Virus record (IMG/VR): IMGVR_UViG_3300034062_005626
Direction: 5' to 3' (one strand)
DNA from: a virus
Taxonomy: Duplodnaviria; Caudoviricetes
DNA length: 64,000 nucleotides
Shown here in pieces: positions 1 through 64,000 of the stretch. Below the pieces are notes generated by a model, which saw nothing but the letters and a program-made list of their open reading frames with translations, did not search any database and had not been told where the DNA came from. Position 1 is the stretch's first letter. Each line of letters begins with the position of its first letter. The translations under genes and the position numbers were made by a program.

Positions 1-3000
1 TTTTGTACCTATGCCATATACTTCCATATTTTAAAACCCACGCATATGGTAATCGGTGAATTGATGAAAACTTGTTAAAGGTTGACGCCAAATAATCTAA
101 ATCTGTTGCCACGGAACTTGTGTCATCAAAACTTTTAATTTTTTCTCTTGTTGTAATTAAAGGTAATGAATTTAAATATAAATAACCTAATGCAGCGTAA
201 GGGTCTGAAACGTTTGTTTTTTGATTTTCAACTCCTTGAACTAAAGCATTAACAAAATATGGAGTATTCAATAATGATGTTGTTTGTATTTTTGTTGCTA
301 CTTGACCACTATATTCATTCCCATAATCAAAAATACTTTCGGTAAAATATAAGTCTTTTTCTTTTCTTGTTGAATAAAAATTACTCAAAGAAGTTTGTGA
401 GTTTACTGGTACACTTGTATTCAAGTTTGTCATGAAAGGTTGTGTAAAATTTTTAAACTCATACTTAGAAACAAAAACATTGATATTTTTAGTGTTTTCT
501 GTTTCGTTTACCCTCGCTATTGTTTTTTTCTCATCTAAATAAACATAACTTGATGTTTTATTAAAATCGTTTATTGATGAAATACTATCACCTCCTTGTA
601 AATTTGACTTTAACCAATTAACATTTGTTATTGGGTAGTTGTCTAAAAAATAAGTGTCGGTGGCTGGCATACCGTTTATAAAATTTTTAATTGAGTCAGG
701 TAATGGTACATTCCCGTCTATGGCAATTGATGAATTAGATAATGTGTCAATACTATAAACCTCATTATAAACATCAACGTTTTGTGTTCCATCATTTAAT
801 TCTAATAAATTTTTTATGTACTCTGTGGTAAAAACTGAGTCAGAATAAAGTGTCCATCTTGTACCAGTACCATTATTTGAAATTTTTCTTAATGTTTGTA
901 AAAAATTGACGTAGGTGAATGAAAATTCTTTTAAAATTTTAGTGAGTGCCAAATTACTTTGTACTGTTTGTTTTATATTTTCAGCCTCTAAATTTCCCAA
1001 GAAAACAGGTATTTGTTCTTGGTTATATCCATTTCTATTTAATTTAGCATAATACGCACCTAAATAACTTCTTTCAAAAATTTCATATAAATAACTTTGT
1101 TCTTGAGTATTAACGTATGGTGTTGTTTTGAATGGAAATTCTACTGCATTTATAGATAAAACTTTACTTAACGATGCGGGATTATTATATACATTTGCAG
1201 ATTTTGGTGTTGTTTTTTGTGCTATTGCATTAATGTATTCCTCAGTAAACGCAACTTCGGGCCATACAACACTATCGAATCCTTTTGTGGTGTTTATAAC
1301 TGAACTGTCACCAGGGTATTTTATAACGTATAACTCTGAACCATCTTTTTGGGCTTCTTTTAAAAAATATTGTGGCCAAGGATAAACAACATTTAAATCG
1401 TTAAGTTGATTTGTACCGTTTACCAAATTTTTAGAATCTACTCCAAAATTTTTTGATGCCGGTATAATTGATTCTAACCTTATTGGGTTTGTTCTTTGAT
1501 TCCATGCGCTTGTGTGGGTGTCTTCCATAAGTCTATAAAACCCATCTAATCCGGCAAATAAAACTGCCATAACGTTTCTTATAGTAGGTAAAAATCCTAA
1601 AACATTTGGTCCGTTTACTACTTGGTCACTTAAAAACTGAGTGAGAGATTTTTCTATTTCTACATTTTTTTTATTTAACTCATCATTAATTTTTTGAATC
1701 TTATCTAAAAAACTATTTGCAATATAATTGTTGGAACTTCCAACTTTATCACCAAATTTGTAATATTGGGGAAAATCATTAACCACAGTGTTGGTTAATG
1801 TGTCAAGTAAAAAATTTGGATTAAGACTTTTAAAGTCGGCAATAGATTTATTTAACTGATTGTCTGTTGGATTAGTTCCAAAATTAACAACATATGTTTC
1901 TCTAAAATCCGCGTCGGTTAATGTGTTATAATCTATCTCTTCAAAAATATCATTAATTGAAAATTTAATCGGTATTTCACCAGGTATATTTCCCTTATCA
2001 GGTAATTTATACTGTCCTCCCGTTCCAAAACTTTTGTTATTTTTTAATAAAGTAACATAGTTGTTTATTGCAGTTTCAACACGTTGTTTATATTTTGCTC
2101 TATCTGCAAATGAAATGTTTTCTAAATATGGGTAATAAATTTGTCCTTTGTATAATTTTTCTGATGTATCTAAAAAGTCAGTTATTGAATTGGCGTAGAC
2201 TTCGTTTCTTAATTTATTTAAGTTTGTCTGAAAATCAGCAACATCATTCATTACTGTAAAATCTGCCTTTTTTAATGCGTCCGCTAATGCTGTAGGTAGG
2301 TTTTCTATTCGGGCAATAAATTCCTCTAAAGTTATTTCAGGAAAATCTGGAGTAATTAATCCCTTACTTTTATAAATAGAATAAGCTTCTCTCATTTTTT
2401 GTAACCCTACTGATTCAACAACGGTGGTTGAGTTGTTTGTATTTACACCATTATTTGAAGAGTTTGAAGTACTTTGAGTAACCACAGTTTCTGTTTGAAA
2501 CATTTTTGGTGAGTTTCTAGCATATCCTATTATACTATCAGCAAGTATCGCACTGTTTCTACTTAAAAGTTTAAGAGTAATTTTAAAATTACCACTTGAC
2601 GCTTCGAAACTCGCATTGAAATCCGTTAAACTTAATTGGTACCTAATTGCCTTCCCATAATATCCTTTTAAGGTTAAAAAAAACGGAGGATATGGTAAGT
2701 TAAAAAAAACAGAATATAATGAATTATCTCCTTGTTCAAATAAAGCTCGACCTCTAATGTCTTCCATTTGTATTGTTACATTTGTCACATTAGCTGGTGT
2801 TACGTCAACAGTTATTTCTGTAATACCTAAAGTTTGAGTATCTTCATAGTTTAAAACTTTTTGTTTAAAAACAGCATTTCCATCTTGATTAATTTGATAT
2901 TCGGAGTTTTGATTAATTCCTTGACCTTGTCTAACGCCTCTACCTGTAAATTCATCCGACCAACTTGTATCAAATGCTTTTTTACCTTTGGGTCTTAAAA

Positions 3001-3292
3001 AATTAAGTTTCAAATCTTCAGGGAAAGTAGATAAGGATGCAATTTGTGAATTATAAACAGGATTATCAAAACTATCACCAATTGCTAATTTTGTTCTTGG
3101 TATAATTTGTGTTTCTAAATTTGCGTAAAAAACAAGATTTTCTTGTTGAACGTATCTATCTTTAACGTTGTTGTCTGCATCAACAACTTTGTTAGGGTCA
3201 ATTAAAATAATATTATCGTAGTCGGCTTCGACTAGAATTTTATTTTCTTTGTTATATATCTGTCTGAATTTTGTTGGGTCATTAACGGCCAT
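1..3292 (-). CDS. Large virion/baseplate hub-like protein, partial (3' end runs off the window; >1090 aa)
   Basis: Not in the ORF track, consistent with no stop inside the window. ATG at 3292 gives MAVNDPTKFRQIYNKENKILVEADYDNIILIDPNKVV...; the same frame at the window edge reads ...IHRLPYAWVLKYGSIWHRYK. Contains GITEITVDVTP...MEDIRGRALFE...LTLKGYYGKAIRYQL, a hub-like beta-rich region. Lies directly downstream of baseplate genes. Confidence 0.6.
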   Translation of the reverse strand, partial: MAVNDPTKFRQIYNKENKILVEADYDNIILIDPNKVVDADNNVKDRYVQQENLVFYANLETQIIPRTKLAIGDSFDNPVYNSQIASLSTFPEDLKLNFLRPKGKKAFDTSWSDEFTGRGVRQGQGINQNSEYQINQDGNAVFKQKVLNYEDTQTLGITEITVDVTPANVTNVTIQMEDIRGRALFEQGDNSLYSVFFNLPYPPFFLTLKGYYGKAIRYQLSLTDFNASFEASSGNFKITLKLLSRNSAILADSIIGYARNSPKMFQTETVVTQSTSNSSNNGVNTNNSTTVVESVGLQKMREAYSIYKSKGLITPDFPEITLEEFIARIENLPTALADALKKADFTVMNDVADFQTNLNKLRNEVYANSITDFLDTSEKLYKGQIYYPYLENISFADRAKYKQRVETAINNYVTLLKNNKSFGTGGQYKLPDKGNIPGEIPIKFSINDIFEEIDYNTLTDADFRETYVVNFGTNPTDNQLNKSIADFKSLNPNFLLDTLTNTVVNDFPQYYKFGDKVGSSNNYIANSFLDKIQKINDELNKKNVEIEKSLTQFLSDQVVNGPNVLGFLPTIRNVMAVLFAGLDGFYRLMEDTHTSAWNQRTNPIRLESIIPASKNFGVDSKNLVNGTNQLNDLNVVYPWPQYFLKEAQKDGSELYVIKYPGDSSVINTTKGFDSVVWPEVAFTEEYINAIAQKTTPKSANVYNNPASLSKVLSINAVEFPFKTTPYVNTQEQSYLYEIFERSYLGAYYAKLNRNGYNQEQIPVFLGNLEAENIKQTVQSNLALTKILKEFSFTYVNFLQTLRKISNNGTGTRWTLYSDSVFTTEYIKNLLELNDGTQNVDVYNEVYSIDTLSNSSIAIDGNVPLPDSIKNFINGMPATDTYFLDNYPITNVNWLKSNLQGGDSISSINDFNKTSSYVYLDEKKTIARVNETENTKNINVFVSKYEFKNFTQPFMTNLNTSVPVNSQTSLSNFYSTRKEKDLYFTESIFDYGNEYSGQVATKIQTTSLLNTPYFVNALVQGVENQKTNVSDPYAALGYLYLNSLPLITTREKIKSFDDTSSVATDLDYLASTFNKFSSIHRLPYAWVLKYGSIWHRYK

Positions 3293-3599
3293 AATAAAAA
3301 ATATGTGTATCTAATGCACTTTTGTAGCCTTGTAGAGCACTTATTAATGGGAATGGTATTATTAATACCGCACCGTCAGGAATATTTGTTTCTAAACCAC
3401 CATATATTGGATTTGCAGTTAATATTAACCAACCAAAATATGGTGTTCCATATTTTTCATAACTTATTTTATCTAATCTACTTTTATTTTTTGTGTAAAT
3501 GTATCTTTGGTCTGACGCTCTGACGGGTAGATTAACAAATGGAACTACCGTCTGTTGACCGTTAATTAAAAAATTTTGGTATCTGTTGTAGTATTGCAT
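3282..3599 (-). CDS. LysM-like baseplate wedge protein (T4 gp53/P2 gpX-like)
   Basis: RLDKISYEKYGTPYFGWLILTANP...IPDGAVLIIP matches the LysM-fold pattern of baseplate wedge proteins; sits in a baseplate operon. Confidence 0.65.
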   Translation of the reverse strand: MQYYNRYQNFLINGQQTVVPFVNLPVRASDQRYIYTKNKSRLDKISYEKYGTPYFGWLILTANPIYGGLETNIPDGAVLIIPFPLISALQGYKSALDTHIFYYGR

Positions 3600-3600
3600 A

Positions 3601-6600
3601 TTAGTCGAATGAAACTTTTAAGTTATATTCATCACCTGTAGAATTAGTTGATGCGTTTAGGGCTTTCATGTTGTCAATTTCTGTTTGTGCTGGAAATAAT
3701 ACTTGAGAAAAATTTAGTTTTCTTTCCTTATCTTTATTTAAATTATAACTACATGTTGAACAAAATTCTTTACTTAAAAAATTATCTTCGAAACTTTTAA
3801 ATCTTGCATCAACAAAAGCTTTTGAATCTTTATATTTTGCGTAAGGTCCTGTTGGTATTTCTTGTCCCGTATTTGTAAAACCTAAATTACCTTTAAGATA
3901 ATTAAACCAGTCGGTTTTTCTTTCATTGTTTGAAATTGTATCGACGACTTCATTTAAAAATTTGGTATAGTCATCAATAATTTCTTTACCGAATATCATA
4001 AAAAATCTATTTTCTTCAGGACTTATCGCATCTGGGTCCGAATCTATAAAGGTATTGAAATCAAACTCATCGTTATATACTTCATCTTGAGCGGTTGGAA
4101 TCAGACTATATGTTTCTAAGTTGTTATTAAATGTGCTCATTTTGGTTCCAACAATTAATAAGTCTCCTTTTAACTCATCCAAAGTATTTGCGTATGTCGT
4201 ATTAGATGGGTCAACCGCAGAAGTACCTGTCAAAGAAAAAACAATTACTTCATTTTTATCGTTAGAATAACCATCGAAAGAATTACACACATAATTTAAT
4301 TGGTCTAATAAATCAATTGTTTTAGTTTCATCAACTTGATTTTTTACAATGTTGTTAGACGCCTCAGTTATAATAGACAGGTAAGTTGACTGTCGACTAT
4401 CTATCATATCTTTAAGTTTTCTTTTAATTTTTCTTGTCGATATATTTGTAAAATTCTGTAGAGGTAAACTAGCCAATATCGGGCTTGTTTCATTTTCTAC
4501 ATCTTCTTTTGCTTTAGAAAACAACGCATCAACTTTATTTTCATACTGACTTTTTCCAAATATTTTTACTAAGTTAGTTTGTGGTTGATTGATGTTATTA
4601 AAATATCCCGTTTGGTATTTTCTATCTTTTGTAAAAATTAAAATTCCTCCAATCAATAACTTATCATTTATATTTTTTAAATTTTGAAAAACACTATTTG
4701 CATATTCTTTGGTTATGTCTATAAAATTTTTCATATTTTCTTTATATGATAAAACACCTGTAAATCCACTTAATGTTGTATCATATTTAGATGATTCTTG
4801 TTTTCCAATTGTAGTTCCAATTTTATTTTGTTGGTTTTGCTGTGGTCTTGTCAATGGGTTTATTTTCAAAGCTTCAAAATATTCTGCATCATACTGTGAT
4901 GTTACATCTTCGGTTATTGTCGCCCTTTCATCATACATTTCAGTATTTGCATAATAATTAAATGAAAGGGCGTTTTGAAGTTCGGCTATCGGACCCGCCA
5001 ATCCATGACCACCTATCATTTTAAATCCTAATGTTATGCTTGCAAACATAGGTTGAACGCCTATTCCTTCAGGATTCAAATCTAACGGTATATTTGAATT
5101 AAGTTCATATTTTATATCTAACCTATCAGGTATTATTTTAGTGTGGAAAAAATCACCAATCCTTAATACCAAAACAGGTGGTGCACCAAATGCACTGTTA
5201 AAGGCGTCGTTATAATCTAAACTATATGTTCCTGCCGCATTTTGTGAAACAGTTGGAATTGTATCTCCTGGTCTTACACATTGTTGTAAAAATGTTAATC
5301 TTGAGTTTAGACCTTCAGGAGTAATAGAGTGGAAAACAGGATTAAAATACTGAAACTTACTTCTAATTGTGTCATAAATAAATGGATTTGTCTCTTTAAC
5401 CATTTGAAAATAATTACACTCTGTAAGTAACCTTCTTAATATTTTTTTCGCCAAATCTTTATATTGTGGTGTTTGTTTAAAGTTGTCAATTACTTGGTTT
5501 TGTGGTGTTGGTTTCGGTGCTGTACTTTCAGCAGCGGTAGGATTTGGAGCAGCAGACTCTACTTGTGAAGGTGGTGTTTCTGATTTTGCGGGTGGTCCTG
5601 GTTTATATACAATTTTTTCAATTTTTACTCTTCTACATGCCATTGCCTGTACAGAATAAATTCCTTCTTCGTATTGTGATTTAAATGGTTTGGTACAATC
5701 AATTTGTGAATATTTAGGGTCTTGAATTGCAGCACTTGAGCCCGTCGCTTTAGCATTTATTTTTAGTTTTCCTGAATCTATAAATGATTTTAAAGTTTTA
5801 TTATTTACTGTAAACTTTTCAATAAACTTTAAAACCGCATCGTTTCTTCTTTCAGACAAATTTTGATTACCACTGGTATTTGTTGAGCTGGCAGTTGCCA
5901 ATAAGTCAAAAGTGACTTCTCCACCTGAGTCTAAAACTTTAAATACTTCACTTAAAAACTCTTTTAAATCATTAAACTCTTGTAATATATTATCAAAAAA
6001 TCCACTAAGGGTTTGTTTTCTTGTGTCAACATATTCGGTTAATGAAAAAGTAGGAGTTGTTGTTGTGTTAAGAGCCACTTTATTTGCGTCACTATATTTA
6101 AAAACTTTATTAAGTGGTTTTGTTGTGTCATATAATGTTTTATTTGACACATATTCATTATACCAATATTCAAAATCTTTACTTGTTGTTGAACTACTTG
6201 AATCGTTAGGTTGGGCGTTTTCAAAAAACAAAAATATTTCTTGAAACTTTGGGTCTGAAATTTTTGTTTCAGTTTCTGGTGGTGTTGTTTTTACAATTTC
6301 TTCTTTTACAGGTTCGGGGTCAGGTGTTTCTTTTACTATGGTTGTTGCTTGTTCAGGATATTTTATTAGTTGAATAGCGGTTTGAATATCCTGTGGGGCT
6401 AAAGATGCGAATCTTTGACCTAATGTATAAATGTCATATTTTAAACACCCTGCAAAAAATGAATCCATAACTTTTTTCAATTCTGACTCAGGTTTTATAT
6501 CTTTCAACTCTTGGTCCACTAAAATGTTTGAGATAGAGGGATGGTCAACTATAATGTCAAAAGATAATGACCCATTTCTTTCAGTACTATTATATGTGTA

Positions 6601-9600
6601 TATGGGTTCTGGTCTACCTATGAAATTTGTATTACTGAAGTCGGGTCTTGTGTCTTCACTAAATGTCAAGTTATATGGAGGAAACCACATAATTCTACCA
6701 CCATTGGGTCCTCTTTCACAAGCCGGTAAATCTTGTACGGTAAAACCAGGTTTGTTTGATGTTCTCCAAGCCAAATTTTCTAACGAAAGCATATATTTTT
6801 TAACCTGACCATTAATAATATTTGACGATTGTCCGTTTTTATCATTGAATGGTACAATATTAAGGTTATATGTATTATCTAAAACTGAATAGGTATAATT
6901 TCTAATATTACCATCCGTTTTTTGTAGTTGTGAATAATTTGTAAAAGGAACATCTTTTGTAAATAATCTACAATATTCATATCCTTTTATTGTACTGTCT
7001 GTACTACCTACTGAGTTTTTTGAAGTATATCTAATAACTCGAGAACCTTTTGTCATTTCAACATATCCATCATTAAAAACTTTAGATATTTGATTTATCG
7101 CAGTACCAACGTGTTCTAATTTTTTAATTCCTGACCTGTCTGCAGAATCAACAATTTTTTGAGTTGTGTCTAAAATTGAACCGTCTCTCCATACATTGTT
7201 TTCTTCTATTTTCCAAGACTCAGTATCTTTGAACGCTGACTCATAATTTTTTGTAAATACGCTACTTTCACCAAATCTTTGTTTTCCTTCAGGACCTGCT
7301 AATTGTCCTGTTTTAAAATATGATTTTTTAGAAGACCATGTGAATCCACCAGCTAAAGGTGTTGTACCATCTATATAATTTCTAGTGTTGAGACCAAATT
7401 TATAATTTTGAAACGCTTCACCTTCAAAATACTTTCCTATTTCACCCACTGAGTAAACAGGTGCACCACTAGGTTCTCCGTTCCTGTCTAGGGGTTGAGC
7501 ATTAACTGGAGATATTAAAGTAGAAAATATATCATCAGAATTACCACCACCATAAAATTCAGGGGATGGGGCAAATAAAGAAGGTCTTCTTAAAGTTAGA
7601 CCTCTATAATCAGGTCTATATAAATTATAAAACAATTGCCCAAACAATAGACTTCTTGTTGCGTTAGATGTGTTGGCTAAAAAAAGTTCAGACCCTCTTT
7701 TGTTTTTTTGACCTGTTATTGTTCTAATTGCTCCCATAACAGTACTTGTCACAACTTCAACTGGGTTTTCAACAAGTCTATTTAACATACGTTTATTTGG
7801 GTAGTCAAAATATTCTCCAACTATAATGGAATACGGTGAATATAATCCTGCTATTTTAGCTGTAAAATTCAACGCTCTTCCAACTAATGATTCAGGTGAT
7901 GTAATTGTATAATTTCTAGCTAATAACGGAATATTTCCTGATATTATTCCCGCTGCGTCAAATGGGTTAAGGTTTGGTTTTACTGATATTTCACCACTAT
8001 CGGGGTCAACCGATGAGTCAAGAGCATTAACTCTACCTAAAGTTTGAGACAACAACTCACTTGCAATTCTATACTTATATTCTTTTTTTAATTGTCTTGC
8101 ACCAATTCCCGCTAATGCGGAATCCTGTGACAAAGTACCATCAGAACCTCTTGGGTTGTCGCTTAATAATATATTAATAGGTCTATAGGTTGAAGGTATA
8201 AAATTTAAAGGTGTTAATGAATATGCATATGCACTTCCATAACTTGTTGGTATAATTTCATCAATTGTTATTACATCATAGTCTCCATCACCTGTTACAT
8301 ATTTATTTCTAACATATGCCTCTTGTTCTTTTTGAAATCCAATAACTTCTAATCCACTACCTTTAGTATCGGGAAAACCATATTCACCTTCATTTGACAA
8401 TTTACCCAAATTTACATTGATGTCTACTGAATCTGTTGGTTGATTTTCAGGGTTATATTGATTTACACTAAATAAAAAAGGTCTTTCATTTTCACCTTTA
8501 ATTTCTAATTCACTGTCCAGTGTGTCAGGAAAACCATAATTACCTTCGTTGGCGTTTGTTTGTAAATTTAAATTTGGAACTACAGTAGTTTGAGATTGTC
8601 CTTGTTCAGGTCCATATTGATTTATGGCAAATAATATGGGTCTATCGGTTTCACCTTTAATTTCTAACTCACTATTAATTGTGTCTGTAAAGTCATATTC
8701 TTTTTCGTTAGATTTTGTTTGCTTATTAATAAATGGGAATACAGTATCTAAAAAACCACCACCAGGACCATATTGGTTTAATGGGTATAAGGTATTTCTA
8801 TTTTGTTCACCATCTTGTTCTAATTCGCTATTTATCGTATCAGGGAAACCATATTCACCTTCATTTGAACCCAAAGATAATATGTTATTAATTGAATATT
8901 TTGTCGCTCCGTACCCAGGGGTAGACGCGTCAGGTGTATATTTATTTAAAACTCTTAAAATAACTTCCCTATCATTACCGTTTGTTTCTAATCTATTGTT
9001 TACAGTATCAGAAATATTGTACTCTCCCGCACCTACAGTTTGAATAACTTGGTTATTTTGAATACTATAAACAGGTGTTCCAAAACCATTATTACTAGTA
9101 TTTTTATAAACGTTTAATACTTTTAACGCAATTTCTTGTTGATTACCAATAGAATTTAAAAAACTGTTGATTGTATCGGCGATAGTATATTCACCTTGTC
9201 CATTTGTTACAAAAGGTTTTAAATCATTAATTGAATAAACAGGCGTACCAAAACCATTAATTGCAGAATTTTTATACGCATTTCTTACTTTAGATAAAAT
9301 TTCTTGTTGGTTTCCTATACTATCTAAAAAACTATTTATTGTATCCGAAATACTATATTCACCCTCTCCTCTTGATTGAATTGTTTGATTATTATTAATG
9401 TACCATACAGTATCACCAAAACCACGGTCATTTGTGTTAAGTGGTTTATAAAGGTTTGTTACAATTAATTCTTTTTCTTTTGTATCACCAATTTTTTCTA
9501 AATCACTTCCAACAGTTAAAGGGTAACCATATTTACCTTTATTTGTTTCTGTTTGTAAATTTTTGTTAATTTCTATGGTATTACCATATGATGTTTCAAA

Positions 9601-9990
9601 TTCTGTTGGCCCGTAAATGTTATTAACATACAATAATTTTTCTTGTCCGTCTCCAATTTTTTCTAATTTAGAGTTAATGGAGTTTTTAAAACCATATAAA
9701 CCAAAATTAGTTTCAACATTAAGATTAACGTTAATATTGACCATATCTCCGTAGGTGGAGTTACTATTATCAGGGCCATATTTATTTTGTTTATATAAAT
9801 CTTTTTCCTGTATGTCACCAATTTTAGAAATTTCTTCAGAGTCTTTTACTGAATAATCTACAATTTGAAATTCTTTATTTTGAAAAGATTCTCCAAAAGA
9901 TGTGCCGTCAACACGATATGGTTTAAGATTTCGTGTTAATAATCTTTTTCTAAAGTTTTCAGAAGAGTTAAATGAAAGTGGACTATCCAT
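3601..9990 (-). CDS. Giant multidomain baseplate/tail protein (2129 aa): N-terminal repeats, two tube-initiator-like domains, OmpA-like domain
   Basis: ~45-50 aa repeats GxYxxxDTxNSxLExxG; GRIMWFPPYNLTFSE...FIGRPEPIYTY...SLSFDIIVDHP (gp48/gp54 tube-like); NQNLSERRNDAV...ATGS...CRRVKI (OmpA-C-like); PPVLVLRIGDFFHTKII...PLDLNPEGIGVQPM (second tube-like domain). Confidence 0.6.
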   Translation of the reverse strand: MDSPLSFNSSENFRKRLLTRNLKPYRVDGTSFGESFQNKEFQIVDYSVKDSEEISKIGDIQEKDLYKQNKYGPDNSNSTYGDMVNINVNLNVETNFGLYGFKNSINSKLEKIGDGQEKLLYVNNIYGPTEFETSYGNTIEINKNLQTETNKGKYGYPLTVGSDLEKIGDTKEKELIVTNLYKPLNTNDRGFGDTVWYINNNQTIQSRGEGEYSISDTINSFLDSIGNQQEILSKVRNAYKNSAINGFGTPVYSINDLKPFVTNGQGEYTIADTINSFLNSIGNQQEIALKVLNVYKNTSNNGFGTPVYSIQNNQVIQTVGAGEYNISDTVNNRLETNGNDREVILRVLNKYTPDASTPGYGATKYSINNILSLGSNEGEYGFPDTINSELEQDGEQNRNTLYPLNQYGPGGGFLDTVFPFINKQTKSNEKEYDFTDTINSELEIKGETDRPILFAINQYGPEQGQSQTTVVPNLNLQTNANEGNYGFPDTLDSELEIKGENERPFLFSVNQYNPENQPTDSVDINVNLGKLSNEGEYGFPDTKGSGLEVIGFQKEQEAYVRNKYVTGDGDYDVITIDEIIPTSYGSAYAYSLTPLNFIPSTYRPINILLSDNPRGSDGTLSQDSALAGIGARQLKKEYKYRIASELLSQTLGRVNALDSSVDPDSGEISVKPNLNPFDAAGIISGNIPLLARNYTITSPESLVGRALNFTAKIAGLYSPYSIIVGEYFDYPNKRMLNRLVENPVEVVTSTVMGAIRTITGQKNKRGSELFLANTSNATRSLLFGQLFYNLYRPDYRGLTLRRPSLFAPSPEFYGGGNSDDIFSTLISPVNAQPLDRNGEPSGAPVYSVGEIGKYFEGEAFQNYKFGLNTRNYIDGTTPLAGGFTWSSKKSYFKTGQLAGPEGKQRFGESSVFTKNYESAFKDTESWKIEENNVWRDGSILDTTQKIVDSADRSGIKKLEHVGTAINQISKVFNDGYVEMTKGSRVIRYTSKNSVGSTDSTIKGYEYCRLFTKDVPFTNYSQLQKTDGNIRNYTYSVLDNTYNLNIVPFNDKNGQSSNIINGQVKKYMLSLENLAWRTSNKPGFTVQDLPACERGPNGGRIMWFPPYNLTFSEDTRPDFSNTNFIGRPEPIYTYNSTERNGSLSFDIIVDHPSISNILVDQELKDIKPESELKKVMDSFFAGCLKYDIYTLGQRFASLAPQDIQTAIQLIKYPEQATTIVKETPDPEPVKEEIVKTTPPETETKISDPKFQEIFLFFENAQPNDSSSSTTSKDFEYWYNEYVSNKTLYDTTKPLNKVFKYSDANKVALNTTTTPTFSLTEYVDTRKQTLSGFFDNILQEFNDLKEFLSEVFKVLDSGGEVTFDLLATASSTNTSGNQNLSERRNDAVLKFIEKFTVNNKTLKSFIDSGKLKINAKATGSSAAIQDPKYSQIDCTKPFKSQYEEGIYSVQAMACRRVKIEKIVYKPGPPAKSETPPSQVESAAPNPTAAESTAPKPTPQNQVIDNFKQTPQYKDLAKKILRRLLTECNYFQMVKETNPFIYDTIRSKFQYFNPVFHSITPEGLNSRLTFLQQCVRPGDTIPTVSQNAAGTYSLDYNDAFNSAFGAPPVLVLRIGDFFHTKIIPDRLDIKYELNSNIPLDLNPEGIGVQPMFASITLGFKMIGGHGLAGPIAELQNALSFNYYANTEMYDERATITEDVTSQYDAEYFEALKINPLTRPQQNQQNKIGTTIGKQESSKYDTTLSGFTGVLSYKENMKNFIDITKEYANSVFQNLKNINDKLLIGGILIFTKDRKYQTGYFNNINQPQTNLVKIFGKSQYENKVDALFSKAKEDVENETSPILASLPLQNFTNISTRKIKRKLKDMIDSRQSTYLSIITEASNNIVKNQVDETKTIDLLDQLNYVCNSFDGYSNDKNEVIVFSLTGTSAVDPSNTTYANTLDELKGDLLIVGTKMSTFNNNLETYSLIPTAQDEVYNDEFDFNTFIDSDPDAISPEENRFFMIFGKEIIDDYTKFLNEVVDTISNNERKTDWFNYLKGNLGFTNTGQEIPTGPYAKYKDSKAFVDARFKSFEDNFLSKEFCSTCSYNLNKDKERKLNFSQVLFPAQTEIDNMKALNASTNSTGDEYNLKVSFD
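8250..9870 (-). repeat. Degenerate protein-level tandem repeats (about a dozen, ~45-50 aa) at the N-terminus of the 2129-aa protein; boundaries approximate
   Basis: Recurring GEY(S/T/N/G)(I/F)(S/A/P)DT(I/V/L)(N/D)S(F/E)L(E/D)xxG...N(Q/K)YxP units in the translation. Confidence 0.7.
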
Positions 9991-10027
9991 TTATTTGTTT
10001 ATTTTATAAATAGACATTGTTTAATTT

Positions 10028-12037
10028 TTATCCTCTTTTTTGAGTAATAAATGCATTTGATAATTTATCTGAATATTCAGCACTTAATCTAGTATTGACT
10101 GTGGACATAATTGTTTCTTTTAATTGTGACGTATTTAAAACTTCGTTTATTAGATTTTGTGGTATATTTGTGTTAATGTTCAAAGTAACTTCAGTTTTAC
10201 CTCCAATTTCTACTTTTTGAGTTGTTTCTGTATTAGTTGGTGAAAATGAAGAAGACTTTGTTAATAAGTCAACCAAATTTTGTGATGGTTGAGCGGTAGC
10301 GTTTTTATATAATAAAGATAAATCTCCTCCCGATTTGGGACCTCCAATTGATTTTAAAATATTTTCAGATTCATTATATTTGTTAAAAAAATCTCCAATT
10401 CCAGGAGAAAGTAACATATCATCTTTAGTGTCTCCCAAAAATTTACCAAAAGAACCCGTAACCATTTTTCCTCCACCTGCAGGTACAAATGCATCTGAAA
10501 CTTTTACTGTTGGGTTTGGTGAAGGTGGTGTTATACCCCCAAGTGTTACTTGTATAGAGGCAACAGTTGTATCAACAAGAGCTTTAAGAGTTGCTATAAA
10601 AGTTGTAAAAGTAGCCAATTGAAATTCGTATGCGGTTTTAATTGAGGAATTTGCATTATCAAACGAATTTTTGAACTCTCTGATTAAACCATTAAGAGAT
10701 GTTTCAGCCGCACCATATAATGTTTTATCTTCTCCGGCTTTAAGTATTGTTTTCCCAACATCTAAACCTTGACCAAAAATACCTTGGTTTTGAATTGTAA
10801 TTAATGTTGCCAATTGTTTATCTTGTACACTTAGTTGATTTTTAGCATTTTGTAACATTTCTGTTTGTAAATCTTGTTCGCTCTTACCTAAATCTTTGTT
10901 GTACTGATTCAATGCATCTATGAAAGTATTATCATTCATAAGTGTTGCCAAGTCTTTTCCTGCTTCATCAAAACCTGGTAAATCTATAGATACTTTACCT
11001 CCAGGTCCAATTTCTGCCAAACTTGAAACTAACCCTCTTTGTTCCTCAGTTAAACCTTTAAAATCAATCCCTTTGGACATAATTTCTTGTTCTTTTCTGG
11101 CATTGATTGCCCCTTTAGCAACGTCTTCATAAGATAGACCTAAAATATCGGCTTGTTGTCTTAATCTCAACATTTCCTCACCACCAATTTTAAATTCACC
11201 TGTAGTTTCATTAAAATCAACAGCAGCTGATGAGGCTTTAATAATTTGGTCTTGAAGTCCTTCCATATCATACATTGACATGTGTATTAATTGAAAGGGG
11301 TCACCTAATGCACCAATATTACCACCTAATGCTTGTAATTGAGAAGCCATTTCCACGGCCTTTTCGGGACCACCATTCAAGATTAGGTTTGCTGTTGTTT
11401 GTGCTTTATCTAAACTTAAACCTACACGTTGTGCTTGAGCGGCCATTTTTGTTAAACCTTCGACACCATTTTTAAAACCGTATATTTGAGCCTTTTGGAT
11501 ATTATCAGACACTGTTTTGGTTAGTACCTTTGCATCAACACCTGACGCCTTTGCGGTTGCAGCAACTTTATTCATTATCGCAATGGATTTACTTTGTGTA
11601 ATACCATATTGAGTCATTCCTCCAATAAGTTTAGCGACATTCTCAGGAGTTTCTCCGATTGCTTTTCCAAAAACTAATGCGTTTTTTGTCATTTCAGCAC
11701 TTGTAGGAATCATCCTACCCATACTTGATTGTACTCCTTCTAGAAATTTTCCCGCATCTTCAAATGCAATACCATATTGTATACCTTCTTCATAAACTTT
11801 ATAAATTTCTTCTTGAAATTCAACAACGCCCTTTCTAAGTCCTTGACCTAAAGTTGTATTTAGTTTTGTTGCTTTGGATTCTAACGTTAAAAAGAAATTT
11901 TCAACCCTTGTTTGGTCAAATGCAGAATTAAACGCCTTATTTAATTGGTCTGAAAAGTTGGAAACTTGTACATCTGTATAGGTAGGACCGCCACTACCAG
12001 TGCCAGCAAAAGGGTCAGAATAACCTAAAAACATCAT
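10028..12037 (-). CDS. Tail tape measure protein (669 aa)
   Basis: Ala/Gly/Gln-rich helical protein directly downstream of the tail tube and chaperone genes; length comparable to T4 gp29. Confidence 0.7.
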   Translation of the reverse strand: MMFLGYSDPFAGTGSGGPTYTDVQVSNFSDQLNKAFNSAFDQTRVENFFLTLESKATKLNTTLGQGLRKGVVEFQEEIYKVYEEGIQYGIAFEDAGKFLEGVQSSMGRMIPTSAEMTKNALVFGKAIGETPENVAKLIGGMTQYGITQSKSIAIMNKVAATAKASGVDAKVLTKTVSDNIQKAQIYGFKNGVEGLTKMAAQAQRVGLSLDKAQTTANLILNGGPEKAVEMASQLQALGGNIGALGDPFQLIHMSMYDMEGLQDQIIKASSAAVDFNETTGEFKIGGEEMLRLRQQADILGLSYEDVAKGAINARKEQEIMSKGIDFKGLTEEQRGLVSSLAEIGPGGKVSIDLPGFDEAGKDLATLMNDNTFIDALNQYNKDLGKSEQDLQTEMLQNAKNQLSVQDKQLATLITIQNQGIFGQGLDVGKTILKAGEDKTLYGAAETSLNGLIREFKNSFDNANSSIKTAYEFQLATFTTFIATLKALVDTTVASIQVTLGGITPPSPNPTVKVSDAFVPAGGGKMVTGSFGKFLGDTKDDMLLSPGIGDFFNKYNESENILKSIGGPKSGGDLSLLYKNATAQPSQNLVDLLTKSSSFSPTNTETTQKVEIGGKTEVTLNINTNIPQNLINEVLNTSQLKETIMSTVNTRLSAEYSDKLSNAFITQKRG

Positions 12038-12057
12038 ATAGTTTTATTTAATAAATA

Positions 12058-12243
12058 TTATTCTTGTTGTTTTTTATTTTCTTCAATCAACTTATTAATG
12101 AAGAACTTTCTTTCATATGTTGGCATACTCATGATGTCTCGATAAGAAAATCTTGCGAACTTGACTAAATAATATATTTCGTCTAATAGATGTTTTTGAT
12201 AATCAGAAGAAAGGGCGAAAAAACTCCACCCCAAAAGTAACAT
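12058..12243 (-). CDS. Tail/baseplate assembly chaperone, second part (T4 gp51-like / gpT-like)
   Basis: LLDEIYYLVKFARFSYRDIMSMPTYERKFFINKL resembles the gp51/gpT-type motif (xxExxxMPxxERxxF); overlaps the end of the upstream chaperone in another frame. Confidence 0.55.
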   Translation of the reverse strand: MLLLGWSFFALSSDYQKHLLDEIYYLVKFARFSYRDIMSMPTYERKFFINKLIEENKKQQE

Positions 12244-12955
12244 CAATAGTCACTTTTTCTCCAGACGGGGTTTGAATTACTTTTTGTAAATCGATTTTTG
12301 GTTCACATTTATATGCAAATCTTCTAAAGTCTTTTGCATCTGATATTGGCATTTGATTAATAAACTTTACAATTTGAAGTGGGTCCTTAGAACCATCGAT
12401 TTCTACAATTTGTTTTTCTAATCTTTTGGTTGCAATAGGTACGGTCATACCGGCTGGATATTGAGAATTAAATTTGTCCAACTCTTTTTGGTCCCCAATT
12501 GTCAACAGTCTAAACTTAACTTCTTTTTTAGATTTTGGTAGTACATATGAGAATAACCCTTCAAAATCAGGTTTTTCTTCAATCGGTTTGTAATCCAACG
12601 CATCTAAAAGAACAGTTGTTTCAAAAGTTTTGTTTGTTCTCGGGTCAGTAACCGTAAAGTTATATTCAGGACCAAAAGATGTGTTTCTTAAAAAAATTAA
12701 AACTGCTTGAACGTCACAATCTAACATATCATTAATGTTAAATCCAGGTTCATATATTTTTTGTCTAAGTAATGAATAAATAATTCCATCTTTATCGTTA
12801 TTTTGTGACATCAAAATATTTTCATCTTGTGCGGTTAAAAAACCTACTTTAATAGTTTCTTTTTTTGGTTTGTAAAATATACCTTGTGATGGTAATTTTA
12901 TTACGTCATGTGGCAAACTAAAATCCATTTGCCCGTATTTTGCTGATTCGTCCAT
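12203..12955 (-). CDS. Tail/baseplate hub assembly chaperone (T4 gp26-like)
   Basis: Likely start MDESAKYG at 12955 (the track extends it to 13009); VIKLPSQG...LTAQDENIL...LIFLRNTSFG...GVEFFRPFF; lies between the tube and tape measure genes. Confidence 0.65.
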   Translation of the reverse strand: MDESAKYGQMDFSLPHDVIKLPSQGIFYKPKKETIKVGFLTAQDENILMSQNNDKDGIIYSLLRQKIYEPGFNINDMLDCDVQAVLIFLRNTSFGPEYNFTVTDPRTNKTFETTVLLDALDYKPIEEKPDFEGLFSYVLPKSKKEVKFRLLTIGDQKELDKFNSQYPAGMTVPIATKRLEKQIVEIDGSKDPLQIVKFINQMPISDAKDFRRFAYKCEPKIDLQKVIQTPSGEKVTIDVTFGVEFFRPFF

Positions 12956-12994
12956 AGTTTTTATTTTAAAAATATTTTGAATAAAATTATTGTA

Positions 12995-13023
12995 AATAAA
13001 AAATCCCATCTATTGACGGGATT
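12995..13023 (-). terminator. Intrinsic terminator after the tail tube gene
   Basis: Minus strand AATCCCGTC-AATA-GATGGGATT followed by a T run. Confidence 0.7.
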
Positions 13024-13047
13024 AATTATAATTTTATTTTTAAAATT

Positions 13048-13536
13048 TTAGTAAACTAGAATACATCTATCCGGTCTCAAAGTCATGTCTACAGTCATAA
13101 GGTCTGAACCATCATACCCGACCTCATTAAATTTTGCTTCCGTTATACTACAATTTTGTAATATCCACTTTTCAACTGCAACTCCTGTTGGGTCTAACAT
13201 TTCTAAGTTCACATCTTTTTTGTAACCAGCAGCATAACCCATACGACCTGTTACTGATTCAGCATGTAAACGAACCCACTCCATTACCGCCTGAGCTGCC
13301 GATGGACCAATCGGGTCTCTTAAGGTTACAGAAATAGTGTCCCACGCAAAAGACCCTGCAACATAAGTTTCAGTATTCAAAAATTTAATTTCTTTTGTAT
13401 CAATTTTAATTGACGGTCTTGACGCTTTTTCAACATACCATGAATTAATACCCAAACTAGAGTCAAATGTTAGTATAAACCTATTTTTCTTTTTTGGTTC
13501 GTACTGAAACGGCATTCTCATTAATAAATCAGCCAT
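13048..13536 (-). CDS. gp19: Tail tube protein (T4 gp19-like)
   Basis: 162 aa; NRFILTF...RPSI...FLNTETYVAG...WDTISVTLRDPI...MEW...YKKDVNLEMLDPTGVAVEKWIL is a typical myovirus tube signature. Confidence 0.85.
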   Translation of the reverse strand: MADLLMRMPFQYEPKKKNRFILTFDSSLGINSWYVEKASRPSIKIDTKEIKFLNTETYVAGSFAWDTISVTLRDPIGPSAAQAVMEWVRLHAESVTGRMGYAAGYKKDVNLEMLDPTGVAVEKWILQNCSITEAKFNEVGYDGSDLMTVDMTLRPDRCILVY

Positions 13537-13639
13537 GTTTTCTTATTTTTTAATTTTTATTTTATTTTACTATAAATACTTACTAAATTATTTTTTGTAT
13601 TTACTTTCAATTATTTTAAATTTATTCTATAACTAGAAA

Positions 13640-14530
13640 CTAGTATTTAACTTTATTTCCTCCTTTTGTTAAATATAAGTTTAAAGGTAATTCTTCATAC
13701 TCACTAGATAATAATTCTTTAATTTTTTCAACATTTCTTAAATCGTCATCTGAAAAACCAATATAAGGTTCCCAACTTGAATTAAATTCAACATCATTTT
13801 TAAACATAGGACTACCCTCAACCCCGTAACGACTTTTTAATTCACTTGCCAAACTCTTACAATAAGATATAAATTGTTTTAATGCATCAAATTTTGCTTG
13901 TTCAGGGTTAGAGGCGTTTCCTTTTTTAAAAGACACGGGTTCAAATTTACATAAGTCCAAATAGTCATTAAGTTCTGATGGTGACAATGCTTTAACAGTA
14001 GTGTCCGCTTTAACTTTGTTTCCTATTTCTCGATACTTGTATAAATTTCTAGCTAATTCTCTTGAGTCTATTCCGTTTTTATTACTCATTACTAAGTTGT
14101 AAACAGCCTCTCTTAAAGTTTCAGGACTATGACCTCTAGCGGTAATTATAGAAAAAACTGACCCACCATTTATACATTCCACAAAATCAGACCAAGACGG
14201 ACCGGGTTTTGCAACCATTGAATCAATAATAAATCTTTTGTTTCCAAACTCCTTAAAGTTTTTAAATGCTCCGATAGAAAATGCGACGATTCTTTTACCT
14301 TTATACATAAACGGTTCAAAACCAATTTTTTCTCTGTACTCTGCAAAGTCTTCTGTTGACATGGGTATTTCGTTTTCGTCTTCATCCATAACCAAAATAG
14401 AAGTTGGCATGAATAAAATATTGTCATCCCAATCAAATGCATAATATTTTAAGTCAGGTCTACCAACATCATCAAATCCTTCGTTCAATCTTTGTTGAAC
14501 AAATTTTCTAACATACCCTTTAATATCCAT
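13640..14530 (-). CDS. HAD-superfamily phosphatase-like protein
   Basis: YAFDWDDNI (DxD motif I), IITARGHS (motif II), GFSDDDLRN (motif IV). Confidence 0.55.
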   Translation of the reverse strand: MDIKGYVRKFVQQRLNEGFDDVGRPDLKYYAFDWDDNILFMPTSILVMDEDENEIPMSTEDFAEYREKIGFEPFMYKGKRIVAFSIGAFKNFKEFGNKRFIIDSMVAKPGPSWSDFVECINGGSVFSIITARGHSPETLREAVYNLVMSNKNGIDSRELARNLYKYREIGNKVKADTTVKALSPSELNDYLDLCKFEPVSFKKGNASNPEQAKFDALKQFISYCKSLASELKSRYGVEGSPMFKNDVEFNSSWEPYIGFSDDDLRNVEKIKELLSSEYEELPLNLYLTKGGNKVKY

Positions 14531-14667
14531 TATTTTTGAAGTTTTTCTAAAAGTTTTTCTAACTGAGATTCAGTTAAAACTACATTTTGTTTTTTTGTGG
14601 AATAAGTTTTGTCCGACCAATCTTTGATTCCAACTGACTCTTTAATAACTTTCTTTTTAATTTTCAT
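14530..14667 (-). CDS. Small hypothetical protein (45 aa), possible internal head protein
   Basis: Below the track cutoff: MKIKKKVIKESVGIKDWSDKTYSTKKQNVVLTESQLEKLLEKLQK; its stop overlaps the next ATG (TAATG). Confidence 0.6.
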   Translation of the reverse strand: MKIKKKVIKESVGIKDWSDKTYSTKKQNVVLTESQLEKLLEKLQK

Positions 14668-14684
14668 TTTATTTATATTTTAAA

Positions 14685-14709
14685 AATAAGTGGGGGAATG
14701 ACCCCCCAC
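14685..14709 (-). terminator. Intrinsic terminator after the tail sheath gene
   Basis: GC stem GTGGGGG/CCCCCAC (14690-14709) with a T-rich tail on the minus strand. Confidence 0.7.
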
Positions 14710-14714
14710 ATTTA

Positions 14715-17700
14715 TTATACGTTGTCAAATGATGCTCCTGTTGGTGTAATAACAAACTCGATGTCAATGTATTCTAACGCTCTTGTTGGTTTCAAGTAAA
14801 TCTTACCTGTAAGAGTGTTTGAGTCTAAATCTTCAGGTGTATTTGAAACTGTAACTCTAAAGTCAATCAAACCTCGGTCTCTTCTAATTGAATCCAAAAT
14901 TGGATTTACTGAATCTAAGAAGTCTTGTCTTACTTTGTCATCATTTTGTTCAAATAATAATCTAATTGCCACTGCTGAAATTAACTTACGAGCTTGTAGT
15001 AATAATCTTCTAACGTTGATTCTGTCAAGTGCAGATTCTCTAATTTGTAGAGTTTTATTACCCCAAATTACCGTACCAACATCATTGAAAGTCGCAATTG
15101 GGTTGATTCTACCTTTATATAATACGTCTCTATCTTCTTGTGTCAACTTACGTCTCGCTCTAATTGCATTTACAAGACCTCTCGTGTAACCCGCTGATGC
15201 GAACCAAGGGAATGCAATGTTGTCTGTTAATGCTAAGTTTTTAGTAACTTCAGCCGTAGGGGGAAGATAAATTTGTGTGTTATTAACACTATCCCTTGTT
15301 AATACCCAAGGGTAGTAAGTTGCTGTGTAGTTAGAGTCTATACCCGTAGTCTCTAAATTGTCAACCGCCTGTTGAGGATAAATTAACCCCTCTTCTATAT
15401 TTTGGTAAGAAGGTAAGAATAAGTTAAAGTCAGGTGTAGTACAGATGTAAATTGAATCTGCTCTATCTTCCTCAATCAAATTAACCGCATCTTCAACTAA
15501 GTTACTGTTGTTTACATAGTCAATTCCTGGTGTAACAAACACATTTATATTTGTAGATTCAGGATTAGAGAATGTTGATTGACCCCATTTGTAAGCGTAG
15601 TAGTCAGTGTTCGCCCAAGTTTCTTGGTTTGGTCCTGAAATTTGTTTGAACGCTCCCCAACCTGATGCTGTAGGATATGTTGCGGAAGCTGCCGCTCCTT
15701 GTTTGTATCCTGTCTGACCTAACGCGAATGTATCTGCGTTTGTTCTAGACGCTCTATAAATGTCCCAACCGTCAAATCCGCCGTAAGCATATACGGTATA
15801 TTTTCTTGTATTTAAGTTGTAATAAGGATTATCACTGTCTAAAGGTTCGCTCGAGAATGAACCCGCACCCACTTCAAACGCTGACTGACCTGAAGTAACA
15901 TATCCGTTAGAAATAGTTACAATAGTTGCTCCACTATCCATATGGAAACCTTTAGTAACATAACCCCAATCAGGACCTGTAGTGTCAGTTGCGATATTTG
16001 TAGGAAGTTGTTTACCTTTGTATTCAAAGAAATCATAATCAACACCTGTAATATTAGAAATACCCAAGTATGCTTTTCTAACATTTTCACCTGATGAAGT
16101 TCTAATATTATTACCATTGTTTGCAGAACCAAAAGGAGGATTGTCTATTTGCTGTCCTGCCGTTAAATATCTTGTTTTGTATACAATAAATGGAGGTGTC
16201 GCATTTGAGTATTCTCTCATAATATAACCCTCAAATCCACAAGGTAGCGCATCTGTTGGTGCTTCATCAGCCATTTCAATCATTAAGTATTTAGATTTTA
16301 CTTGATATTCACCATTAGAAGTACCAATTTTATTTGCTATAAAATTATTTTGTGTAGGGTCTAATGAACAGTTTGTAAAACTTTCTATTACTCTAACCTT
16401 ATCGTCAGTATCATAAAAGTCTCTAACAAAAACGTCAAAAGTATTGTTTGTAAAAGATATATTACCTATTGATATTTTTACAAGTCTATTAGCCGCATTT
16501 CCATCGGAAATTAATACAAATCTAAATAACTTATAAACCAAATTACCTCTTAGTTCAGACACTAAGTAAGGAGTTTTAGGTGTTTGATATTGTTCTAAAT
16601 AGAAACCAATAGTTTCAGTATCTAACGATTCAGCACTGTCCAATGCAATTAAATCACAGTATAAACCTCTAATTTTACTATTGTTATAACCTGAATTTAA
16701 TAAACTTGGATAAATTTCCTCAACAAAAATTGGAACTTCGTTTCTATCTTTCGCAAAGTTTGATTTACCAAATAAACTTGACATGTAGTTGGAATTTGTA
16801 GACAACATTGAAGTTTCAAAACTAAATGTTTCAGAATCATATGTAATACCTGATATTACAAAAGTTGAGTATGGGTCACTTGTAACTGCTGAATATGTAC
16901 CAGTACATACCATTTGAACGTCACTTGTACCCGTAACCCAATATTGTGGTCCGTGTTGTGTTGAAGAATATGTGGTAAGACCTCTTGAACGTAGTGTTGA
17001 TACAACTAAATCATCCCATTCACTATAAGGTGAACCTGAATAGAATGTCATACCAATATTACATCTACCTGAGAACACACCACCACCGAGAGATGACATC
17101 GCTCCGATTGAAGCACCTAATCCGTATCCATAATATGAGCCAACACTTTGAATTTTGTTATAGTCAAATAATGCATAGTACCATGTATCATTCGTATCTG
17201 CTGAAAGATTTGTTAAAGATAAATTAACATTATCAACTCCAAAGGTTTCAGAAGTTGCGGTTACAGTATTCACTGAAGACCCTGACACGTAAGTTAGTGT
17301 ATTCGCACTTAAAGTACCCCAATAAATCGCAGTTGTTGCTGAGGTAGACGCACTTAAACTAAATCTATTAACGTTAGTAGAAATAAAGTTTTGAAAATCT
17401 GCATTTAATGTGGAAGTTCCTCCGTTATAAGACGTGTATGTGCTGTAAAAATCAGCACTTAATTGTGATGGAACAGATGTAATTGTAATATTTCCACTAG
17501 TACCTGTAGTTCCTGTAAAGTTTAATGTAATACCTGTTGTATTACCTGTTGCTGATATTGTTGCCGGATTTGGGTTTGCAATAGTAACAACCGACCAAGA
17601 TGGTCCTGCATCATAACCTGATAATCCAAGTATTCTTGTTACGAATAATTGATTTGATTGACTTAAGTAAGCCTTTGCAATATAAGACGCCTCATATTTT

Positions 17701-17918
17701 GGTATTTGGGTATTAACAAATCTTTCAGGACTTGTTCCCCCAAAATAAACTTGATATTCGTCAAAGTTTGTTATGAAAATAGGTTCAAATGCGGGACCTT
17801 GAATGGTTTCACCGACAATACCTAAAGTTGTTACACCAACGCTTTGTGCAACAAAAGTTAAATCTCTTTCTGAAGTGTAAACACCAGGTGAGACGAAAAC
17901 CTTATTACTAGATGCCAT
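14715..17918 (-). CDS. gp18: Tail sheath protein (T4 gp18-like), enlarged to 1067 aa
   Basis: N-terminal FVSPGVYTSERD; C-terminal WFASAGYTRG...RDVLYKGRINPI...VIWGNKTL...LDRINVRRLL...IYLKPTRALEYIDIEF. Confidence 0.92.
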   Translation of the reverse strand: MASSNKVFVSPGVYTSERDLTFVAQSVGVTTLGIVGETIQGPAFEPIFITNFDEYQVYFGGTSPERFVNTQIPKYEASYIAKAYLSQSNQLFVTRILGLSGYDAGPSWSVVTIANPNPATISATGNTTGITLNFTGTTGTSGNITITSVPSQLSADFYSTYTSYNGGTSTLNADFQNFISTNVNRFSLSASTSATTAIYWGTLSANTLTYVSGSSVNTVTATSETFGVDNVNLSLTNLSADTNDTWYYALFDYNKIQSVGSYYGYGLGASIGAMSSLGGGVFSGRCNIGMTFYSGSPYSEWDDLVVSTLRSRGLTTYSSTQHGPQYWVTGTSDVQMVCTGTYSAVTSDPYSTFVISGITYDSETFSFETSMLSTNSNYMSSLFGKSNFAKDRNEVPIFVEEIYPSLLNSGYNNSKIRGLYCDLIALDSAESLDTETIGFYLEQYQTPKTPYLVSELRGNLVYKLFRFVLISDGNAANRLVKISIGNISFTNNTFDVFVRDFYDTDDKVRVIESFTNCSLDPTQNNFIANKIGTSNGEYQVKSKYLMIEMADEAPTDALPCGFEGYIMREYSNATPPFIVYKTRYLTAGQQIDNPPFGSANNGNNIRTSSGENVRKAYLGISNITGVDYDFFEYKGKQLPTNIATDTTGPDWGYVTKGFHMDSGATIVTISNGYVTSGQSAFEVGAGSFSSEPLDSDNPYYNLNTRKYTVYAYGGFDGWDIYRASRTNADTFALGQTGYKQGAAASATYPTASGWGAFKQISGPNQETWANTDYYAYKWGQSTFSNPESTNINVFVTPGIDYVNNSNLVEDAVNLIEEDRADSIYICTTPDFNLFLPSYQNIEEGLIYPQQAVDNLETTGIDSNYTATYYPWVLTRDSVNNTQIYLPPTAEVTKNLALTDNIAFPWFASAGYTRGLVNAIRARRKLTQEDRDVLYKGRINPIATFNDVGTVIWGNKTLQIRESALDRINVRRLLLQARKLISAVAIRLLFEQNDDKVRQDFLDSVNPILDSIRRDRGLIDFRVTVSNTPEDLDSNTLTGKIYLKPTRALEYIDIEFVITPTGASFDNV

Positions 17919-18006
17919 TTTAAATTATGTTTTAGCTTTTTATGTTTTATATATAAATACATTGAATTTTTGCAAAAAACTATTGACAATAATATATTTA
18001 TCTGAT

Positions 18007-18028
18007 AAGGCAGACAAAATTCTGCCTT
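18007..18028 (+). promoter_or_regulatory. Inverted repeat upstream of the RHH gene (operator or terminator)
   Basis: AAGGCAGA-CAAAAT-TCTGCCTT followed by a T run, 20 nt before the ATG at 18049. Confidence 0.45.
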
Positions 18029-18048
18029 TTTTCTCACCTAAAATTATT

Positions 18049-18207
18049 ATGAAAAATAAAAAAATTAAAAACATTAAAATATCTGATGACGCTCATTCAG
18101 TATTAAAAACTTACTGCGAAAAAAATGGTTTGAAATTGTATAAGTTTTTAGAAAATTTGATAATTAGAAATTGTAGTAAACCTAAAGATATATATGGTGA
18201 AGATTAA
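18049..18207 (+). CDS. Small ribbon-helix-helix-like DNA-binding protein (52 aa)
   Basis: Likely start MKNKKIKNIKISDDAHSVLKTYCEKNGLKLYKFLENLI shows a beta-strand plus two-helix RHH pattern. Confidence 0.55.
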   Translation: MKNKKIKNIKISDDAHSVLKTYCEKNGLKLYKFLENLIIRNCSKPKDIYGED

Positions 18208-19436
18208 ACAAAATAGGCAACAGTTTTAATTACCGATGTTTGAGTGATTAAAGTTTTATATGCTTTTATTAATACAGAATCCCCATCATTAACTTGAATC
18301 ACATCTAAATCATCACCTATGTAAAGACCATTTATATAAACAGAAAATGCACTACCACAAGATGTTGTTGAGTTTGTTGTTGCGCCTGTTGGGTTTGAAA
18401 ACACGGGCAAAGTACCACCTTGAACACAAACAGTTCCTGTATTACCACTTGTTATTCCTGATATGATTGATGGCCCGCTATTACATGTTACAAAATTTAA
18501 AGTGTTGTTTGTGGTTGCAGTATAATTAAAATTATAACAACTTGATAAATTTTGCAATTCAACAACTTTCAAATCTGCAGTATATCTAAAAACTTCAGAT
18601 AGTTGTGTTACTCCAGGTAGAAAAGTAAAATCAAAATCAAAGTTGTCGGGTCGTGGAGGTTCAATTTCAACTCGTCTAGTTTTAATTTTTGTATCTACTT
18701 CAAACATCGTCATATATCTTGATATTGCGGGAGAAACTTGAAAATCTTCTTCATCTAATAAAAACCCTTGTAGTGTCAACTTATAATTTATAATGTAGTA
18801 TTTTCTTTTTTCTAAATCTTTTACTGACTCATCGGACACTTCTTCCATCATTATTGGCATATAGTGTCCATTTATTTGAGTATAGGATTGAGCGGATGCA
18901 AATGTTTGCATAACAATTTTGTTAAACTCGTTGTTTTCTCTCATTCGATTACAAAACAACTTTAAATTGTAAACAATATCAACGGCAACAGGTTGTGGAA
19001 CTTTATAGACATCGGCACCTTTTCTTTGTCCATCCCATGTTGGTACTGTAAAATAATTAATTCTAAGTTTTTCGGGGACATTAAATCTACCCCCAACATA
19101 TTTACCTGGTTTAACTTCAGGGGTTCTTACAATTGCTAAAAAAGGTAATGATATATTTTTATCTAAATCTTGAAAATTCCATGTTTGTGTAAATTGCATC
19201 CAATTTTGATTGGTTATAATTCTATCAATCAACGGTACTTTTTTTTCATCAACAACTAATTCTAATTTGTCTTTAACAAAATCTAAAAACCCCCTGTCCA
19301 AATCGGCATGTAATACCCCTTTTGGTAAAAATGTTCCATGTCTTGTTATGTCCTCGAGCATTTCTTCTCTTCTTTCCACACCAAACTTTTGTGGAATCAA
19401 AGGTAAATTTTTTTTTACTTGTTTTGGAAAAGCCAT
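18204..19436 (-). CDS. Tail completion/terminator-like protein with C-terminal Cys-containing extension
   Basis: Adjacent to the head-closure and sheath genes; VAVDIVYNLKLFCNRMRENNEFNKIVM...YKLTLQGFL resembles the tail terminator fold. Confidence 0.5.
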   Translation of the reverse strand: MAFPKQVKKNLPLIPQKFGVERREEMLEDITRHGTFLPKGVLHADLDRGFLDFVKDKLELVVDEKKVPLIDRIITNQNWMQFTQTWNFQDLDKNISLPFLAIVRTPEVKPGKYVGGRFNVPEKLRINYFTVPTWDGQRKGADVYKVPQPVAVDIVYNLKLFCNRMRENNEFNKIVMQTFASAQSYTQINGHYMPIMMEEVSDESVKDLEKRKYYIINYKLTLQGFLLDEEDFQVSPAISRYMTMFEVDTKIKTRRVEIEPPRPDNFDFDFTFLPGVTQLSEVFRYTADLKVVELQNLSSCYNFNYTATTNNTLNFVTCNSGPSIISGITSGNTGTVCVQGGTLPVFSNPTGATTNSTTSCGSAFSVYINGLYIGDDLDVIQVNDGDSVLIKAYKTLITQTSVIKTVAYFV

Positions 19437-19443
19437 AATTTAA

Positions 19444-19959
19444 TTAAATTCCTTCAAATTCATTATTCGTAACAGGGGTTGCAAGAATTGTTCTATAAAA
19501 TCTTTTATAACCAGCATAAGTATGTTTATTGTCAGTAAACACCCTACCATCATTTACCACACTATAATATCTAACTCTACTTTCTGTTTCATAATACCCA
19601 ATATAATCACCATATTCTATATCAATTTCTAAATCATCTAAATAATCTTGATAAACACTAACAGTTAAATTACCCGGCTCTAACTGTTCTAATTTTGTTG
19701 AGCCATAGTCTTGGTTTGCAGGGGCCTCTATTTTAACCAAACCTTTAAATTCTATTGGTGGTAAAAATTGTATTCCGCCTTTTAATGCTTCGCCATACAC
19801 ATCGTCGTTGTTGGTTTTCTGTCTATCAACTTTATATAAAACTAAAGTGAAGTTCATATCCCCCTCTAACCATTCTCTTCCCATTTTTATATCTAAATTG
19901 AAGTCTTCTTCTGCAAAAAACTTATTTAATCTTGTTATTGGAACTTTAGGTTGTGTCAT
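19444..19959 (-). CDS. Head closure/neck protein (T4 gp14-like)
   Basis: LVLYKVDRQKT..DDVYGEA...GDYIGY beta-barrel head-closure pattern; neck/tail gene context. Confidence 0.55.
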   Translation of the reverse strand: MTQPKVPITRLNKFFAEEDFNLDIKMGREWLEGDMNFTLVLYKVDRQKTNNDDVYGEALKGGIQFLPPIEFKGLVKIEAPANQDYGSTKLEQLEPGNLTVSVYQDYLDDLEIDIEYGDYIGYYETESRVRYYSVVNDGRVFTDNKHTYAGYKRFYRTILATPVTNNEFEGI

Positions 19960-20014
19960 ACCTATAAATACTTTAATTGATTTTTTCTTGAATTTTATTA
20001 TATTTTATTATACT

Positions 20015-21778
20015 ATGGAAGATTTTGTGCCTAAAACACCCGAATCAAAAGCCCTTTTAATATTAGATGATTACGAAGGGTCAAATAACTATATCCTTAA
20101 TTTAAAACACAAAAAAGAGAACAGTAAGTCTTTCGTACCCACAAGACCTCAGGCGGATTATATCAATAATTATAACACAACACAACCAAAAGTTGCAAAA
20201 AAATGGGTCAAACTTGATTCATATTTTGGTAAAAAACTGATGGAAGATAAGATGTATACTAAGGAACCTTCTGAAATATATGTTGAAAAATTGTTGGTTG
20301 AAAAAGACAAAGCATATCATATTTGGGGTAAGATATTTTCAGGAGAAACTTTACATGATTTTTGGATGCCAAAATCAGCCTTATTAAAAGATAATGAAGT
20401 TAAAAACATTTCTATTGATTATGGTAAGTACACTCATAGACCTCCTATGGAACATCAAAAAGAAGCAATCGAAAAACTTGTAAGAAATAAAAAGTTTATT
20501 CTGGCCGATGACATGGGTCTTGGTAAAACAACATCAACCATAATTGCAGCATTAGAAACGGGAGCCAAAAAAATATTAATTGTGTGTCCAGCATCATTAA
20601 AAATAAATTGGCAAAGAGAGATTGCAAATTATTCAGATAGGTCTGTTTATATTGCAGAAGGTAAGAAATTTTCAGACGAACATGATTTTGTTATTGTAAA
20701 CTACGACATCTTAAAAAATTTTCATGACATTAAAGAAAAGGATAAGTCAGAAATTATGAAAATTAATTTTGATTTGGTAATCATGGATGAAGCTCATATG
20801 ATTTCTAATCCACAAGCCCAAAGAACAAAAATCGCTAACGACATCGCAAGTAAATCAAATAGAGTTTGGTTATTATCAGGAACACCTATGACCTCTCGAC
20901 CTATGAATTATTATAATTTATTAAACCTTGTTGATAGTCCAGTGGCAATGAATTGGATGGCTTACGCTAAAAGATATTGTAATGGATTTCAATTTAGCGT
21001 TGGGAAAAGAAAGGTATGGAACGTTACAGGAGCATCCAATCTTGACGAATTAAGAGAAAGAACCTCAACACATATTCTAAGAAGGTTAAAAGAAGAAGTT
21101 TTGGATTTACCTGAAAAAATTATCACACCTGTTTATTTAAGACTCAAATCAAAAGACTACGAAGAATTAATGGGTGAATATTTTGATTGGTATGACCAAA
21201 ACCCTGAAGAGTCATCTTCACTTACAATTCAGTTTGGTAAACTAATGAAAGTAAGAAAAGTAATTGCACAAGAAAAAATTAATAACACAATCGAGTTAGC
21301 GGAGAACATTATAGAACAAGGTAAAAAGGTCATTATATTTACAAACTTTACCGACACATTAAATCAAATCTATAATCACTTTGGTAAATCTGCGGTTTAT
21401 TTAGATGGTAGTTGTTCTAAGTTTCACAGACAAAATGCGGTCGATGAATTTCAAACAAACGATAAAATCAAAGTATTTGTTGGAAACTTAAAGGCTGCTG
21501 GTGTGGGGATTACTTTAACCTCGGCGGAAGCTGTAATTATGAATGATTTATCTTTTGTTCCTGCTGAACACTCACAAGCAGAGGATAGGTCACATAGAAT
21601 TGGTCAAAAAAATTCAACATCAGTTTATTATCCTCTTTTCGAAAATACAATAGAAGGTGCAATTTACGACATATTAAATAGGAAAAAGAAAATTATCTCA
21701 ACAGTAATGGGTGACGATATGTTTGATGACGCATCCACAATAGAAGAAATGTTAAATTTAATTTCTAGCAATCGATGA
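20015..21778 (+). CDS. SNF2-family helicase/annealing ATPase (SMARCAL1/HARP-like), 587 aa
   Basis: Likely start MEDFVPKT at 20015; LADDMGLGKT (motif I), DEAH (II), LSGTP (III), AAGVGITLT, QAEDRSHRIGQ (VI). Confidence 0.9.
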   Translation: MEDFVPKTPESKALLILDDYEGSNNYILNLKHKKENSKSFVPTRPQADYINNYNTTQPKVAKKWVKLDSYFGKKLMEDKMYTKEPSEIYVEKLLVEKDKAYHIWGKIFSGETLHDFWMPKSALLKDNEVKNISIDYGKYTHRPPMEHQKEAIEKLVRNKKFILADDMGLGKTTSTIIAALETGAKKILIVCPASLKINWQREIANYSDRSVYIAEGKKFSDEHDFVIVNYDILKNFHDIKEKDKSEIMKINFDLVIMDEAHMISNPQAQRTKIANDIASKSNRVWLLSGTPMTSRPMNYYNLLNLVDSPVAMNWMAYAKRYCNGFQFSVGKRKVWNVTGASNLDELRERTSTHILRRLKEEVLDLPEKIITPVYLRLKSKDYEELMGEYFDWYDQNPEESSSLTIQFGKLMKVRKVIAQEKINNTIELAENIIEQGKKVIIFTNFTDTLNQIYNHFGKSAVYLDGSCSKFHRQNAVDEFQTNDKIKVFVGNLKAAGVGITLTSAEAVIMNDLSFVPAEHSQAEDRSHRIGQKNSTSVYYPLFENTIEGAIYDILNRKKKIISTVMGDDMFDDASTIEEMLNLISSNR

Positions 21779-21790
21779 TATTTATATATC

Positions 21791-22876
21791 ATGACCGTGG
21801 ATATTAAATATATAGATGTTGACCCAACAAAGGAGGATAAAGAATTAATTAACAAATTTATTTCTCAGTTGAAAAAAAATTATCCTTTAGAAAATGACAT
21901 AACAATCTTGTTTCAAAATAACAGAACTGGTAAAATGACCACAGGGTCAAGGACAGACAAACATAAATTAAAAATATTAGTTAAAGATAGATTAAATCGT
22001 GATGTGATGAGAACATTAGCACATGAATGGTCCCATGAACATCAAAGAACAGTTCTTAATAGAAAAAAAGGTAAAGACATTGGAGGTAAAAATGAAAATG
22101 AAGCCAGTTCTCAAGCATCTGAAGAAATAAAAAAATTCGAAAAAGGTAATAAAAAAATAGAAAAAGTTATTTATAAACCTTTTACAGAAAGAATTGAAAG
22201 AATAGAATCTTTGTTACAAATAGAATCTTTAGAAAAACAATCATTAATAAATGAAATTAAAAAAATAAGCGTAGATAAACTACCTTACGAATATGATTCT
22301 TTAGAAGTTTTTATTGATAGTGAAACAATGAAAACTCACTACAACAAACATTACAAAGGTTATGTTGAAAAATTAAATAAAGAATTAGAAAAAATAAGTG
22401 GTAAAGATTTAGACTTAGAACAAATTATATCTGACATTTCAAGTTTTAATACAATAGTTAGAAATAATGGTGGTGGAGCATTTAATCATGCGTTGTTTTG
22501 GAAAATGATGTCGCCTAAAAAACAAAAGTTAGACGACCCCATCAAAAGTAAAATAGAAAAGACTTTCGGTTCATTTGAAAAATTTAAAACAGAATTTGAA
22601 GACGCCGCCAAATCTCGTTTTGGTTCAGGTTGGGTATGGTTGATTCTTACAGATAAAAATAGATTGAAAATTGTAACCACCGCAAATCAAGACAACCCCC
22701 TAATGGATAATCAAGAAGAAAGAGGTTACCCCTTGTTAGGTCTTGACGTTTGGGAACATGCTTATTATTTAAAATACAAAAATCTAAGAGACAAGTACGT
22801 ATCTAATTTTTGGAAAGTGGTTAATTGGGGATTTGTTAATGATTTGTATTCTACTCAGTCTAAACTTAACAACTAA
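21791..22876 (+). CDS. sodA: HExxH metalloprotease-like domain fused to Fe/Mn (Mn-type) superoxide dismutase
   Basis: N-terminal RTLAHEWSHEHQ; SOD motifs LPYEYDSLE, THYNKHYKGY, NNGGGAFNHALFW, FGSGWVWL, NQDNP, LDVWEHAYY (all four metal ligands present). Confidence 0.9.
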   Translation: MTVDIKYIDVDPTKEDKELINKFISQLKKNYPLENDITILFQNNRTGKMTTGSRTDKHKLKILVKDRLNRDVMRTLAHEWSHEHQRTVLNRKKGKDIGGKNENEASSQASEEIKKFEKGNKKIEKVIYKPFTERIERIESLLQIESLEKQSLINEIKKISVDKLPYEYDSLEVFIDSETMKTHYNKHYKGYVEKLNKELEKISGKDLDLEQIISDISSFNTIVRNNGGGAFNHALFWKMMSPKKQKLDDPIKSKIEKTFGSFEKFKTEFEDAAKSRFGSGWVWLILTDKNRLKIVTTANQDNPLMDNQEERGYPLLGLDVWEHAYYLKYKNLRDKYVSNFWKVVNWGFVNDLYSTQSKLNN

Positions 22877-22900
22877 ATTATATTTATATAATAAAAACTT

Positions 22901-24022
22901 ATGGCAACTACTGTAATTATCACCGAACCTGAAAGAAGTAAATTATATAAAAGAATAAAAAATCTTTTAGGTGCCCCTATTCGTAGTGTTGAATTAGAAG
23001 ACGAAATGATGGATTCATTATTAGAATTATCTATTCAGGATTACGCACAGCACGTTAATGATTGGTTGATTGAAGCTCAATGGTCTTCTTTGAACGGTTT
23101 GAATTTAGATGAGCAATCACTAACAAGGGCCTTTACTACAAGAAGTATGGATTGGGAAACTCAATATACTTACGCATATTCAAAAATTGTGGGATTACAA
23201 GCTGGTGGCGATTATGTATTGAAAAAAGATTATATTGATTTAGTTGCAAATCAACAAATATATGAAATACCTGCAGGTCGTGAAATCAATGAAATATTAT
23301 GGTTTTCTCGTTCTGAATTAGACGCAGCGTATTTTGACCCGTTCATGGGTGGATTTGGTGGATTTGGTGGTATTGGTTTAGGTGGTGGAGCAGGATTTTC
23401 TCAAATGGGGACAACAGGAAATTATTTTATTACACCAGCCTTTGATATTTTACTTAGAATGGCTGACATTCAAATGAAAAGAAGAATCATAACAGGAGAT
23501 TTGACTTATAGAATAACGGCACTTCCTGAAGGAAAAAAAGCATTACATTTAATGAATGTACCTGGTGGAAAATTTGATTTTGGAAATATTGCTTATCAAA
23601 AATACAAAGTATGGTATTGGTATTATGATACTTTTGATAGAGATGATTGTTTAGCGAAAAATCCTGACGTAGTTAGACTTCCTTCTGACGTTCCAATTGA
23701 CGAAATGAGATGGGATGAATTAAATTCACCAGCAAAAACTTGGGTTAGAAGATGGTTTACGGCATACTGTAAAGAAACTTTGGCAAAAGTAAGAGGTAAG
23801 TATAGTGGTAGTTTAAAGACTCCTGATAGTGAATTAACCTTAGAGTGGCAAAGTTTGAATACTGAAGCCAAAGATGAAAAGGCTATGTTGTGGGAAGAAT
23901 TAAAAACTAGACTTGAAAGGTTAAGACCTGAAAAACAAATGGAACAAAAAGCCTTACAGGCTGAAAACTTGAACAAAGCCTTGAAATTTAGAGCATTTAC
24001 AAGTCCTTATAATATCATATAA
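22901..24022 (+). CDS. Neck/head-tail adaptor protein (T4 gp13-like)
   Basis: RIKNLLGAPIRSVELEDEMMDSLLELSIQDY resembles the gp13 N-terminus; C-terminal WVRRWFTAYCKETLAKVRGKY. Confidence 0.7.
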   Translation: MATTVIITEPERSKLYKRIKNLLGAPIRSVELEDEMMDSLLELSIQDYAQHVNDWLIEAQWSSLNGLNLDEQSLTRAFTTRSMDWETQYTYAYSKIVGLQAGGDYVLKKDYIDLVANQQIYEIPAGREINEILWFSRSELDAAYFDPFMGGFGGFGGIGLGGGAGFSQMGTTGNYFITPAFDILLRMADIQMKRRIITGDLTYRITALPEGKKALHLMNVPGGKFDFGNIAYQKYKVWYWYYDTFDRDDCLAKNPDVVRLPSDVPIDEMRWDELNSPAKTWVRRWFTAYCKETLAKVRGKYSGSLKTPDSELTLEWQSLNTEAKDEKAMLWEELKTRLERLRPEKQMEQKALQAENLNKALKFRAFTSPYNII

Positions 24023-24029
24023 TTTTTTT

Positions 24030-24362
24030 ATGTCAGTATTTAAATCTATTCCTTCAATTAGAATAATTAATGGTAATAGAGTTGAAACATCAGATTCTGC
24101 AATAGTTTCTAACTCTTACTATGAAACCGATGGTGAATACGTCATTATCGTTTCGGGTGTTGAAAATTGTGAACTTTTGTTAAATTCATCAAACACCGAC
24201 CACGTTGTTGTAAAATCTATGACGAATGTTTTAGTAAAGGGAGACTCATTAATTGATGAACAATATGAAGAAGTTGAATTAACTAAAGGTTCGTGCGTTG
24301 AGTTTAAAAAAGTCGGAAATTACTGGTATATATTATCTTCAGACGGATTAAAAAACTCTTAG
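24030..24362 (+). CDS. Hypothetical beta-rich protein, probably virion-associated
   Basis: Co-transcribed with the neck gene; 110 aa. Confidence 0.4.
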   Translation: MSVFKSIPSIRIINGNRVETSDSAIVSNSYYETDGEYVIIVSGVENCELLLNSSNTDHVVVKSMTNVLVKGDSLIDEQYEEVELTKGSCVEFKKVGNYWYILSSDGLKNS

Positions 24363-27187
24363 TCGAAACTAAGAGCCATTAAATCCCCATCCACATCAAA
24401 TTCAAAGTATTCATCAATATCCACCTTCTTTTGTTGTACGACAAATTCTTCCATTAACTTTTTGTTATTTTTAACCCAATCAACATCCACTAAATCAACA
24501 GTACCATCTAAATACATATAGTAAGGGTCAATACCTACGTTTTTCCAAAACGTTAATTCCATGTCAGATAATGTTAATACTTCCTCTAATGTATCTTGAT
24601 GAGTTTCTTTCATGGGGTAACCACGTACTAATTCAGTTTGGGACTTAGTAAAGATAGGTCTATCTTTTGGGTCTTCAATTAAAATGTCCTCTCTAATTTC
24701 AGGTTTATAAACAACAAGTAATGGTTCAATCCTTTTGTTAAAAGCCGCCAAATATCTTGGAACATTATACTCACCTAATAAATCAGGATTCATTTCTATA
24801 TCACGTTCATCAATCAAATAACAATTTAAAACTAATTCATCTTTTTTCTTTTGAACGTCTCCGTGAGATTTCTTTTCACCATTATTAACATAGAAGATTG
24901 TATCACCAAGACCAGGATTTTTACCTTCTTTAATCAAAAGTTCCATGTGTGCTTGACGGGACATCATATTTCCGGCCTTTGTTGTTTTAGTAATGTGAAC
25001 TTTATAATCGTCTATTGATTGTTTAACACGAGCTTTGTTTGCAATTTTTGCCAAAGGAATTTGTCTGTTATAAAGTTTGTCCACATATTCGTAGTAGAAA
25101 TCTAAAAACTCACCACCTTTACCGTCCAATAACATTCGAAGACCTTTGTCCAAAAATTCAGCAACATACGTTTGAAGTTTTTTAGATTTAATTGTATTAC
25201 CTGTAAGTTTTACTTTACCCTTATCTGTAAGAAGTGCGTAGTTTTTACGAGCCACATTAATTGTTGATGGCCAAACACCGTCAATATCCAATCCCATTTC
25301 ACCTCGTAAAAATAAATCATTGTATTCAGCAACATCGGCCTCGGCCCCAACATATTCTTTACCTTCTTTAACCAACCCATTTAAACCTTGACCAATGTAT
25401 TTATACGATTCTCTATCTTGTGGGGTTTCAAAGTTTACACCGTCCGTGTCCATTACAAGTGGAACATAACCTCTTTTCATAAAGAACATAATCATTTGAC
25501 GTAGGTATTGTCTACCTGTACAAGTAATCTGTTCACCCATATCAATATCACCCCACGGAAAAACTTGTGGTGCCGATAATGAACCAAAGAATGCGTTGAT
25601 AAAGATTTTAATTGGTAATTGTTTTCTGTCGTAAGAAATCGCAAGTTTTGGGTCAATAGATTTATATTCACTTGCTAAGTTCTTGTATTTAATACGAGTA
25701 TCACGGAAATACTTTAACATACTTTTCATTGCTCCTGTCACATCACACTTAGGAAACACATCGTGAACCAACTGAATAGATGGATATAGTGAAGAGTAGT
25801 CAAGTTTCAATACGTTTTTAGAGAACCCAACCTGTACCAAACGAGAAAGACCTCCTGTAAATTTTCTTTTTTCTAATTTTCTTGGTAATGCTAAATTATG
25901 TTTATATGACCATGCGGCCATAATCATTTTCCATAATGTCGCAGTTCCCATAGTTGAAAGTCTTTCATATGTTGTTGGTACAAGTTTAGACAATAAGAAG
26001 TTTGCTTGATTAAACTGTTCATCAACTATCATCGTTTCATAAAGGTCATCGTCCAAATAGTCCTCAATAATTTTTGAACCCGTAACTAATTTATAAACAT
26101 CATCTCTTCTTTTACAGATTTCATCTATTTTTGAATCAAACCCAACTTTTTTATAAGCTCCGTTTTCTTTGTTCATCCAATATTCAAGATTATCAAAATA
26201 GATTTTACCAATCTTATCCCCCTCAACGTAAACACGATTTGGTTTTTCAGCTTCAATAAATTTGGTGATGTACTTCAAAGACCAACTCTTAATGTCTGAG
26301 TTGATTGCTTGTGCTCTACGAACTGCGTGTGCAATATCAACAATATTATATCCCCACATCTGAGTCTGAACGTATGGTTCCATTTCGTTCGCCAACTTTA
26401 GAATACCATCTTTTTGTTTTAGTGTATAATCAGGATGTAAGGTCTTGCAGATTTTTTTGATATTAACTTTTAATATTTCAGCTCTTTTTAGAATAAATGG
26501 GAAGTCAAAGAATGCTGAGTTGTAACCCCCAATCAAAGATGGTTTTAACTCATCAATAGTCTTAAAGAAGTCGACAATCATTTGTCGTTCTTCATCTTCA
26601 TTTTGTGCTGATAATAATTTTAAAAAACCACGATTGTCTTTCATCCCTATCAAGAATATCTTACTTGTTTTAGGGTCAAGACCTGTGGTTTCAATATCGA
26701 ATACAAACCTGTGGATTTCATCGTATTCATCAAAACCTTTGAATAGTCTTTTACTTTTTTGAATTAAGTATTGTTCTACGGGTGATAATATTTGAATTGA
26801 GTCTGTATTATCTCTACCCCATGGGTCTAATCCACCACCCTTAAAGAAATTTACAAGATTAGAATATGACTTGGTTGTTTTAACTAAATACTTCAGTCCG
26901 TTTTCTAAACGTTCGTCATTGTGAGTATCAAGTTTTTCTATGATAATACCATTTTCACTCATCGCACGTTTTTGTGCGTGTTTGTCGTTCTTGTAAAAGT
27001 TTTTACCTTTCAAGTCACCAACCCAAGCAAATGGAATAAATGTGTCGGGACGTAATAATTTACCCTTAACAGGGTCTTGAATTACCTTATATATTTTAGA
27101 TGATTTGTAATCGTATTCGAGTGATACAATATATTTTTCGTCGTCTTCACCTAATAAAAAGCGTTCAATTTCTTCTTGTGGAACCAT
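24359..27187 (-). CDS. polB: DNA polymerase family B with 3'-5' exonuclease
   Basis: ExoI FDIETTGL, ExoII GYNSAFFD, motif A LDYSSLYPS, motif B KIFINAFFG, motif C MDTDG. Confidence 0.92.
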   Translation of the reverse strand: MVPQEEIERFLLGEDDEKYIVSLEYDYKSSKIYKVIQDPVKGKLLRPDTFIPFAWVGDLKGKNFYKNDKHAQKRAMSENGIIIEKLDTHNDERLENGLKYLVKTTKSYSNLVNFFKGGGLDPWGRDNTDSIQILSPVEQYLIQKSKRLFKGFDEYDEIHRFVFDIETTGLDPKTSKIFLIGMKDNRGFLKLLSAQNEDEERQMIVDFFKTIDELKPSLIGGYNSAFFDFPFILKRAEILKVNIKKICKTLHPDYTLKQKDGILKLANEMEPYVQTQMWGYNIVDIAHAVRRAQAINSDIKSWSLKYITKFIEAEKPNRVYVEGDKIGKIYFDNLEYWMNKENGAYKKVGFDSKIDEICKRRDDVYKLVTGSKIIEDYLDDDLYETMIVDEQFNQANFLLSKLVPTTYERLSTMGTATLWKMIMAAWSYKHNLALPRKLEKRKFTGGLSRLVQVGFSKNVLKLDYSSLYPSIQLVHDVFPKCDVTGAMKSMLKYFRDTRIKYKNLASEYKSIDPKLAISYDRKQLPIKIFINAFFGSLSAPQVFPWGDIDMGEQITCTGRQYLRQMIMFFMKRGYVPLVMDTDGVNFETPQDRESYKYIGQGLNGLVKEGKEYVGAEADVAEYNDLFLRGEMGLDIDGVWPSTINVARKNYALLTDKGKVKLTGNTIKSKKLQTYVAEFLDKGLRMLLDGKGGEFLDFYYEYVDKLYNRQIPLAKIANKARVKQSIDDYKVHITKTTKAGNMMSRQAHMELLIKEGKNPGLGDTIFYVNNGEKKSHGDVQKKKDELVLNCYLIDERDIEMNPDLLGEYNVPRYLAAFNKRIEPLLVVYKPEIREDILIEDPKDRPIFTKSQTELVRGYPMKETHQDTLEEVLTLSDMELTFWKNVGIDPYYMYLDGTVDLVDVDWVKNNKKLMEEFVVQQKKVDIDEYFEFDVDGDLMALSFD

Positions 27188-27277
27188 ATTTTATATTTTT
27201 AATTTTGGGTTATTATTCTCACAAACTATGTTGTGGTTTCCCTTTTTTAATAAATATAAAAATGAGTTGTGTTAATG

Positions 27278-27631
27278 TCAAACAATGTTTATATAAAGAT
27301 TTTCTCTAATTGGCGAAATCAATTCTCCATTTTGTAAAACTACTGAAAATTCACCTATAAACCTACCTTTTATTTTTGTATCGTTTGCGGTCCATTTGTA
27401 ATATAAATAATATTCAGTTGGACTATCGGGGTTATTTTTTAATTTTTCGACAATATAAGCTTGGTTCATAAATATTTTTTGTATTCCATTCTTTTCGTCT
27501 TTCATTGAAAAACGAATAATTGCATTATCTAAAATTTCTATAATATTTTTATAAGAGTCACTTCTACCGTCCACGACTGGTTCCATTTTCAAAATTGGTA
27601 ATGTAGAGTTTTGATTTATAAAAAATTCCAT
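27278..27631 (-). CDS. BppU-N-like Ig-fold virion protein
   Basis: FFINQNSTLPILKME...IRFSM...YYKWTANDT...GRFIGEF resembles baseplate upper-protein N-terminal domains. Confidence 0.45.
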   Translation of the reverse strand: MEFFINQNSTLPILKMEPVVDGRSDSYKNIIEILDNAIIRFSMKDEKNGIQKIFMNQAYIVEKLKNNPDSPTEYYLYYKWTANDTKIKGRFIGEFSVVLQNGELISPIRENLYINIV

Positions 27632-27649
27632 TTTTTCTTCTTATGTAGT

Positions 27650-30163
27650 TTATGAACAATTATTTAATACTTGAGTAACAACGCCATTTGAAATACTTAA
27701 TAATACGTAGTTTCCACCGTTTTGTGCAACATAAAATCCTGTCATACCATAGTAATTACATGTTGTAGGTCCACCATAGAACACCGTACCAACTTGAATT
27801 TGTGGAGTATCAATGTACATAGATTCAATTGCTCCATTGGTACTACATGTTCCTGCAGATAAACACAACAACGAACTACAAGCCAACGAATAACTATTTG
27901 AAAAATTACCATATTGATTAGTAGAAAAACTTAAATATGAGGATAAGTATGGGTGTGTTGTTAAACAAGGTACGGGTGTTGGAGCCGGAGGACATAATGC
28001 ACAATCTCCATTTTGACCATACACTTGACCGTTCCATGTCACAGTTTGAGGACCTGCAGATGGACCTGTAACAACATAACACTGACCATTTGTTCCACCA
28101 ACAACATAATAGTTGTCAAGATTTTGATATTGAGGAGGTATTGAAATAACTTCCGCATCAAACTCACCCGCACAAGGTATTGCAACTGCAAGTATATTTG
28201 CGGGTGTCGGAGTAGGGGTAGGTGTTGGGGTTGGTGTCGGAGTAGGAGTAGGTGTTGGGGTAGGGGTAGGTGTTGGAGTTGGTGCCGGAGTCAAACAATC
28301 AGGACACCAATAATCAAACAAATCAAATTTATCTTTTAAAATTCTAAAATTATGTTGTACTTGAGGACTTGCAAAAGGTTCAGTATACATTCTAAATTGT
28401 GATATACCCCCCATAAATGAACCCCCAAAATTTTGTTCAACAAGTATATTTGTGGTTAAACCACTTAAAGTTGTTGCTGACAATATTTCATTTGGAAATA
28501 ATTCAGGGTCTTGTATATATGGTCCTGTTAATAACGTATCTGCCGAAAAAATTAAATTGTCATGTAATCCTTGACTACCCCCACCCCAAGAAATATTAAA
28601 CGGTACACCGATTTGTTTTTCTTTTTCACAATTTAATTCTCTTGGAATTATTTCTTCAAAGTTTTCAATTATGGTGAATAAGTAACCGTTGATATATAAT
28701 TTTAGTCTTCCTAATCTATACCAAGTATCATCAAACCATTTATGGTCAAAAACAATTCTATAAACTTTATTTTCTTTTGTGTCTCCAGAATGTGTTTCAG
28801 GTGGCATAATCAAATTATATGCAGTCCCGTTTAAAATAGATTGATAAGTCACCTCTCTTATATCCCCTAAACCGCCAAGATTTAATAAATCACATTCTTC
28901 TATTGTTGTATATCTTTCAAAAACTGCCGTAACCATTACCCATCTGTCTTCAGTTATTGTCCCACAAACATAATCACATACATCATATATTGGTGGTGTA
29001 CATACTTCGGTTATGGTGTACCCTGTTTGAAAAGTAACACCAGTAGTTTCACAAACACCTGTTGTGACACAATCTCCTGTTATTTTAATGTATTTGATAC
29101 ATAAACTTGGATTTAAAGGACAACCACTAAATCTAATTGATAATGCGTTTGACAACACATCAAATTTAGGGTCTAATGGTGGAACTGGTATTTGTTCTGT
29201 ACATGCTCCACATCCACAACCAATTTGGTGAACTGCGGTTGTTGCACTTTGTGGGTAAAGTGTGACACAGTTAGCGTTTGTTACACCAGTATCAGAACAT
29301 TTACAACTTTGTAATGATGTTAAACCTGTGGTTGCCCTTGTGTATCCTGAATCCGATTCAGGACTTCCACTTGCAAAATGATAAAATTTGTTTTCGGCTC
29401 TTGTACCAAAATAGAAAAAAGTACCAGCATTACTCGGGTATTTTGTATTCAGATACTCTTCAGTTGATGTATTGATAATATATTCATCTAAGTTTCTTGG
29501 TTTTATAACCGTCTCCATGGTCCAACCTTTATTTACTCGCTCAGGAAAAACTTCATAATCATAACCAAAAAGTTTATAAAATCCTTGATAGAAACCACCA
29601 TATAATTCTTGATAGTAACCAATTGTTGGGTCACTTTTAGATACAATATTATACATAGATTGTTTTGGTCTACCTGAAAAAACAACATTTGGTAGATTGG
29701 TATACCCCGTAACCATATGCATTTTCATTCTTCTGTCGTAGTATATTGGGTTAAACTTATAATCATTTCTAACCCCCATAGTGTAATAAAGTGTTTGACC
29801 TGTCAACGAAGTAAATAAACCATTATCGGTTCCAACTATTCCAACATCACAAGTTCCCGTAAATGCCGAGATACAATCTAAATCAACATTATTAGGGTTG
29901 TAATAATTTTTACTAACTAAAGTAGCACCACTATAAAAGGTGTCAAACGACATTGGTATTTGAGGACAAGTGTTTGAATCCCCTAAATCAAATAAAATTG
30001 GAAGTCTATTTCCGTCATTGTATGCAATGAGTTCGTTAGAAAATACCACCTCTTCATCGTAGTCTTTTTCATCTCCGACAAGTGTAAAATCGAAATAGTC
30101 CGCAAAATTTAATTTTTGGGAATATTTTGGTGTAAAATATGAATTAATACTTTGACTTGGCAT
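27650..30163 (-). CDS. Virion fibre/decoration protein: lectin(LamG)-like core, Pro-Thr linker, Cys-rich C-terminal modules
   Basis: GWTMETVIKP...GRLKLYING...FMGGISQFRMYTEP (LamG-like); TPAP(TP)13 linker; many Cys pairs. Confidence 0.55.
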   Translation of the reverse strand: MPSQSINSYFTPKYSQKLNFADYFDFTLVGDEKDYDEEVVFSNELIAYNDGNRLPILFDLGDSNTCPQIPMSFDTFYSGATLVSKNYYNPNNVDLDCISAFTGTCDVGIVGTDNGLFTSLTGQTLYYTMGVRNDYKFNPIYYDRRMKMHMVTGYTNLPNVVFSGRPKQSMYNIVSKSDPTIGYYQELYGGFYQGFYKLFGYDYEVFPERVNKGWTMETVIKPRNLDEYIINTSTEEYLNTKYPSNAGTFFYFGTRAENKFYHFASGSPESDSGYTRATTGLTSLQSCKCSDTGVTNANCVTLYPQSATTAVHQIGCGCGACTEQIPVPPLDPKFDVLSNALSIRFSGCPLNPSLCIKYIKITGDCVTTGVCETTGVTFQTGYTITEVCTPPIYDVCDYVCGTITEDRWVMVTAVFERYTTIEECDLLNLGGLGDIREVTYQSILNGTAYNLIMPPETHSGDTKENKVYRIVFDHKWFDDTWYRLGRLKLYINGYLFTIIENFEEIIPRELNCEKEKQIGVPFNISWGGGSQGLHDNLIFSADTLLTGPYIQDPELFPNEILSATTLSGLTTNILVEQNFGGSFMGGISQFRMYTEPFASPQVQHNFRILKDKFDLFDYWCPDCLTPAPTPTPTPTPTPTPTPTPTPTPTPTPTPANILAVAIPCAGEFDAEVISIPPQYQNLDNYYVVGGTNGQCYVVTGPSAGPQTVTWNGQVYGQNGDCALCPPAPTPVPCLTTHPYLSSYLSFSTNQYGNFSNSYSLACSSLLCLSAGTCSTNGAIESMYIDTPQIQVGTVFYGGPTTCNYYGMTGFYVAQNGGNYVLLSISNGVVTQVLNNCS
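28202..28291 (-). repeat. Pro-Thr mucin-like linker repeat (TPAP followed by TP x13)
   Basis: Direct translation; synonymous variation between units (ACx CCx). Confidence 0.9.
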
Positions 30164-30212
30164 TTTTATTAATAAATACTTTAACAGAAGATATTTATAT
30201 AAAAAGTATTAA

Positions 30213-30929
30213 ATGAAAACTTATAAATATTCTACAAAAGAAAGAGCAGAAAGAGTTGCTAAGACTTTAGGATGTACAGGTTCACACCAACATACAGAAA
30301 AAGGTAAGAAGATTTTTATGCCCTGTAAGAGTCATGAAATATTCACAAAAAAAACAAAAAACTCAGAAGGTGAGGTTACAGAATTGGTAGATGATGATGG
30401 AACTTGGAACTCATCTTCTATACCTATTTTGAATCCAGCAACAACAGGGACAAAAAACAATCCGACAACCACAGATAAAATTGTTTCTATGAGTAAAAAC
30501 CCAAGAGACCCACTTTTAAGGGGTTGGTATGGTTATTATGGTGAGGGTCACGTAAAAGAAATTGATATGTCGAAGGCCTTTGGTTTTGAAGACACAAAAT
30601 TTATGGATGCAGAAGAAACTGAGAAATTTTTCAAAAAAGAATTAAAGTTAAAACCACAAAACGCAAAAGTAAGAACACTAGACCAAGGAAAGAAAAAAGG
30701 ATTAGATAAAAAAACACCCCCACAAATAAAAAAGAAAAAAGGTTTTATAGATAGAGAAATACTAAAAGAGTTGGAATTGGATGAGGAAATTTTATTAGAC
30801 AAATCAAGAAAATCAGACGATGGTGTTATTGGTGATTTAATTAAAAAAAATGTAAGAGCCCTTAAAAAAATGGCAAATGACAACAACATTTCTCTTCAAG
30901 AATTAATTTATATGTTAAAAGATGAATAG
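30213..30929 (+). CDS. Hypothetical protein with N-terminal Cys/His metal-binding-like module
   Basis: GCTGSHQH...FMPCKSHE; preceded by the TATTTAT motif. Confidence 0.45.
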   Translation: MKTYKYSTKERAERVAKTLGCTGSHQHTEKGKKIFMPCKSHEIFTKKTKNSEGEVTELVDDDGTWNSSSIPILNPATTGTKNNPTTTDKIVSMSKNPRDPLLRGWYGYYGEGHVKEIDMSKAFGFEDTKFMDAEETEKFFKKELKLKPQNAKVRTLDQGKKKGLDKKTPPQIKKKKGFIDREILKELELDEEILLDKSRKSDDGVIGDLIKKNVRALKKMANDNNISLQELIYMLKDE

Positions 30930-31386
30930 TTCATTATACGATAGAAAGGCAGTTGTACCCGACACATTGTTAAAACATTTAGAACAATGTTTTAGTTCGA
31001 CAGATGGTGACGAAGGAACCGAAGGGTATAATAGAAATAAAGAATTGCGTGAAAAAAAAGTTGCAACCTACCAACAAATAAAAAGAATAAAAAATTGGTT
31101 TGATGGTTACAACGGAAATAAAAAGGACGCCCCTTTTATTTTAAACGGTGGAGACAGAATGAAATCTTGGTGTGATGAGGTTTTAAAAACTTGGAGAAAC
31201 AGTGTTGAGGGTGGAAAAAAAGTTAAAAGTGATACGGGAATGCAAAACCAGTTTAACGACACTCATGAAAAAAATGGTATTAATTTAATACCAAGTAAAA
31301 GACATGAAAAGGGGGGGAATAAATTTGATACATCAATAAAAGAAGAAGTTAAAAAAATAAACTATTTAATTAAAAAAATATTGTAA
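30922..31386 (+). CDS. Hypothetical protein
   Basis: 154-aa ORF overlapping or abutting its neighbours in an operon. Confidence 0.5.
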   Translation: MNSSLYDRKAVVPDTLLKHLEQCFSSTDGDEGTEGYNRNKELREKKVATYQQIKRIKNWFDGYNGNKKDAPFILNGGDRMKSWCDEVLKTWRNSVEGGKKVKSDTGMQNQFNDTHEKNGINLIPSKRHEKGGNKFDTSIKEEVKKINYLIKKIL

Positions 31387-31679
31387 TGGCAGTTCAATCA
31401 GATAAATTAGATTTTTCGCAACCTGACAACACGTTGTCAAAAATTGCCGAAGAACAAAGAAGAAAAATGTTTGCTCGTAATGATTTCAAGGAAGTTAATC
31501 CCTATTCAAGTGTTAATCCCGCAGCATTAGCAGATGGTGATGGTAAAGGTAGAGGTACTGGTGGTGATTTAGATATATACAATCAAAATGCAGGAACAGC
31601 ACTTGATAGATTTGAAAGAAAAGACGATTTGAAAAGTAATAAATTTTCAGAAAAAAATCCTTATTACGTTCCACAATGA
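31386..31679 (+). CDS. Hypothetical protein
   Basis: 97-aa ORF, coupled starts and stops. Confidence 0.5.
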   Translation: MAVQSDKLDFSQPDNTLSKIAEEQRRKMFARNDFKEVNPYSSVNPAALADGDGKGRGTGGDLDIYNQNAGTALDRFERKDDLKSNKFSEKNPYYVPQ

Positions 31680-32065
31680 AATTAGTCAACAATCTTAGTG
31701 AATTGATTACAGAAATTGCTGCAATTTCTGACATGACGGATTCTATTAAAAAAAGAAACGTGGTGACAATTTATTATGATGGTGATGATAATGGAGGTAA
31801 AGGATATAGAACAATAGAACCTGTGTGTTTAGGATTTTCAAAAAGAGATAATATGGTTTTAAGAGCGTGGGAAAGAGAAGGTGCTTCCTACAGTGCACAA
31901 AATAAAGGTAATGTTTTACCAGGTTGGAGATTATTTAGAGTAGATAAAATCTTTACATATAAACCCTCCTTTGATAAGTTTGATGAAGTTAGACCTAACT
32001 ATAATCCACAAGGTGATAAATCAATGATTAGAGTTTTAGTTAACGCTAAATTTGATAATGAATAA
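31676..32065 (+). CDS. Stand-alone WYL-domain protein
   Basis: IYY...GYRTIEPVCLG...VLRAW...GWRLFRVDKI is a WYL-domain pattern. Confidence 0.7.
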   Translation: MKLVNNLSELITEIAAISDMTDSIKKRNVVTIYYDGDDNGGKGYRTIEPVCLGFSKRDNMVLRAWEREGASYSAQNKGNVLPGWRLFRVDKIFTYKPSFDKFDEVRPNYNPQGDKSMIRVLVNAKFDNE

Positions 32066-32078
32066 AAAATAAAAAAAT

Positions 32079-32714
32079 ATGTCATCAGCAGAAGAATTAA
32101 TGCAAAGATTGGCCGTGTCCAAAAAAATTATGGACAGACAGAGCACAATAAAAAGAGGTGAAATGCCACAAAATATTAATGCAGCACCAATGTTAGAGAG
32201 TTTTAATACTCCTCAAGCAACATATAACTTACCTCAAGAATTTTTGTCTGAAAGCCCATCGACAAGTCAAAAATCAAATTATGACCCAACAAAACCGATT
32301 GAAGAATCAAAAATTTTAAATTCAAAATTACCAGATGAAATTAAAAAATTAATGATTGAAAGACCTATAGTACAACCTAATACTATGTCAAGTGCGTCTA
32401 TATCTGATGATATAATCGAGGGGGCACAAAGGTTAATGAAAATGGAGAATAAAAACTCACAACCATCCGAATCATTACCAAAATCAAACACCAAAACAAC
32501 AACTCAAAACACACAATCACAATTCAACATGAATGAAATGAGAACAATGATTAGAGATGTTGTAAGAGATGTTGTAAGAGATGTTATTAGAGAAGAATTA
32601 CAAGATGCGGGTGTCATTAGTGAATCATCTGAAGATGCTAACGAATCAATCCAATTTAAAGTTGGTAAGCACATATTTTTAGGTAGAGTTACAAAAATTC
32701 AAAAGGTAAAATAA
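32079..32714 (+). CDS. Hypothetical protein, low complexity
   Basis: 211 aa; contains an RDVV repeat. Confidence 0.5.
   Translation: MSSAEELMQRLAVSKKIMDRQSTIKRGEMPQNINAAPMLESFNTPQATYNLPQEFLSESPSTSQKSNYDPTKPIEESKILNSKLPDEIKKLMIERPIVQPNTMSSASISDDIIEGAQRLMKMENKNSQPSESLPKSNTKTTTQNTQSQFNMNEMRTMIRDVVRDVVRDVIREELQDAGVISESSEDANESIQFKVGKHIFLGRVTKIQKVK
32553..32588 (+). repeat. 12-bp tandem repeat x3 (AGAGATGTTGTA) encoding RDVV-RDVV-RDVI
   Basis: Read directly from the sequence. Confidence 0.85.
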
Positions 32715-32737
32715 CTTTAAACAAAATCAAAAAATGC

Positions 32738-32768
32738 AATCCACCTATTTTAGGTGGATTTTTTATTT
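32738..32768 (+). terminator. Intrinsic terminator
   Basis: AATCCACCTA-TTT-TAGGTGGATT followed by a T run. Confidence 0.8.
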
Positions 32769-32805
32769 TATTACCTTTTGATAGGTCGGGACTATTTATC
32801 ATATT

Positions 32806-33753
32806 ATGGGGAAAAAAATTCAATTAGACGAAGAAGAAGTAGTCAAACAATATCTTAATGGTAAAAGTAGTTCAATTGTTGCGACAGAATTTAAAGTCTC
32901 CAAACCAAAAATACTCAGTATTTTAAAAAAACACAACGTAATAAGAAAAAAAGACAGATGTAAAAGTTTGAATTATAAATTAATCAACGAGTATTACGTT
33001 GTTGAAAGAATTTGCCCAACATGTAAGGAAATAATTCAAACTAAGTCAAAAAATAAAATTATTGCGTGTAGAAATCACTTTGTTAAAATTGACAAAAATT
33101 GTGATTGTAAAAATTGTTCATTAAAAAAACAAATAGGTAAAGGAAATCCGTTTTACGGAAAAAAACACGATGAAAAAACAAAAAATAAAATTTCAAAAAG
33201 TAGAAAGGGGAAGGCAAAAGGTTTTGAAAATGGAATGTCAAATCCTGACAATAAAAAAAGAGCTCACGATAATTTAAAACAAAAGTGGAATAATGGTGAA
33301 ATGGAACATGTTAGAAAAATGTTTTCAGAAACTATGAAAAATACTAGAAGGATGGGAAAAATAAAATCAATTAATAGGTCTAAAAAAGAGAAAGAAATAT
33401 TGGAAGAAATAAAAAATATGGGTTACCAAGTAAAACATTCATTAAAAATTGACACAAAAATATGTGACATATATATACCTAAATTAAATTTAATTATTGA
33501 ATATAATGGAGATTATTGGCATTGTAACCCAAAAAAATACGACGCAAGTTATTATCACCAAGTAAAGAAAAAAACCGCACAAGAATTATGGGAATATGAT
33601 AATAATAAAATTGACTTAATAAAAAGTAATGGTTATTTTTTTGAAGTGGTGTGGGAGTCTGAATTGAAATCAAACCCACAAATAATAAATAACTTAATAA
33701 AAAAACATGAATCAAGAGAGCAATCCAACTCCAGACGTTCGCAAAAAAATTAG
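32806..33753 (+). mobile_element. Free-standing homing endonuclease (HTH, Cys cluster, NUMOD3, DUF559/Vsr-like nuclease)
   Basis: NUMOD3-like GKGNPFYGKKHDEKTKNKISKSRKG; C-terminal CDIYIPKLNLIIEYNGDYWH...VVWESE; has its own TATTTAT motif at 32793. Confidence 0.75.
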
Positions 33754-34967
33754 GGTTCTATGCGTCCCTAGCGACCGTACTGGAGTTGGCTGAATTTAAA
33801 GGAAAATTTAGGTCTGTAGACCCCCACGTAATGTTACAAAATAATCACTCAGATGAATTTCACGTAGATATAGATTACGACCCAAAAATTAATGATTATA
33901 ACTATTGGAAACAATATGACATTGTCCATTTCCATAGGTCAATTGGTCAAGATTTTGACCAAGCGAATAAGTTAATTCAAACATTAAATTCTATTGGTGT
34001 AATTACAATTATGGATTTGGACGACTATTGGTTGCCAACTAAAGAACACCCAATCCATCAACTAATCATACAGAATAAAATAAATGAAAAGATAGTTGCA
34101 AACCTAAAAGTGGCCGCACACGTCACAACAACAACATCTTTATTTGCATCAGAAATATCTAAAATTAATAAAAACGTATACGTTCTTCCAAACGCAATTA
34201 ATCCAAAAGAACCTCAATTCAATCATGAAACAAAACCTTCAGATAAACTTCGTTTTGGATGGTTGGGTGGTTCTTCTCACTTACATGATTTAAAATTATT
34301 AAACGGTGTAACAAATAAATTAAAAGATAGTCATGACAAATTTTCATTGTATCTATGTGGTTTCGATACAAGAGGAAGTGTTACTGAAATTAATAAAGAA
34401 ACGGGGGAACAAAAACAAAGGCCGATAAGGCCAGAAGAAACCGTATGGGCACGTTATGAAGAAATTTTTACTGACAATTATAAGTTAGTTTCTCCCCAAC
34501 ATCTTGAATACCTGAAAAAATTTGAGGATTCTGAATATATTATGGAGTCTGAACCTTTTTACAATCGAGTTTGGACAAAACCTGTTACAAGTTACGCTTC
34601 AAATTATAGATTATTTGATGTTTCATTATCACCGATTGTGAATCATATTTTTAACCGAGTTAAGTCACAATTAAAAGTTATTGAAGCAGGTTTTTATAAA
34701 AAAGCAATTATCGCTTCAAATGTTGGACCATATACCATTGATTTAAAACATGCATTAAAAAATGGTCAGTTCTCTGACGGAAACGCACTTTTAGTTGATG
34801 AAGTAAAAAATCATAGTGATTGGGCTAAAAACATGAAAAAATTAATTGATAATCCTAACTTTGCTTATGACTTGGGACAACGATTGTATGAAACGGTGAA
34901 AGACACATATGATTTGAATATGGTCACAAAAAATAGAGCGGAACTTTATAAATCTTTAATAAAATGA
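33707..34967 (+). CDS. GT-B (GT4-like) glycosyltransferase interrupted by a 13-nt insert (segments 33707-33790 and 33804-34967)
   Basis: ATG at 33707 gives MNQESNPTPDVRKKIRVLCVPSDRTGVG-stop; the +1 frame continues KFRSVDPH...MDLDDYW...RFGWLGGSSH...KSQLKVIEAG. Confidence 0.75.
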
Positions 34968-35692
34968 TAAACATACCTATTAACAAAATTTTATTTATCG
35001 ACATTGAAACTGTTGGTATATGTAAGGATTGGCGGACTTGTCAAGAAAATCACCCAAAAATTGCTGAACAATTTGTTAAATACTTTGATTGGTTTTTAAA
35101 GAGATTTCCTGAAGATGATGTTGAGACAAATGGTCTTGAAGAAGAACTTCAAAAAATGAATGATGTTTATTCTTCAAGAGCGGCACTTGTTCCGGAGTTT
35201 GCTAAAATTGTTTGCGTATCAATGGCATTTGTTTTAGAAAACGGTGAAGTAAAAAAACAAACTTTTAAAAATGACAGCGAAGAGGATTTATTGTTGGAAG
35301 TTAGAAATTTATTAGACCGTTGTCACAAATTAGATTTTTATTTGTGTGGTCATAATTTAAAAAACTTTGACATCCCTATGTTGGCAAAACGTATGATTAT
35401 TAACAATATTATGCCATCAAAAATACTCCCGTCATACGACACTAAACCGTGGGAAGTAAAAGCAATTGACACAAAAGAAATTTGGCAATACGGTTCGTAT
35501 AGTTCAATTGGTTCTTTAGATTTAATGTGTTCTTGTTTAGATATTCCAACACCAAAAGATGGTGAAATAAATGGGGGTATGGTTCATCAGGCATATTGGA
35601 ATCAGAACAGACTTGATGAAATTGCAAAATATTGCGAAAAAGACGTTGATGTTTTGATTGAATCAATAAAAAAATTAAAAAGTTTAAAATAA
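34964..35692 (+). CDS. Stand-alone 3'-5' exonuclease (PolB exonuclease-like, DEDD)
   Basis: LFIDIETV, LVPEFAKIVCVS, GHNLKNFDIP, YCEKDV. Confidence 0.8.
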   Translation: MINIPINKILFIDIETVGICKDWRTCQENHPKIAEQFVKYFDWFLKRFPEDDVETNGLEEELQKMNDVYSSRAALVPEFAKIVCVSMAFVLENGEVKKQTFKNDSEEDLLLEVRNLLDRCHKLDFYLCGHNLKNFDIPMLAKRMIINNIMPSKILPSYDTKPWEVKAIDTKEIWQYGSYSSIGSLDLMCSCLDIPTPKDGEINGGMVHQAYWNQNRLDEIAKYCEKDVDVLIESIKKLKSLK

Positions 35693-36294
35693 TGTTTGAA
35701 AATATAAAAGATTTAAAAAATAGCATGAAAGCTTTAAAAGAGCTTCAATCTCAGTTTGGTAATGTTGACATGACAAACCCTGAAAGTATGTTGAAATCCA
35801 TGGGACTTAATGTTGATGAAATCAATCAACATTTTGAAGGTCAATTTACATCAGAAGTTAATTTAAATTTTGTAAATAATAGTGAAAATCAAAATCCTGA
35901 ATACGCATATAAAGGTGATTCGGGATTTGATTTAAGAGCTTCGGAAGAAAAATGGATTTTTCCAAACTCAAGAGTTTTAATACCTACAGGTTTAAAATTT
36001 GACATTCCTGATGGTTATGAAATACAAGTAAGGTCTAAAAGTGGATTAGCCTTAAATCAAGGATTATTTGTTTTAAATTCACCTGGCACGGTTGATAGTG
36101 GATACTTAGGTGAAATACAAGTTATTTTATTTAACACAACAACAGAAAAAGTTAAAATAGAAAAGGGTCAAAAAATTGCACAAGCGGTTCTTTGTCCTGT
36201 TGTTAATGGCAAATGGGTTAATTTAACGCAAATTTCAAATTTAGGCTCAAAAGACCGAAATGATAATGGATTTGGTTCAACAGGTTTAGTATGA
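35692..36294 (+). CDS. dut: dUTPase with N-terminal extension
   Basis: Motifs SGFDL, RSKSGLA, NSPGTVDSGYLGEI, AQAVL, RNDNGFGSTG. Confidence 0.92.
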   Translation: MFENIKDLKNSMKALKELQSQFGNVDMTNPESMLKSMGLNVDEINQHFEGQFTSEVNLNFVNNSENQNPEYAYKGDSGFDLRASEEKWIFPNSRVLIPTGLKFDIPDGYEIQVRSKSGLALNQGLFVLNSPGTVDSGYLGEIQVILFNTTTEKVKIEKGQKIAQAVLCPVVNGKWVNLTQISNLGSKDRNDNGFGSTGLV

Positions 36295-37931
36295 TTACAG
36301 TAGGATTTTCAACAAGAAAAATAGATGACAATTTTGTCTCGATGTTAAAAAAAACATCAGGAGTAAGTAAATTGGAAATAATACCAATCGAAAACAATGG
36401 TGTATATTCTCTTAGTGAAGCTTACAATAAAATTTTAAATGACTCCACTAATGACATTGTTGTATTGATGCATGACGACATTTATTTTGACAGTAAAAAT
36501 TGGGCGTCAAAAGTTTTAAATTATTTTAAAAGAAATTCTGACTACGGCATTCTTGGAGTTGCAGGTTCAACATCATTACCTTCTTCTGGTAAATGGTGGG
36601 AAGATTTTTCAAAACTTAAAGGAATTGTTAATCATGAACATGAAGGAAAAAAATGGGAGTCAAAATATTCACCAAGCAAAGGTAATCAGTTAGATGACGT
36701 ATTGTTAGTAGATGGGTTATTTATAGCAATTAATAAAAAAAATATTAAACACAACTTTAACGAAGAAGTTAAAGGGTTTCACTTTTACGATGTAGATTTT
36801 TCTTTTAGAAATTATTTAGAAGATGTTAAAATAGGTGTTATGTATGATGTTAGAGTCACACATAAATCGATTGGTATGACTAATGAACAATGGGAAAAAA
36901 ATAGAGAGGAATTTGCAGAAAAATATAAAGATGTTTTACCCGTTAAAATAAAAAGAAATCTTACAATCGATTCACCTTTAAAGGTATTATTATCTTGTTT
37001 ATTTTTTAAAACTTTTACAGGTTCAGAAATGTATGTTTATGAATTAGCAAGAGGATTAAAAAAATTAAATTGTGATGTTACGGTACTATCAGATATTAAT
37101 GGGCCTTTATCTCAATTAGCAAAACAACAAGGAATCAAAGTTGTTTCATTTCAAGATGCTCCTGGTTACAAAATGGGAGATGGAAAGTGGGGATTTAATA
37201 CACCACAAGGGTTTCAACCGACACAACCAAATGTAATGTATAAAATTGGTGATGTTAATTATGATATTATACATACCCAACATACTCCAGTTTCAAATCA
37301 AATGTGTCAGATGTATCCAAACATCGATAAAATATCAACAATACATTCTGAAGTCATAGAATTAGAAAATCCAATTATTAACGATTCAATTAAAAAATAT
37401 ATTTGCATTCGTCCTGAGATACAAAACCATATTGTCGAAAAATTTAATATTGATAAAAATAATACTGAAGTAATTTATAATCCAATCGACACAAAAAGAT
37501 TCAATTCAAACAATATTAAAGATGATAATTATGTTTTGTTTGTTGGTACAATTGATTATTTAAGAGAAAATACAATAAGAGATTTAGTAACATACTCCTC
37601 TGAAATTAATAAAGAATTATGGTTAGTTGGTGAAAACAAATCAAATTACTTGGATGATTTATTAAAAAATCCACACGTAAAACATTTTAACTCAACAAGT
37701 AAAGTTGAACAGTATGTTAAAAACTGTTCTGAAACTGCGGGTATTCTTTTGGGAAGAACGACTATTGAAGGTTGGATGTGTAATAAATCTGGGTGGATTT
37801 ACAATGTTGAAAGTAGTGGTTATATTTTAGATAAAAAATTACATACCCCGCCGACAGATGTTAGTAAATTCGACTCAATTGAAGTGGCAAAAAAAATAAA
37901 AGAAGAATATATTAAAGTTTTAAATGATTAA
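36291..37931 (+). CDS. Bifunctional glycosyltransferase (GT2-like N-terminal and GT4-like C-terminal)
   Basis: SLSEAYNKIL...VLMHDDIYF...GFHFYDVDF (GT-A); FTGSEMYVYELARGL...IYNPID (GT-B). Confidence 0.75.
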   Translation: MITVGFSTRKIDDNFVSMLKKTSGVSKLEIIPIENNGVYSLSEAYNKILNDSTNDIVVLMHDDIYFDSKNWASKVLNYFKRNSDYGILGVAGSTSLPSSGKWWEDFSKLKGIVNHEHEGKKWESKYSPSKGNQLDDVLLVDGLFIAINKKNIKHNFNEEVKGFHFYDVDFSFRNYLEDVKIGVMYDVRVTHKSIGMTNEQWEKNREEFAEKYKDVLPVKIKRNLTIDSPLKVLLSCLFFKTFTGSEMYVYELARGLKKLNCDVTVLSDINGPLSQLAKQQGIKVVSFQDAPGYKMGDGKWGFNTPQGFQPTQPNVMYKIGDVNYDIIHTQHTPVSNQMCQMYPNIDKISTIHSEVIELENPIINDSIKKYICIRPEIQNHIVEKFNIDKNNTEVIYNPIDTKRFNSNNIKDDNYVLFVGTIDYLRENTIRDLVTYSSEINKELWLVGENKSNYLDDLLKNPHVKHFNSTSKVEQYVKNCSETAGILLGRTTIEGWMCNKSGWIYNVESSGYILDKKLHTPPTDVSKFDSIEVAKKIKEEYIKVLND

Positions 37932-38661
37932 AGTTGTAAGTTGTTTTTGGAATGTTGAAAACTACATTGAAAAATGTATTAATTCGGTTAAATCTCAAAC
38001 TTATCGGGACTTTAAAATGTATTTAATTGATGATATGTCTAATGACAATACAAATCAAATCATAGAAAAATTAATAGAGGGTGATGAAAGATTTGTTCAT
38101 ATCAAAAACACTGAAAAAAAGTTCAAATTAAAAAATTTAGATGACTTATTGATGGATGAATCATTAATTGATGATGAAGATATTATTGTTGAGTTGGATG
38201 GTGATGATTGGTTTTATAATGAATTAGTTTTACAAAAAGTTTTTGATAGATATTCTAAAAACAAAAATCTTTGGATTACTAACGGTAGTTTTATATATTC
38301 TGATGGAAGAATGGGGTTTTCGGCAAAGGTGAATCCTAACACAATAAGACGTGACTTATTTGTTTTTTCCCATTTAAGAACTTGGAAAGCCCATTTATGG
38401 AGAAGCATAGATGAAGAAATGTTTTTAGATGAAAATAAAAATTATTTTAAATCAGGTGCCGACGTTGCGTACTCATTTCCTATGGTTGAAATGTCAGGTG
38501 AAAGTCATTATGAATTTATACCCGACATACTATTAGTTTATAATGAAGAAAACCCATATAATGACCACAAACAAGGTAGTGCTAGTGGTTCTAATCTTGA
38601 ACAGATAAAAGTATCAAACATGGTTAGAAATAAACAAAAATTAAATAAGTTAGTTAAATGA
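37924..38661 (+). CDS. GT2-family glycosyltransferase
   Basis: YIEKCINSVKSQT...IDDMSND...ELDGDDW. Confidence 0.85.
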   Translation: MIKVVSCFWNVENYIEKCINSVKSQTYRDFKMYLIDDMSNDNTNQIIEKLIEGDERFVHIKNTEKKFKLKNLDDLLMDESLIDDEDIIVELDGDDWFYNELVLQKVFDRYSKNKNLWITNGSFIYSDGRMGFSAKVNPNTIRRDLFVFSHLRTWKAHLWRSIDEEMFLDENKNYFKSGADVAYSFPMVEMSGESHYEFIPDILLVYNEENPYNDHKQGSASGSNLEQIKVSNMVRNKQKLNKLVK

Positions 38662-39470
38662 ATAATTTAATCTCGTGTAATTTAATGGGTGGTTTAGGTA
38701 ATCAATTATTTCAAGCGGCTCACGCATTGGCACAAGGAATAAAACACAATAGAGAAGTAGTTTTTGTACCTAAATCATGGACACCAATGCAAGGTAGACA
38801 AACTTCAAACTATATTAATAACGTTTTTAGAAATTTAAAATTTGTTGAGTCTATTGATGGATTTGAAAAAGTCGTTGAAGGTCCTTGGGAATATTCTGAA
38901 GTAAATCCAAAAACTAATAGTACAGTCTTTGAAGGGTATTTCCAAAGTAGTAAAAACTTTTTGGGGTATGATGAACAAATTAGAAATATTTTTTTTCCGA
39001 CTGAAGACTTTATAAATAATATGTATGATAAATATCCGCAATTAAAACAAGATAATACTTTATCCATACACACACGTAGGGGGGATTGTTTTTTTAATTT
39101 AGATATTCACCCTATTGCAAACGAAAAATATATTGAAAAATCGTTAAATGTTGTTGGGGAATACAAACATGTTTTTATTTTTGGAGATGATAAAGAATGG
39201 GTAAAAAATAACATTAAATTAAAAAATTCTACGTTTATCGAAAACCTTGAGGATTATGAAGAAATGTGGTTAATGTCTCTTTGTAATCACAACATAATAG
39301 TAAACTCAACTTTTTCTTGGTGGTCATCGTTTTTAAATAAAAACCCAAATAAAAAAATATTAGCACCTTCAATTTGGTTTGGTCCAAGAGGTCCTAAAAA
39401 TTACAAAGACATATACGAAGATTATTGGAAAATTATTGATGTGTCTTATAAAAATGGTTTTTTAGAATAA
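38658..39470 (+). CDS. GT11 alpha-1,2-fucosyltransferase-like
   Basis: GGLGNQLFQ, GYFQS, SIHTRRGD, LMSLCNHNIIVNSTFSWWSSFL. Confidence 0.85.
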   Translation: MNNLISCNLMGGLGNQLFQAAHALAQGIKHNREVVFVPKSWTPMQGRQTSNYINNVFRNLKFVESIDGFEKVVEGPWEYSEVNPKTNSTVFEGYFQSSKNFLGYDEQIRNIFFPTEDFINNMYDKYPQLKQDNTLSIHTRRGDCFFNLDIHPIANEKYIEKSLNVVGEYKHVFIFGDDKEWVKNNIKLKNSTFIENLEDYEEMWLMSLCNHNIIVNSTFSWWSSFLNKNPNKKILAPSIWFGPRGPKNYKDIYEDYWKIIDVSYKNGFLE

Positions 39471-39473
39471 CAT

Positions 39474-40235
39474 ATGGAATACTATTACACAAGATATGAC
39501 GGTAATGACGAAGAAGGTTTAGGTTCAATTTTACAGTCACAACTTCACTTATATGCGTATTGTAGGGTCAATAATAAGAAAATGTTTTTCCCTGGTTTAC
39601 AGAACATATCACATTACCAATATGTTGGAGAAGAAAAAGAAATTTTTAATAAAAAACTAAATGATTTTTTTAATATCCCATCAGAAGGGGAAGTTGGGAC
39701 AAACTATATTGAACCATCATATCTATTAAAAAATTGGGGTGAGTCTGAAAATTCTATAAAACAAAAATATATTCCTGAGTTATTTGAAAAAATAAAATAC
39801 ACAGGAATAAATTATTTTGATAAAAATAAAAAAACTTTATCCGTACATATAAGGAATATTAATCCTCAAGATGTTTGTTTTGATTATAACAGGGAATATT
39901 ATTCAGAAAATAAAAAAAATTATTTTATAAATTTAATTACAAACATACATAAGATTCACGGAAAAAATTTAGATGTTCATATTTTTTCTCAAGGTAAAGA
40001 TGAAGATTTTGAAATATTTGAAAAAAAATTTAATGCAAAAACACATTTGAATGGTGATATAGTAACAACATTATATCATTTAATTACAAGTGAAATATTA
40101 GTAACTTCGAATAGTTCTTTTAGTTGGGTTTCTCATCTTTATGGTCAAAATAAATATGTCTATTCACGTAACAATTTTTTTCATTCTTGGTACTCATCAA
40201 CTTTTTTAGTTGACAATTATGGTAATATAATTTAA
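39474..40235 (+). CDS. Fucosyltransferase-like GT-B protein
   Basis: EGLGSILQ, SVHIRN, HIFSQG, LVTSNSSFSW resemble fucosyltransferase motifs I-III. Confidence 0.55.
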   Translation: MEYYYTRYDGNDEEGLGSILQSQLHLYAYCRVNNKKMFFPGLQNISHYQYVGEEKEIFNKKLNDFFNIPSEGEVGTNYIEPSYLLKNWGESENSIKQKYIPELFEKIKYTGINYFDKNKKTLSVHIRNINPQDVCFDYNREYYSENKKNYFINLITNIHKIHGKNLDVHIFSQGKDEDFEIFEKKFNAKTHLNGDIVTTLYHLITSEILVTSNSSFSWVSHLYGQNKYVYSRNNFFHSWYSSTFLVDNYGNII

Positions 40236-40244
40236 GTTTATAAC

Positions 40245-41324
40245 ATGAAAAATAATATATCAATTATAGGTGTCGGTAAATTAGGTTTATGTTTATCGTT
40301 AAATTTAGAAAGAAAAGGATTTAATATAGTAGGGGTTGACGTTTCTGAGTCATATGTTAGTTCATTAAATAATAAAAGTTTTAAAAGTACAGAACCATAC
40401 GTTAATGAATTTTTACAAAGTTCAAAAAATATTTTTTTTACAACTTCTCTTGAATTAGCATTAAAAAATGATGTAATATTTGTTGTAGTAAAAACCCCAT
40501 CAACACCAGAATGGAAATACGACCACACCCAAATAGATAATATAGTTGATGAGTTAATTAAAATCGGAAAACAAAATACCCGTAAAGATTTAATTATAAA
40601 TTCAACAACTTTTCCAGGATACTGTGACACAATCCAAAAAAGATTGTCAGATTTAAATTATTTTGTGTCTTATAATCCAGAATTTATTGCTCAAGGTAGT
40701 ATTATTATGGACCAATTAAATTGTGATAGTGTGTTAATAGGTGAGTCAGACAAAACGGCAGGAGATACAATTGAACACATATATAAAGTAATGTGTGATT
40801 CTAACCCAATAATAAATCGCATGTCAAGAACAGAATCTGAATTAACAAAATTGTCAGTTAACTGTTTTCTCACAACTAAAATAAGTTTTGCAAACATGAT
40901 AGGTGACATATCTGAAAGGATGAATTGTAATCCTAATGTTATTTTGAATGCCGTTGGTTCAGATAGTAGAATTGGAAATAAATACCTTAAACCTGGATTT
41001 GGTTTTGGAGGACCTTGTTTCCCGAGAGATAATCGCGCATTATCTAAATGTGCAGAAGAAGTTGGTATTGACGCAGTAATTTCAAAATCTACGGACATAA
41101 TGAATGAAAAACATTTAGAATATCAAATTCAAAATTTTGTTAAAAACAATCCCGATATGACTAAAAAAGTTGTAATACCATACGTTACATATAAAAAAGA
41201 AAGTACCTTAATTGAAGAGTCCCAACAACTTAAATTTGCTTTAAGTTTAAAAAATATGGGATATAATGTTGTAGTATCTGACGACAGAGAAGAAGTAATC
41301 GAACAAATAAAAAATATATTATAA
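40245..41324 (+). CDS. ugd: UDP-glucose/GDP-mannose 6-dehydrogenase family
   Basis: GVGKLG Rossmann motif, STTFPG, YNPEFIAQG, SELTKLSVN, catalytic GFGGPCFPRD. Confidence 0.8.
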   Translation: MKNNISIIGVGKLGLCLSLNLERKGFNIVGVDVSESYVSSLNNKSFKSTEPYVNEFLQSSKNIFFTTSLELALKNDVIFVVVKTPSTPEWKYDHTQIDNIVDELIKIGKQNTRKDLIINSTTFPGYCDTIQKRLSDLNYFVSYNPEFIAQGSIIMDQLNCDSVLIGESDKTAGDTIEHIYKVMCDSNPIINRMSRTESELTKLSVNCFLTTKISFANMIGDISERMNCNPNVILNAVGSDSRIGNKYLKPGFGFGGPCFPRDNRALSKCAEEVGIDAVISKSTDIMNEKHLEYQIQNFVKNNPDMTKKVVIPYVTYKKESTLIEESQQLKFALSLKNMGYNVVVSDDREEVIEQIKNIL

Positions 41325-41325
41325 T

Positions 41326-41988
41326 ATGTCAGCATTTAATTCAGACCCCCAAGTTGAAAATGAAATTTTAAAATTAAAAAAATTATTCAATGTAGAAACG
41401 GTTATAGAAACAGGTACTTATATTGGAGAAACCACTAAATTTTTCTGTGAAAATTTTAAAGATGTTTACGGTATCGAAATAAGTGAAAATTATTACACAA
41501 AAACAAAAGATACGTGTATCGAAAAAAATAATTTAAATCTTATTTTAAACTCATCTACAAATTTTTTAAATGACAACCTTTTAGAAATTGGTAAAGATAA
41601 AGAAGTAATTTTATTTTATTTAGATGCTCACTGGGATAATTATTGGCCATTAAAAGATGAAATTGACGCAATATCAAAAAATTATTTTAATAGGGCGATA
41701 ATTGTTATTGACGACTTTTATGTCCCAAATAGAGATTTTCAATTTGATACATATAATAACAATGTATGTAACTATGATTACATTAAAAATAATATTGAAA
41801 ATTGTTATGATGGATTTCAATATTATTTTTTGAACAAAACTCAAAGAAATTTACCAATAAGAAATGGAAATATAGGTGGGGTTGGTAAAATTTTTATTAT
41901 ACCAAACTTATTAATTAAAAAAAATAACATAAAAAACGAAACTATTTTTTTTGAAGAGAGAGGTAGTTTTTATTCAACAACCGAGTAA
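41326..41988 (+). CDS. Class I SAM-dependent methyltransferase
   Basis: VIETGTYIGET, YGIE, FYLDAH, IVIDD. Confidence 0.7.
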   Translation: MSAFNSDPQVENEILKLKKLFNVETVIETGTYIGETTKFFCENFKDVYGIEISENYYTKTKDTCIEKNNLNLILNSSTNFLNDNLLEIGKDKEVILFYLDAHWDNYWPLKDEIDAISKNYFNRAIIVIDDFYVPNRDFQFDTYNNNVCNYDYIKNNIENCYDGFQYYFLNKTQRNLPIRNGNIGGVGKIFIIPNLLIKKNNIKNETIFFEERGSFYSTTE

Positions 41989-41989
41989 T

Positions 41990-42715
41990 ATGATAGACGA
42001 AAAAACAAATTTTGGATTAAAAAAATATTCTGAAAAAATATATTCTCAATACTATGAGGATGGTATGATTAGAGAAGCGTTAGAATCTGTAAATAGCATA
42101 AACAAAGGGTTTTTTGTTGATGTCGGGTCTTGGGACGGTGTTTATTTAAGTAACACATATAGACTAATTAGGGACTTTGGGTTTAAAGGAATATGTATTG
42201 AGTCAAACGAGGAAAAACATAATCAGGCGGTTGAAAACTTCCAAAATATGGGGATTACCTGTATTAATACATTGCTATCGACAGAAAAGGATAATAGTTT
42301 AGATTATATTTTAAATAAAAATAATTGTCCTAAAGATTTTGATTTTTTATCAATAGACATTGACGGGATTGATTGGTGGGTATGGCATTCATTAAAGGAT
42401 TTTTCCCCTAAAGTAGTCATAATGGAGTATAACGCTAACCACAATAATTGTTCAATCGTTAGATATGACAAAAACTATGTGCACACAAATAATATAAATT
42501 ATTATGGTGCAACCCCACCAGCACTTTATTTGTTAGGTGAATATAAAAATTATGATTTAGTTGGGATGAACAGATTAAATATGATTTTTATTAGAAAGGA
42601 TTTAAACACATTACCTGTACTTAAATCCGAAGATATACCTTGGTATTCTCCTTGGGCTAATGGTTGCGATACGCCAATGTTGGACATAGATTACGATTAT
42701 ATAAAAAATTTATGA
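41990..42715 (+). CDS. FkbM-like methyltransferase
   Basis: Likely start at 41990; YSQYYEDG, FFVDVGSWDG..LSNT, FLSIDIDGIDW. Confidence 0.75.
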   Translation: MIDEKTNFGLKKYSEKIYSQYYEDGMIREALESVNSINKGFFVDVGSWDGVYLSNTYRLIRDFGFKGICIESNEEKHNQAVENFQNMGITCINTLLSTEKDNSLDYILNKNNCPKDFDFLSIDIDGIDWWVWHSLKDFSPKVVIMEYNANHNNCSIVRYDKNYVHTNNINYYGATPPALYLLGEYKNYDLVGMNRLNMIFIRKDLNTLPVLKSEDIPWYSPWANGCDTPMLDIDYDYIKNL

Positions 42716-43800
42716 TAATAAAAAATATAAAAAGTTTATCTGAGTTAGATACATATCTAACATCTTTACAAACCAAAGAACTTAACTTAATAAATTATGT
42801 TTGGTTAGAATATGGGTTTTATCCAATTTTATTTAATGAATTGTTTTTACCATTCATAAATCAAACTAAAGGAAAAAAAATAGGTCTATGTTTTCCAGGT
42901 CACGAAGTTTTTTATGAACCTCATGTTGATTATCTTATTGTTTTAGAAAATTTTATAGACACCTCTAAAGCATACAAGGATAATAATGAGACTGACCTGT
43001 TATTAAATAATTTTTTAAAGTTTAAAGATAGGGGAGTTGCCTTTTGGTTTACTGTTAGAAATTTTGATGAAGACCAATATTGGTCCGTAATAAGCAAATA
43101 TGAATTTAGAAACATAATTTTCCCAATAGGAAAAGAGAAGGCGTGGGAAAATGACCTATTTATTCTTAAACCAGGGTACTGTTATGGTTCCGGTAAAGAC
43201 GGGGAATGGAATTTAGGTATGAATAAATGGTATTCAACAAATACTTTAGGGTGGGAGATTGAAACATGGAATCCGACATTTAATAAAAAATCTCACTTAA
43301 ACATAAAAAAATACAATACCTTTTTTGTTAAGAACTCATGGAAAAGTAGAGATTATTCATCCAACAATATAAATGATTTTTTAGTTGGTAAAAACGCAAC
43401 TGACGGTAAAAAAGGATATGGATTTGTTGACCATTCATTTTATAACGATGTGATAAATTACCATATAAATAATAAACTAGAAATTTTGGTGATAAATGAC
43501 CTTTGTTCTTTTCCTAAAATTGAAAGTGAATATGTCCATTATTTAGATATGGTCTCTTTTTTTGACACCAAATTGTTTTTGACTGTAATAGATAATTCTG
43601 AAAACTTTATTAGTACCTCAACATCACCTATAGATTTATCAACTTACTACTGTAATACAAATTTGGTTTTATTAGACGATAAACAAAATAAAATAAACTT
43701 TGTAAAAAAAATTCAAGACATTAAAAAAAAACAATGTATGTCGTTTAACGTTGGGGTTGATGACAATAATAAATTATATAACTTTTTAAAATGGAATTAG
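42712..43800 (+). CDS. Hypothetical protein in the glycan cluster
   Basis: Likely start MIIKNIKS at 42712; very AT-rich; no clear family motif. Confidence 0.45.
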   Translation: MIIKNIKSLSELDTYLTSLQTKELNLINYVWLEYGFYPILFNELFLPFINQTKGKKIGLCFPGHEVFYEPHVDYLIVLENFIDTSKAYKDNNETDLLLNNFLKFKDRGVAFWFTVRNFDEDQYWSVISKYEFRNIIFPIGKEKAWENDLFILKPGYCYGSGKDGEWNLGMNKWYSTNTLGWEIETWNPTFNKKSHLNIKKYNTFFVKNSWKSRDYSSNNINDFLVGKNATDGKKGYGFVDHSFYNDVINYHINNKLEILVINDLCSFPKIESEYVHYLDMVSFFDTKLFLTVIDNSENFISTSTSPIDLSTYYCNTNLVLLDDKQNKINFVKKIQDIKKKQCMSFNVGVDDNNKLYNFLKWN

Positions 43801-44531
43801 AAAAAAAAATATCTTCTTGGATTACTAACTATTTAGACAACACAAACTTAAGTAGTTTAATTGTTGGTGTTAGTGGCGGTATAGATTCGGCTTTGACCTC
43901 TACGTTATGTGCTATGTCAAATAAAAAAACAATTGTGGTTAGTATACCAATATTTCAAAATGAATCTCAACTAAATTTAGCAAAAAAACATATTGAATGG
44001 TTGAAAAGTAATTTTAATAATGTAATTTCAATAGAAATTGATATGTCTGATGTTTTTAGTATGTTTGAGAAAAAATTTGACTCTTATCACAATCTTTCTT
44101 CAGCTAATTCAAAATCAAGATTACGTATGGTTACATTATATCACATATCATCATTAAATAATGGAATAGTTGTGGGTACAGGAAACAAAGTTGAGGATTT
44201 TGGTATTGGTTTTTTTACTAAATATGGGGACGGAGGAGTTGATATATCACCAATAGCAGATTTAACAAAAACTGAAGTAAGGGAATTAGCATCAAATTTA
44301 GGAATTATAGAAGAAATAATTCAAGCGGAGCCCACCGATGGTCTTTGGGACGACGATAGAACCGATGAACAACAAATTGGGGCAACTTATTCAGAGTTGG
44401 AATGGGCAATGTCTTTTGATGGAAATTTGAGCGACCTCACCGAAAAAGAAATTGATGTACTTCAAATATATAAAAAATTCAATAAAATGAACGCCCATAA
44501 AATGACTACTATACCAATTTTTAAAAAATGA
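43791..44531 (+). CDS. nadE: NH3-dependent NAD+ synthetase
   Basis: GVSGGIDSALT (PP-loop), NSKSRLRM, GTGNKVE, GFFTKYGDGGVDISPIADLTKTEV, PTDGLW...DEQQIG. Confidence 0.9.
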   Translation: MELEKKISSWITNYLDNTNLSSLIVGVSGGIDSALTSTLCAMSNKKTIVVSIPIFQNESQLNLAKKHIEWLKSNFNNVISIEIDMSDVFSMFEKKFDSYHNLSSANSKSRLRMVTLYHISSLNNGIVVGTGNKVEDFGIGFFTKYGDGGVDISPIADLTKTEVRELASNLGIIEEIIQAEPTDGLWDDDRTDEQQIGATYSELEWAMSFDGNLSDLTEKEIDVLQIYKKFNKMNAHKMTTIPIFKK

Positions 44532-45244
44532 ATACATCACAAAAAGAATTGATAAGAGGTAAAGAAGTCCTTTTAGATAATAGAAGTTTTGAATATGGGG
44601 GTTCTTGGGGTAAAGATGGTACTAACGACCCTCTTTTTCTTGAAGAGTGTATGAAAATTATTGAAGAAAAAAATCATAAAGTAATTTTTGATATTGGTTC
44701 TAATACTGGCCAATTTATTTTTTTTTACCTTTTTAAATCCGATATTGAAACGTATTGTTTTGAACCATTAAAACCTGTATACGACACACTAAATAGTAAT
44801 ATTTTGTTAAATGATATAAAAAATGCCAACACATATAACTTCGCTTTGTGTAATGAGGATGGTGAAAGTTATATTTACAGGCCAGAAAATATGATTGCTT
44901 GTGGTATGTCTACCATGGGAGAAAAAGCATTAAGATTTAAAAACGAATTTGGGGTTGTAAAAGAAAAAATACAATGTAAAAAATTAGATACTTTTGTATT
45001 GGAAAAAAAATTAAAAAAAATTGACTTTATAAAAATAGATACAGAAGGATTTGAATATTTTGTTTTACTTGGTGGTTTTAATACTTTACAAAAACACAAA
45101 CCAGACTTAGTAATTGAGTATCAAAAACTTAACATGTCTCAGTGTGGTGTTGAAGAAGATAAACTTAAAACCCTATTAGAAAGTATTGGGTATAATTATT
45201 TTAAATTTTTAAGCGGAGAAGATTTATATTGTAGTTATGTATAA
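44528..45244 (+). CDS. FkbM-family methyltransferase
   Basis: IFDIGSNTG, YCFEP, LDTF, FIKIDTEGFE. Confidence 0.85.
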   Translation: MNTSQKELIRGKEVLLDNRSFEYGGSWGKDGTNDPLFLEECMKIIEEKNHKVIFDIGSNTGQFIFFYLFKSDIETYCFEPLKPVYDTLNSNILLNDIKNANTYNFALCNEDGESYIYRPENMIACGMSTMGEKALRFKNEFGVVKEKIQCKKLDTFVLEKKLKKIDFIKIDTEGFEYFVLLGGFNTLQKHKPDLVIEYQKLNMSQCGVEEDKLKTLLESIGYNYFKFLSGEDLYCSYV

Positions 45245-46142
45245 TTTAATTATTTCAAATGCGGCGGGAACTTTCAGTACAATATTGAAGTACATTTCTT
45301 GGATGTGCGTACAAGAAAAAAATAGAGATACAATAAACTTATTTTTTGATTTTAGAAATAAAACAAAGGTTTCAGGTAACACTTTATTAAATTATGGTAC
45401 TTCAGATTTAAATTTAATTAATTTTTCACAAACAAGTGAAAACATTTTTGATATGTTTTTTAATATTAAAAATGTTGGTTTATACCCATATAACTCTAAA
45501 TATGTTGAGCAATACCCTTATGAAATTAAAAACATTATAAAAAATTATCCAGAACATTTAATTAAATATGAGGGTAGGGGTTGTGATGTAAAACAATATT
45601 TTGACGATTCAGAAATTAAAAAAATTAGGTCTGAATTTAATAAACAGTGGGAAAGGTTAGATTTATCACCAAACTTAAAAAAAAGAATCAATGTAGAAGT
45701 CGACCCATTTTTTAGAAATAATCATAGAATTTTATGTGCTATGATTAGGTATTCAGACCATTATGTTGGTGATTTTTCGTATGAAAAAATTTTTGAAGAG
45801 ATTGATGATAAAATGAAAAATTTTGATAAATTATTGTTAATAACACAATTATTACCTGTTGTGGAAATTCTTAAAGAAAAATATGGAAATAATTTAATTT
45901 ATTTTGAGAATAGACATAGAGTTAATGATTATAAAACTGATTGGGATGGGGGTAGGAATATAAGTATGAGTGATGAATCATTTATACGTGAAACCGAAGA
46001 TTGTATAATAGATGTCATAGCGGCTAGTAAAAGCCATTTTGTTTTAGGAGGTGCTAGTAATATGTTTTTAGGAGCACTTTCTATTAATAAAGATTTAAAT
46101 TATAAAATTTTCGACGTATTAATAAACAATATAGGTAGATAA
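45237..46142 (+). CDS. Putative O-fucosyltransferase/NodZ-like GT-B protein
   Basis: AGTFSTIL, AMIRYSD, IIDVIAASKSHFVLGGASN; cluster context. Confidence 0.45.
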   Translation: MYNLIISNAAGTFSTILKYISWMCVQEKNRDTINLFFDFRNKTKVSGNTLLNYGTSDLNLINFSQTSENIFDMFFNIKNVGLYPYNSKYVEQYPYEIKNIIKNYPEHLIKYEGRGCDVKQYFDDSEIKKIRSEFNKQWERLDLSPNLKKRINVEVDPFFRNNHRILCAMIRYSDHYVGDFSYEKIFEEIDDKMKNFDKLLLITQLLPVVEILKEKYGNNLIYFENRHRVNDYKTDWDGGRNISMSDESFIRETEDCIIDVIAASKSHFVLGGASNMFLGALSINKDLNYKIFDVLINNIGR

Positions 46143-46146
46143 AAAA

Positions 46147-47154
46147 ATGAAAAAAATTGTAGTTTTAGGTGGCGGTGGATTCATAGGTGGACATTTAGCC
46201 AAAAGTTTAAAAGAAAAAGGTAATCATGTTAGAATATGTGATATAAAAAAACACGAATATTTCAAACACGAAGAAATATGTAATGAATTTGTTTTAGGTG
46301 ACTTAAGAGACCCTAACGTTGTCCAATTAGTTATTGAAGAAGGAGTTGATGAAGTTTATCAATTGGCTGCAGATATGGGTGGTGCGGGATATATTTTTAC
46401 AGGAGAAAATGATGCGAATGTTATGCATAATTCGGCATTAATTAATTTAAATGTAGTTCATGAGTGTGTTAAAAAACAAGTTAAAAAAGTTTTTTATTCT
46501 TCTTCAGCTTGTATGTACCCCGAACACAACCAATTAGACCCATTAAACCCAAATTGCGAAGAATCTTCAGCGTATCCCGCAAATCCAGATTCCGAATATG
46601 GGTGGGAAAAATTATTTAGTGAGAGGTTATATTTAGCATTCAATAGAAACTATGGGTTAGATGTTAGAATCGCCAGATTTCACAATATTTTCGGTCCTTT
46701 TGGTACGTGGGTTGGGGGTAAAGAAAAGGCTCCCGCGGCTATGTGTAGAAAGGCCTGTGAATCAAAAAATGGTGACCAAATTGAGGTATGGGGTGACGGT
46801 CAACAAACACGTTCATTTCTTTACATTGATGAGTGTTTAGAGGCGGTTTTTAAACTTATGGAAAGTAATTTTACAAACCCGGTTAATATTGGTTCTGAAG
46901 AAAAAGTTACAATAAATGAATTAGCACAAATGGCAATTAACATCTCAGGTAAGGATATAAAAATTAAAAATATTTTTGGTGATGAATTTATTAAAAAATA
47001 TGGATTCAAATGTCCTATAGGTGTTAGAGGTAGGACATCCGACAACAGTCTTTATGAAAAAACCGTTGGGTGGAAGGTTTCTAAACCACTTAAAGATGGT
47101 TTAGAAAAAACCTTACACTGGATTGATAATCAAATCAAAATTAAAAATGTATAA
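46147..47154 (+). CDS. GDP-mannose 3',5'-epimerase-like extended SDR
   Basis: GGGGFIG, QLAADMGG, YSSSACMYP, YGWEK, RFHNIFGPFGTWVGGKEKAPAAMCRK closely follow GME-family motifs. Confidence 0.75.
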   Translation: MKKIVVLGGGGFIGGHLAKSLKEKGNHVRICDIKKHEYFKHEEICNEFVLGDLRDPNVVQLVIEEGVDEVYQLAADMGGAGYIFTGENDANVMHNSALINLNVVHECVKKQVKKVFYSSSACMYPEHNQLDPLNPNCEESSAYPANPDSEYGWEKLFSERLYLAFNRNYGLDVRIARFHNIFGPFGTWVGGKEKAPAAMCRKACESKNGDQIEVWGDGQQTRSFLYIDECLEAVFKLMESNFTNPVNIGSEEKVTINELAQMAINISGKDIKIKNIFGDEFIKKYGFKCPIGVRGRTSDNSLYEKTVGWKVSKPLKDGLEKTLHWIDNQIKIKNV

Positions 47155-48130
47155 AAAAAAAGTTTTAATAACAGGTATAAATGGTCAAGATGGTTCATAT
47201 TTGACTGAATTTTTATTAGATAAAAGTTATGAAGTGTGGGGGATGGTAAAAAGAAATTCAGTACCAGAAACACAATCATCAAGAATTGAACACTTGAGGG
47301 AAAATAAAATTATAAATTTGGAGTACGGTGATTTAACAGATATGGCTTCTTTGGTAAATATTATTCAAAAAGTCCAACCTGACGAAATTTATAACTTAGC
47401 CGCTCAATCACATGTTCGAGTTAGTTTTGACCAACCAATATACACAACAAACACAACTGGTTTAGGGACTTTAAATTTATTAGAAGCGGTCAGAATGGTG
47501 TCACCACATTCAAAAATTTATCAAGCATCATCTTCTGAAATGTTTGGTAATATGGTAGACGAAGACGGGTTCCAAAGAGAAACGACCCCTATGAACCCCG
47601 TTTCACCTTATGGTTGTGCAAAAGTATTTTCTTATAATATATGTAGAAATTATAGAAATTCATATAACATGAAAATATGGAACGGCATACTTTTTAATCA
47701 CGAATCACCAAGACGAGGAACTAATTTTGTAACTAATAAAGTGGTAAAGGGTGCCGTAAGAATTAAACTTGGTTTACAAAATAAATTAAGTTTAGGTAAT
47801 TTACAAGCCAGTAGAGATTGGGGGCATGCTAAAGATTATGTAAGGGCTATGTGGTTAATGCTACAAACAGAAACACCAGACGATTATGTATGCGCCACAG
47901 GAGTATCACATTCTGTAAAAGACTTGTGCGAATACACTTTTTCAAAACTTAATTTAAATTACAAAGATTATGTTGTGGTAGATGAGAAAAATTTTAGACC
48001 GGAAGAATTACATAATTTAAAAGGAGATTCATCCAAAATGAAGTCAAAAATAAATTGGGAACCTGAATACACATTCGAGTCAATGTTAGATGAAATGATT
48101 CAATACTGGTTAAATTATTATGATAAGTAA
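47147..48130 (+). CDS. gmd: GDP-mannose 4,6-dehydratase
   Basis: Likely start at 47147; LITGINGQDGSYL, YNLAAQSHVRVSF, YQASSSE, SPYGCAK, LFNHESPRRG..FVT.K, RDWGHAKDY. Confidence 0.95.
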   Translation: MYKKKVLITGINGQDGSYLTEFLLDKSYEVWGMVKRNSVPETQSSRIEHLRENKIINLEYGDLTDMASLVNIIQKVQPDEIYNLAAQSHVRVSFDQPIYTTNTTGLGTLNLLEAVRMVSPHSKIYQASSSEMFGNMVDEDGFQRETTPMNPVSPYGCAKVFSYNICRNYRNSYNMKIWNGILFNHESPRRGTNFVTNKVVKGAVRIKLGLQNKLSLGNLQASRDWGHAKDYVRAMWLMLQTETPDDYVCATGVSHSVKDLCEYTFSKLNLNYKDYVVVDEKNFRPEELHNLKGDSSKMKSKINWEPEYTFESMLDEMIQYWLNYYDK

Positions 48131-49031
48131 GATATTAGTTACAGGTGGTAATGGTTTAGTGGGTTCTGAGTTTGTTGGTGAAAAATATTATAAGCCAACG
48201 TCCAAAGAATATAATCTCAAAAATACGGATGACGCGAATCGTTTAATGTTGAAAAGGTTTGAAAGTGTAATTCACACCGCAGGTAGAGTGGGAGGATTGG
48301 GTAGTAATATAAATCACAAGGGAGAATTTTTTTATGAAAATATTATGATAAATACAAATGTGATTGAATCGGCAAGAATTAGTGGTGTTAAAAATTTAGT
48401 ATCTTTTTTGTCAACATGTATTTTTCCTGATAGTACGGAATACCCATTAACTGAAAAAAAAATACACATGGGTCCACCTCATTTTTCAAATGACGCTTAC
48501 GCTTACGCAAAACGTATGGTTGATGTCCAAATACGTGCATATAAAGAACAATACGGTTTAAATTATAAATCAGTTATACCTACTAATATTTATGGCCCAA
48601 ACGATAATTATGACATCAAAAATGGTCACGTAATTCCTTCACTAATTCATAAATGTTATTTAGCAAGAGAACATAAAACACCACTAACTATTTGGGGTAG
48701 TGGGAATCCACTAAGAGAGTTTATTTTTAGTAGAGATGTTGCTAAATTAACCGAGTGGGTTCTTTTTAACTATGACGAAAACGAACCAATAATACTTTCT
48801 ACCTCGGACGAGATTTCAATAAAAGAAGTTGTGGGTATAATAGTTGAAATTATGAATTTTAAAGGTGAAGTTAAGTTTGATACAACAAAACCTGACGGAC
48901 AATATAGAAAACCTTCAGACAACTCCAAAATTAAAAGTTATTTACCTGACTTTAATTTTACAAACCTTTTTGATGGATTAAAAGAAACTATTGAATATTT
49001 TGAAAAATACTATAATGTTGTAAGAAAATAA
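48120..49031 (+). CDS. fcl: GDP-L-fucose synthase
   Basis: GGNGLVGS, AGRVGG, STCIFP, YAYAK, PTNIYGPND, HVIPSLI, WGSGNPLREF, KPDGQYRK. Confidence 0.92.
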   Translation: MISKILVTGGNGLVGSEFVGEKYYKPTSKEYNLKNTDDANRLMLKRFESVIHTAGRVGGLGSNINHKGEFFYENIMINTNVIESARISGVKNLVSFLSTCIFPDSTEYPLTEKKIHMGPPHFSNDAYAYAKRMVDVQIRAYKEQYGLNYKSVIPTNIYGPNDNYDIKNGHVIPSLIHKCYLAREHKTPLTIWGSGNPLREFIFSRDVAKLTEWVLFNYDENEPIILSTSDEISIKEVVGIIVEIMNFKGEVKFDTTKPDGQYRKPSDNSKIKSYLPDFNFTNLFDGLKETIEYFEKYYNVVRK

Positions 49032-49035
49032 TCAA

Positions 49036-49770
49036 ATGACAAGAAAAAAAATAACAACAGAAGAACCTGTAATTCCACAAACATTTTCAAAAAAAGATTT
49101 CATAAATGCAACAATCAAAAGAAAACAAAAAAGTAAATTTTTATCTGACAACCAAAAAGACTACTACGATATTTTATTAAGTAATCAAATTACAATCTGT
49201 TCAGGACCTGCGGGTGTTGGTAAAAGTTACATTTCTATGAAAGCAGCTGTCGATTTATTAATTGACCCATCGAACTCATATGAAAAAATAATTATTGTAA
49301 GACCTGCAGTTGAGGCTGAAGAAAAATTGGGTTCCTTACCCGGTAATTTAGAAGAGAAATTAGACCCTTATATTTTTCCATCTTATTATTTATTAAATAA
49401 AATTATTGGTAAGGATGCCAGAGAAAAACTAAAAGAGTCGGAAATAATTGAAGTTTTTGCTTTAGCATATATGAGAGGTATGAATATTGATAATTCTATT
49501 TTAATATTTGAGGAAGCTCAAAACGCAACTCCAAATCAAATTAAATTACTATTGACAAGAATCGGTTTTAATAGTAAATTTTTCATATCTGGTGACTTGG
49601 AGCAAACTGACAGATATAAGGATAAAAAACAATCAGGACTATACGACGCCCTTCAAAGATTTCAAAATGTAAACGATATTGGAATTTATGATTTTAGAAA
49701 TGCAAAAAACGTAAGAAACCCATTAATTGGTAAAATTTTAGAAAGATACGATGAAGAAAATAGGAATTGA
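49036..49770 (+). CDS. phoH: PhoH-family ATPase
   Basis: GPAGVGKS, RPAVEAEEKLGSLPG, YMRG, EEAQN, GDLEQTD. Confidence 0.92.
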   Translation: MTRKKITTEEPVIPQTFSKKDFINATIKRKQKSKFLSDNQKDYYDILLSNQITICSGPAGVGKSYISMKAAVDLLIDPSNSYEKIIIVRPAVEAEEKLGSLPGNLEEKLDPYIFPSYYLLNKIIGKDAREKLKESEIIEVFALAYMRGMNIDNSILIFEEAQNATPNQIKLLLTRIGFNSKFFISGDLEQTDRYKDKKQSGLYDALQRFQNVNDIGIYDFRNAKNVRNPLIGKILERYDEENRN

Positions 49771-50398
49771 AGTTAATGGCGTGTTAAGAAATACCTTGGG
49801 TAAAATTCAACAAACTTATGAAAAGTTTTTGATTGAAAACAACTCAACAGAAAAAACTTATATTTTGGATGAGTCAGGTAATACTGAATCAATTATACAG
49901 GAAGAAGAGTTTGAATACGAGGTGTTAGGTAATATTGACAGCCTTAATTTATTAAACCATTTTAAGTTTAAGTCTGATGATGAACTTTATGAGTTTTTAT
50001 ATCAAGAATTTGCGATGCAAATATTTGGTCATGCTGAATCTTCAGAGATGCACACATTTCATACCTTAAATGACATTTATTTAAAATATCGAAGTACAAA
50101 TGATATTGTAATTATATCTGATGAAATTGGTAAATCTAAACCGGCCACATTATTTTTTTTATCAAAGTTTGGTTGTCAAATTGAAAAAATTAAATTTTAT
50201 TCAGACACCACTAAAAACTCAATTTGGGATGAGGTTGATGTTTTAGTTAGTGCAAATCCAAGTTTAATTGAAGACCATCCAGAAAACAAAGTTGTTATAA
50301 AGTTCAATACTCAGTATAACAAAACAAATAAATCTGAACACGAAATCAGTTCACTTAAAGAATTAGATGAATGTTTACAAAAATTAGGAATATGTTAG
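49751..50398 (+). CDS. 5'-nucleotidase-like HAD-fold protein with degenerate motif I
   Basis: IGIEVNGVLRN in place of the canonical D-x-D-G-V; overall size and layout resemble phage deoxyribonucleotidases. Confidence 0.45.
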   Translation: MKKIGIEVNGVLRNTLGKIQQTYEKFLIENNSTEKTYILDESGNTESIIQEEEFEYEVLGNIDSLNLLNHFKFKSDDELYEFLYQEFAMQIFGHAESSEMHTFHTLNDIYLKYRSTNDIVIISDEIGKSKPATLFFLSKFGCQIEKIKFYSDTTKNSIWDEVDVLVSANPSLIEDHPENKVVIKFNTQYNKTNKSEHEISSLKELDECLQKLGIC

Positions 50399-50676
50399 AA
50401 TTTTTAGGTGAAAGATATTATATCGACGTACAGGAGATAGAAAATAAAATTGCAATTGCCAACCCCACTTTAGAATCAACTGAAGTTGATGGTCAAATTG
50501 AACCACACATAAGTGTTTCAAAATGGGAAGTATATAAAAATTTAGTAGATGTTATATTATCCGAAAGAGAAGAGCTTGATGAAAATTTAGGTATACATAG
50601 TGCCAAAAATTTATCAATCCCTTTTAAATTCGCATTCAATACTTTACTAATAAACAACATAATAAAAAAGTTATAA
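50392..50676 (+). CDS. Hypothetical protein
   Basis: Likely start MLEFLGERYYID at 50392. Confidence 0.5.
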   Translation: MLEFLGERYYIDVQEIENKIAIANPTLESTEVDGQIEPHISVSKWEVYKNLVDVILSEREELDENLGIHSAKNLSIPFKFAFNTLLINNIIKKL

Positions 50677-50680
50677 TAAA

Positions 50681-51745
50681 ATGGAATTAGACAAAATTAA
50701 AAAAATTGAAACGTCAGTTGAAAAACTTGGAAATAAAACCGCAAGAATTTATTTTTTAGTTCAAGACACAAAAGGAAACCCAAAGGCGGGTGTTTCTTAC
50801 ATTTATCAAATGGCAATGTCCTTGTTGAAAAAAGGATTTAACGTAAAAATGATTCACGAAACAAATGATTACCAAGGAGTTGGTGATTGGTTAGGTAAAG
50901 AATATATGGAAATTGAACATATCGCAATTGAAGGTCAGAATCTTCCTATTTCACCTGAAGATTTTGTTGTTATTCCTGAATTGTACGCGCACGTTATGGA
51001 GCAACTTAAAAATTATCCATGTGGTAAATTGGTGTTGTGTCAAGCATATGATTACATGTTAGAAACTTTACCTCCAGGTATTTCATGGGCTAATTATGGA
51101 TTTTTAAAAAGTATTAGTACTTCTGAATTTCAAAAAGAATATATCAAATCAGTTTTTAAAAATGTAAGTGTTGACGTTGTTGAACCTCTTATCTCTGAAG
51201 TATTCAGTAAAAAAGACAAACCATCAAAGCCAATTGTTTCTATTCACTGTAGAGAACCAAGAGACACTGCAAAAATTATCAAAAGTTTCTATTTGAAATA
51301 TCCTCAGTATCGTTGGTTTACTTTTAGAGACATGAAAAACATTAGTCAAACAGACTTTTCAAAGTTTTTAAAAGAATCTTTTGTTTCGGTTTGGGTTGAT
51401 AGAGAGTCTGGATTTGGTACATTCCCAATCGAAAGTATGATTTCAAACACTCCAGTAATTGGTGTGGTTCCTAATTTAAAACCTGATTGGATGAATGAAA
51501 ATAACGGTATTTGGACATATTCTTTTAACGAAATTATAGACGTTTTAGCAAATTTTGCACAAAATTGGTTAGAAGACAACATCAACGAAGAGTTGTATAC
51601 TAAAATGTCTGAAACAGGTGAAAAATATCAAAATAAAGAATTATTTGATAATAAAATTGAATCTTTGTTTGTTGATTATTTCAACGTAAGAAAAGAAATG
51701 TTTAGTCAACAATTAGAAAAATTAAAAATAACTGAAGAAAAATAA
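50681..51745 (+). CDS. GT-B glycosyltransferase
   Basis: AGVSYIYQMA, VVIPELY, ESGFGTFPIESM...PVIG (EX7E-like). Confidence 0.75.
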   Translation: MELDKIKKIETSVEKLGNKTARIYFLVQDTKGNPKAGVSYIYQMAMSLLKKGFNVKMIHETNDYQGVGDWLGKEYMEIEHIAIEGQNLPISPEDFVVIPELYAHVMEQLKNYPCGKLVLCQAYDYMLETLPPGISWANYGFLKSISTSEFQKEYIKSVFKNVSVDVVEPLISEVFSKKDKPSKPIVSIHCREPRDTAKIIKSFYLKYPQYRWFTFRDMKNISQTDFSKFLKESFVSVWVDRESGFGTFPIESMISNTPVIGVVPNLKPDWMNENNGIWTYSFNEIIDVLANFAQNWLEDNINEELYTKMSETGEKYQNKELFDNKIESLFVDYFNVRKEMFSQQLEKLKITEEK

Positions 51746-51749
51746 TATT

Positions 51750-52562
51750 ATGGAAAACTTAGAAAAATTAGATGTATCGGTAATTCTACCAATTGATTCG
51801 GCAAATAATATCATGTTCGAAGATTTATTCAACAGAGCAATTACATCGATTCAAACACAAACCAAACCTATTAATGAATTAGTAATTGTTCATTCAGGTG
51901 AAGAGTTATTAAAAAATAAATTAGATAATTACGACTTTAGTGGTCTAACAGTTACTATGGTAGAAAATCAAAATGAATTTGATTTTTGTTCTCAAGTAAA
52001 TATTGGTGTAAAACATGCCAAAAGTACTTGGATTTCTATTTTAGAATTTGATGATGAATATTCTACAATTTGGTTTAAAAATTTTGATAGATATAGTAAA
52101 TCATATTCTGAAGTTGATGCATTTTTACCTATTGTTGTTGATACTGACGAAAAAGGAGTTTTTGTTGGGTTTACTAATGAAGCCACATTCGCAGTAAGTA
52201 TGAACTCAGAAATTGGTTACTTAAATAATGATACACTTTTAAATTATCAAAATTTTCAATCAAGTGGAATTGTTATTAAAAAGTCAGTTTATGAAGAAAA
52301 CGGCGGGCTTAAATCAAGTATGAAATTAACTTTTGTATATGAGTTCTTATTAAGATTAACTTACAATTCTGTTAAAATTATGACAATTCCAAGAATTGGT
52401 TATAAACACATGAATTTAAGACCAGGTTCTATATTTTGGAATTATAAAAATGGGGAAAGTAAGATTACAGATGATGAGGTTTCTTTTTGGATTGAATCAG
52501 CAAAAAAAGAACATTTTTTTACAACTGATAGGAACATAAAATACGAACCACAAAATGTATAA
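51750..52562 (+). CDS. GT2-family glycosyltransferase
   Basis: VSVILP, SIQTQT, VNIGVKHAKSTWISILEFDD, YEFLLRL. Confidence 0.75.
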   Translation: MENLEKLDVSVILPIDSANNIMFEDLFNRAITSIQTQTKPINELVIVHSGEELLKNKLDNYDFSGLTVTMVENQNEFDFCSQVNIGVKHAKSTWISILEFDDEYSTIWFKNFDRYSKSYSEVDAFLPIVVDTDEKGVFVGFTNEATFAVSMNSEIGYLNNDTLLNYQNFQSSGIVIKKSVYEENGGLKSSMKLTFVYEFLLRLTYNSVKIMTIPRIGYKHMNLRPGSIFWNYKNGESKITDDEVSFWIESAKKEHFFTTDRNIKYEPQNV

Positions 52563-53305
52563 TGTTTTTAGAGGAGTCAAACCCTGAACATTTAGACGAA
52601 AAGAAAAAGACAGAAAAAAAAAGTAAAAATTATTTTGATGTGAGAGAGGAAGAGGCGGTGAAAGATTATATCACCGCCGAAACTCAAATAGAAAAAGAAG
52701 AGATTTATAATAAATTTCTTAAAGAACCGTTAGATAAGATGATTGAATCAATCATAAGACGCTACAAACTTTATAGAAAAGATATGGAGTATCGAGATTT
52801 ACATACTGATACACATTCTTTTTTAATGACAAAGGTTGATAAATTTAAACCAGCCAAAAACAAAAAAGCATATTCTTATTTTGGTACGATTTGTAAGAAC
52901 TATTTGATGGGTCAAATACAAAAAGACCAAAAAGAAACAAATAGAAAAGTGTCTTATGAAGATATTTCACAAGCATTGGAGAACAGACCTGACATGGTTT
53001 ATTATTTAGAGTTTGAAAAAATTGATGCTGAAAAAATAATAGATATATTTTTAAAAGACTTAAAAGACCACGTTAAAACTACATCAATGGCAGATGGAGA
53101 ATTTAAACTTGGAAATGCCTTGATTGAGTTATTTGAAAATTATGGTAATATTTTTATTGGAAATGACAACAATAAGTTTAATAAAAATATAGTTTTACTT
53201 TCACTTCGAGAAATGACAAATTTATCAACAAAAGAAATAAGAACATATCTAAAAAAATATAAAATTCTTTATTTGAATACTATTAGAAGAATAAATAATA
53301 ATTAA
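52562..53305 (+). CDS. Phage sigma-70-like (T4 gp55-like, late) sigma factor
   Basis: Region 2-like LMTKVDKFKPAKNKKAYSYFGTICKNYL; C-terminal HTH-like segment. Confidence 0.6.
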   Translation: MFLEESNPEHLDEKKKTEKKSKNYFDVREEEAVKDYITAETQIEKEEIYNKFLKEPLDKMIESIIRRYKLYRKDMEYRDLHTDTHSFLMTKVDKFKPAKNKKAYSYFGTICKNYLMGQIQKDQKETNRKVSYEDISQALENRPDMVYYLEFEKIDAEKIIDIFLKDLKDHVKTTSMADGEFKLGNALIELFENYGNIFIGNDNNKFNKNIVLLSLREMTNLSTKEIRTYLKKYKILYLNTIRRINNN

Positions 53306-53325
53306 AATTTATCTATTTATTGAGT

Positions 53326-53700
53326 ATGGATAGAAAGAGAAAAAAAGAAATCGCGTTAAACAAAGATTCAGTATTAGGTTTAATGCAAGAGATATACAAC
53401 GAATTAGTTGAACAAAGGTCAACGGCCATTAGGATTCAAAATAAAATGTTAGCTCTTCTTAAAGATGCTGAAGATATGACTGTTATTGGTCCTGTTATAA
53501 AAGAACAACAAAAAATCATCAACGACACTATTGAAAAAAAGTTGAGTCTTTCTAAACTTCAATCTACAATTTGGGAAAAATCTAACAGTTCTAAAGAAGA
53601 AAATTTTTCATTGTCTGATATGGATGAAACAGTTCTTCAAAGTTTAATTCAAAAAGACATTAGTCAAAATAACGACAATAATTTTACACTTGAAAAATAA
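53326..53700 (+). CDS. Hypothetical coiled-coil protein
   Basis: Likely start MDRKRKK at 53326 after TATTTAT. Confidence 0.5.
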   Translation: MDRKRKKEIALNKDSVLGLMQEIYNELVEQRSTAIRIQNKMLALLKDAEDMTVIGPVIKEQQKIINDTIEKKLSLSKLQSTIWEKSNSSKEENFSLSDMDETVLQSLIQKDISQNNDNNFTLEK

Positions 53701-55688
53701 TGGCAAATTTAGACATCAATCAAGGGTATTCACAAGCTAAAAGTAAAATTAGTGCTTACCAAACTGTAAAACAAAGTAAGGAAGACGACAAAAAACAACA
53801 AAAAGAAAAAACAAAGGCTAGTACTGATAAGAAAAAAAGCGAAGTTCAAAAATCAATCAATGATTTAAAAAAAGGTGGTCAAGACAAAAAAAATCAAATA
53901 AAAAATGAAATAAAAAGTCAGTTAGAACAACTTTTAGAGTTATTCAAAGCAACTCTACCAAGTGGTGGTGGGTCATCTTTAAAACTTTTAACTAACGTTT
54001 TTTTACAAGCGGCAACAAACACAAAATCAAAAATACAAGAAACATTAGTAAGTGAAATAGTTTCAACAATTGGTTGTTCTGAAGAACAATCATATGGTAG
54101 TGTCGCTAACCAACCAATTTATATAAAAGTTAATCAAGTGGATTTATTTAAAATATTAAAAAATTCACCTGATGACGAAAATTTCAAATATCAATACGAA
54201 AAAAATACAACAAATAATGGTTCATTCCCATATGCAATGAATCAACAACTTTATAAAAGATTACAAAACCCATCACAATCCTTTTTGCAAGATAATACGG
54301 GAGGTAATGGTCAAACATATCAAGGAGCATCACAGTCCCAAATTTTTGATATACAATACGTACAAAATTATTTAGGTCCAAACAACTTACAAGTTACTGG
54401 TGATTTTTTCAAAGTAACCTTAAATAATCAAGCTAATAATAGAACGTCAGTTACTGATTTTTTACAAGATTATTATAGTAGTATAGACATTATGCCTTTT
54501 GATAATTTATCAGTAAACTTAAAAAATTTACTTACAGGTTCTTTTGATTTTTCTGCCGGTTTAAGTAGTGATGAATTAAAAGAGCAGAGCAAATTTATGA
54601 CTGTTTTAAAAAGAATCATGGGAATTTGCGAAGACCCGAACAAAAAAATTGATGTCGCGGGGACATCAAAACTTAGTGACGTTGATGAAATAGATGATTC
54701 TTTTTTTGATGTTACAAACCAAGAATTATTGGTTATTGAGCAAGAAGTTAATAATACCATTGATGGGGTCGTTGAATTTGAAGGTTGTGAAGGAATTAAA
54801 TTACCAATAGACGTTTTAGCGGATAGGAAATCTCAAGATGAAATTATTAATGAAAATTCAAACAATTCTAAAATAGAAAAATTTGAAAAATCATTAGAAG
54901 ATATTGCAAATGACCCGAAATGGAAATCTTTGATTCCTGGTCTTGGTTTAGATTTAAACTTATTAGCTTCACTTCAAAGTAATATTATTTTAGGTCTTCC
55001 AAGGATGATTTTAAAAACAATATTATCACCTAAAGTTATGTTAGGTTTTTTAATAATGGTTAAAGCGATAAAAAATGAAATATCAGAAAAATTAGACGAC
55101 TTGTTTGATGATTTAACAAACTTCATGAAAACTTTCAAAAAGTTTATTTTGAATTTTATGAAAAAAATTACATCTATTTTTGTTGAAGAATTGTTTAAGA
55201 TTCTAAAAAAACAAATTAAAGTTTTGGTCGAAACAATTTTATTGGAGGTCGTTAAGGAAGCAAAAAATAAACAAATTCGTATGTATGCATCGATAGTGTA
55301 TATTTTATTAGTTGTTGGTCAGGCGGTTGTGGATTTTAGAAATTGTAAAAGTGTTATAGACGAAATATTGAAACTTTTAAATTTAGGTCTTTCACAATTA
55401 AGTTTAGGGTTGCCTCAGTTTATATTGGCAGGGTCATCACTACTAGGTGGGGTTTCTGATACAAGAGCATTTTCAAATGTAATTGAAAACCTTCAAAAAC
55501 AAGGATTACCCACAGGAGCCGCACCCGATGGTGGACCTAACCTTATGAATATGTCCATGATGTCAATGGTCAAGGGTATGAATCAAGAACAAGCTGAAAA
55601 CGGAAAAACGGAAGTTTTTATTCCACCATTGACTATAACCCCAGCCGGCATTACATTACCATCAAAAGGATTTGGAAAATCATACTAA
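53700..55688 (+). CDS. Large hypothetical protein, probably virion/baseplate
   Basis: 662 aa, in a late operon upstream of the spike gene. Confidence 0.45.
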   Translation: MANLDINQGYSQAKSKISAYQTVKQSKEDDKKQQKEKTKASTDKKKSEVQKSINDLKKGGQDKKNQIKNEIKSQLEQLLELFKATLPSGGGSSLKLLTNVFLQAATNTKSKIQETLVSEIVSTIGCSEEQSYGSVANQPIYIKVNQVDLFKILKNSPDDENFKYQYEKNTTNNGSFPYAMNQQLYKRLQNPSQSFLQDNTGGNGQTYQGASQSQIFDIQYVQNYLGPNNLQVTGDFFKVTLNNQANNRTSVTDFLQDYYSSIDIMPFDNLSVNLKNLLTGSFDFSAGLSSDELKEQSKFMTVLKRIMGICEDPNKKIDVAGTSKLSDVDEIDDSFFDVTNQELLVIEQEVNNTIDGVVEFEGCEGIKLPIDVLADRKSQDEIINENSNNSKIEKFEKSLEDIANDPKWKSLIPGLGLDLNLLASLQSNIILGLPRMILKTILSPKVMLGFLIMVKAIKNEISEKLDDLFDDLTNFMKTFKKFILNFMKKITSIFVEELFKILKKQIKVLVETILLEVVKEAKNKQIRMYASIVYILLVVGQAVVDFRNCKSVIDEILKLLNLGLSQLSLGLPQFILAGSSLLGGVSDTRAFSNVIENLQKQGLPTGAAPDGGPNLMNMSMMSMVKGMNQEQAENGKTEVFIPPLTITPAGITLPSKGFGKSY

Positions 55689-55893
55689 AATATCACCCGA
55701 AAAAGTTTTGGAAGTTTTATCTGAGTATAAAAAAAGACCCAATAAAGAATTAATTGAGGTTTTGGGGTTCTTATATCAAGATTTTGAAAAAACAAAGGAT
55801 TTAATACTCAAATTAACTCATCATTTGGACACAACTGAAGATAGTTATAACAAAATTTTAGAAGAAATAAACAAAAGAACAAATAATATATAA
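55672..55893 (+). CDS. Hypothetical protein
   Basis: 73 aa, coupled to its neighbours. Confidence 0.45.
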   Translation: MENHTKISPEKVLEVLSEYKKRPNKELIEVLGFLYQDFEKTKDLILKLTHHLDTTEDSYNKILEEINKRTNNI

Positions 55894-57482
55894 TGCCTGA
55901 AAACCAACCTTTAGAGGATAGTCAGATAATATTTTTTGGTGTCTGTGTTGACAATCAAGACCCATTAATGCTTGGAAGAATACGATGTAAGCCCATACAA
56001 GAAAATATTCAAGCAATGGAAAGGGCAAAACAAGGGTTTGACGAAAATAGTAAAAGTACTTTGAATGGTCCTTGGGGTGAAAAAGACCCTTTTATATTTT
56101 TACCTTTTTTACCTTATTTTGTTAATCAAGTTCCAAAAGTAGATGAGGCAGTTATGATTATTTACTTTAATAATAAACTAACTAAAGGTAAAAATAGATT
56201 TTATATTCTTGCACCATACTCATCACCAACAACAATTTTTAAAGAAGACTATAGGTCTTTTAGAACCCATACAGATATGGGTAATTCTAATTCAAGAGTA
56301 AATTTACCAAATATTAAAGACCCGTACTCTAAAACATACCCGAATAATAATAATACCGGAGTATTTCCTGAACCTGAAGATATATCAATTAATGGAAGAG
56401 GAACTTCCGATATGATAATAAAAAATAATGATTTATTATTAAGAGCAGGAAAACACAAACCATTTAAAACAGGTGAAATACCAGATTATGATGATAATAG
56501 AGCCTTTGTTCAATTATCAAAATTTACAAGTAAATTAAAATATGGTACACCCAAGTCTTATATTAGATTACAAAGAAATGAACAACAAATAAAATATCTT
56601 TTAGAGTATGATGTTTATAACCCTGAAAGTGCTCCACAAGTTTTTCAAGGGGATGTAACAATCTATCAACTACCTGATAGAGAATCTAAGGCGACAAAAA
56701 CAAACCAATTTGAGTGGGACACTGAAATAACAGGAACAACTTTATCTAAAGTAAGAATTATAAAAATTGATTCACCATTGGGTATTGATGATTTTGCGAA
56801 GTTTGTTTCAGACCAAGTTGTAGCACTAAAAGATAATCCAAGTATTTTAATATCAAATATACCAACTAACGCTAATGTAGGTTCAAATAATAATTCAAGT
56901 AACGAACTACAATTTCCTTTTTATTATAGACCCTCAAAAAGAATTAGAAATATCATAAAATCACTACCCGACCAAAATAACATAACCGATTTTACAAATA
57001 TGAATCAGTTATTATCAAAAGTATTAATAACTACAACAGATATTAGTCCTGGTTATGGTTTGGTATTAGACAGAAAGGTTAGTCCTGAATTACCATTTTT
57101 ACCATCAAGAGAAGTTTTTACACCAATTGATACTGAAGAAATAGATAATACTGTTGGGTTGATTGGGGCGTCTCAGTTATATTTACTTTCACATGATTCA
57201 GAAAATTCACAAGGTAAAATTACTTTATCAGGTTCTGTTGGAGGGATTAGTCCTGAACAAGTTTTTGATGAAATAGAACCTAAAACATCATCAATGGTTA
57301 GAGGAGAAGAATTGTTGGAACTTTTGGAATCAATTGTTGGGTTTTTAGTTAGTCACGTACATCCGTACCCGTTATTACCACCATCTGGAGTTTCTTATGA
57401 TGGTACAAGTATAGACGAATTGACCAAAAAAATGTTAGAAGCATATCAAAAAGTTTTAAACAGTAATATTCGGATTAACTAA
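55893..57482 (+). CDS. Baseplate central spike/hub (gp5/gpV-like)
   Basis: OB-fold start FGVCVDNQDPLMLGRIRC...VPKVDEAVMI; C-terminal apex motif SHVHPY (HxH). Confidence 0.65.
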   Translation: MPENQPLEDSQIIFFGVCVDNQDPLMLGRIRCKPIQENIQAMERAKQGFDENSKSTLNGPWGEKDPFIFLPFLPYFVNQVPKVDEAVMIIYFNNKLTKGKNRFYILAPYSSPTTIFKEDYRSFRTHTDMGNSNSRVNLPNIKDPYSKTYPNNNNTGVFPEPEDISINGRGTSDMIIKNNDLLLRAGKHKPFKTGEIPDYDDNRAFVQLSKFTSKLKYGTPKSYIRLQRNEQQIKYLLEYDVYNPESAPQVFQGDVTIYQLPDRESKATKTNQFEWDTEITGTTLSKVRIIKIDSPLGIDDFAKFVSDQVVALKDNPSILISNIPTNANVGSNNNSSNELQFPFYYRPSKRIRNIIKSLPDQNNITDFTNMNQLLSKVLITTTDISPGYGLVLDRKVSPELPFLPSREVFTPIDTEEIDNTVGLIGASQLYLLSHDSENSQGKITLSGSVGGISPEQVFDEIEPKTSSMVRGEELLELLESIVGFLVSHVHPYPLLPPSGVSYDGTSIDELTKKMLEAYQKVLNSNIRIN

Positions 57483-57505
57483 CTATTTATATATAAAATA
57501 GTTTA

Positions 57506-58987
57506 ATGTCAATTTACAGGTCATATTTCGATAAAAGTAATACTCTAATACAAAATAGTTACACCAACACAGGTAGAAACCCTATTGTTGAGTTGTTCTA
57601 CGGTCGTGTTGATAATTTTAATGCGCCAATAGGGTTTAGTAGATATATTTTTGACTTAGATTTAACAGATTTACAGTCAAGAATTTCAGATAAAATTATC
57701 ACTTCAGGATGTGGAACAAACTTTACCCACACTTTAAGAATGACAAATACGTCATATTTTGATGAAAATCTTTTAAATTCAACAACATCACAAGGAAGAA
57801 GAAGAGCAACATCTTTTGACTTAGTTCTATTTAGAATACCAAAAACTTTAGGAAACTCAGGTGTTCCTCAAAATTGGGACAGTGGTGTTGGATATGATTA
57901 CTATGATTATCAAGTAACAAACTTAAATGATAGGTCATATTCGCAAAGAGCGTCCAATTGGTTCGAAACAACAACGGTAAGTGGTTGGAGTGTTAATGGT
58001 ATATATGATAATACCAACTCAAAAATTGGTTCATTATCGGGATTAAATTATTCGGCATTAACAATCGTAGCAACACAACATTTTGAATTTGGTAATGAAG
58101 ATATTGAATTTAACATGACAAATGAAATAAATAACATTTTAAATGGTACATTAACAGGTGTCACAGGATGGGGAATTGCATTTTATCCTAATGTTGAAAA
58201 TATTAGTGGTTTAACTGAAAATTATTCAGTAGGGTTTTTCTCCCCTCACACTCAAACTTTTTATGAACCGTTTTTAGAAACTAATTATAACGATTTAATT
58301 ATTGATGATAGAAACAAATTTTATTCAGGTAATAATAATGAATTGTATTTGTATGTGTATGAAAACGGAAATGCTGTTAATTTAGATAATTTACCAACGG
58401 TTGATATATTTGACTTGAATGGTGTTGCAGTACCAGGGTTTACGGGATTATCTACTTGCCAAGTAACTAAAGGAGTTTACAAGTGTTCGGTAAACAATCT
58501 AACAGCATCGACAATACCTTGTTTATATTATGATGTTTGGAAGGGATTGTCAGTAAGTTCTACGTCAATTTCTAACGTGACTTTAGAATTTGCATTATTG
58601 GCTAAAAATGGAAACTTCCAAATAGGTTCTGTTACTCAACAACCAAAAATTTATGGTTTCGAATTTAATGGGATTAGACAAAACGAAAAAGTATTAAATA
58701 CTGATATAAGAAAAGTCAACGTAATTATAAAACAAGCGTATTCAACAAACACACCACTAACAACAGTAGAGGCATATTATAGAATTTATGTAAGAGAAGG
58801 TGCAAGTACTGAGGTTCAAGTACAAGATTGGACAAGAGTCAATGAAGTTCCTGATGGGTTTTATTTTATTTTTGACACCACAGATAAAATACCAAATGAA
58901 TATTTTGTTGATATTAAAGTTGTAAGTGATAGAAATGTTGATACTTATAAAAGAGAATTACAGTTTCAAATTGTAAATAAAAAATAA
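57506..58987 (+). CDS. Virion structural protein
   Basis: Beta-rich, S/T/G-rich 493-aa protein; late-type motif upstream. Confidence 0.45.
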   Translation: MSIYRSYFDKSNTLIQNSYTNTGRNPIVELFYGRVDNFNAPIGFSRYIFDLDLTDLQSRISDKIITSGCGTNFTHTLRMTNTSYFDENLLNSTTSQGRRRATSFDLVLFRIPKTLGNSGVPQNWDSGVGYDYYDYQVTNLNDRSYSQRASNWFETTTVSGWSVNGIYDNTNSKIGSLSGLNYSALTIVATQHFEFGNEDIEFNMTNEINNILNGTLTGVTGWGIAFYPNVENISGLTENYSVGFFSPHTQTFYEPFLETNYNDLIIDDRNKFYSGNNNELYLYVYENGNAVNLDNLPTVDIFDLNGVAVPGFTGLSTCQVTKGVYKCSVNNLTASTIPCLYYDVWKGLSVSSTSISNVTLEFALLAKNGNFQIGSVTQQPKIYGFEFNGIRQNEKVLNTDIRKVNVIIKQAYSTNTPLTTVEAYYRIYVREGASTEVQVQDWTRVNEVPDGFYFIFDTTDKIPNEYFVDIKVVSDRNVDTYKRELQFQIVNKK

Positions 58988-59007
58988 ACGTATATTTATA
59001 AAATAAA

Positions 59008-59190
59008 ATGGCAACTACAAGCGCAAATACCGAAGTCACAATATGTGAATATATATGTACAACAGGAGGAACAGGGAGTTCTGTTGTTGTTGTGAAACCA
59101 CCACACCCTAATTATAGTGATGTAACAGGAGGAACTGTTGTTCAGTTGAATATGGTAACTATTGGTGGATTTAACGGATTAAATTCTTAA
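59008..59190 (+). CDS. Small hypothetical protein (60 aa)
   Basis: TATTTAT upstream; CEYIC and PPHP motifs. Confidence 0.5.
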   Translation: MATTSANTEVTICEYICTTGGTGSSVVVVKPPHPNYSDVTGGTVVQLNMVTIGGFNGLNS

Positions 59191-59194
59191 AAAA

Positions 59195-59662
59195 ATGAAA
59201 AATTTAGATTATATTATTAAAAAAGTAATTAGAGAGACACAAGAAGAAAATTCTTCAAGATATATGTTCTTTTCTAATTTACAACAAATGAGAAGACAAT
59301 GTGATATGTTGTTAGAGATGGACCATTCTATGATAGAAAACATTTTAGAAAATGGTCACGATTGGGCTCAAGACCATATTGCCGAAGCAAAAAATAACAT
59401 GGACCAAGTATTTGACTTTTTAATGAATGAAACTAAAAAAGACAATATGAACATGTCTATGAATTTTGACAACGAAGATATAATGATGTCAGAAGGTAGA
59501 AAAAAAACCGGAACTAAATTATGTGCTCGTGGTAAGGCATCTGCAAAGGCAAAGTATGACGTGTACCCCTCAGCTTACGCAAATGGCCACGCAATACAAG
59601 TATGTAAAGGTAAAGTAAAAGGGTTAGACGGTAAAAAAAGGTGTTCACCACCTTATTGTTAA
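59195..59662 (+). CDS. Hypothetical protein with basic Cys-rich C-terminal module
   Basis: LCARGKASAKAKYDVYPSAYANGHAIQVCKG...CSPPYC. Confidence 0.5.
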   Translation: MKNLDYIIKKVIRETQEENSSRYMFFSNLQQMRRQCDMLLEMDHSMIENILENGHDWAQDHIAEAKNNMDQVFDFLMNETKKDNMNMSMNFDNEDIMMSEGRKKTGTKLCARGKASAKAKYDVYPSAYANGHAIQVCKGKVKGLDGKKRCSPPYC

Positions 59663-60372
59663 ATATTATTCAATATACGATTAATAATAATATCTAAGGA
59701 CTCATTTTGGGTCCTTTTCTTTTTTGGTTTGTATGAAGTCATAATAGGTTTTTGACCTTTACCTGTTTGTGTGTCTTTGGACTCCGCCTTTCTTTTTTGT
59801 TGACAAGCCGCTCTTTTTTCTGAATCACTCATTTTACCCGCAACTCCAGCTGCTCTACATTTTGGGTATGCCCCTTTATTTGTATCAGGTCTACCACAAG
59901 GAGGATGTTTACCGTCGACTTTTCTACAAATATTAACCCATGGACCTTTTGGTTGGGATGAACCTTTTGGTTTTTTCTTTTTACCAAACCATACGGCCAA
60001 ATCTTCATTAAGTGTAATTTTATCTAATTCTACCCATTCTTTTATGGGTACTATTTTTTTGTTTCTACCTGGTGTAGGATTGATTGGACCGCCTTCTTCA
60101 TCACTAGGACGTGTATGTGTTTTATTATATTTATTTATTTTTTTTGATTTTTGTTCTAATCTTTTAATTTTATTTTTACTTGATTCCATAGAACCGTCGT
60201 AACTATCATATTCTAAATCAGCATTGTAATATTTTGATACTTTTTTAGTAAATGGGCCAAGTTCATCATCATCCCAATCCATTTCACCCATTGTGAGAGG
60301 GCCATTATAATAACCTCCATATCTACTTGTACTGGCCTCTAATAATATTTTCTTTACAATTTTTTTAATCAT
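59659..60372 (-). CDS. Hypothetical protein with basic Cys-rich module
   Basis: LAVWF...PWVNIC...CGR...YPKCR...ACQQKRKAE. Confidence 0.5.
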   Translation of the reverse strand: MIKKIVKKILLEASTSRYGGYYNGPLTMGEMDWDDDELGPFTKKVSKYYNADLEYDSYDGSMESSKNKIKRLEQKSKKINKYNKTHTRPSDEEGGPINPTPGRNKKIVPIKEWVELDKITLNEDLAVWFGKKKKPKGSSQPKGPWVNICRKVDGKHPPCGRPDTNKGAYPKCRAAGVAGKMSDSEKRAACQQKRKAESKDTQTGKGQKPIMTSYKPKKKRTQNESLDIIINRILNNI

Positions 60373-60393
60373 ATTAATAAATATTTGTTTAAT

Positions 60394-60424
60394 AAAAAAA
60401 GGTCAGATTAATCTGACCTTTTTC
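60394..60424. terminator. Palindromic (bidirectional) terminator after the major capsid gene
   Basis: AAAAAAAGGTCAGATTAATCTGACCTTTTT. Confidence 0.8.
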
Positions 60425-60445
60425 TTATATTAACCTTTAAATTGA

Positions 60446-62317
60446 TTATCTCAATTCGTTTAAGTCAAATGAACGAACTCCATCAACTGTGATACGTCCG
60501 TAGAAACGGTTATTAACCATTTTCTTAGCGTATCTTGTCATAATACCTTTGATAGGTGTAAAGTTGAATGGGTTGTACATTGTAGGTGTTAATTGTAGAG
60601 GTACATATGGTGCGTAAACGTAACCTGTATCTAACAATGACGTTCCTTTGTGTCCTAACAATACTTGGTTTGCTGGGAAGTAAGGGTCACGGTATACTTG
60701 GTAACGACCTGCTAATGTACCAACTCTTTCAATACCCATATTGTATTGGTCTTGCTCAGGAGATGCGTTAGATACGTGGAAGTATTCTAAGTCATCAAAG
60801 ATTGCAGAAACCTCAGAAGAAACAACAATCCAGTTTGCTCCACCTCTCAAAGTAGATTTGTGGATTTGTGCAGACAATTGGTTGATTGCCGTAATTAAAG
60901 TTTGGTTCCAGTCTTTTTGAGTATAAGAAGTTGTGTTAGACAATCTTCTCCATCCGTTGTAATCCCAACGTAAGTTCCAAGCCGCTCCTTTACGTAAGTC
61001 ACGAAGAATTTCACGGTCAATCTCTGCAGCCACTTGCTCAGATAATAAAGCTGTTAATTCAGCCTCAGCGTCGATGTTATGGAATGCAGAAACGTCTTGT
61101 GCCAATTCAGGAGACCATTGTGCTCTTAGTTTTCTTTCTGTAACTGATACAGTAACTGACTCAAGGTCAAAAGAAACCTCACCAATTTGGTCTTCAAATT
61201 CTAATTCTTTGTAACGTCTCCAAGCGGCCATAATAATTGTGTTACCTTGAGTTCCTGACCAAGAAGATGCGGTTAAAGTTGCTCCTGAATATCCGTCGAT
61301 TGTAGCTGCGTTAGTACAAGAAACACATACGGGTACTTGTGCGTCGATTTCTAAGTAGATAAATCCTGTTTGAGAACAAACGTTGTCATAGTAACCACCA
61401 TTACCACCTGTAGATGATGTACCAAAAGGGGCTTGTGTTAAAGTTGAAGTAGGTCCTACGATTCCTTGTCCATACTTCTGAGTAACAACTCTATAAAGTA
61501 GTGGTGTGAAAGTAGACGTACCAAGGTTTGAAGCCGCTGTAGAATTTGGAGTATAAAGTACAAGATTAGATAAGAAGGATTCTGTATCCATTTCTTGTCC
61601 ATCAGGTCCAATAAGTTTTCCAAGACCAGCATTTGTAAATCCAGATAATGCAACTAAGATTTTTCTGTATTCTAAGTTACTAGATGTTGTATAAGCTGAA
61701 GCAACTAATGCTCCGCCAGACCAAGCAACTGTAGGTGTAAAACCTGTTACAGTTACGAATTGACCTTTTGAGTAATCAAACAAACCTGCTGGGTTTAATC
61801 CTGGTTCTGCTCCTTCATAAAATAAATCATAAAGATTTTTTTGGTACGTTGAATTGTAGTCACCAGTTCCTGTTGAGTATCCAGCTTGTGTGTTAGTGGA
61901 CGGGTTACTTGGCGAACCAATAGGTGCATAATGGTCACCTGAAACAACTCCTACAGTGTTTGTAATAACACCACCAGAATATCCTTGGATTTTAGGGATA
62001 AAGTAGAACAATTTACCGATAGGTAAGTTCATTGCTTGTACCGATACTAAATCATTAGCCAATAATTTAGAGAATACACGTCTAACGATAGGGAAAACTA
62101 CAGTTTCGAAAGAACCTGAACTATCTGAAGACGCAGCTTCGTTAATTAGGTGAGACGCTTGGTTTTCATATAACTGTGCCATGTTCTCTTTGATGTGTCC
62201 TTTAAGACCGTCTAGGAATCCTAATCTATCCCATTTGTTAATTGTATCTTCTTTGATAACTTTAAGGTGTTTTAACCCGATGTTACCAACAAGACCTGAT
62301 TCTAATAATGCTCCCAT
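60446..62317 (-). CDS. gp23: Major capsid protein (T4 gp23-like), 623 aa
   Basis: FPIVRRVF..LLANDLVSVQAMNLPIGKLFY; RKLRAQWSPELAQDV..FH.IDAEAEL..LLSEQVAAEIDREI; GYVYAPYVPL; FTPIKGIMTRY. Confidence 0.95.
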   Translation of the reverse strand: MGALLESGLVGNIGLKHLKVIKEDTINKWDRLGFLDGLKGHIKENMAQLYENQASHLINEAASSDSSGSFETVVFPIVRRVFSKLLANDLVSVQAMNLPIGKLFYFIPKIQGYSGGVITNTVGVVSGDHYAPIGSPSNPSTNTQAGYSTGTGDYNSTYQKNLYDLFYEGAEPGLNPAGLFDYSKGQFVTVTGFTPTVAWSGGALVASAYTTSSNLEYRKILVALSGFTNAGLGKLIGPDGQEMDTESFLSNLVLYTPNSTAASNLGTSTFTPLLYRVVTQKYGQGIVGPTSTLTQAPFGTSSTGGNGGYYDNVCSQTGFIYLEIDAQVPVCVSCTNAATIDGYSGATLTASSWSGTQGNTIIMAAWRRYKELEFEDQIGEVSFDLESVTVSVTERKLRAQWSPELAQDVSAFHNIDAEAELTALLSEQVAAEIDREILRDLRKGAAWNLRWDYNGWRRLSNTTSYTQKDWNQTLITAINQLSAQIHKSTLRGGANWIVVSSEVSAIFDDLEYFHVSNASPEQDQYNMGIERVGTLAGRYQVYRDPYFPANQVLLGHKGTSLLDTGYVYAPYVPLQLTPTMYNPFNFTPIKGIMTRYAKKMVNNRFYGRITVDGVRSFDLNELR

Positions 62318-62350
62318 TTTTTAATTTTTTTTAGAGTTTATTTTTATTTT

Positions 62351-63763
62351 TTATTTTATTTTGTTCATTAAATCCTTCATTCTCATAAATTGAGGATTTT
62401 CATAAGCTTTAGATTCAATCAAGTTTGATGCTGAACCATTACTTGGAGTTTTAACAACTTTTTGTGCAATTGATTCGTTCATCATAGAACTTGGTGACTC
62501 ACCAATTTCTTCTTTGATTGTTCTGTAAAGTGATTTTGATTCTTTCAAAGATTCAACAGTGTCAAATCTTCTTAAGATGTTGATTTTTTCTTGTTTTGTT
62601 GTTGAGTGTTCTGTAAACAATCTAGTAGCGTAAGCCAAATTAGAATTGAAAATTGCAACTTCATTTAATTTATTTCTAAAAAAGTCTAATGCTTTTCTAT
62701 ACTCTTCATTTTTTTCTCTTAAAGATTCCAATTCACGAGATTCAAACGTTAAATTTCTGTTTGGTGTGATTCCCTTTCTTAAACCTCTACCTTTTTTAGA
62801 ACCATTTCCATAAGTTCTAGCAGCTTCAGTTGCTTCAACGTCATCATCTTCCTCTTCGTCCATCCATCCGTCTGAAATTTCATCTTCGCCTGTTTCAGTA
62901 ACACCGTGTTTCAATTTTGAAGGATAAATATTGGTTTTAAGTTTTCCAATTTTACCTTTCGCTTTAAACGCCTCAACAACATTTTCAAGTGATTCTTGGT
63001 CGATTTCATAAACTTCTTCATCCATGCCCATATCTTCGTTATAGTCCATTTCATCCATGTACGTTTCATCCATGCCCATTTCTTCGTTATAGTCCATTTC
63101 ATCCATGTACGTTTCATCCATGCCCATTTCTTCGTTATAGTCCATTTCATCCATGTACGTTTCATCCATGCCCATATCTTCGTTATAGTCCATTTCATTC
63201 GACATCGAATCGTCTTCAAAAACCAACTCATATGTTGTATTTTCAGCCATGTTTTCGACAGGTTGTTCTGTTGGCATTTCAGGTTCGTCAACTTCCATAC
63301 TGATTAGATATTCGGTATTTGCTTTACCGTCTTTCAAGTGAACATAGTTTCCATCTTTTTGAATGATAAAACCGTCCTCATCTCCCATCGCTTTGAAAAC
63401 TTTCATAACGTCGGACATTGGTGATTTTGTCATATCAAGTGGAGGTAGTTCTTCAGTTGGACCTTCAGGAGCTCCTTCCATACCATTATCAGTACTTGGT
63501 GCCGGTAGTGCTTCCACTTCCTCTTCACCTGATACTTCTACTTCTTCTCCTTCTTCTTCTGAACCTTGTGGTTGTTCACCACCTTGTGCTTGTTCTTTTA
63601 AGGATTTTTTGGAACCCATTATAGATTCCCTTACTAATTCGCCGATTTCTTGTTTCATGGTTGAAGCAAGTATTCCTTTTGCATTTTCACTAATCGCCTC
63701 TTCGATAGACTTCATTTGTAATAAAGCCTCCTCTACTAACGATTCTGATTTTCTGTTACTCAT
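62351..63763 (-). CDS. Prohead scaffold/core protein (T4 gp22-like)
   Basis: Highly acidic coiled-coil protein immediately upstream of the MCP; C-terminal NEVAIFNSNLAYATRLF...KINILRRFD. Confidence 0.7.
   Translation of the reverse strand: MSNRKSESLVEEALLQMKSIEEAISENAKGILASTMKQEIGELVRESIMGSKKSLKEQAQGGEQPQGSEEEGEEVEVSGEEEVEALPAPSTDNGMEGAPEGPTEELPPLDMTKSPMSDVMKVFKAMGDEDGFIIQKDGNYVHLKDGKANTEYLISMEVDEPEMPTEQPVENMAENTTYELVFEDDSMSNEMDYNEDMGMDETYMDEMDYNEEMGMDETYMDEMDYNEEMGMDETYMDEMDYNEDMGMDEEVYEIDQESLENVVEAFKAKGKIGKLKTNIYPSKLKHGVTETGEDEISDGWMDEEEDDDVEATEAARTYGNGSKKGRGLRKGITPNRNLTFESRELESLREKNEEYRKALDFFRNKLNEVAIFNSNLAYATRLFTEHSTTKQEKINILRRFDTVESLKESKSLYRTIKEEIGESPSSMMNESIAQKVVKTPSNGSASNLIESKAYENPQFMRMKDLMNKIK
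63017..63198 (-). repeat. 48-bp tandem repeat, ~3.8 copies, encoding MDEMDYNE(E/D)MGMDETY
   Basis: Units start at 63017, 63065, 63113 and 63161; nearly identical at DNA level. Confidence 0.92.
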
Positions 63764-63850
63764 TTAAAAAAGCATATAATTTTGCGTTTATTTTTATAAT
63801 AAATATATCTATATTCCAAAAAGTTTGTTTTTTATATGAAAAACCGTTAA

Positions 63851-63881
63851 AAAATAAAAAAGGTCCCTTTTGGGGACCTTT
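63851..63881 (-). terminator. Intrinsic terminator
   Basis: Stem AAAGGTCCC/GGGACCTTT with a T tail on the minus strand. Confidence 0.75.
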
Positions 63882-63902
63882 ATAAAAATGTTAAGAATTT
63901 TT

Positions 63903-64000
63903 TTATTCAATAACTTCGTCAATTTTACTTTCAACTATTGCAGTGATTCTCCAATCCATTGAGTAACTTTCATAAGCTTTAGTTACTTTAGCCTCAACGT
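63903..64000 (-). CDS. DUF4494-like protein, partial (C-terminus only)
   Basis: ...VEAKVTKAYESYSMDWRITAIVESKIDEVIE-stop resembles the Bacteroidota DUF4494 C-terminal pattern. Confidence 0.45.
   Translation of the reverse strand, partial: VEAKVTKAYESYSMDWRITAIVESKIDEVIE

Follow-up and report, generated by a model that had tools for sequence, protein, structure and literature searches.

Programmed translational bypassing has so far been represented by one phage case, namely T4 gene 60 and its homologues (one topoisomerase gene), and by the byps of yeast mitochondria. In gene 60, one protein is obtained from two open reading frames (ORFs) by means of a Gly take-off codon, an immediate stop, and a Gly landing codon, and the gap forms the far end of a cassette carrying the homing endonuclease MobA (Huang 1988; Bonocora 2011; Manning & Atkins, bioRxiv 10.1101/2022.08.31.505936). 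MobA elements have been found only in topoisomerase genes, and according to the 2022 survey the phage cassette is still unique (bioRxiv 10.1101/2022.08.31.505936). The byps of Magnusiomyces capitatus are reportedly 27–55 nt long, feature G+C-rich hairpins, and occur in many mitochondrial genes (Lang et al. 2014). Additionally, engineered or adventitious hops in E. coli, such as CUU-UAG-CUA, are reported to be about 1% efficient (Weiss, Dunn, Atkins, Gesteland 1987). A further relevant system is the MobE-type "genes in pieces" (Aeh1 nrdA; Friedrich 2007), where insertion of a homing endonuclease breaks a conserved gene and adds terminal extensions. Till now, no report of such a gap in a glycosyltransferase (GT) gene has been found in the literature searched.

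The window considered here is a stretch of 64,000 nucleotides from a virus of the Caudoviricetes (IMG/VR record IMGVR_UViG_3300034062_005626), in which a GT gene is interrupted near its 5' end by a short, stop-containing gap directly behind a homing-endonuclease-like gene (Table 1). Comparative evidence makes it likely that this gene is expressed by programmed translational bypassing on a mobile homing-endonuclease cassette, which works like T4 gene 60/MobA without being homologous to it; no protein, ribosome-profiling, or reporter data are at hand. The locus shares with gene 60 the layout named above, together with an N-terminal extension borne by the insert, a recoded homologous region, and a gap that stays while the endonuclease decays. 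However, the target is a GT-B glycosyltransferase instead of a topoisomerase, the nuclease is NUMOD3/Vsr-like instead of the HNH enzyme MobA, an unsplit gene carries the gap at its 5' end, and there is no sequence homology. Homology to the MobA/gene 60 element was rejected since both the target gene and the nuclease are different.

Table 1. Features of the interrupted glycosyltransferase locus, in window coordinates
Feature	Position	Strand	Basis or remark
Complete mobile cassette (endonuclease gene, N-terminal extension, recoded 5' end of the GT, gap)	32770..33800	+	Alignments against empty-site allele L001; left edge approximate
Free-standing homing-endonuclease-like gene, 315 aa	32806..33753	+	NUMOD3 motif and C-terminal Vsr/PD-(D/E)XK-like nuclease region
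GT start codon and N-terminal extension MNQESNPTPDVR	33707..33742	+	Overlaps last endonuclease codons; candidate nascent-peptide signal
Recoded GT 5' end KKIRVLCVPSDRTGV: strand beta-1 and start of Gly-rich loop, GC-rich codons	33743..33787	+	Alignment
GGAG, Shine-Dalgarno-like tetramer, 2 nt 5' of take-off codon	33782..33785	+	Possible stimulator, inferred
Take-off codon GGC, Gly28 of ORF1	33788..33790	+	
Untranslated gap TGAATTTAAA, opening with stop TGA (33791–93); second zero-frame stop TAA (33797–99)	33791..33800	+	
Landing codon GGA, native Gly17 codon of the empty-site allele	33801..33803	+	Alignments with L001 and L021
GT ORF2, 387 codons and stop: remainder of GT-B, GT4-like glycosyltransferase	33804..34967	+	
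8-bp A/U-rich hairpin CTGAATTT / AAATTTAG	33790..33811	+	In minimum-energy fold; probably not a functional element

The first piece of the gene, ORF1, comprises 28 codons from the ATG at 33707 to position 33790 (MNQESNPTPDVRKKIRVLCVPSDRTGVG); it overlaps the 3' end of the endonuclease-like ORF and closes with GGC immediately before the TGA. The GT resumes in the +1 frame at KFRSVDPH, directly after GGA, and the two ORFs joined give the intact protein exactly, extension aside. DNA alignment with the intact allele L001 delimits an insert of exactly 13 nt, GGCTGAATTTAAA, before the native GGA. The window and L001 are identical up to an upstream terminator hairpin and again from the GGA at 33801 onward, the cassette taking the place of a short intergenic region and the first 17 GT codons of the empty-site allele. 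Within the recoded 5' end, about one quarter of the positions differ from that allele, compared with 0–1% after landing. A sequence-only reading had located the two ORFs, the stop, and the resumption point, and had pointed to unusually GC-rich codons upstream of the stop; all its coordinates held, and so did the latter observation, these codons lying in the GT 5' end that the cassette carries in recoded form.

The intact homologues, 403–405 aa in length, are contiguous and read ...DRTGVGKFRS... without interruption, precisely as that reading had predicted for relatives lacking the cassette. For instance, P0001 (404 aa) is 100% identical over the aligned region and reads MKKIKVLVLASDRTGVGKFRSVDPH. 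The insert itself is real. All sampled words of 33500–34100 were present in 18 DNA runs (18 studies) from freshwater or lakes, two DNA contigs equal 32600–34697 without any difference, and the same insert recurs in independent JGI, ENA, Logan, and IMG/VR contigs (L003–L008, L015, L017), while the nearest record, G001, carries the same allele as the window. As the insert is found in many independent lake metagenome assemblies, the possibility of an assembly error, which the sequence-only reading had left to a check of raw reads, is refuted. The wider rival, according to which the 13 nt reflect a sequencing or assembly error or are removed at the RNA level by splicing or editing, can be practically ruled out. 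Although such an error is the first suspicion for a single frameshifting indel, no evidence in support of this rival was found; against it stand the independent assemblies and runs, the existence of inserts of 5–6 nt, too short for introns, and a 162-nt RNA-library contig which retains the gap unchanged. This last test is weak: the contig extends only 26 nt past the gap, less than the 31-nt rule, and DNA might be present in the library. Searching deposited phage genomes with the region by blastn yielded no match, and tblastn returned only distant GTs with at most 35% identity, so no cultured relative is available.

The interrupted gene is predicted to encode an enzyme of GT-B fold and GT4-like type. 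Its Pfam matches (Glyco_trans_1_4 and Glycos_transf_1) are weak and below the cut-offs. The AF2 model of the intact homologue P0001 (pLDDT 78.9) places strand beta-1 at residues 4–9 and a helix at residues 24–31, and Foldseek relates it to PglA, MshA, BshA, and PimA (probability 1.00, E of about 1e-11 to 1e-9). The features of the fold, i.e., two Rossmann-like domains with an N-terminal beta-1, a Gly-rich loop, and alpha-1, are met in the model. Gene callers annotate such GTs as truncated proteins of 378 or 393 aa, the 378-aa version starting at ATG 33831.

Approximately 100 related sequences from uncultured freshwater phages were compared, and they revealed a family of gap alleles with 16 take-off/gap/landing configurations, all located at the same codon of the GT gene. 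The inserts measure 5, 6, 7, 8, 10, 11, 13, 15, 43, or 44 nt, thus all three frame relations are represented; the corresponding untranslated gaps range from 2 to 41 nt, with an A/T-rich composition in the short ones. Each gap is flanked by two copies of the site codon, namely Gly/Gly in 12 configurations, Ser/Ser in three, and Ser/Gly in one, and the Ser/Ser pairs (AGT/AGC, and AGC/AGC twice) are restricted to clades whose intact members carry Ser at this position. Only GGC, GGT, AGC, or AGT serve as take-off codons. Pairs of the type GGY/GGY or AGY/AGY account for 10 of the 16 configurations, GGY/GGA for five, and AGT/GGC for one (L137). The first gap codon is TGA in nine configurations and TAA in five, whereas two long gaps have a rare NCG and then a stop; hence a stop directly follows the first copy of the site codon in 14 of 16 cases. 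A hop between the duplicated codons would restore the native protein in 15 of the 16, with L137 as the exception. Furthermore, the nine codons after landing (KFRSVDPHV) show only synonymous differences among most gap alleles. The contiguous homologues, the gap family, and the covariation of its codons are direct observations, as is the anatomy of the site. Reassignment of a stop codon was rejected, as TGA and TAA are both used and most gaps shift the frame.

The variety of gap lengths also bears on a second rival, a prfB-like +1 frameshift at GGC-UGA, which would read GAA TTT AAA GGA and give ...TGVG-EFKG-KFRS... with four extra residues in the Gly-rich loop. In its favour, the gap can be read through in the +1 frame without a stop, both in the window, as shown by an ORF from TTG 33786, and in L024. 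A stop after a Gly codon, with GGAG 2 nt upstream, resembles an RF2 frameshift site. However, a +1 shift can serve neither the in-frame 6- and 15-nt gaps nor those of 5, 8, 11, and 44 nt, which need other shifts; passing from GGC to GCU allows no re-pairing; and four residues would be added to an otherwise length-invariant and conserved loop. Moreover, gap length differs between close types by non-multiples of three, which argues that the gap is not under triplet constraint. This explanation is therefore regarded as very improbable.

The neighbouring gene has some traits of a free-standing homing endonuclease. NUMOD3 (Pfam) scores 26.4 bits against a cut-off of 20.4, while REase_MTES_1575 (21.3 against 38.2) and DUF559 remain below their cut-offs. 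Homing or HNH endonuclease families of PHROG are matched with E of 1e-12 to 1e-8, the match to the I-TevI DNA-binding domain is weak, and a PDB sequence search gave only marginal matches. Relatives of the nuclease, down to about 37% identity, are almost always situated directly upstream of the same GT family, and the nuclease precedes the GT in almost all of the 50 loci examined. In close relatives of the window it is truncated, degenerate, or reduced to a remnant. The strict co-occurrence of insert and endonuclease expected by the sequence-only reading did not hold: the endonuclease ORF is disrupted or missing in 15 of the 32 gap alleles where its state could be judged, and nine intact GT alleles carry a nuclease. 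Related endonucleases occupy the same place without gap or extension (L009, L022, L123, and others), thus the gap is not required for coexistence with the nuclease. At the same time, gap-bearing endonucleases have diverged to about 40–67% identity with the gap still kept, which indicates that the association of nuclease and gap is old.

In the GT phylogeny, the window groups as sister of the intact L001, to which it is 100% identical after landing, and gap alleles occur in scattered positions. ORF1 and the gap form the most conserved segment, with 2–8% divergence compared with 14–32% just upstream and 7–20% in the GT. As the cassette is far less diverged than the GT backgrounds on which its alleles are scattered, it has moved between them. 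Sporadic presence at one site among near-identical genomes, together with decayed copies, meets the pattern of free-standing homing endonucleases. Mobility of the cassette, the conserved island, and decay of the nuclease with retention of the GT are thus established. Cleavage of the cassette-free allele by a nuclease that spares its own allele is inferred, and so is the shielding of the allele by the gap, which the sequence-only reading had proposed as immunisation of the target site; there are no cleavage data.

A selfish mobile cassette of this kind might also simply knock out the GT. According to this third rival, the gap represents a scar or serves as an immunity insert, and ORF2 is either an untranslated pseudogene or yields a truncated or split protein through termination and re-initiation at ATG 33831. 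Several points support it: the cassette spreads horizontally and has arrived in the window lineage very recently, ORF2 being 100% identical to intact L001; a recent conversion tract could account for the identity island that surrounds ORF1 and the gap; gene callers place the protein start at ATG 33831; and in L024, the nearest gap variant, the nine codons after landing contain two non-synonymous substitutions. However, all 35 distinct gap alleles keep both ORF1 (84 nt) and ORF2 (about 1160 nt) open, whereas the nuclease ORF is broken or missing in the 15 of 32 mentioned above, and the gap has been kept by endonucleases so diverged that the association must be old. A protein from 33831 would be devoid of beta-1, the Gly loop, and the conserved KFRSVDPHV. 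In other gap types no in-frame start exists for 20–105 codons, the first ATG, GTG, or TTG after the gap lying 20, 88, and 105 codons downstream in L080, L111, and L116, respectively. Additionally, a knock-out leaves the duplicated Gly/Ser codon, the immediate stop, and the gap-linked extension unexplained. Hence this rival is considered unlikely, and several gap types have no start codons, on which ground re-initiation and a split protein were rejected for them.

The dN/dS of ORF2 between gap alleles (omega, GT as a whole) is 0.03–0.16. Since the window ORF2 is 100% identical to an intact allele and the cassette is mobile, the integrity of the frame and the low dN/dS derive partly from selection before invasion; the movement of the cassette between GT backgrounds means that the low values are not counted as proof of selection after insertion. 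The core of the sequence-only reading, a short bypass element and a neighbouring homing endonuclease forming a mobile cassette like T4 mobA/gene 60, is supported by comparative evidence, because the homologues are contiguous, take-off and landing codons covary among 16 configurations in three frame relations, the extension is linked to the gap, and nucleases decay while the GT frames remain open.

The linkage of extension and gap is especially tight. ORF1 has 26–28 codons and includes the extension in all 35 distinct gap alleles, compared with 17–20 codons in intact alleles. The extension is 9–11 residues long among the gap configurations (11 in the window), and Pro and Arg recur within it. 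L101 is the only allele with an extension but without a gap, and the endonuclease tree implies that both were lost or gained jointly at least two to three times. This co-occurrence is an observed fact; the action of the extension as a nascent-peptide signal is inferred, with its association with the gap as indirect support. Furthermore, GGGG or GGAG stands 2 nt before the take-off codon in 17 of 18 distinct gap contexts as compared with 24 of 46 intact contexts, and this GGRG may aid the hop, again by inference.

A take-off stem-loop is not supported in the window. The 8-bp hairpin which the sequence-only reading had placed around the stop is part of the minimum-energy fold, but folding of the region is no stronger than that of shuffled sequence (z = +0.49), and the pairing is lost in L024 and absent from the other short-gap types; the claim is thus not supported, the hairpin being neither significant nor conserved. 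No Shine-Dalgarno-like element was found 5–7 nt before landing in the 10-nt gap of the window, and the short gaps contain neither a stable stem-loop nor an internal Shine-Dalgarno sequence. The long gaps of L013 and L099 have a 10-bp G+C-rich stem directly after the stop, with compensatory changes and z of -1.6 and -2.1, one of the stems having a GNRA loop. Downstream of the stem lies GGAG or AAGGAGG, followed by a 10-nt A/U tract and the landing codon GGT. The same layout has been described for gene 60 (bioRxiv 10.1101/2022.08.31.505936), and these two relatives alone share with T4 the stem-loop, the Shine-Dalgarno-like element, and the A/U-rich tract before landing. A pattern search for long gaps in IMG/VR found nothing. 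Unlike gene 60, the GT gaps are mostly 2–12 nt long without stem-loop or internal Shine-Dalgarno sequence, their take-off codons are GGY or AGY and never GGA, Ser/Ser pairs exist, and the nascent chain at take-off has only 26–28 residues.

Under the preferred bypass reading, translation from ATG 33707 would produce a nascent chain of 28 residues, in which the 11-residue extension is followed by strand beta-1 and the first part of the Gly-rich loop. Once UGA occupies the A site and peptidyl-tRNA(Gly) is on GGC, the anticodon would release, and the tRNA would re-pair at GGA after the ribosome has slid 13 nt across the A/U-rich gap. Decoding would restart at AAA 33804 and give the native ...DRTGVG-KFRSVDPH... 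GT-B enzyme plus the N-terminal extension. The gap, the extension, and the recoded GT 5' end would constitute the right-hand end of the mobile cassette, whose left part, the NUMOD3/Vsr-like homing endonuclease, would invade empty GT alleles during mixed infections. That the hop occurs, and occurs efficiently, is an inference without protein data.

Several points speak against such a hop, among them the two substitutions in L024 and the gap-free coexistence with related nucleases described above. GGC and GGA differ in the third base, so re-pairing by a tRNA with a GCC anticodon would involve a wobble mismatch, and no tRNA genes were found in the window, so there is no phage tRNA(Gly) to account for the landing. 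This caveat, already recognised in the sequence-only reading, stands for the window. Five of the 12 Gly configurations resemble it in matching at the first two bases only; other relatives have pairs readable by one tRNA, such as GGT/GGT, GGC/GGT, and AGC/AGC. In addition, unassisted hops over a stop in E. coli reportedly reach only about 1% (Weiss et al. 1987), which counts against a hop over a short gap. The 6-nt types (GGY-stop-GGN) do resemble those reporter hops, as peptidyl-tRNA would leave a stop-adjacent codon and re-pair with a synonymous codon 6 nt on. In contrast to them, the GT arrangement is inherited and conserved, is coupled to a dedicated extension, and sits in a gene on which purifying selection acts. 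The byps of Magnusiomyces capitatus differ in having no endonuclease partner and making no use of Shine-Dalgarno sequences, whereas the GT system occupies a single site in one phage gene family. Compared with Aeh1 nrdA, where two large pieces are translated separately and then assemble, piece 1 of the GT would be no longer than 28 residues, and the junction offers no start codon for piece 2.

A bolder reading is favoured by a narrow margin. It holds that freshwater myophages harbour an old and diversified family of minimal hop cassettes (5–15 nt, codon-stop-same codon), which would be driven mainly by a short N-terminal nascent peptide and the upstream GGRG instead of an RNA stem-loop, and which would derive from gene-60-like stem-loop gaps of 43–44 nt. 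Such cassettes would mean that homing endonuclease and bypassing had come together a second time, independently of the first.

The GT case follows the same logic as T4 gene 60 in an unrelated gene, with an unrelated nuclease, and in an unrelated host environment. For annotation, it is relevant that the in-frame Gly-stop-Gly versions resemble pseudogenes. Moreover, the related phages offer a natural variant series, with gaps from 2 to 41 nt, with and without a stem-loop, with Gly and Ser take-offs, and with matched and wobble-mismatched landings. This series would allow testing of the minimal set of signals for a hop, of how far the hop can be driven by the nascent peptide alone, and of the way in which such cassettes evolve, apparently by shrinking.

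The sequence and coordinates described in the sequence-only reading held on inspection. The window is a portion of an uncultured myophage, in which a tail sheath, a major head protein and a family-B DNA polymerase were found, and run matches place its source in lakes. The 315-aa protein beside the interrupted glycosyltransferase (GT) gene matches PHROG homing endonucleases, along with a marginal I-TevI DNA-binding match and weak matches of Vsr/PD-(D/E)XK type (REase_MTES_1575 and DUF559, each below cut-off). Upstream, a hairpin and T-run at 32737-32768 resembles the terminator of the preceding gene; on this side of the insert, identity to the empty-site allele L001 ends here, which sets the cassette's left boundary. 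Downstream of the GT lie a PolB-exonuclease-like protein (34964-35692), a position (35692-36294) held by a dUTPase in related loci, and a same-strand ORF run (36291-53305). The first ORF of this run (36291-37931) is a Glyco_tranf_2_5 and GT4 fusion, homologous ORFs in related loci being likewise called glycosyltransferases; possibly the phage devotes much to glycosylation.

Features of the interrupted GT region in the window
Feature	Position	Strand	Remark
Endonuclease-like ORF	32806-33753	+	315 aa, NUMOD3 motif
ORF1	ATG 33707, within 3' end of endonuclease ORF	+	28 codons
Take-off codon GGC	33788-90	+	last codon of ORF1
Stop TGA	33791-93	+	directly after GGC
Landing codon GGA	33801-03	+	immediately before ORF2
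GT ORF2	AAA 33804 to 34967	+	+1 frame relative to ORF1

Thousands of GT homologues occur in metagenomes. As had been predicted for homologues lacking the cassette, intact proteins of 403-405 aa are contiguous across the junction and read M(K/S)KIKVLVLxSD(R/K)TGVGKFRSVDPH. The L001 protein is 100% identical to the window GT after the junction, and in the DNA alignment 13 bases, GGCTGAATTTAAA, precede the native GGA in the window. To their left, back to the upstream terminator, the endonuclease gene and a recoded GT 5' end substitute for the L001 sequence. The identical 13 nt recur in independent JGI, ENA, Logan and IMG/VR contigs; moreover, two DNA contigs match 32600-34697 with zero differences, and every sampled word of 33500-34100 is present in 18 freshwater or lake runs from 18 studies. 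Assembly error, for which a check had been proposed, is ruled out, and the insert is real. No sign of RNA-level gap removal was seen in one RNA-library contig of 162 nt (33665-33826), which retains the gap and extends just 26 nt past it. An artefact, or removal of the insert from the RNA, is left with almost no room as an explanation.

Related loci were gathered by pattern scans and protein-guided scans with the GT and the nuclease as queries. Classed by one uniform script, they comprised 94 intact loci, which reduce to 64 distinct sequences, and 35 distinct gap alleles that show 16 configurations.

Gap configurations at the GT site
Take-off	Gap	Landing	Insert (nt)	Alleles
GGC	TGAATTTAAA	GGA	13	window
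GGC	TGAATTAAAA	GGA	13	L024
GGC	TGAAAAAATTAA	GGA	15	L014
GGT	TAA	GGA	6	L012, L016
GGT	TAA	GGT	6	L038, L047, L120
GGT	TAA	GGC	6	L133
GGC	TGA	GGT	6	L105-L113, L116
GGT	TGA	GGA	6	L122
GGT	TAACTAAA	GGT	11	L080, L082
GGC	TGAATTA	GGT	10	L136
GGT	TCG TAA, stem-loop, A/U tract	GGT	44	L013
GGT	GCG TGA, stem-loop, A/U tract	GGT	43	L099, L100
AGT	TG	AGC	5	L131, L132
AGC	TGAA	AGC	7	L148
AGC	TGACA	AGC	8	L140-L143
AGT	TAA	GGC	6	L137

The configurations cover all three frame relations. In every one the site codon is duplicated, one copy on each side of the gap, and in 15 of 16 both copies specify the same amino acid, Ser/Ser pairs occurring exactly in clades with Ser at the intact site (TGVS-YFRS). The first copy is directly followed by TGA (nine configurations) or TAA (five), and in the two long gaps by a rare NCG codon that precedes a stop. 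Only GGC, GGT, AGC and AGT occur at the take-off position, whereas among 82 Gly-site loci the native codon is GGA or GGG in 40 and GGC in just one. From sequence alone, it is inferred that a peptidyl-tRNA hop from the first to the second copy would recover the native protein in all 16 configurations but one. No single frameshift or readthrough event achieves this across the configurations. For the window, a +1 frameshift yielding an EFKG insertion is regarded as highly improbable.

Some variants at the site deserve mention. L137 (junction near 2960-2975) breaks codon matching, with Ser before the gap and Gly after it; a U-G pairing of the first codon base could permit landing, or the allele may be defective. 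Some intact GTs (L031, L055) carry Phe (TTT) at the Gly site plus ...KFRSGDPH, so the site residue differs between family members, which have Gly, Ser or Phe. In Ser-site clades (L131, L133, L140, L148), where more than 630 codons of GT follow landing, a long additional C-terminal region is fused to the GT, and the frame exits the locus after 632-650 codons. Additionally, the homologue P0040 (443 aa, NCBI source) repeats ~39 of its residues internally in tandem, with two copies of the NHIFNRVKSQLKVIEAGF... segment.

Ribosomal bypass of the window gap is considered likely, an inference made without protein data. Having read ORF1, the ribosome would pause while tRNA(Gly) sits on GGC and the A site holds UGA; it would then slide 13 nt, tRNA(Gly) would re-pair at GGA, and decoding would restart at AAA. 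The weak points are that GGC and GGA agree in just two bases and that a stem-loop and an internal Shine-Dalgarno sequence are both absent. Latitude in P-site re-pairing has been documented for T4 gene 60 and mitochondrial byps (literature cited with bioRxiv 10.1101/2022.08.31.505936). In the long gaps of L013 and L099, a 10-bp G+C-rich stem follows the stop (z -1.6 and -2.1). Three changes, compensatory or wobble, separate the two sequences, and one has a GNRA tetraloop; 3' of the stem come GGAG or AAGGAGG, a 10-nt A/U tract and landing GGT. This layout is that described for gene 60 homologues (bioRxiv 10.1101/2022.08.31.505936). Short gaps look like long gaps minus the stem-loop (tail GAAATTAAAA in type F, TGAAAAAATTAA in type B), and fold analysis found no significant structure in them. 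Among 18 distinct gap contexts, 17 carry GGGG or GGAG 2 nt 5' of take-off; at the matching position, 24 of 46 intact contexts do. The RF2 frameshift site has a close-spaced Shine-Dalgarno element, which this upstream motif may, by analogy, resemble.

The nuclease gene accompanying an identical gap occurs full-length (window, L008), without its N-terminal 180-200 codons (L004-L007) or as a degenerate ~170-nt remnant (L003, L017, L024); the gap therefore outlives the nuclease. In L004-L007 the truncation arose by loss of the sequence between two ATGGG(G)AAAAA microhomologies (L004:3430-3530 versus window 32806-33370); what is left is an ORF of 111-133 aa that covers just the nuclease-like C-terminal portion. 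Related nucleases (285 or ~253 aa) occupy the same position before intact gapless GTs (L009-L011, L022, L123 and others). The strict co-occurrence of insert and nuclease anticipated by the sequence-only reading thus failed in both directions, and the gap is not the sole route to coexistence with the nuclease. Its proposal that the gap shields the allele, by analogy with the gene 60 neighbour MobA, for which such protection was demonstrated (bioRxiv 10.1101/2022.08.31.505936), remains a hypothesis without cleavage data.

Gap alleles are dispersed over the GT tree beside intact ones, the window being sister to L001, and the cassette is much less diverged than its GT backgrounds; it therefore moved between genomes like a homing element. 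Because of this movement, the low ORF2 dN/dS among gap alleles (0.03-0.16) is not taken as proof of post-insertion selection. Bearing on such selection is a conserved island of ORF1 and gap, with 2-8% divergence; the GT shows 7-20%, and the segment immediately upstream, which takes in nuclease remnants, shows 14-32%, significantly more than the island in 7/7 pairs tested. Further evidence comes from gap-bearing nucleases down to ~40-67% identity that yet retain extension and gap, from nuclease decay (ORF disrupted or absent in 15 of 32 judgeable gap alleles) with ORF1 and ORF2 open in 35/35, and from several gap types in which the first 20 to 105 codons past the gap include no in-frame start. 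The open frames and missing starts also speak against the gap allele being a null or split GT, a reading deemed unlikely. Moreover, the intact enzyme as modelled by AF2 has a GT4-like GT-B fold in which beta-1 (residues 4-9) leads, through the loop that holds the gap site, to helix 24-31, and a protein begun at 33831 is predicted to lack the core strand and Gly loop.

With respect to the bypass reading, ORF1 spans 26-28 codons in all gap alleles against 17-20 in the intact counterpart, an extension of 9-11 residues in which Pro and Arg recur across the listed gap types, ~16-20 residues ahead of the take-off residue. Only L101 (218-330) has the extension without a gap; it includes the 3' end of the endonuclease gene and carries GTT TCG AAA (Ser) at the site. 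Either the gap was lost, or homing took place with a conversion tract that ended short of the gap. On the nuclease tree, gapless clades are nested among gap-bearing ones, so extension and gap switched state jointly at least 2-3 times. Gene 60 requires its nascent peptide for bypass (bioRxiv 10.1101/2022.08.31.505936), and by this analogy the extension is inferred, not shown, to act as a nascent-peptide signal.

Full-text literature searches found bypassing papers on gene 60, mitochondria and mechanism, none tied to a glycosyltransferase, and a 2022 survey placed gene-60 cassettes solely in topoisomerase genes (bioRxiv 10.1101/2022.08.31.505936). A test for homology with gene 60/MobA failed, as gene, nuclease and sequence all differ. 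With a full-length product inferred in the absence of protein data, the GT system would share the working of gene 60/MobA, by the same logic of a gap and a homing endonuclease, without being homologous to it.

Follow-up and report, generated by a model that had tools for sequence, protein, structure and literature searches.

The window analysed here (the whole 64,000-nucleotide stretch of IMG/VR record IMGVR_UViG_3300034062_005626) comes from a large uncultured freshwater phage that looks lytic and T4-like and whose host is probably a member of the Bacteroidota. It encodes a tail sheath protein (14715-17918; phrog_23, E 4e-53) as well as PolB and a helicase, and the related IMG/VR contigs reach 326 kb, one of them with terminal repeats. 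Between positions 33707 and 52562 lie 24 overlapping ORFs that, as the initial annotation described, are co-oriented (plus strand) and tightly coupled, with intergenic gaps of -52 to +14 nt. About 20 of these genes appear to make unusual sugars (L-fucose, L-galactose, and a sugar acid), chain them, and methylate them; nine are glycosyltransferase (GT) genes, with ten GT domains. The block is very probably a glycan-building cassette, although an exonuclease, a dUTPase, NadE, and PhoH, none of them mentioned in the initial annotation, are also encoded in it, along with three ORFs of unknown family. It ends at a plus-strand gene (52562-53305) that is kept at 64-82% in about 54 of the 80 first loci and is a probable, weakly called gp55-like late sigma factor (Sigma70_r2, E 0.02; top PDB match T4 gp55, 7d7c_F, E 0.05).

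Although initially annotated as a single system of about 19 kb, the block is resolved by comparison across relatives into three parts, with conserved backbone on either side of a 12.7-kb variable island (36291-49031). The island is bordered on the left by the end of the dUTPase gene and on the right by the stop codon at 49031, before PhoH, and its G+C content (26-28%) is below that of its surroundings. The left backbone begins with a GT-B glycosyltransferase (33707-34967, body ORF from TTG at 33786; phrog_7162, E 1.8e-45) that a 13-nt insert with a stop codon (33791-33803) divides in this phage. Its orthologues in relatives are unsplit, of about 403 aa, and read ...PSDRTGVGKFRSVDPH; the same insert is found in contig G001 and in contigs dated 2016, 2020, and 2024. 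The predicted fold of this family is a generic GT4-like GT-B (weak model, pLDDT 61.6). The PolB-exo-like 3'-5' exonuclease (34964-35692; PF10108, E 2.7e-12) and the dUTPase (35692-36294; score 143.6 against a cut-off of 103) that follow are kept in 24-30 of the 80 first loci, and are backbone genes unrelated to the glycan.

The right backbone consists of PhoH (49036-49770; PF02562, E 4e-62), two ORFs (49751-50398 and 50371-50676) for which family searches including PHROG returned no family, and two further GTs. PhoH and the two ORFs are present in 61-62 of the 62 backbone-sampled loci. The first GT is a GT4 related to Agt and AmGGT (50681-51745), whose family profile aligns over nearly its full length with AmGGT (PDB 8xsg, E 2.6e-15) and which has relatives encoded in at least 547 viral contigs. 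The second is a GT2 (51750-52562; PF00535, 28 bits against a cut-off of 23.3). Together with the GT-B at 33707-34967, these are the three GTs common to the whole phage family.

The island contributes six GT genes with seven GT domains, and by family membership three of these genes would belong to the fucosyltransferase superfamily. Pfam assigns a GT2_5 and GT4 fusion (36291-37931), a GT2 (37924-38661), and a GT11 of the alpha-1,2-fucosyltransferase family (38658-39470; 75 bits); these three recur in 13-15 of the islands of 27 relatives and form a semi-conserved island start. The adjacent ORF (39474-40235) is a GT11-like paralogue (hhalign of profiles A5 and A6, probability 95%, E 4e-8) with homologues in only 5 of 80 loci. 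A probable GT (ORF 42664-43800, probable start 42712) is an Atlas search lead. Likewise, the ORF at 45237-46142 is a candidate fucosyltransferase, of the NodZ/FUT8/O-FucT-like superfamily, from the Atlas feature search (score 0.97), with no match in Pfam, PDB, or PHROG searches. The initial count of about nine GT-like genes is recovered, two of them (42664 and 45237) as Atlas leads.

The remaining island genes encode sugar-nucleotide enzymes, NadE, and methyltransferases. The initially annotated ugd (40245-41324) is a nucleotide-sugar 6-dehydrogenase (TIGR03026, 240 bits against a cut-off of 190; GFGGPCFPRD motif) by its sequence, for which UDP-glucose is a putative substrate; it has a naturally short form of 359-371 aa that is seen in six phages. 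NAD synthase NadE (43791-44531; TIGR00552, 180 against 63.65) adjoins the dehydrogenase in 10 of the 11 relatives' loci that have NadE. The three methyltransferases expected from the initial annotation are a class I enzyme with a CmcI-like fold (41326-41988; Atlas structure search, TM 0.82 to CmcI/rhamnosyl O-methyltransferase), a weak FkbM match (ORF from 41951, probable start 41990, to 42715), and a clear FkbM (44528-45244; TIGR01444, 87.6 against 37.7). The GME-like epimerase (46147-47154) is by sequence a true GDP-mannose 3,5-epimerase (GME), matching the Arabidopsis enzyme at E 7e-93 and keeping the catalytic Cys, Tyr-x3-Lys, and Lys. Of the claimed gmd and fcl pair, Gmd (probable start 47147, to 48130) passes its cut-off (415.4 bits against 415), whereas for the epimerase/reductase at 48120-49031 Fcl is the best match at 224 bits, below a cut-off of 500.

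The island is swapped wholesale, cassette-like, between close relatives. For instance, contig L092 is 90% identical to the window DNA from 49022 on, but before that 78% identical over GME only, and its island slot holds an aminotransferase/acetyltransferase (amino-sugar) cassette instead. Slot content differs among the 62 backbone-sampled relatives. The 27 relatives' islands and that of the window comprise 75 protein families, including GT2, GT6, GT10, GT11, GT25, GT31, GT92-like, FkbM, TylF, sulfotransferases, and amino-sugar enzymes. Where the flanks are 99% identical, islands have only 50-73% of their families in common, and where flank identity is 70-80% the figure is 15%.

The late-type motif TATTTAT, which sits upstream of structural genes in this phage, precedes 0 of the 24 block genes versus 13 of 30 genes elsewhere (Fisher p = 1.8e-4). 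The block lies among DNA-metabolism genes and does not adjoin the capsid, tail-tube, or fibre genes. Because it lacks the late motif and is packed with the exonuclease, dUTPase, NadE, PhoH, and sigma factor genes, the block resembles an early/middle operon. Such an operon would suit modification of DNA during replication. The alpha- and beta-glucosyltransferases of T4 glycosylate hydroxymethylated DNA bases and so evade restriction, and some or all of the GTs of this T4-like phage might do the same: the gp55-like gene directly follows the conserved GT pair, much as alpha-gt adjoins gene 55 in T4, and the first GT adjoins the exonuclease and dUTPase genes. Diverse DNA glycans of viruses are also on record (Pyle et al. 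2024, as cited in PMC12619734). However, the complete relatives carry one ThyA-family gene, which matches true thymidylate synthases (E 4e-73), with no T4 dCMP hydroxymethylase among its best 60 matches, and this weakens an alternative that the initial annotation had raised. None of the block ORFs had a Pfam match to the T4 glucosyltransferase families, and the weakly modelled fold of the 33786 family resembles GT4 and not the T4 alpha- or beta-GT. A TET/JBP search had no match, a weak negative given that the controls were equally silent. Finally, nine GTs, fucosyltransferase-type enzymes, sugar O-methyltransferases, and the sulfotransferases of relatives exceed by far what any known DNA glycan would need. 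DNA hypermodification is thus considered very improbable.

No transmembrane windows were found in the 24 block ORFs, the exonuclease showing one buried strand-like peak. The initial annotation had recognised no flippase, polymerase, or ligase, and a check set in advance agrees: searches for seven export families (Bac_transf, WecA/MraY type, Wzx, Wzy_C/WaaL, ABC2_membrane, GtrA, and PMT_2) matched the control genomes and nothing in three complete relatives (317-326 kb), which were searched rather than the window's own genome. These relatives accordingly yielded no priming transferase, polymerase/ligase, ABC-2 permease, or GT-C enzyme. The gene families, together with the lack of membrane segments and export genes, fit a soluble glycan pathway. 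O-antigen GTs are usually soluble or peripheral too, so solubility cannot tell acceptors apart.

The block may be read as an assembly line for glycans that the phage encodes, that operates entirely in the cytoplasm, and that has a conserved and a variable layer. As judged from the gene families, Gmd and the Fcl-like enzyme would turn host GDP-mannose into GDP-L-fucose, GME would make GDP-L-galactose/L-gulose from the same precursor, and an NDP-hexose would be oxidised to a uronic acid donor, with NAD+ possibly supplied by NadE. The chain would be extended by the six island GT genes (seven domains) and O-methylated by the three SAM methyltransferases. By analogy with an O-antigen locus, the conserved GTs might build the inner portion of the glycan, with the cassette adding an outer epitope that varies. 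The acceptor would most likely be phage structural proteins, such as fibres or head decoration, modified before or during assembly.

That virion proteins receive the glycan is the leading proposal, though at slightly less than even odds; of the initial proposal of a methylated, fucosylated glycan built in the cytoplasm on virion proteins, it is the soluble pathway that the data bear out. AmGGT is a homologue of Agt enzymes, which extend protein-linked glucose in the cytoplasm, and itself acts on free oligosaccharides, not glycopeptides (PMC12159676). Relatives encode GT9 heptosyltransferase-like genes, including a GT1/GT4+GT9 fusion, and in contig G003 their neighbours are four large proteins rich in Ser+Thr (21-29%); no GT41/NGT gene was found in relatives. 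The kinship of the 50681 GT4 with Agt/AmGGT and the GT9 genes beside Ser/Thr-rich proteins would favour a virion-protein acceptor, while the position of the block away from structural genes and among DNA-metabolism genes, and its lack of late motifs, would argue against it. Alternatively, there may be no macromolecular acceptor, the product being a soluble oligosaccharide, free or secreted, or a glycosylated small molecule, or the genes serving to drain or redirect host sugar-nucleotide pools. Scattered through the block are NadE and PhoH, often classed as auxiliary metabolic genes. Additionally, AmGGT, which of the enzymes with a solved structure is closest to the conserved GT4, uses free oligosaccharides (PMC12159676). 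Nevertheless, nine GTs and three methyltransferases imply a defined multi-residue product, cassette diversification argues for an exposed, recognised structure and not pool management, and an exporter is absent from the relatives; this alternative is improbable.

The hypervariability of the island fits a host-surface target equally well. In this alternative the soluble GTs would act on undecaprenyl-linked O-antigen, capsule, or general O-glycan intermediates at the inner membrane face, and host flippases and ligases would export the altered glycan. Bacterial O-antigen and capsule loci likewise combine nucleotide-sugar genes, GTs, and tailoring enzymes of these families in one operon, with conserved flanks, cassette replacement between close strains, and lower G+C, and the early/middle-looking context without late motifs is also compatible. 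Analogous cyanophage clusters have been published as LPS or cell-wall modification (PMC1079782, PMC9602691). In contrast to such bacterial loci, priming transferase, Wzx, Wzy, WaaL, and ABC transporter are absent from the block and the complete relatives, so the entire export side would be the host's, accepting foreign units. A phage that looks lytic would also have little time for surface turnover, and the retention of three GTs in more than 500 contigs, whatever the cassette, would be odd with diverse host-glycan acceptors. Remodelling of the host envelope is therefore rather unlikely; if it occurs, the changed surface could block superinfection, progeny adsorption to debris, or grazing.

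A virion-protein acceptor has precedents. In chloroviruses, the capsid protein is glycosylated by virus-encoded GTs, GMD, GMER, and UGDH. The soluble GTs of PBCV-1 include multidomain proteins and one that carries a methyltransferase domain, and the virus also encodes GMD, GDP-fucose synthase, and UDP-glucose dehydrogenase; its fucose-containing, O-methylated glycans are built in the cytoplasm, and both their structures and their acceptor, the major capsid protein, are known experimentally. However, PBCV-1 is a eukaryotic virus with scattered genes, and its likeness to the single phage block is one of gene function. Among tailed phages, to our knowledge, glycosylated virions are proven only for mycobacteriophages. 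Virions of Che8, Corndog, and Myrna are O-glycosylated (Freeman et al. 2023, as cited in PMC12619734), and, in the account of PMC12619734, one to four GTs encoded near the structural genes act on capsid and tail tube proteins at their Ser/Thr-rich C-termini. Phage GTs acting in the cytoplasm on phage proteins is the kind of route proposed here, although those phages are without sugar-nucleotide genes, whereas the block described here is much bigger and sits in a region of replication/early type.

Phage glycan blocks of a similar kind are already published for large aquatic phages. The T4-like Synechococcus phage S-SCSM1 (MK867354.2), a myovirus of more than 200 kb, has a 'cell wall synthesis and modification' cluster (ORF113-135) of predicted function (PMC9602691). 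As here, gmd, fcl, and GME are neighbours in a co-oriented block (Gmd 53% identical), which also has an alpha-1,2-fucosyltransferase, NodZ-type and O-FucT-type fucosyltransferases, five or more additional GTs, and two methyltransferases. In contrast, its host is a marine cyanobacterium, its flanks differ (nrd, tRNAs, hli), it lacks the dehydrogenase/NadE pair, and it alone has mannose-6-phosphate isomerase, asparagine synthase, carbamoyltransferase, 2OG oxygenases, and a wcaG RNA motif. Prochlorococcus phage P-SSM2 carries two 'LPS' gene clusters (24 genes), so read by analogy with temperate phages (PMC1079782), but host and gene families differ, and cassette borders and conserved core GTs are not described there. 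Relative to these systems, the firmest additions are the sharply bounded exchange of a glycan cassette between close relatives and the recovery of the island in lake DNA runs dated 2016-2024.

Relatives of the locus were sampled twice, with the gene for GDP-mannose 3,5-epimerase (GME) as the query (loci L001-L080) and then with the backbone glycosyltransferase (GT) gene 50681 (loci L091-L170, of which 62 had enough upstream DNA); ORFs are named here by their start coordinates. The GME-sampled loci share a gene order that runs 32079, GT 33786, exonuclease, dUTPase, a variable segment, GME and PhoH, continues to the right of PhoH with 49751, 50371, GT 50681, GT2 51750 and 52562, and then reaches 53320, 53700, 55893 and 57506. 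GME itself was considered as part of the conserved backbone, being present in 80/80 of these loci, and was rejected because it had been the query and its universality is thus an artefact of ascertainment. When GT 50681 was the query, PhoH was present in 62/62 loci, 49751 in 61/62 and 50371 in 62/62, and GME, Gmd and an Fcl homologue (at least 35% identity) were present in 16/62, 24/62 and 25/62, respectively. At 50% identity, the slot just 5' of PhoH in these 62 loci held gmd and fcl in 16 cases, GME alone in 14, gmd alone in six, GME and gmd in one, and none of the three in 24; all three occurred together only once, in a near-identical contig.

Three parts make up the block. Its left arm (33707-36294) and its right arm, which has two GTs (49036-53305), are conserved, and the island between them (36291-49031; 12.7 kb, 15 genes) is variable. 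The right border of the island is sharp. The DNA of locus L092 is 90% identical to the window over 49022-59493 and 78% identical over GME, and has nothing in common with it upstream, where the L092 island encodes class I and FkbM methyltransferases, a PglD-like acetyltransferase, a DegT aminotransferase and a Zn-dehydrogenase. Clustering at 30% identity sorts the island proteins of 27 relatives and the window into 75 families, of which many have a single member. The families include GT2, GT6, GT10, GT11, GT25, GT31 and GT92-like enzymes, FkbM and TylF methyltransferases, sulfotransferases, UDP-GlcNAc 2-epimerase and amino-sugar enzymes, and in some relatives HldE-like genes (PfkB kinase plus cytidylyltransferase), which might be connected with the GT9 genes found in this phage family. 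Pairs of phages with 99% identical flanking proteins have only 50-73% of their island families in common, and pairs at 70-80% have 15%. At L016:8353-9189 and other island loci, relatives encode GT10 (11 loci), a GT6 (E 4e-48), GT25 and sulfotransferases, which with GT11 make up the enzyme set of ABH/Lewis-like epitopes.

The island was found in lake and freshwater metagenomes, and the exact version in the window is stable where it is found: 20 DNA runs from lakes or other freshwater, dated 2016-2024, each contain 96% or more of its 31-mers, although these runs are not independent, since most may belong to the source campaign. Among the public runs, no RNA run was listed with the island. The window has a G+C content of about 30% and encodes a tail sheath, a family B DNA polymerase and a helicase. 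Megablast with the full block as query found no match among 50,697 phage records; relatives in IMG/VR number in the hundreds and include complete records of 317-326 kb, one of them with terminal repeats.

The 24 ORFs across 33786-53700 are co-oriented, with spacings of -52 to +14 nt. Domain and profile matches bear out the GTs, sugar-nucleotide genes and three methyltransferases listed in the initial annotation, with 42664 and 45237 as leads only; that list omitted an exonuclease, a true dUTPase, NadE (which passes TIGR00552), PhoH and three ORFs of unknown function that the block also holds. The GTs, all on the plus strand, begin with a GT-B enzyme (33707/33786-34967; phrog_7162), a GT2_5-GT4 fusion (36291-37931) and a GT2 (37924-38661). 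The next gene (38658-39470) belongs to the GT11 alpha-1,2-fucosyltransferases both by PF01531 (75.2 bits against a gathering score of 23.9) and by the GGLGNQ motif in its N-terminal MGGLGNQLFQ, and is followed by a GT11-like gene recognized by profile-profile comparison only (39474-40235; probability 95%, E 4e-8). Language-model leads alone point to a GT candidate at 42664-43800, which resembles phage 'glycosyltransferase' clusters, and to a fucosyltransferase-type candidate at 45237-46142, which resembles NodZ/FUT8/O-FucT clusters. The right arm carries a GT4 (50681-51745), whose family profile matches PDB 8xsg over nearly its whole length (E 2.6e-15), and a GT2 (51750-52562). PDB sequence and profile searches gave no usable match for 39474, 45237, or the families of 49751 and 33786, and PHROGs returned nothing for nine ORFs of unknown function. 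For the 33786 family, the AlphaFold model is weak (pLDDT 61.6, with a poor C-terminal half), and a fold search with it shows no more than a general resemblance to GT-B/GT4 enzymes. The methyltransferases, also on the plus strand, are an FkbM type at 44528, a weak FkbM match at 41951 and a class I enzyme at 41326 with a CmcI/rhamnosyl O-methyltransferase-like fold. The conserved 215-aa ORF at 49751-50398 starts with M(R/K)IGIExNGVLR, which resembles the DxDGVL of HAD/NT5C-type nucleotidases with both Asp replaced; it matched no family and no PDB entry.

The GME-like epimerase of the initial annotation (46147-47154, plus strand) is, by sequence, a real GDP-mannose 3,5-epimerase: residues 3-331 match Arabidopsis GME (2c59) with E 6.6e-93, and UDP-glucuronate decarboxylase, the second-best family, reaches only E 2e-26. 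In the alignment with 2c59, SSACMYPE, YGWEKL and GGKEKAPAAMCRK each fall on their counterparts; these motifs include the catalytic Cys and Lys acid/base pair and the Tyr-x3-Lys motif of GME enzymes. For the proposed gmd and fcl pair, Gmd held (TIGR01472, 415.4 bits against an equivalog cut-off of 415, positions 1-340 of 342). The second gene, which overlaps the end of gmd, has GDP-L-fucose synthase as its best family and covers positions 3-301 of 308 in NF047922, with 224 bits, below the equivalog cut-off of 500; its function is probably that of a GDP-L-fucose synthase. The gene called ugd (40245-41324, plus strand) is a nucleotide-sugar dehydrogenase (TIGR03026, 240 bits against 190) with GFGGPCFPRD and the catalytic Cys, but UDP-glucose is only a putative substrate, as the top equivalog models give 164 and 148 bits, below their cut-offs of 670 and 700, and none of them fixes the substrate. 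A Pfam search did not find PF03720, the C-terminal UDP-binding domain, and the protein stops near position 353 of 413; this short form (359-371 aa) recurs in six phages. In 10 of the 11 relatives' loci with NadE (L027, L028, L049, L050, L057, L058, L062, L069 and L077 among them), NadE adjoins a nucleotide-sugar dehydrogenase in either order; in the window, the dehydrogenase and NadE (43791-44531) are separated by three genes. The pairing suggests that NadE supplies NAD+ to the dehydrogenase. More speculatively, NadE could be a uronic-acid amidating enzyme, though it passed the NadE domain model.

A GT11-type gene is present in 41/80 of the GME-sampled loci, and Gmd (at least 50% identity) within 10 kb in 2/80 (L001 and L010). 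The complete genome of one relative, G003, has GME and GT11, with gmd nowhere in the genome. Since GT11 is common and gmd rare, some relatives in which GME and fucosyltransferase-type GTs occur without gmd might use L-galactose in place of fucose, although use of host GDP-fucose is a simple alternative for these phages. The phage of the window, which is uncultured, has both routes, GME as well as gmd with the Fcl-like gene.

The first GT is broken at 33707-33812 by a 13-nt insert (TGAATTTAAAGGA) that opens with a stop codon and shifts the frame, and that of the relatives reads through this site uninterrupted (...PSDRTGVGKFRSVDPH...). The insert is also present in a 98%-identical contig (G001) and is identical, with no differences, in lake contigs of 2016, 2020 and 2024, and is therefore fixed in this population and no sequencing error. 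A contig from a 2022 metagenome run (X20) joins 32764 directly to 33801, without the NUMOD3/Vsr-like homing endonuclease gene (32806-33753) and without the split site in the GT. An endonuclease-free variant thus exists in nature, which suggests that the endonuclease and the insert travel together.

TATTTAT(A) lies on the coding strand 5-35 nt 5' of 13 genes, mostly structural, including 3601-9990, 13048-13536, 14715-17918 and 19444-19959 on the minus strand and 21791, 22901, 30213 and 57506 on the plus strand, and is probably the core of this phage's late promoter, in a form that varies from the TATAAATA of T4 late promoters. It precedes 13/30 of the other genes in the window and 0/24 of the cluster genes (Fisher p = 1.8e-4). 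The T4 sequence itself was not enriched (20 found, 13.8 expected), and scans for sigma-70-type promoters did no better than shuffled sequence. A strong bidirectional terminator at 32738-32760, whose perfect stem of 10 bp has a T-run after it on either strand, lies between a block of small genes (30213-32714) and the endonuclease/GT block. It isolates the latter from the late-type promoter further upstream, and on the plus strand no convincing terminator follows until 59696. Given these terminators and the absence of TATTTAT, the operon looks early or middle. Such timing suits takeover of the host or modification of DNA at least as well as decoration of virions, although enzymes made early could act on late proteins. 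Directly 3' of the conserved GT pair is a conserved 247-aa protein (52562-53305) that weakly resembles sigma-70 region 2 (E 0.02) and T4 gp55 (E 0.05) and by sequence is probably the late sigma factor; the arrangement resembles that of T4, where alpha-gt adjoins gene 55. Further along, the N-terminus of 55893-57482 carries ...VDNQDPLMLGRI..., reminiscent of the OB domain of the gp5/VgrG baseplate hub; neither Pfam nor PHROGs gave a match.

The gene families lend good support to a predicted cytoplasmic, self-supplied pathway for a methylated, deoxyhexose-rich glycan, and this biochemical part of the initial annotation stands; its choice of virion proteins as the acceptor is adopted here tentatively, at slightly less than an even chance. 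As had been noted from the sequence, the cluster encodes no flippase, polymerase or ligase; it also has no priming transferase, no GtrA/GtrB with a GT-C enzyme, and no membrane-span-like hydrophobic window in its proteins. Searches of three complete relatives found no Bac_transf, WecA/MraY-type, Wzx, Wzy_C/WaaL, ABC-2, GtrA or PMT_2 matches, and the control genomes did match, so the phage family has no lipid-carrier or export machinery of its own. This absence in the cluster and in the three relatives excludes a self-sufficient O-antigen conversion cassette. The same absence counts against an envelope target, in which the GTs would act on lipid-linked intermediates of the host; this reading, which the apparent timing of the operon suits at least as well as virion decoration, is considered unlikely but deserving of weight. 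A free product or metabolic role appears improbable.

Three lines of evidence hint at a protein acceptor. The conserved GT4 50681 is specifically related to AmGGT and Agt, soluble enzymes that lengthen glucose chains, those of Agt on cytoplasmically N-glucosylated proteins (PMC12159676). The family also has GT9 heptosyltransferase-like genes, one fused to a GT1/GT4 domain, and in G003 GT9-type genes lie beside four large proteins with 21-29% Ser+Thr. Mycobacteriophages are a proven case of virions glycosylated in the cytoplasm by the virus's own enzymes (Freeman et al. 2023, as cited in PMC12619734). Chloroviruses also glycosylate their virions in this way, and their genomes include GMD, GDP-fucose synthase and UDP-glucose dehydrogenase genes. 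Against a protein acceptor, the cluster is not adjacent to structural genes, none of its genes has TATTTAT, and four relatives' records gave no match to GT41, the HMW1C-like initiator.

DNA is a far less probable acceptor, despite the early or middle appearance of the operon. The one ThyA-family gene of the relatives is closest to genuine thymidylate synthases (E 4e-73), with no T4 dCMP hydroxymethylase among its best 60 PDB matches, although by sequence it could still be a dUMP hydroxymethylase. No cluster ORF matches the T4 glucosyltransferase families in Pfam, and the 33786 GT family folds like GT4 enzymes in its weak model. Known DNA glycans do not need fucosyltransferase-type GTs, sugar O-methyltransferases or sulfotransferases. 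A TET search of the relatives gave no match, but the control genomes were silent too.

This kind of cluster is already known. P-SSM2, the 2005 precedent, has 24 'LPS' genes that are missing from P-SSM4 (PMC1079782). The closest published case is the cultured cyanomyovirus S-SCSM1, in which ORF113-135 include consecutive gmd, fcl and GME, fucosyltransferases of the alpha-1,2-, NodZ- and O-FucT types, at least five other GTs and two methyltransferases, and are cell-wall genes by annotation only (PMC9602691). The present locus is of the same type, a co-oriented sugar-nucleotide, GT and methyltransferase block in a T4-like myovirus, with content that varies among relatives. Unlike S-SCSM1, which has a wcaG RNA, the window has none, as Rfam at gathering thresholds and a tRNA scan found nothing across it. 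Compared with the NGT/Agt system, the Agt/AmGGT-like GT4 is present and the GT41 initiator was not found in the four relatives' records. The mycobacteriophage type has GTs beside capsid or tail-tube genes whose products have Ser/Thr-rich C-termini, and a glycan demonstrated on virions, whereas the neighbours here are exonuclease, dUTPase, PhoH and the putative sigma factor. The literature search found no paper pairing 'jumbo phage' with fucosyltransferase.

New relative to these precedents are an anatomy precisely resolved into two layers and a cassette exchanged in nature between phages whose flanks are 90% identical. The locus further contributes the rarely seen co-occurrence of GME with gmd and an Fcl-like gene, and the tight pairing of the dehydrogenase with NadE. 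One possible reading, put forward with some doubt, is a 'virion serotype' locus in a freshwater family of jumbo T4-like phages (>500 contigs): proteins of the fibres or head would receive a core from three invariant cytoplasmic GTs, and onto it a swappable O-antigen-like cassette would build an outer epitope that varies between phages. In the phage of the window, this epitope would be rich in L-fucose, L-galactose, uronic acid and methyl-sugars. The targets of large glycan clusters in lytic aquatic phages have been a question since P-SSM2 (2005), and the locus frames it cleanly, with cassette borders at 36294 and 49036, three family-wide conserved GTs, and natural phage pairs that are about 90% identical outside the island and carry different cassettes. 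The phage GME, the short nucleotide-sugar dehydrogenases and the many fucosyltransferase-type GTs might also serve in the synthesis of rare L-sugar glycans. If the host is remodelled, this would mean extensive rewriting of cell surfaces by lytic phages. If the product instead decorates virions, these phages would form particles with exchangeable glycan serotypes, with consequences for adsorption, for grazing and host defence, and for the stability of the particles in lakes.
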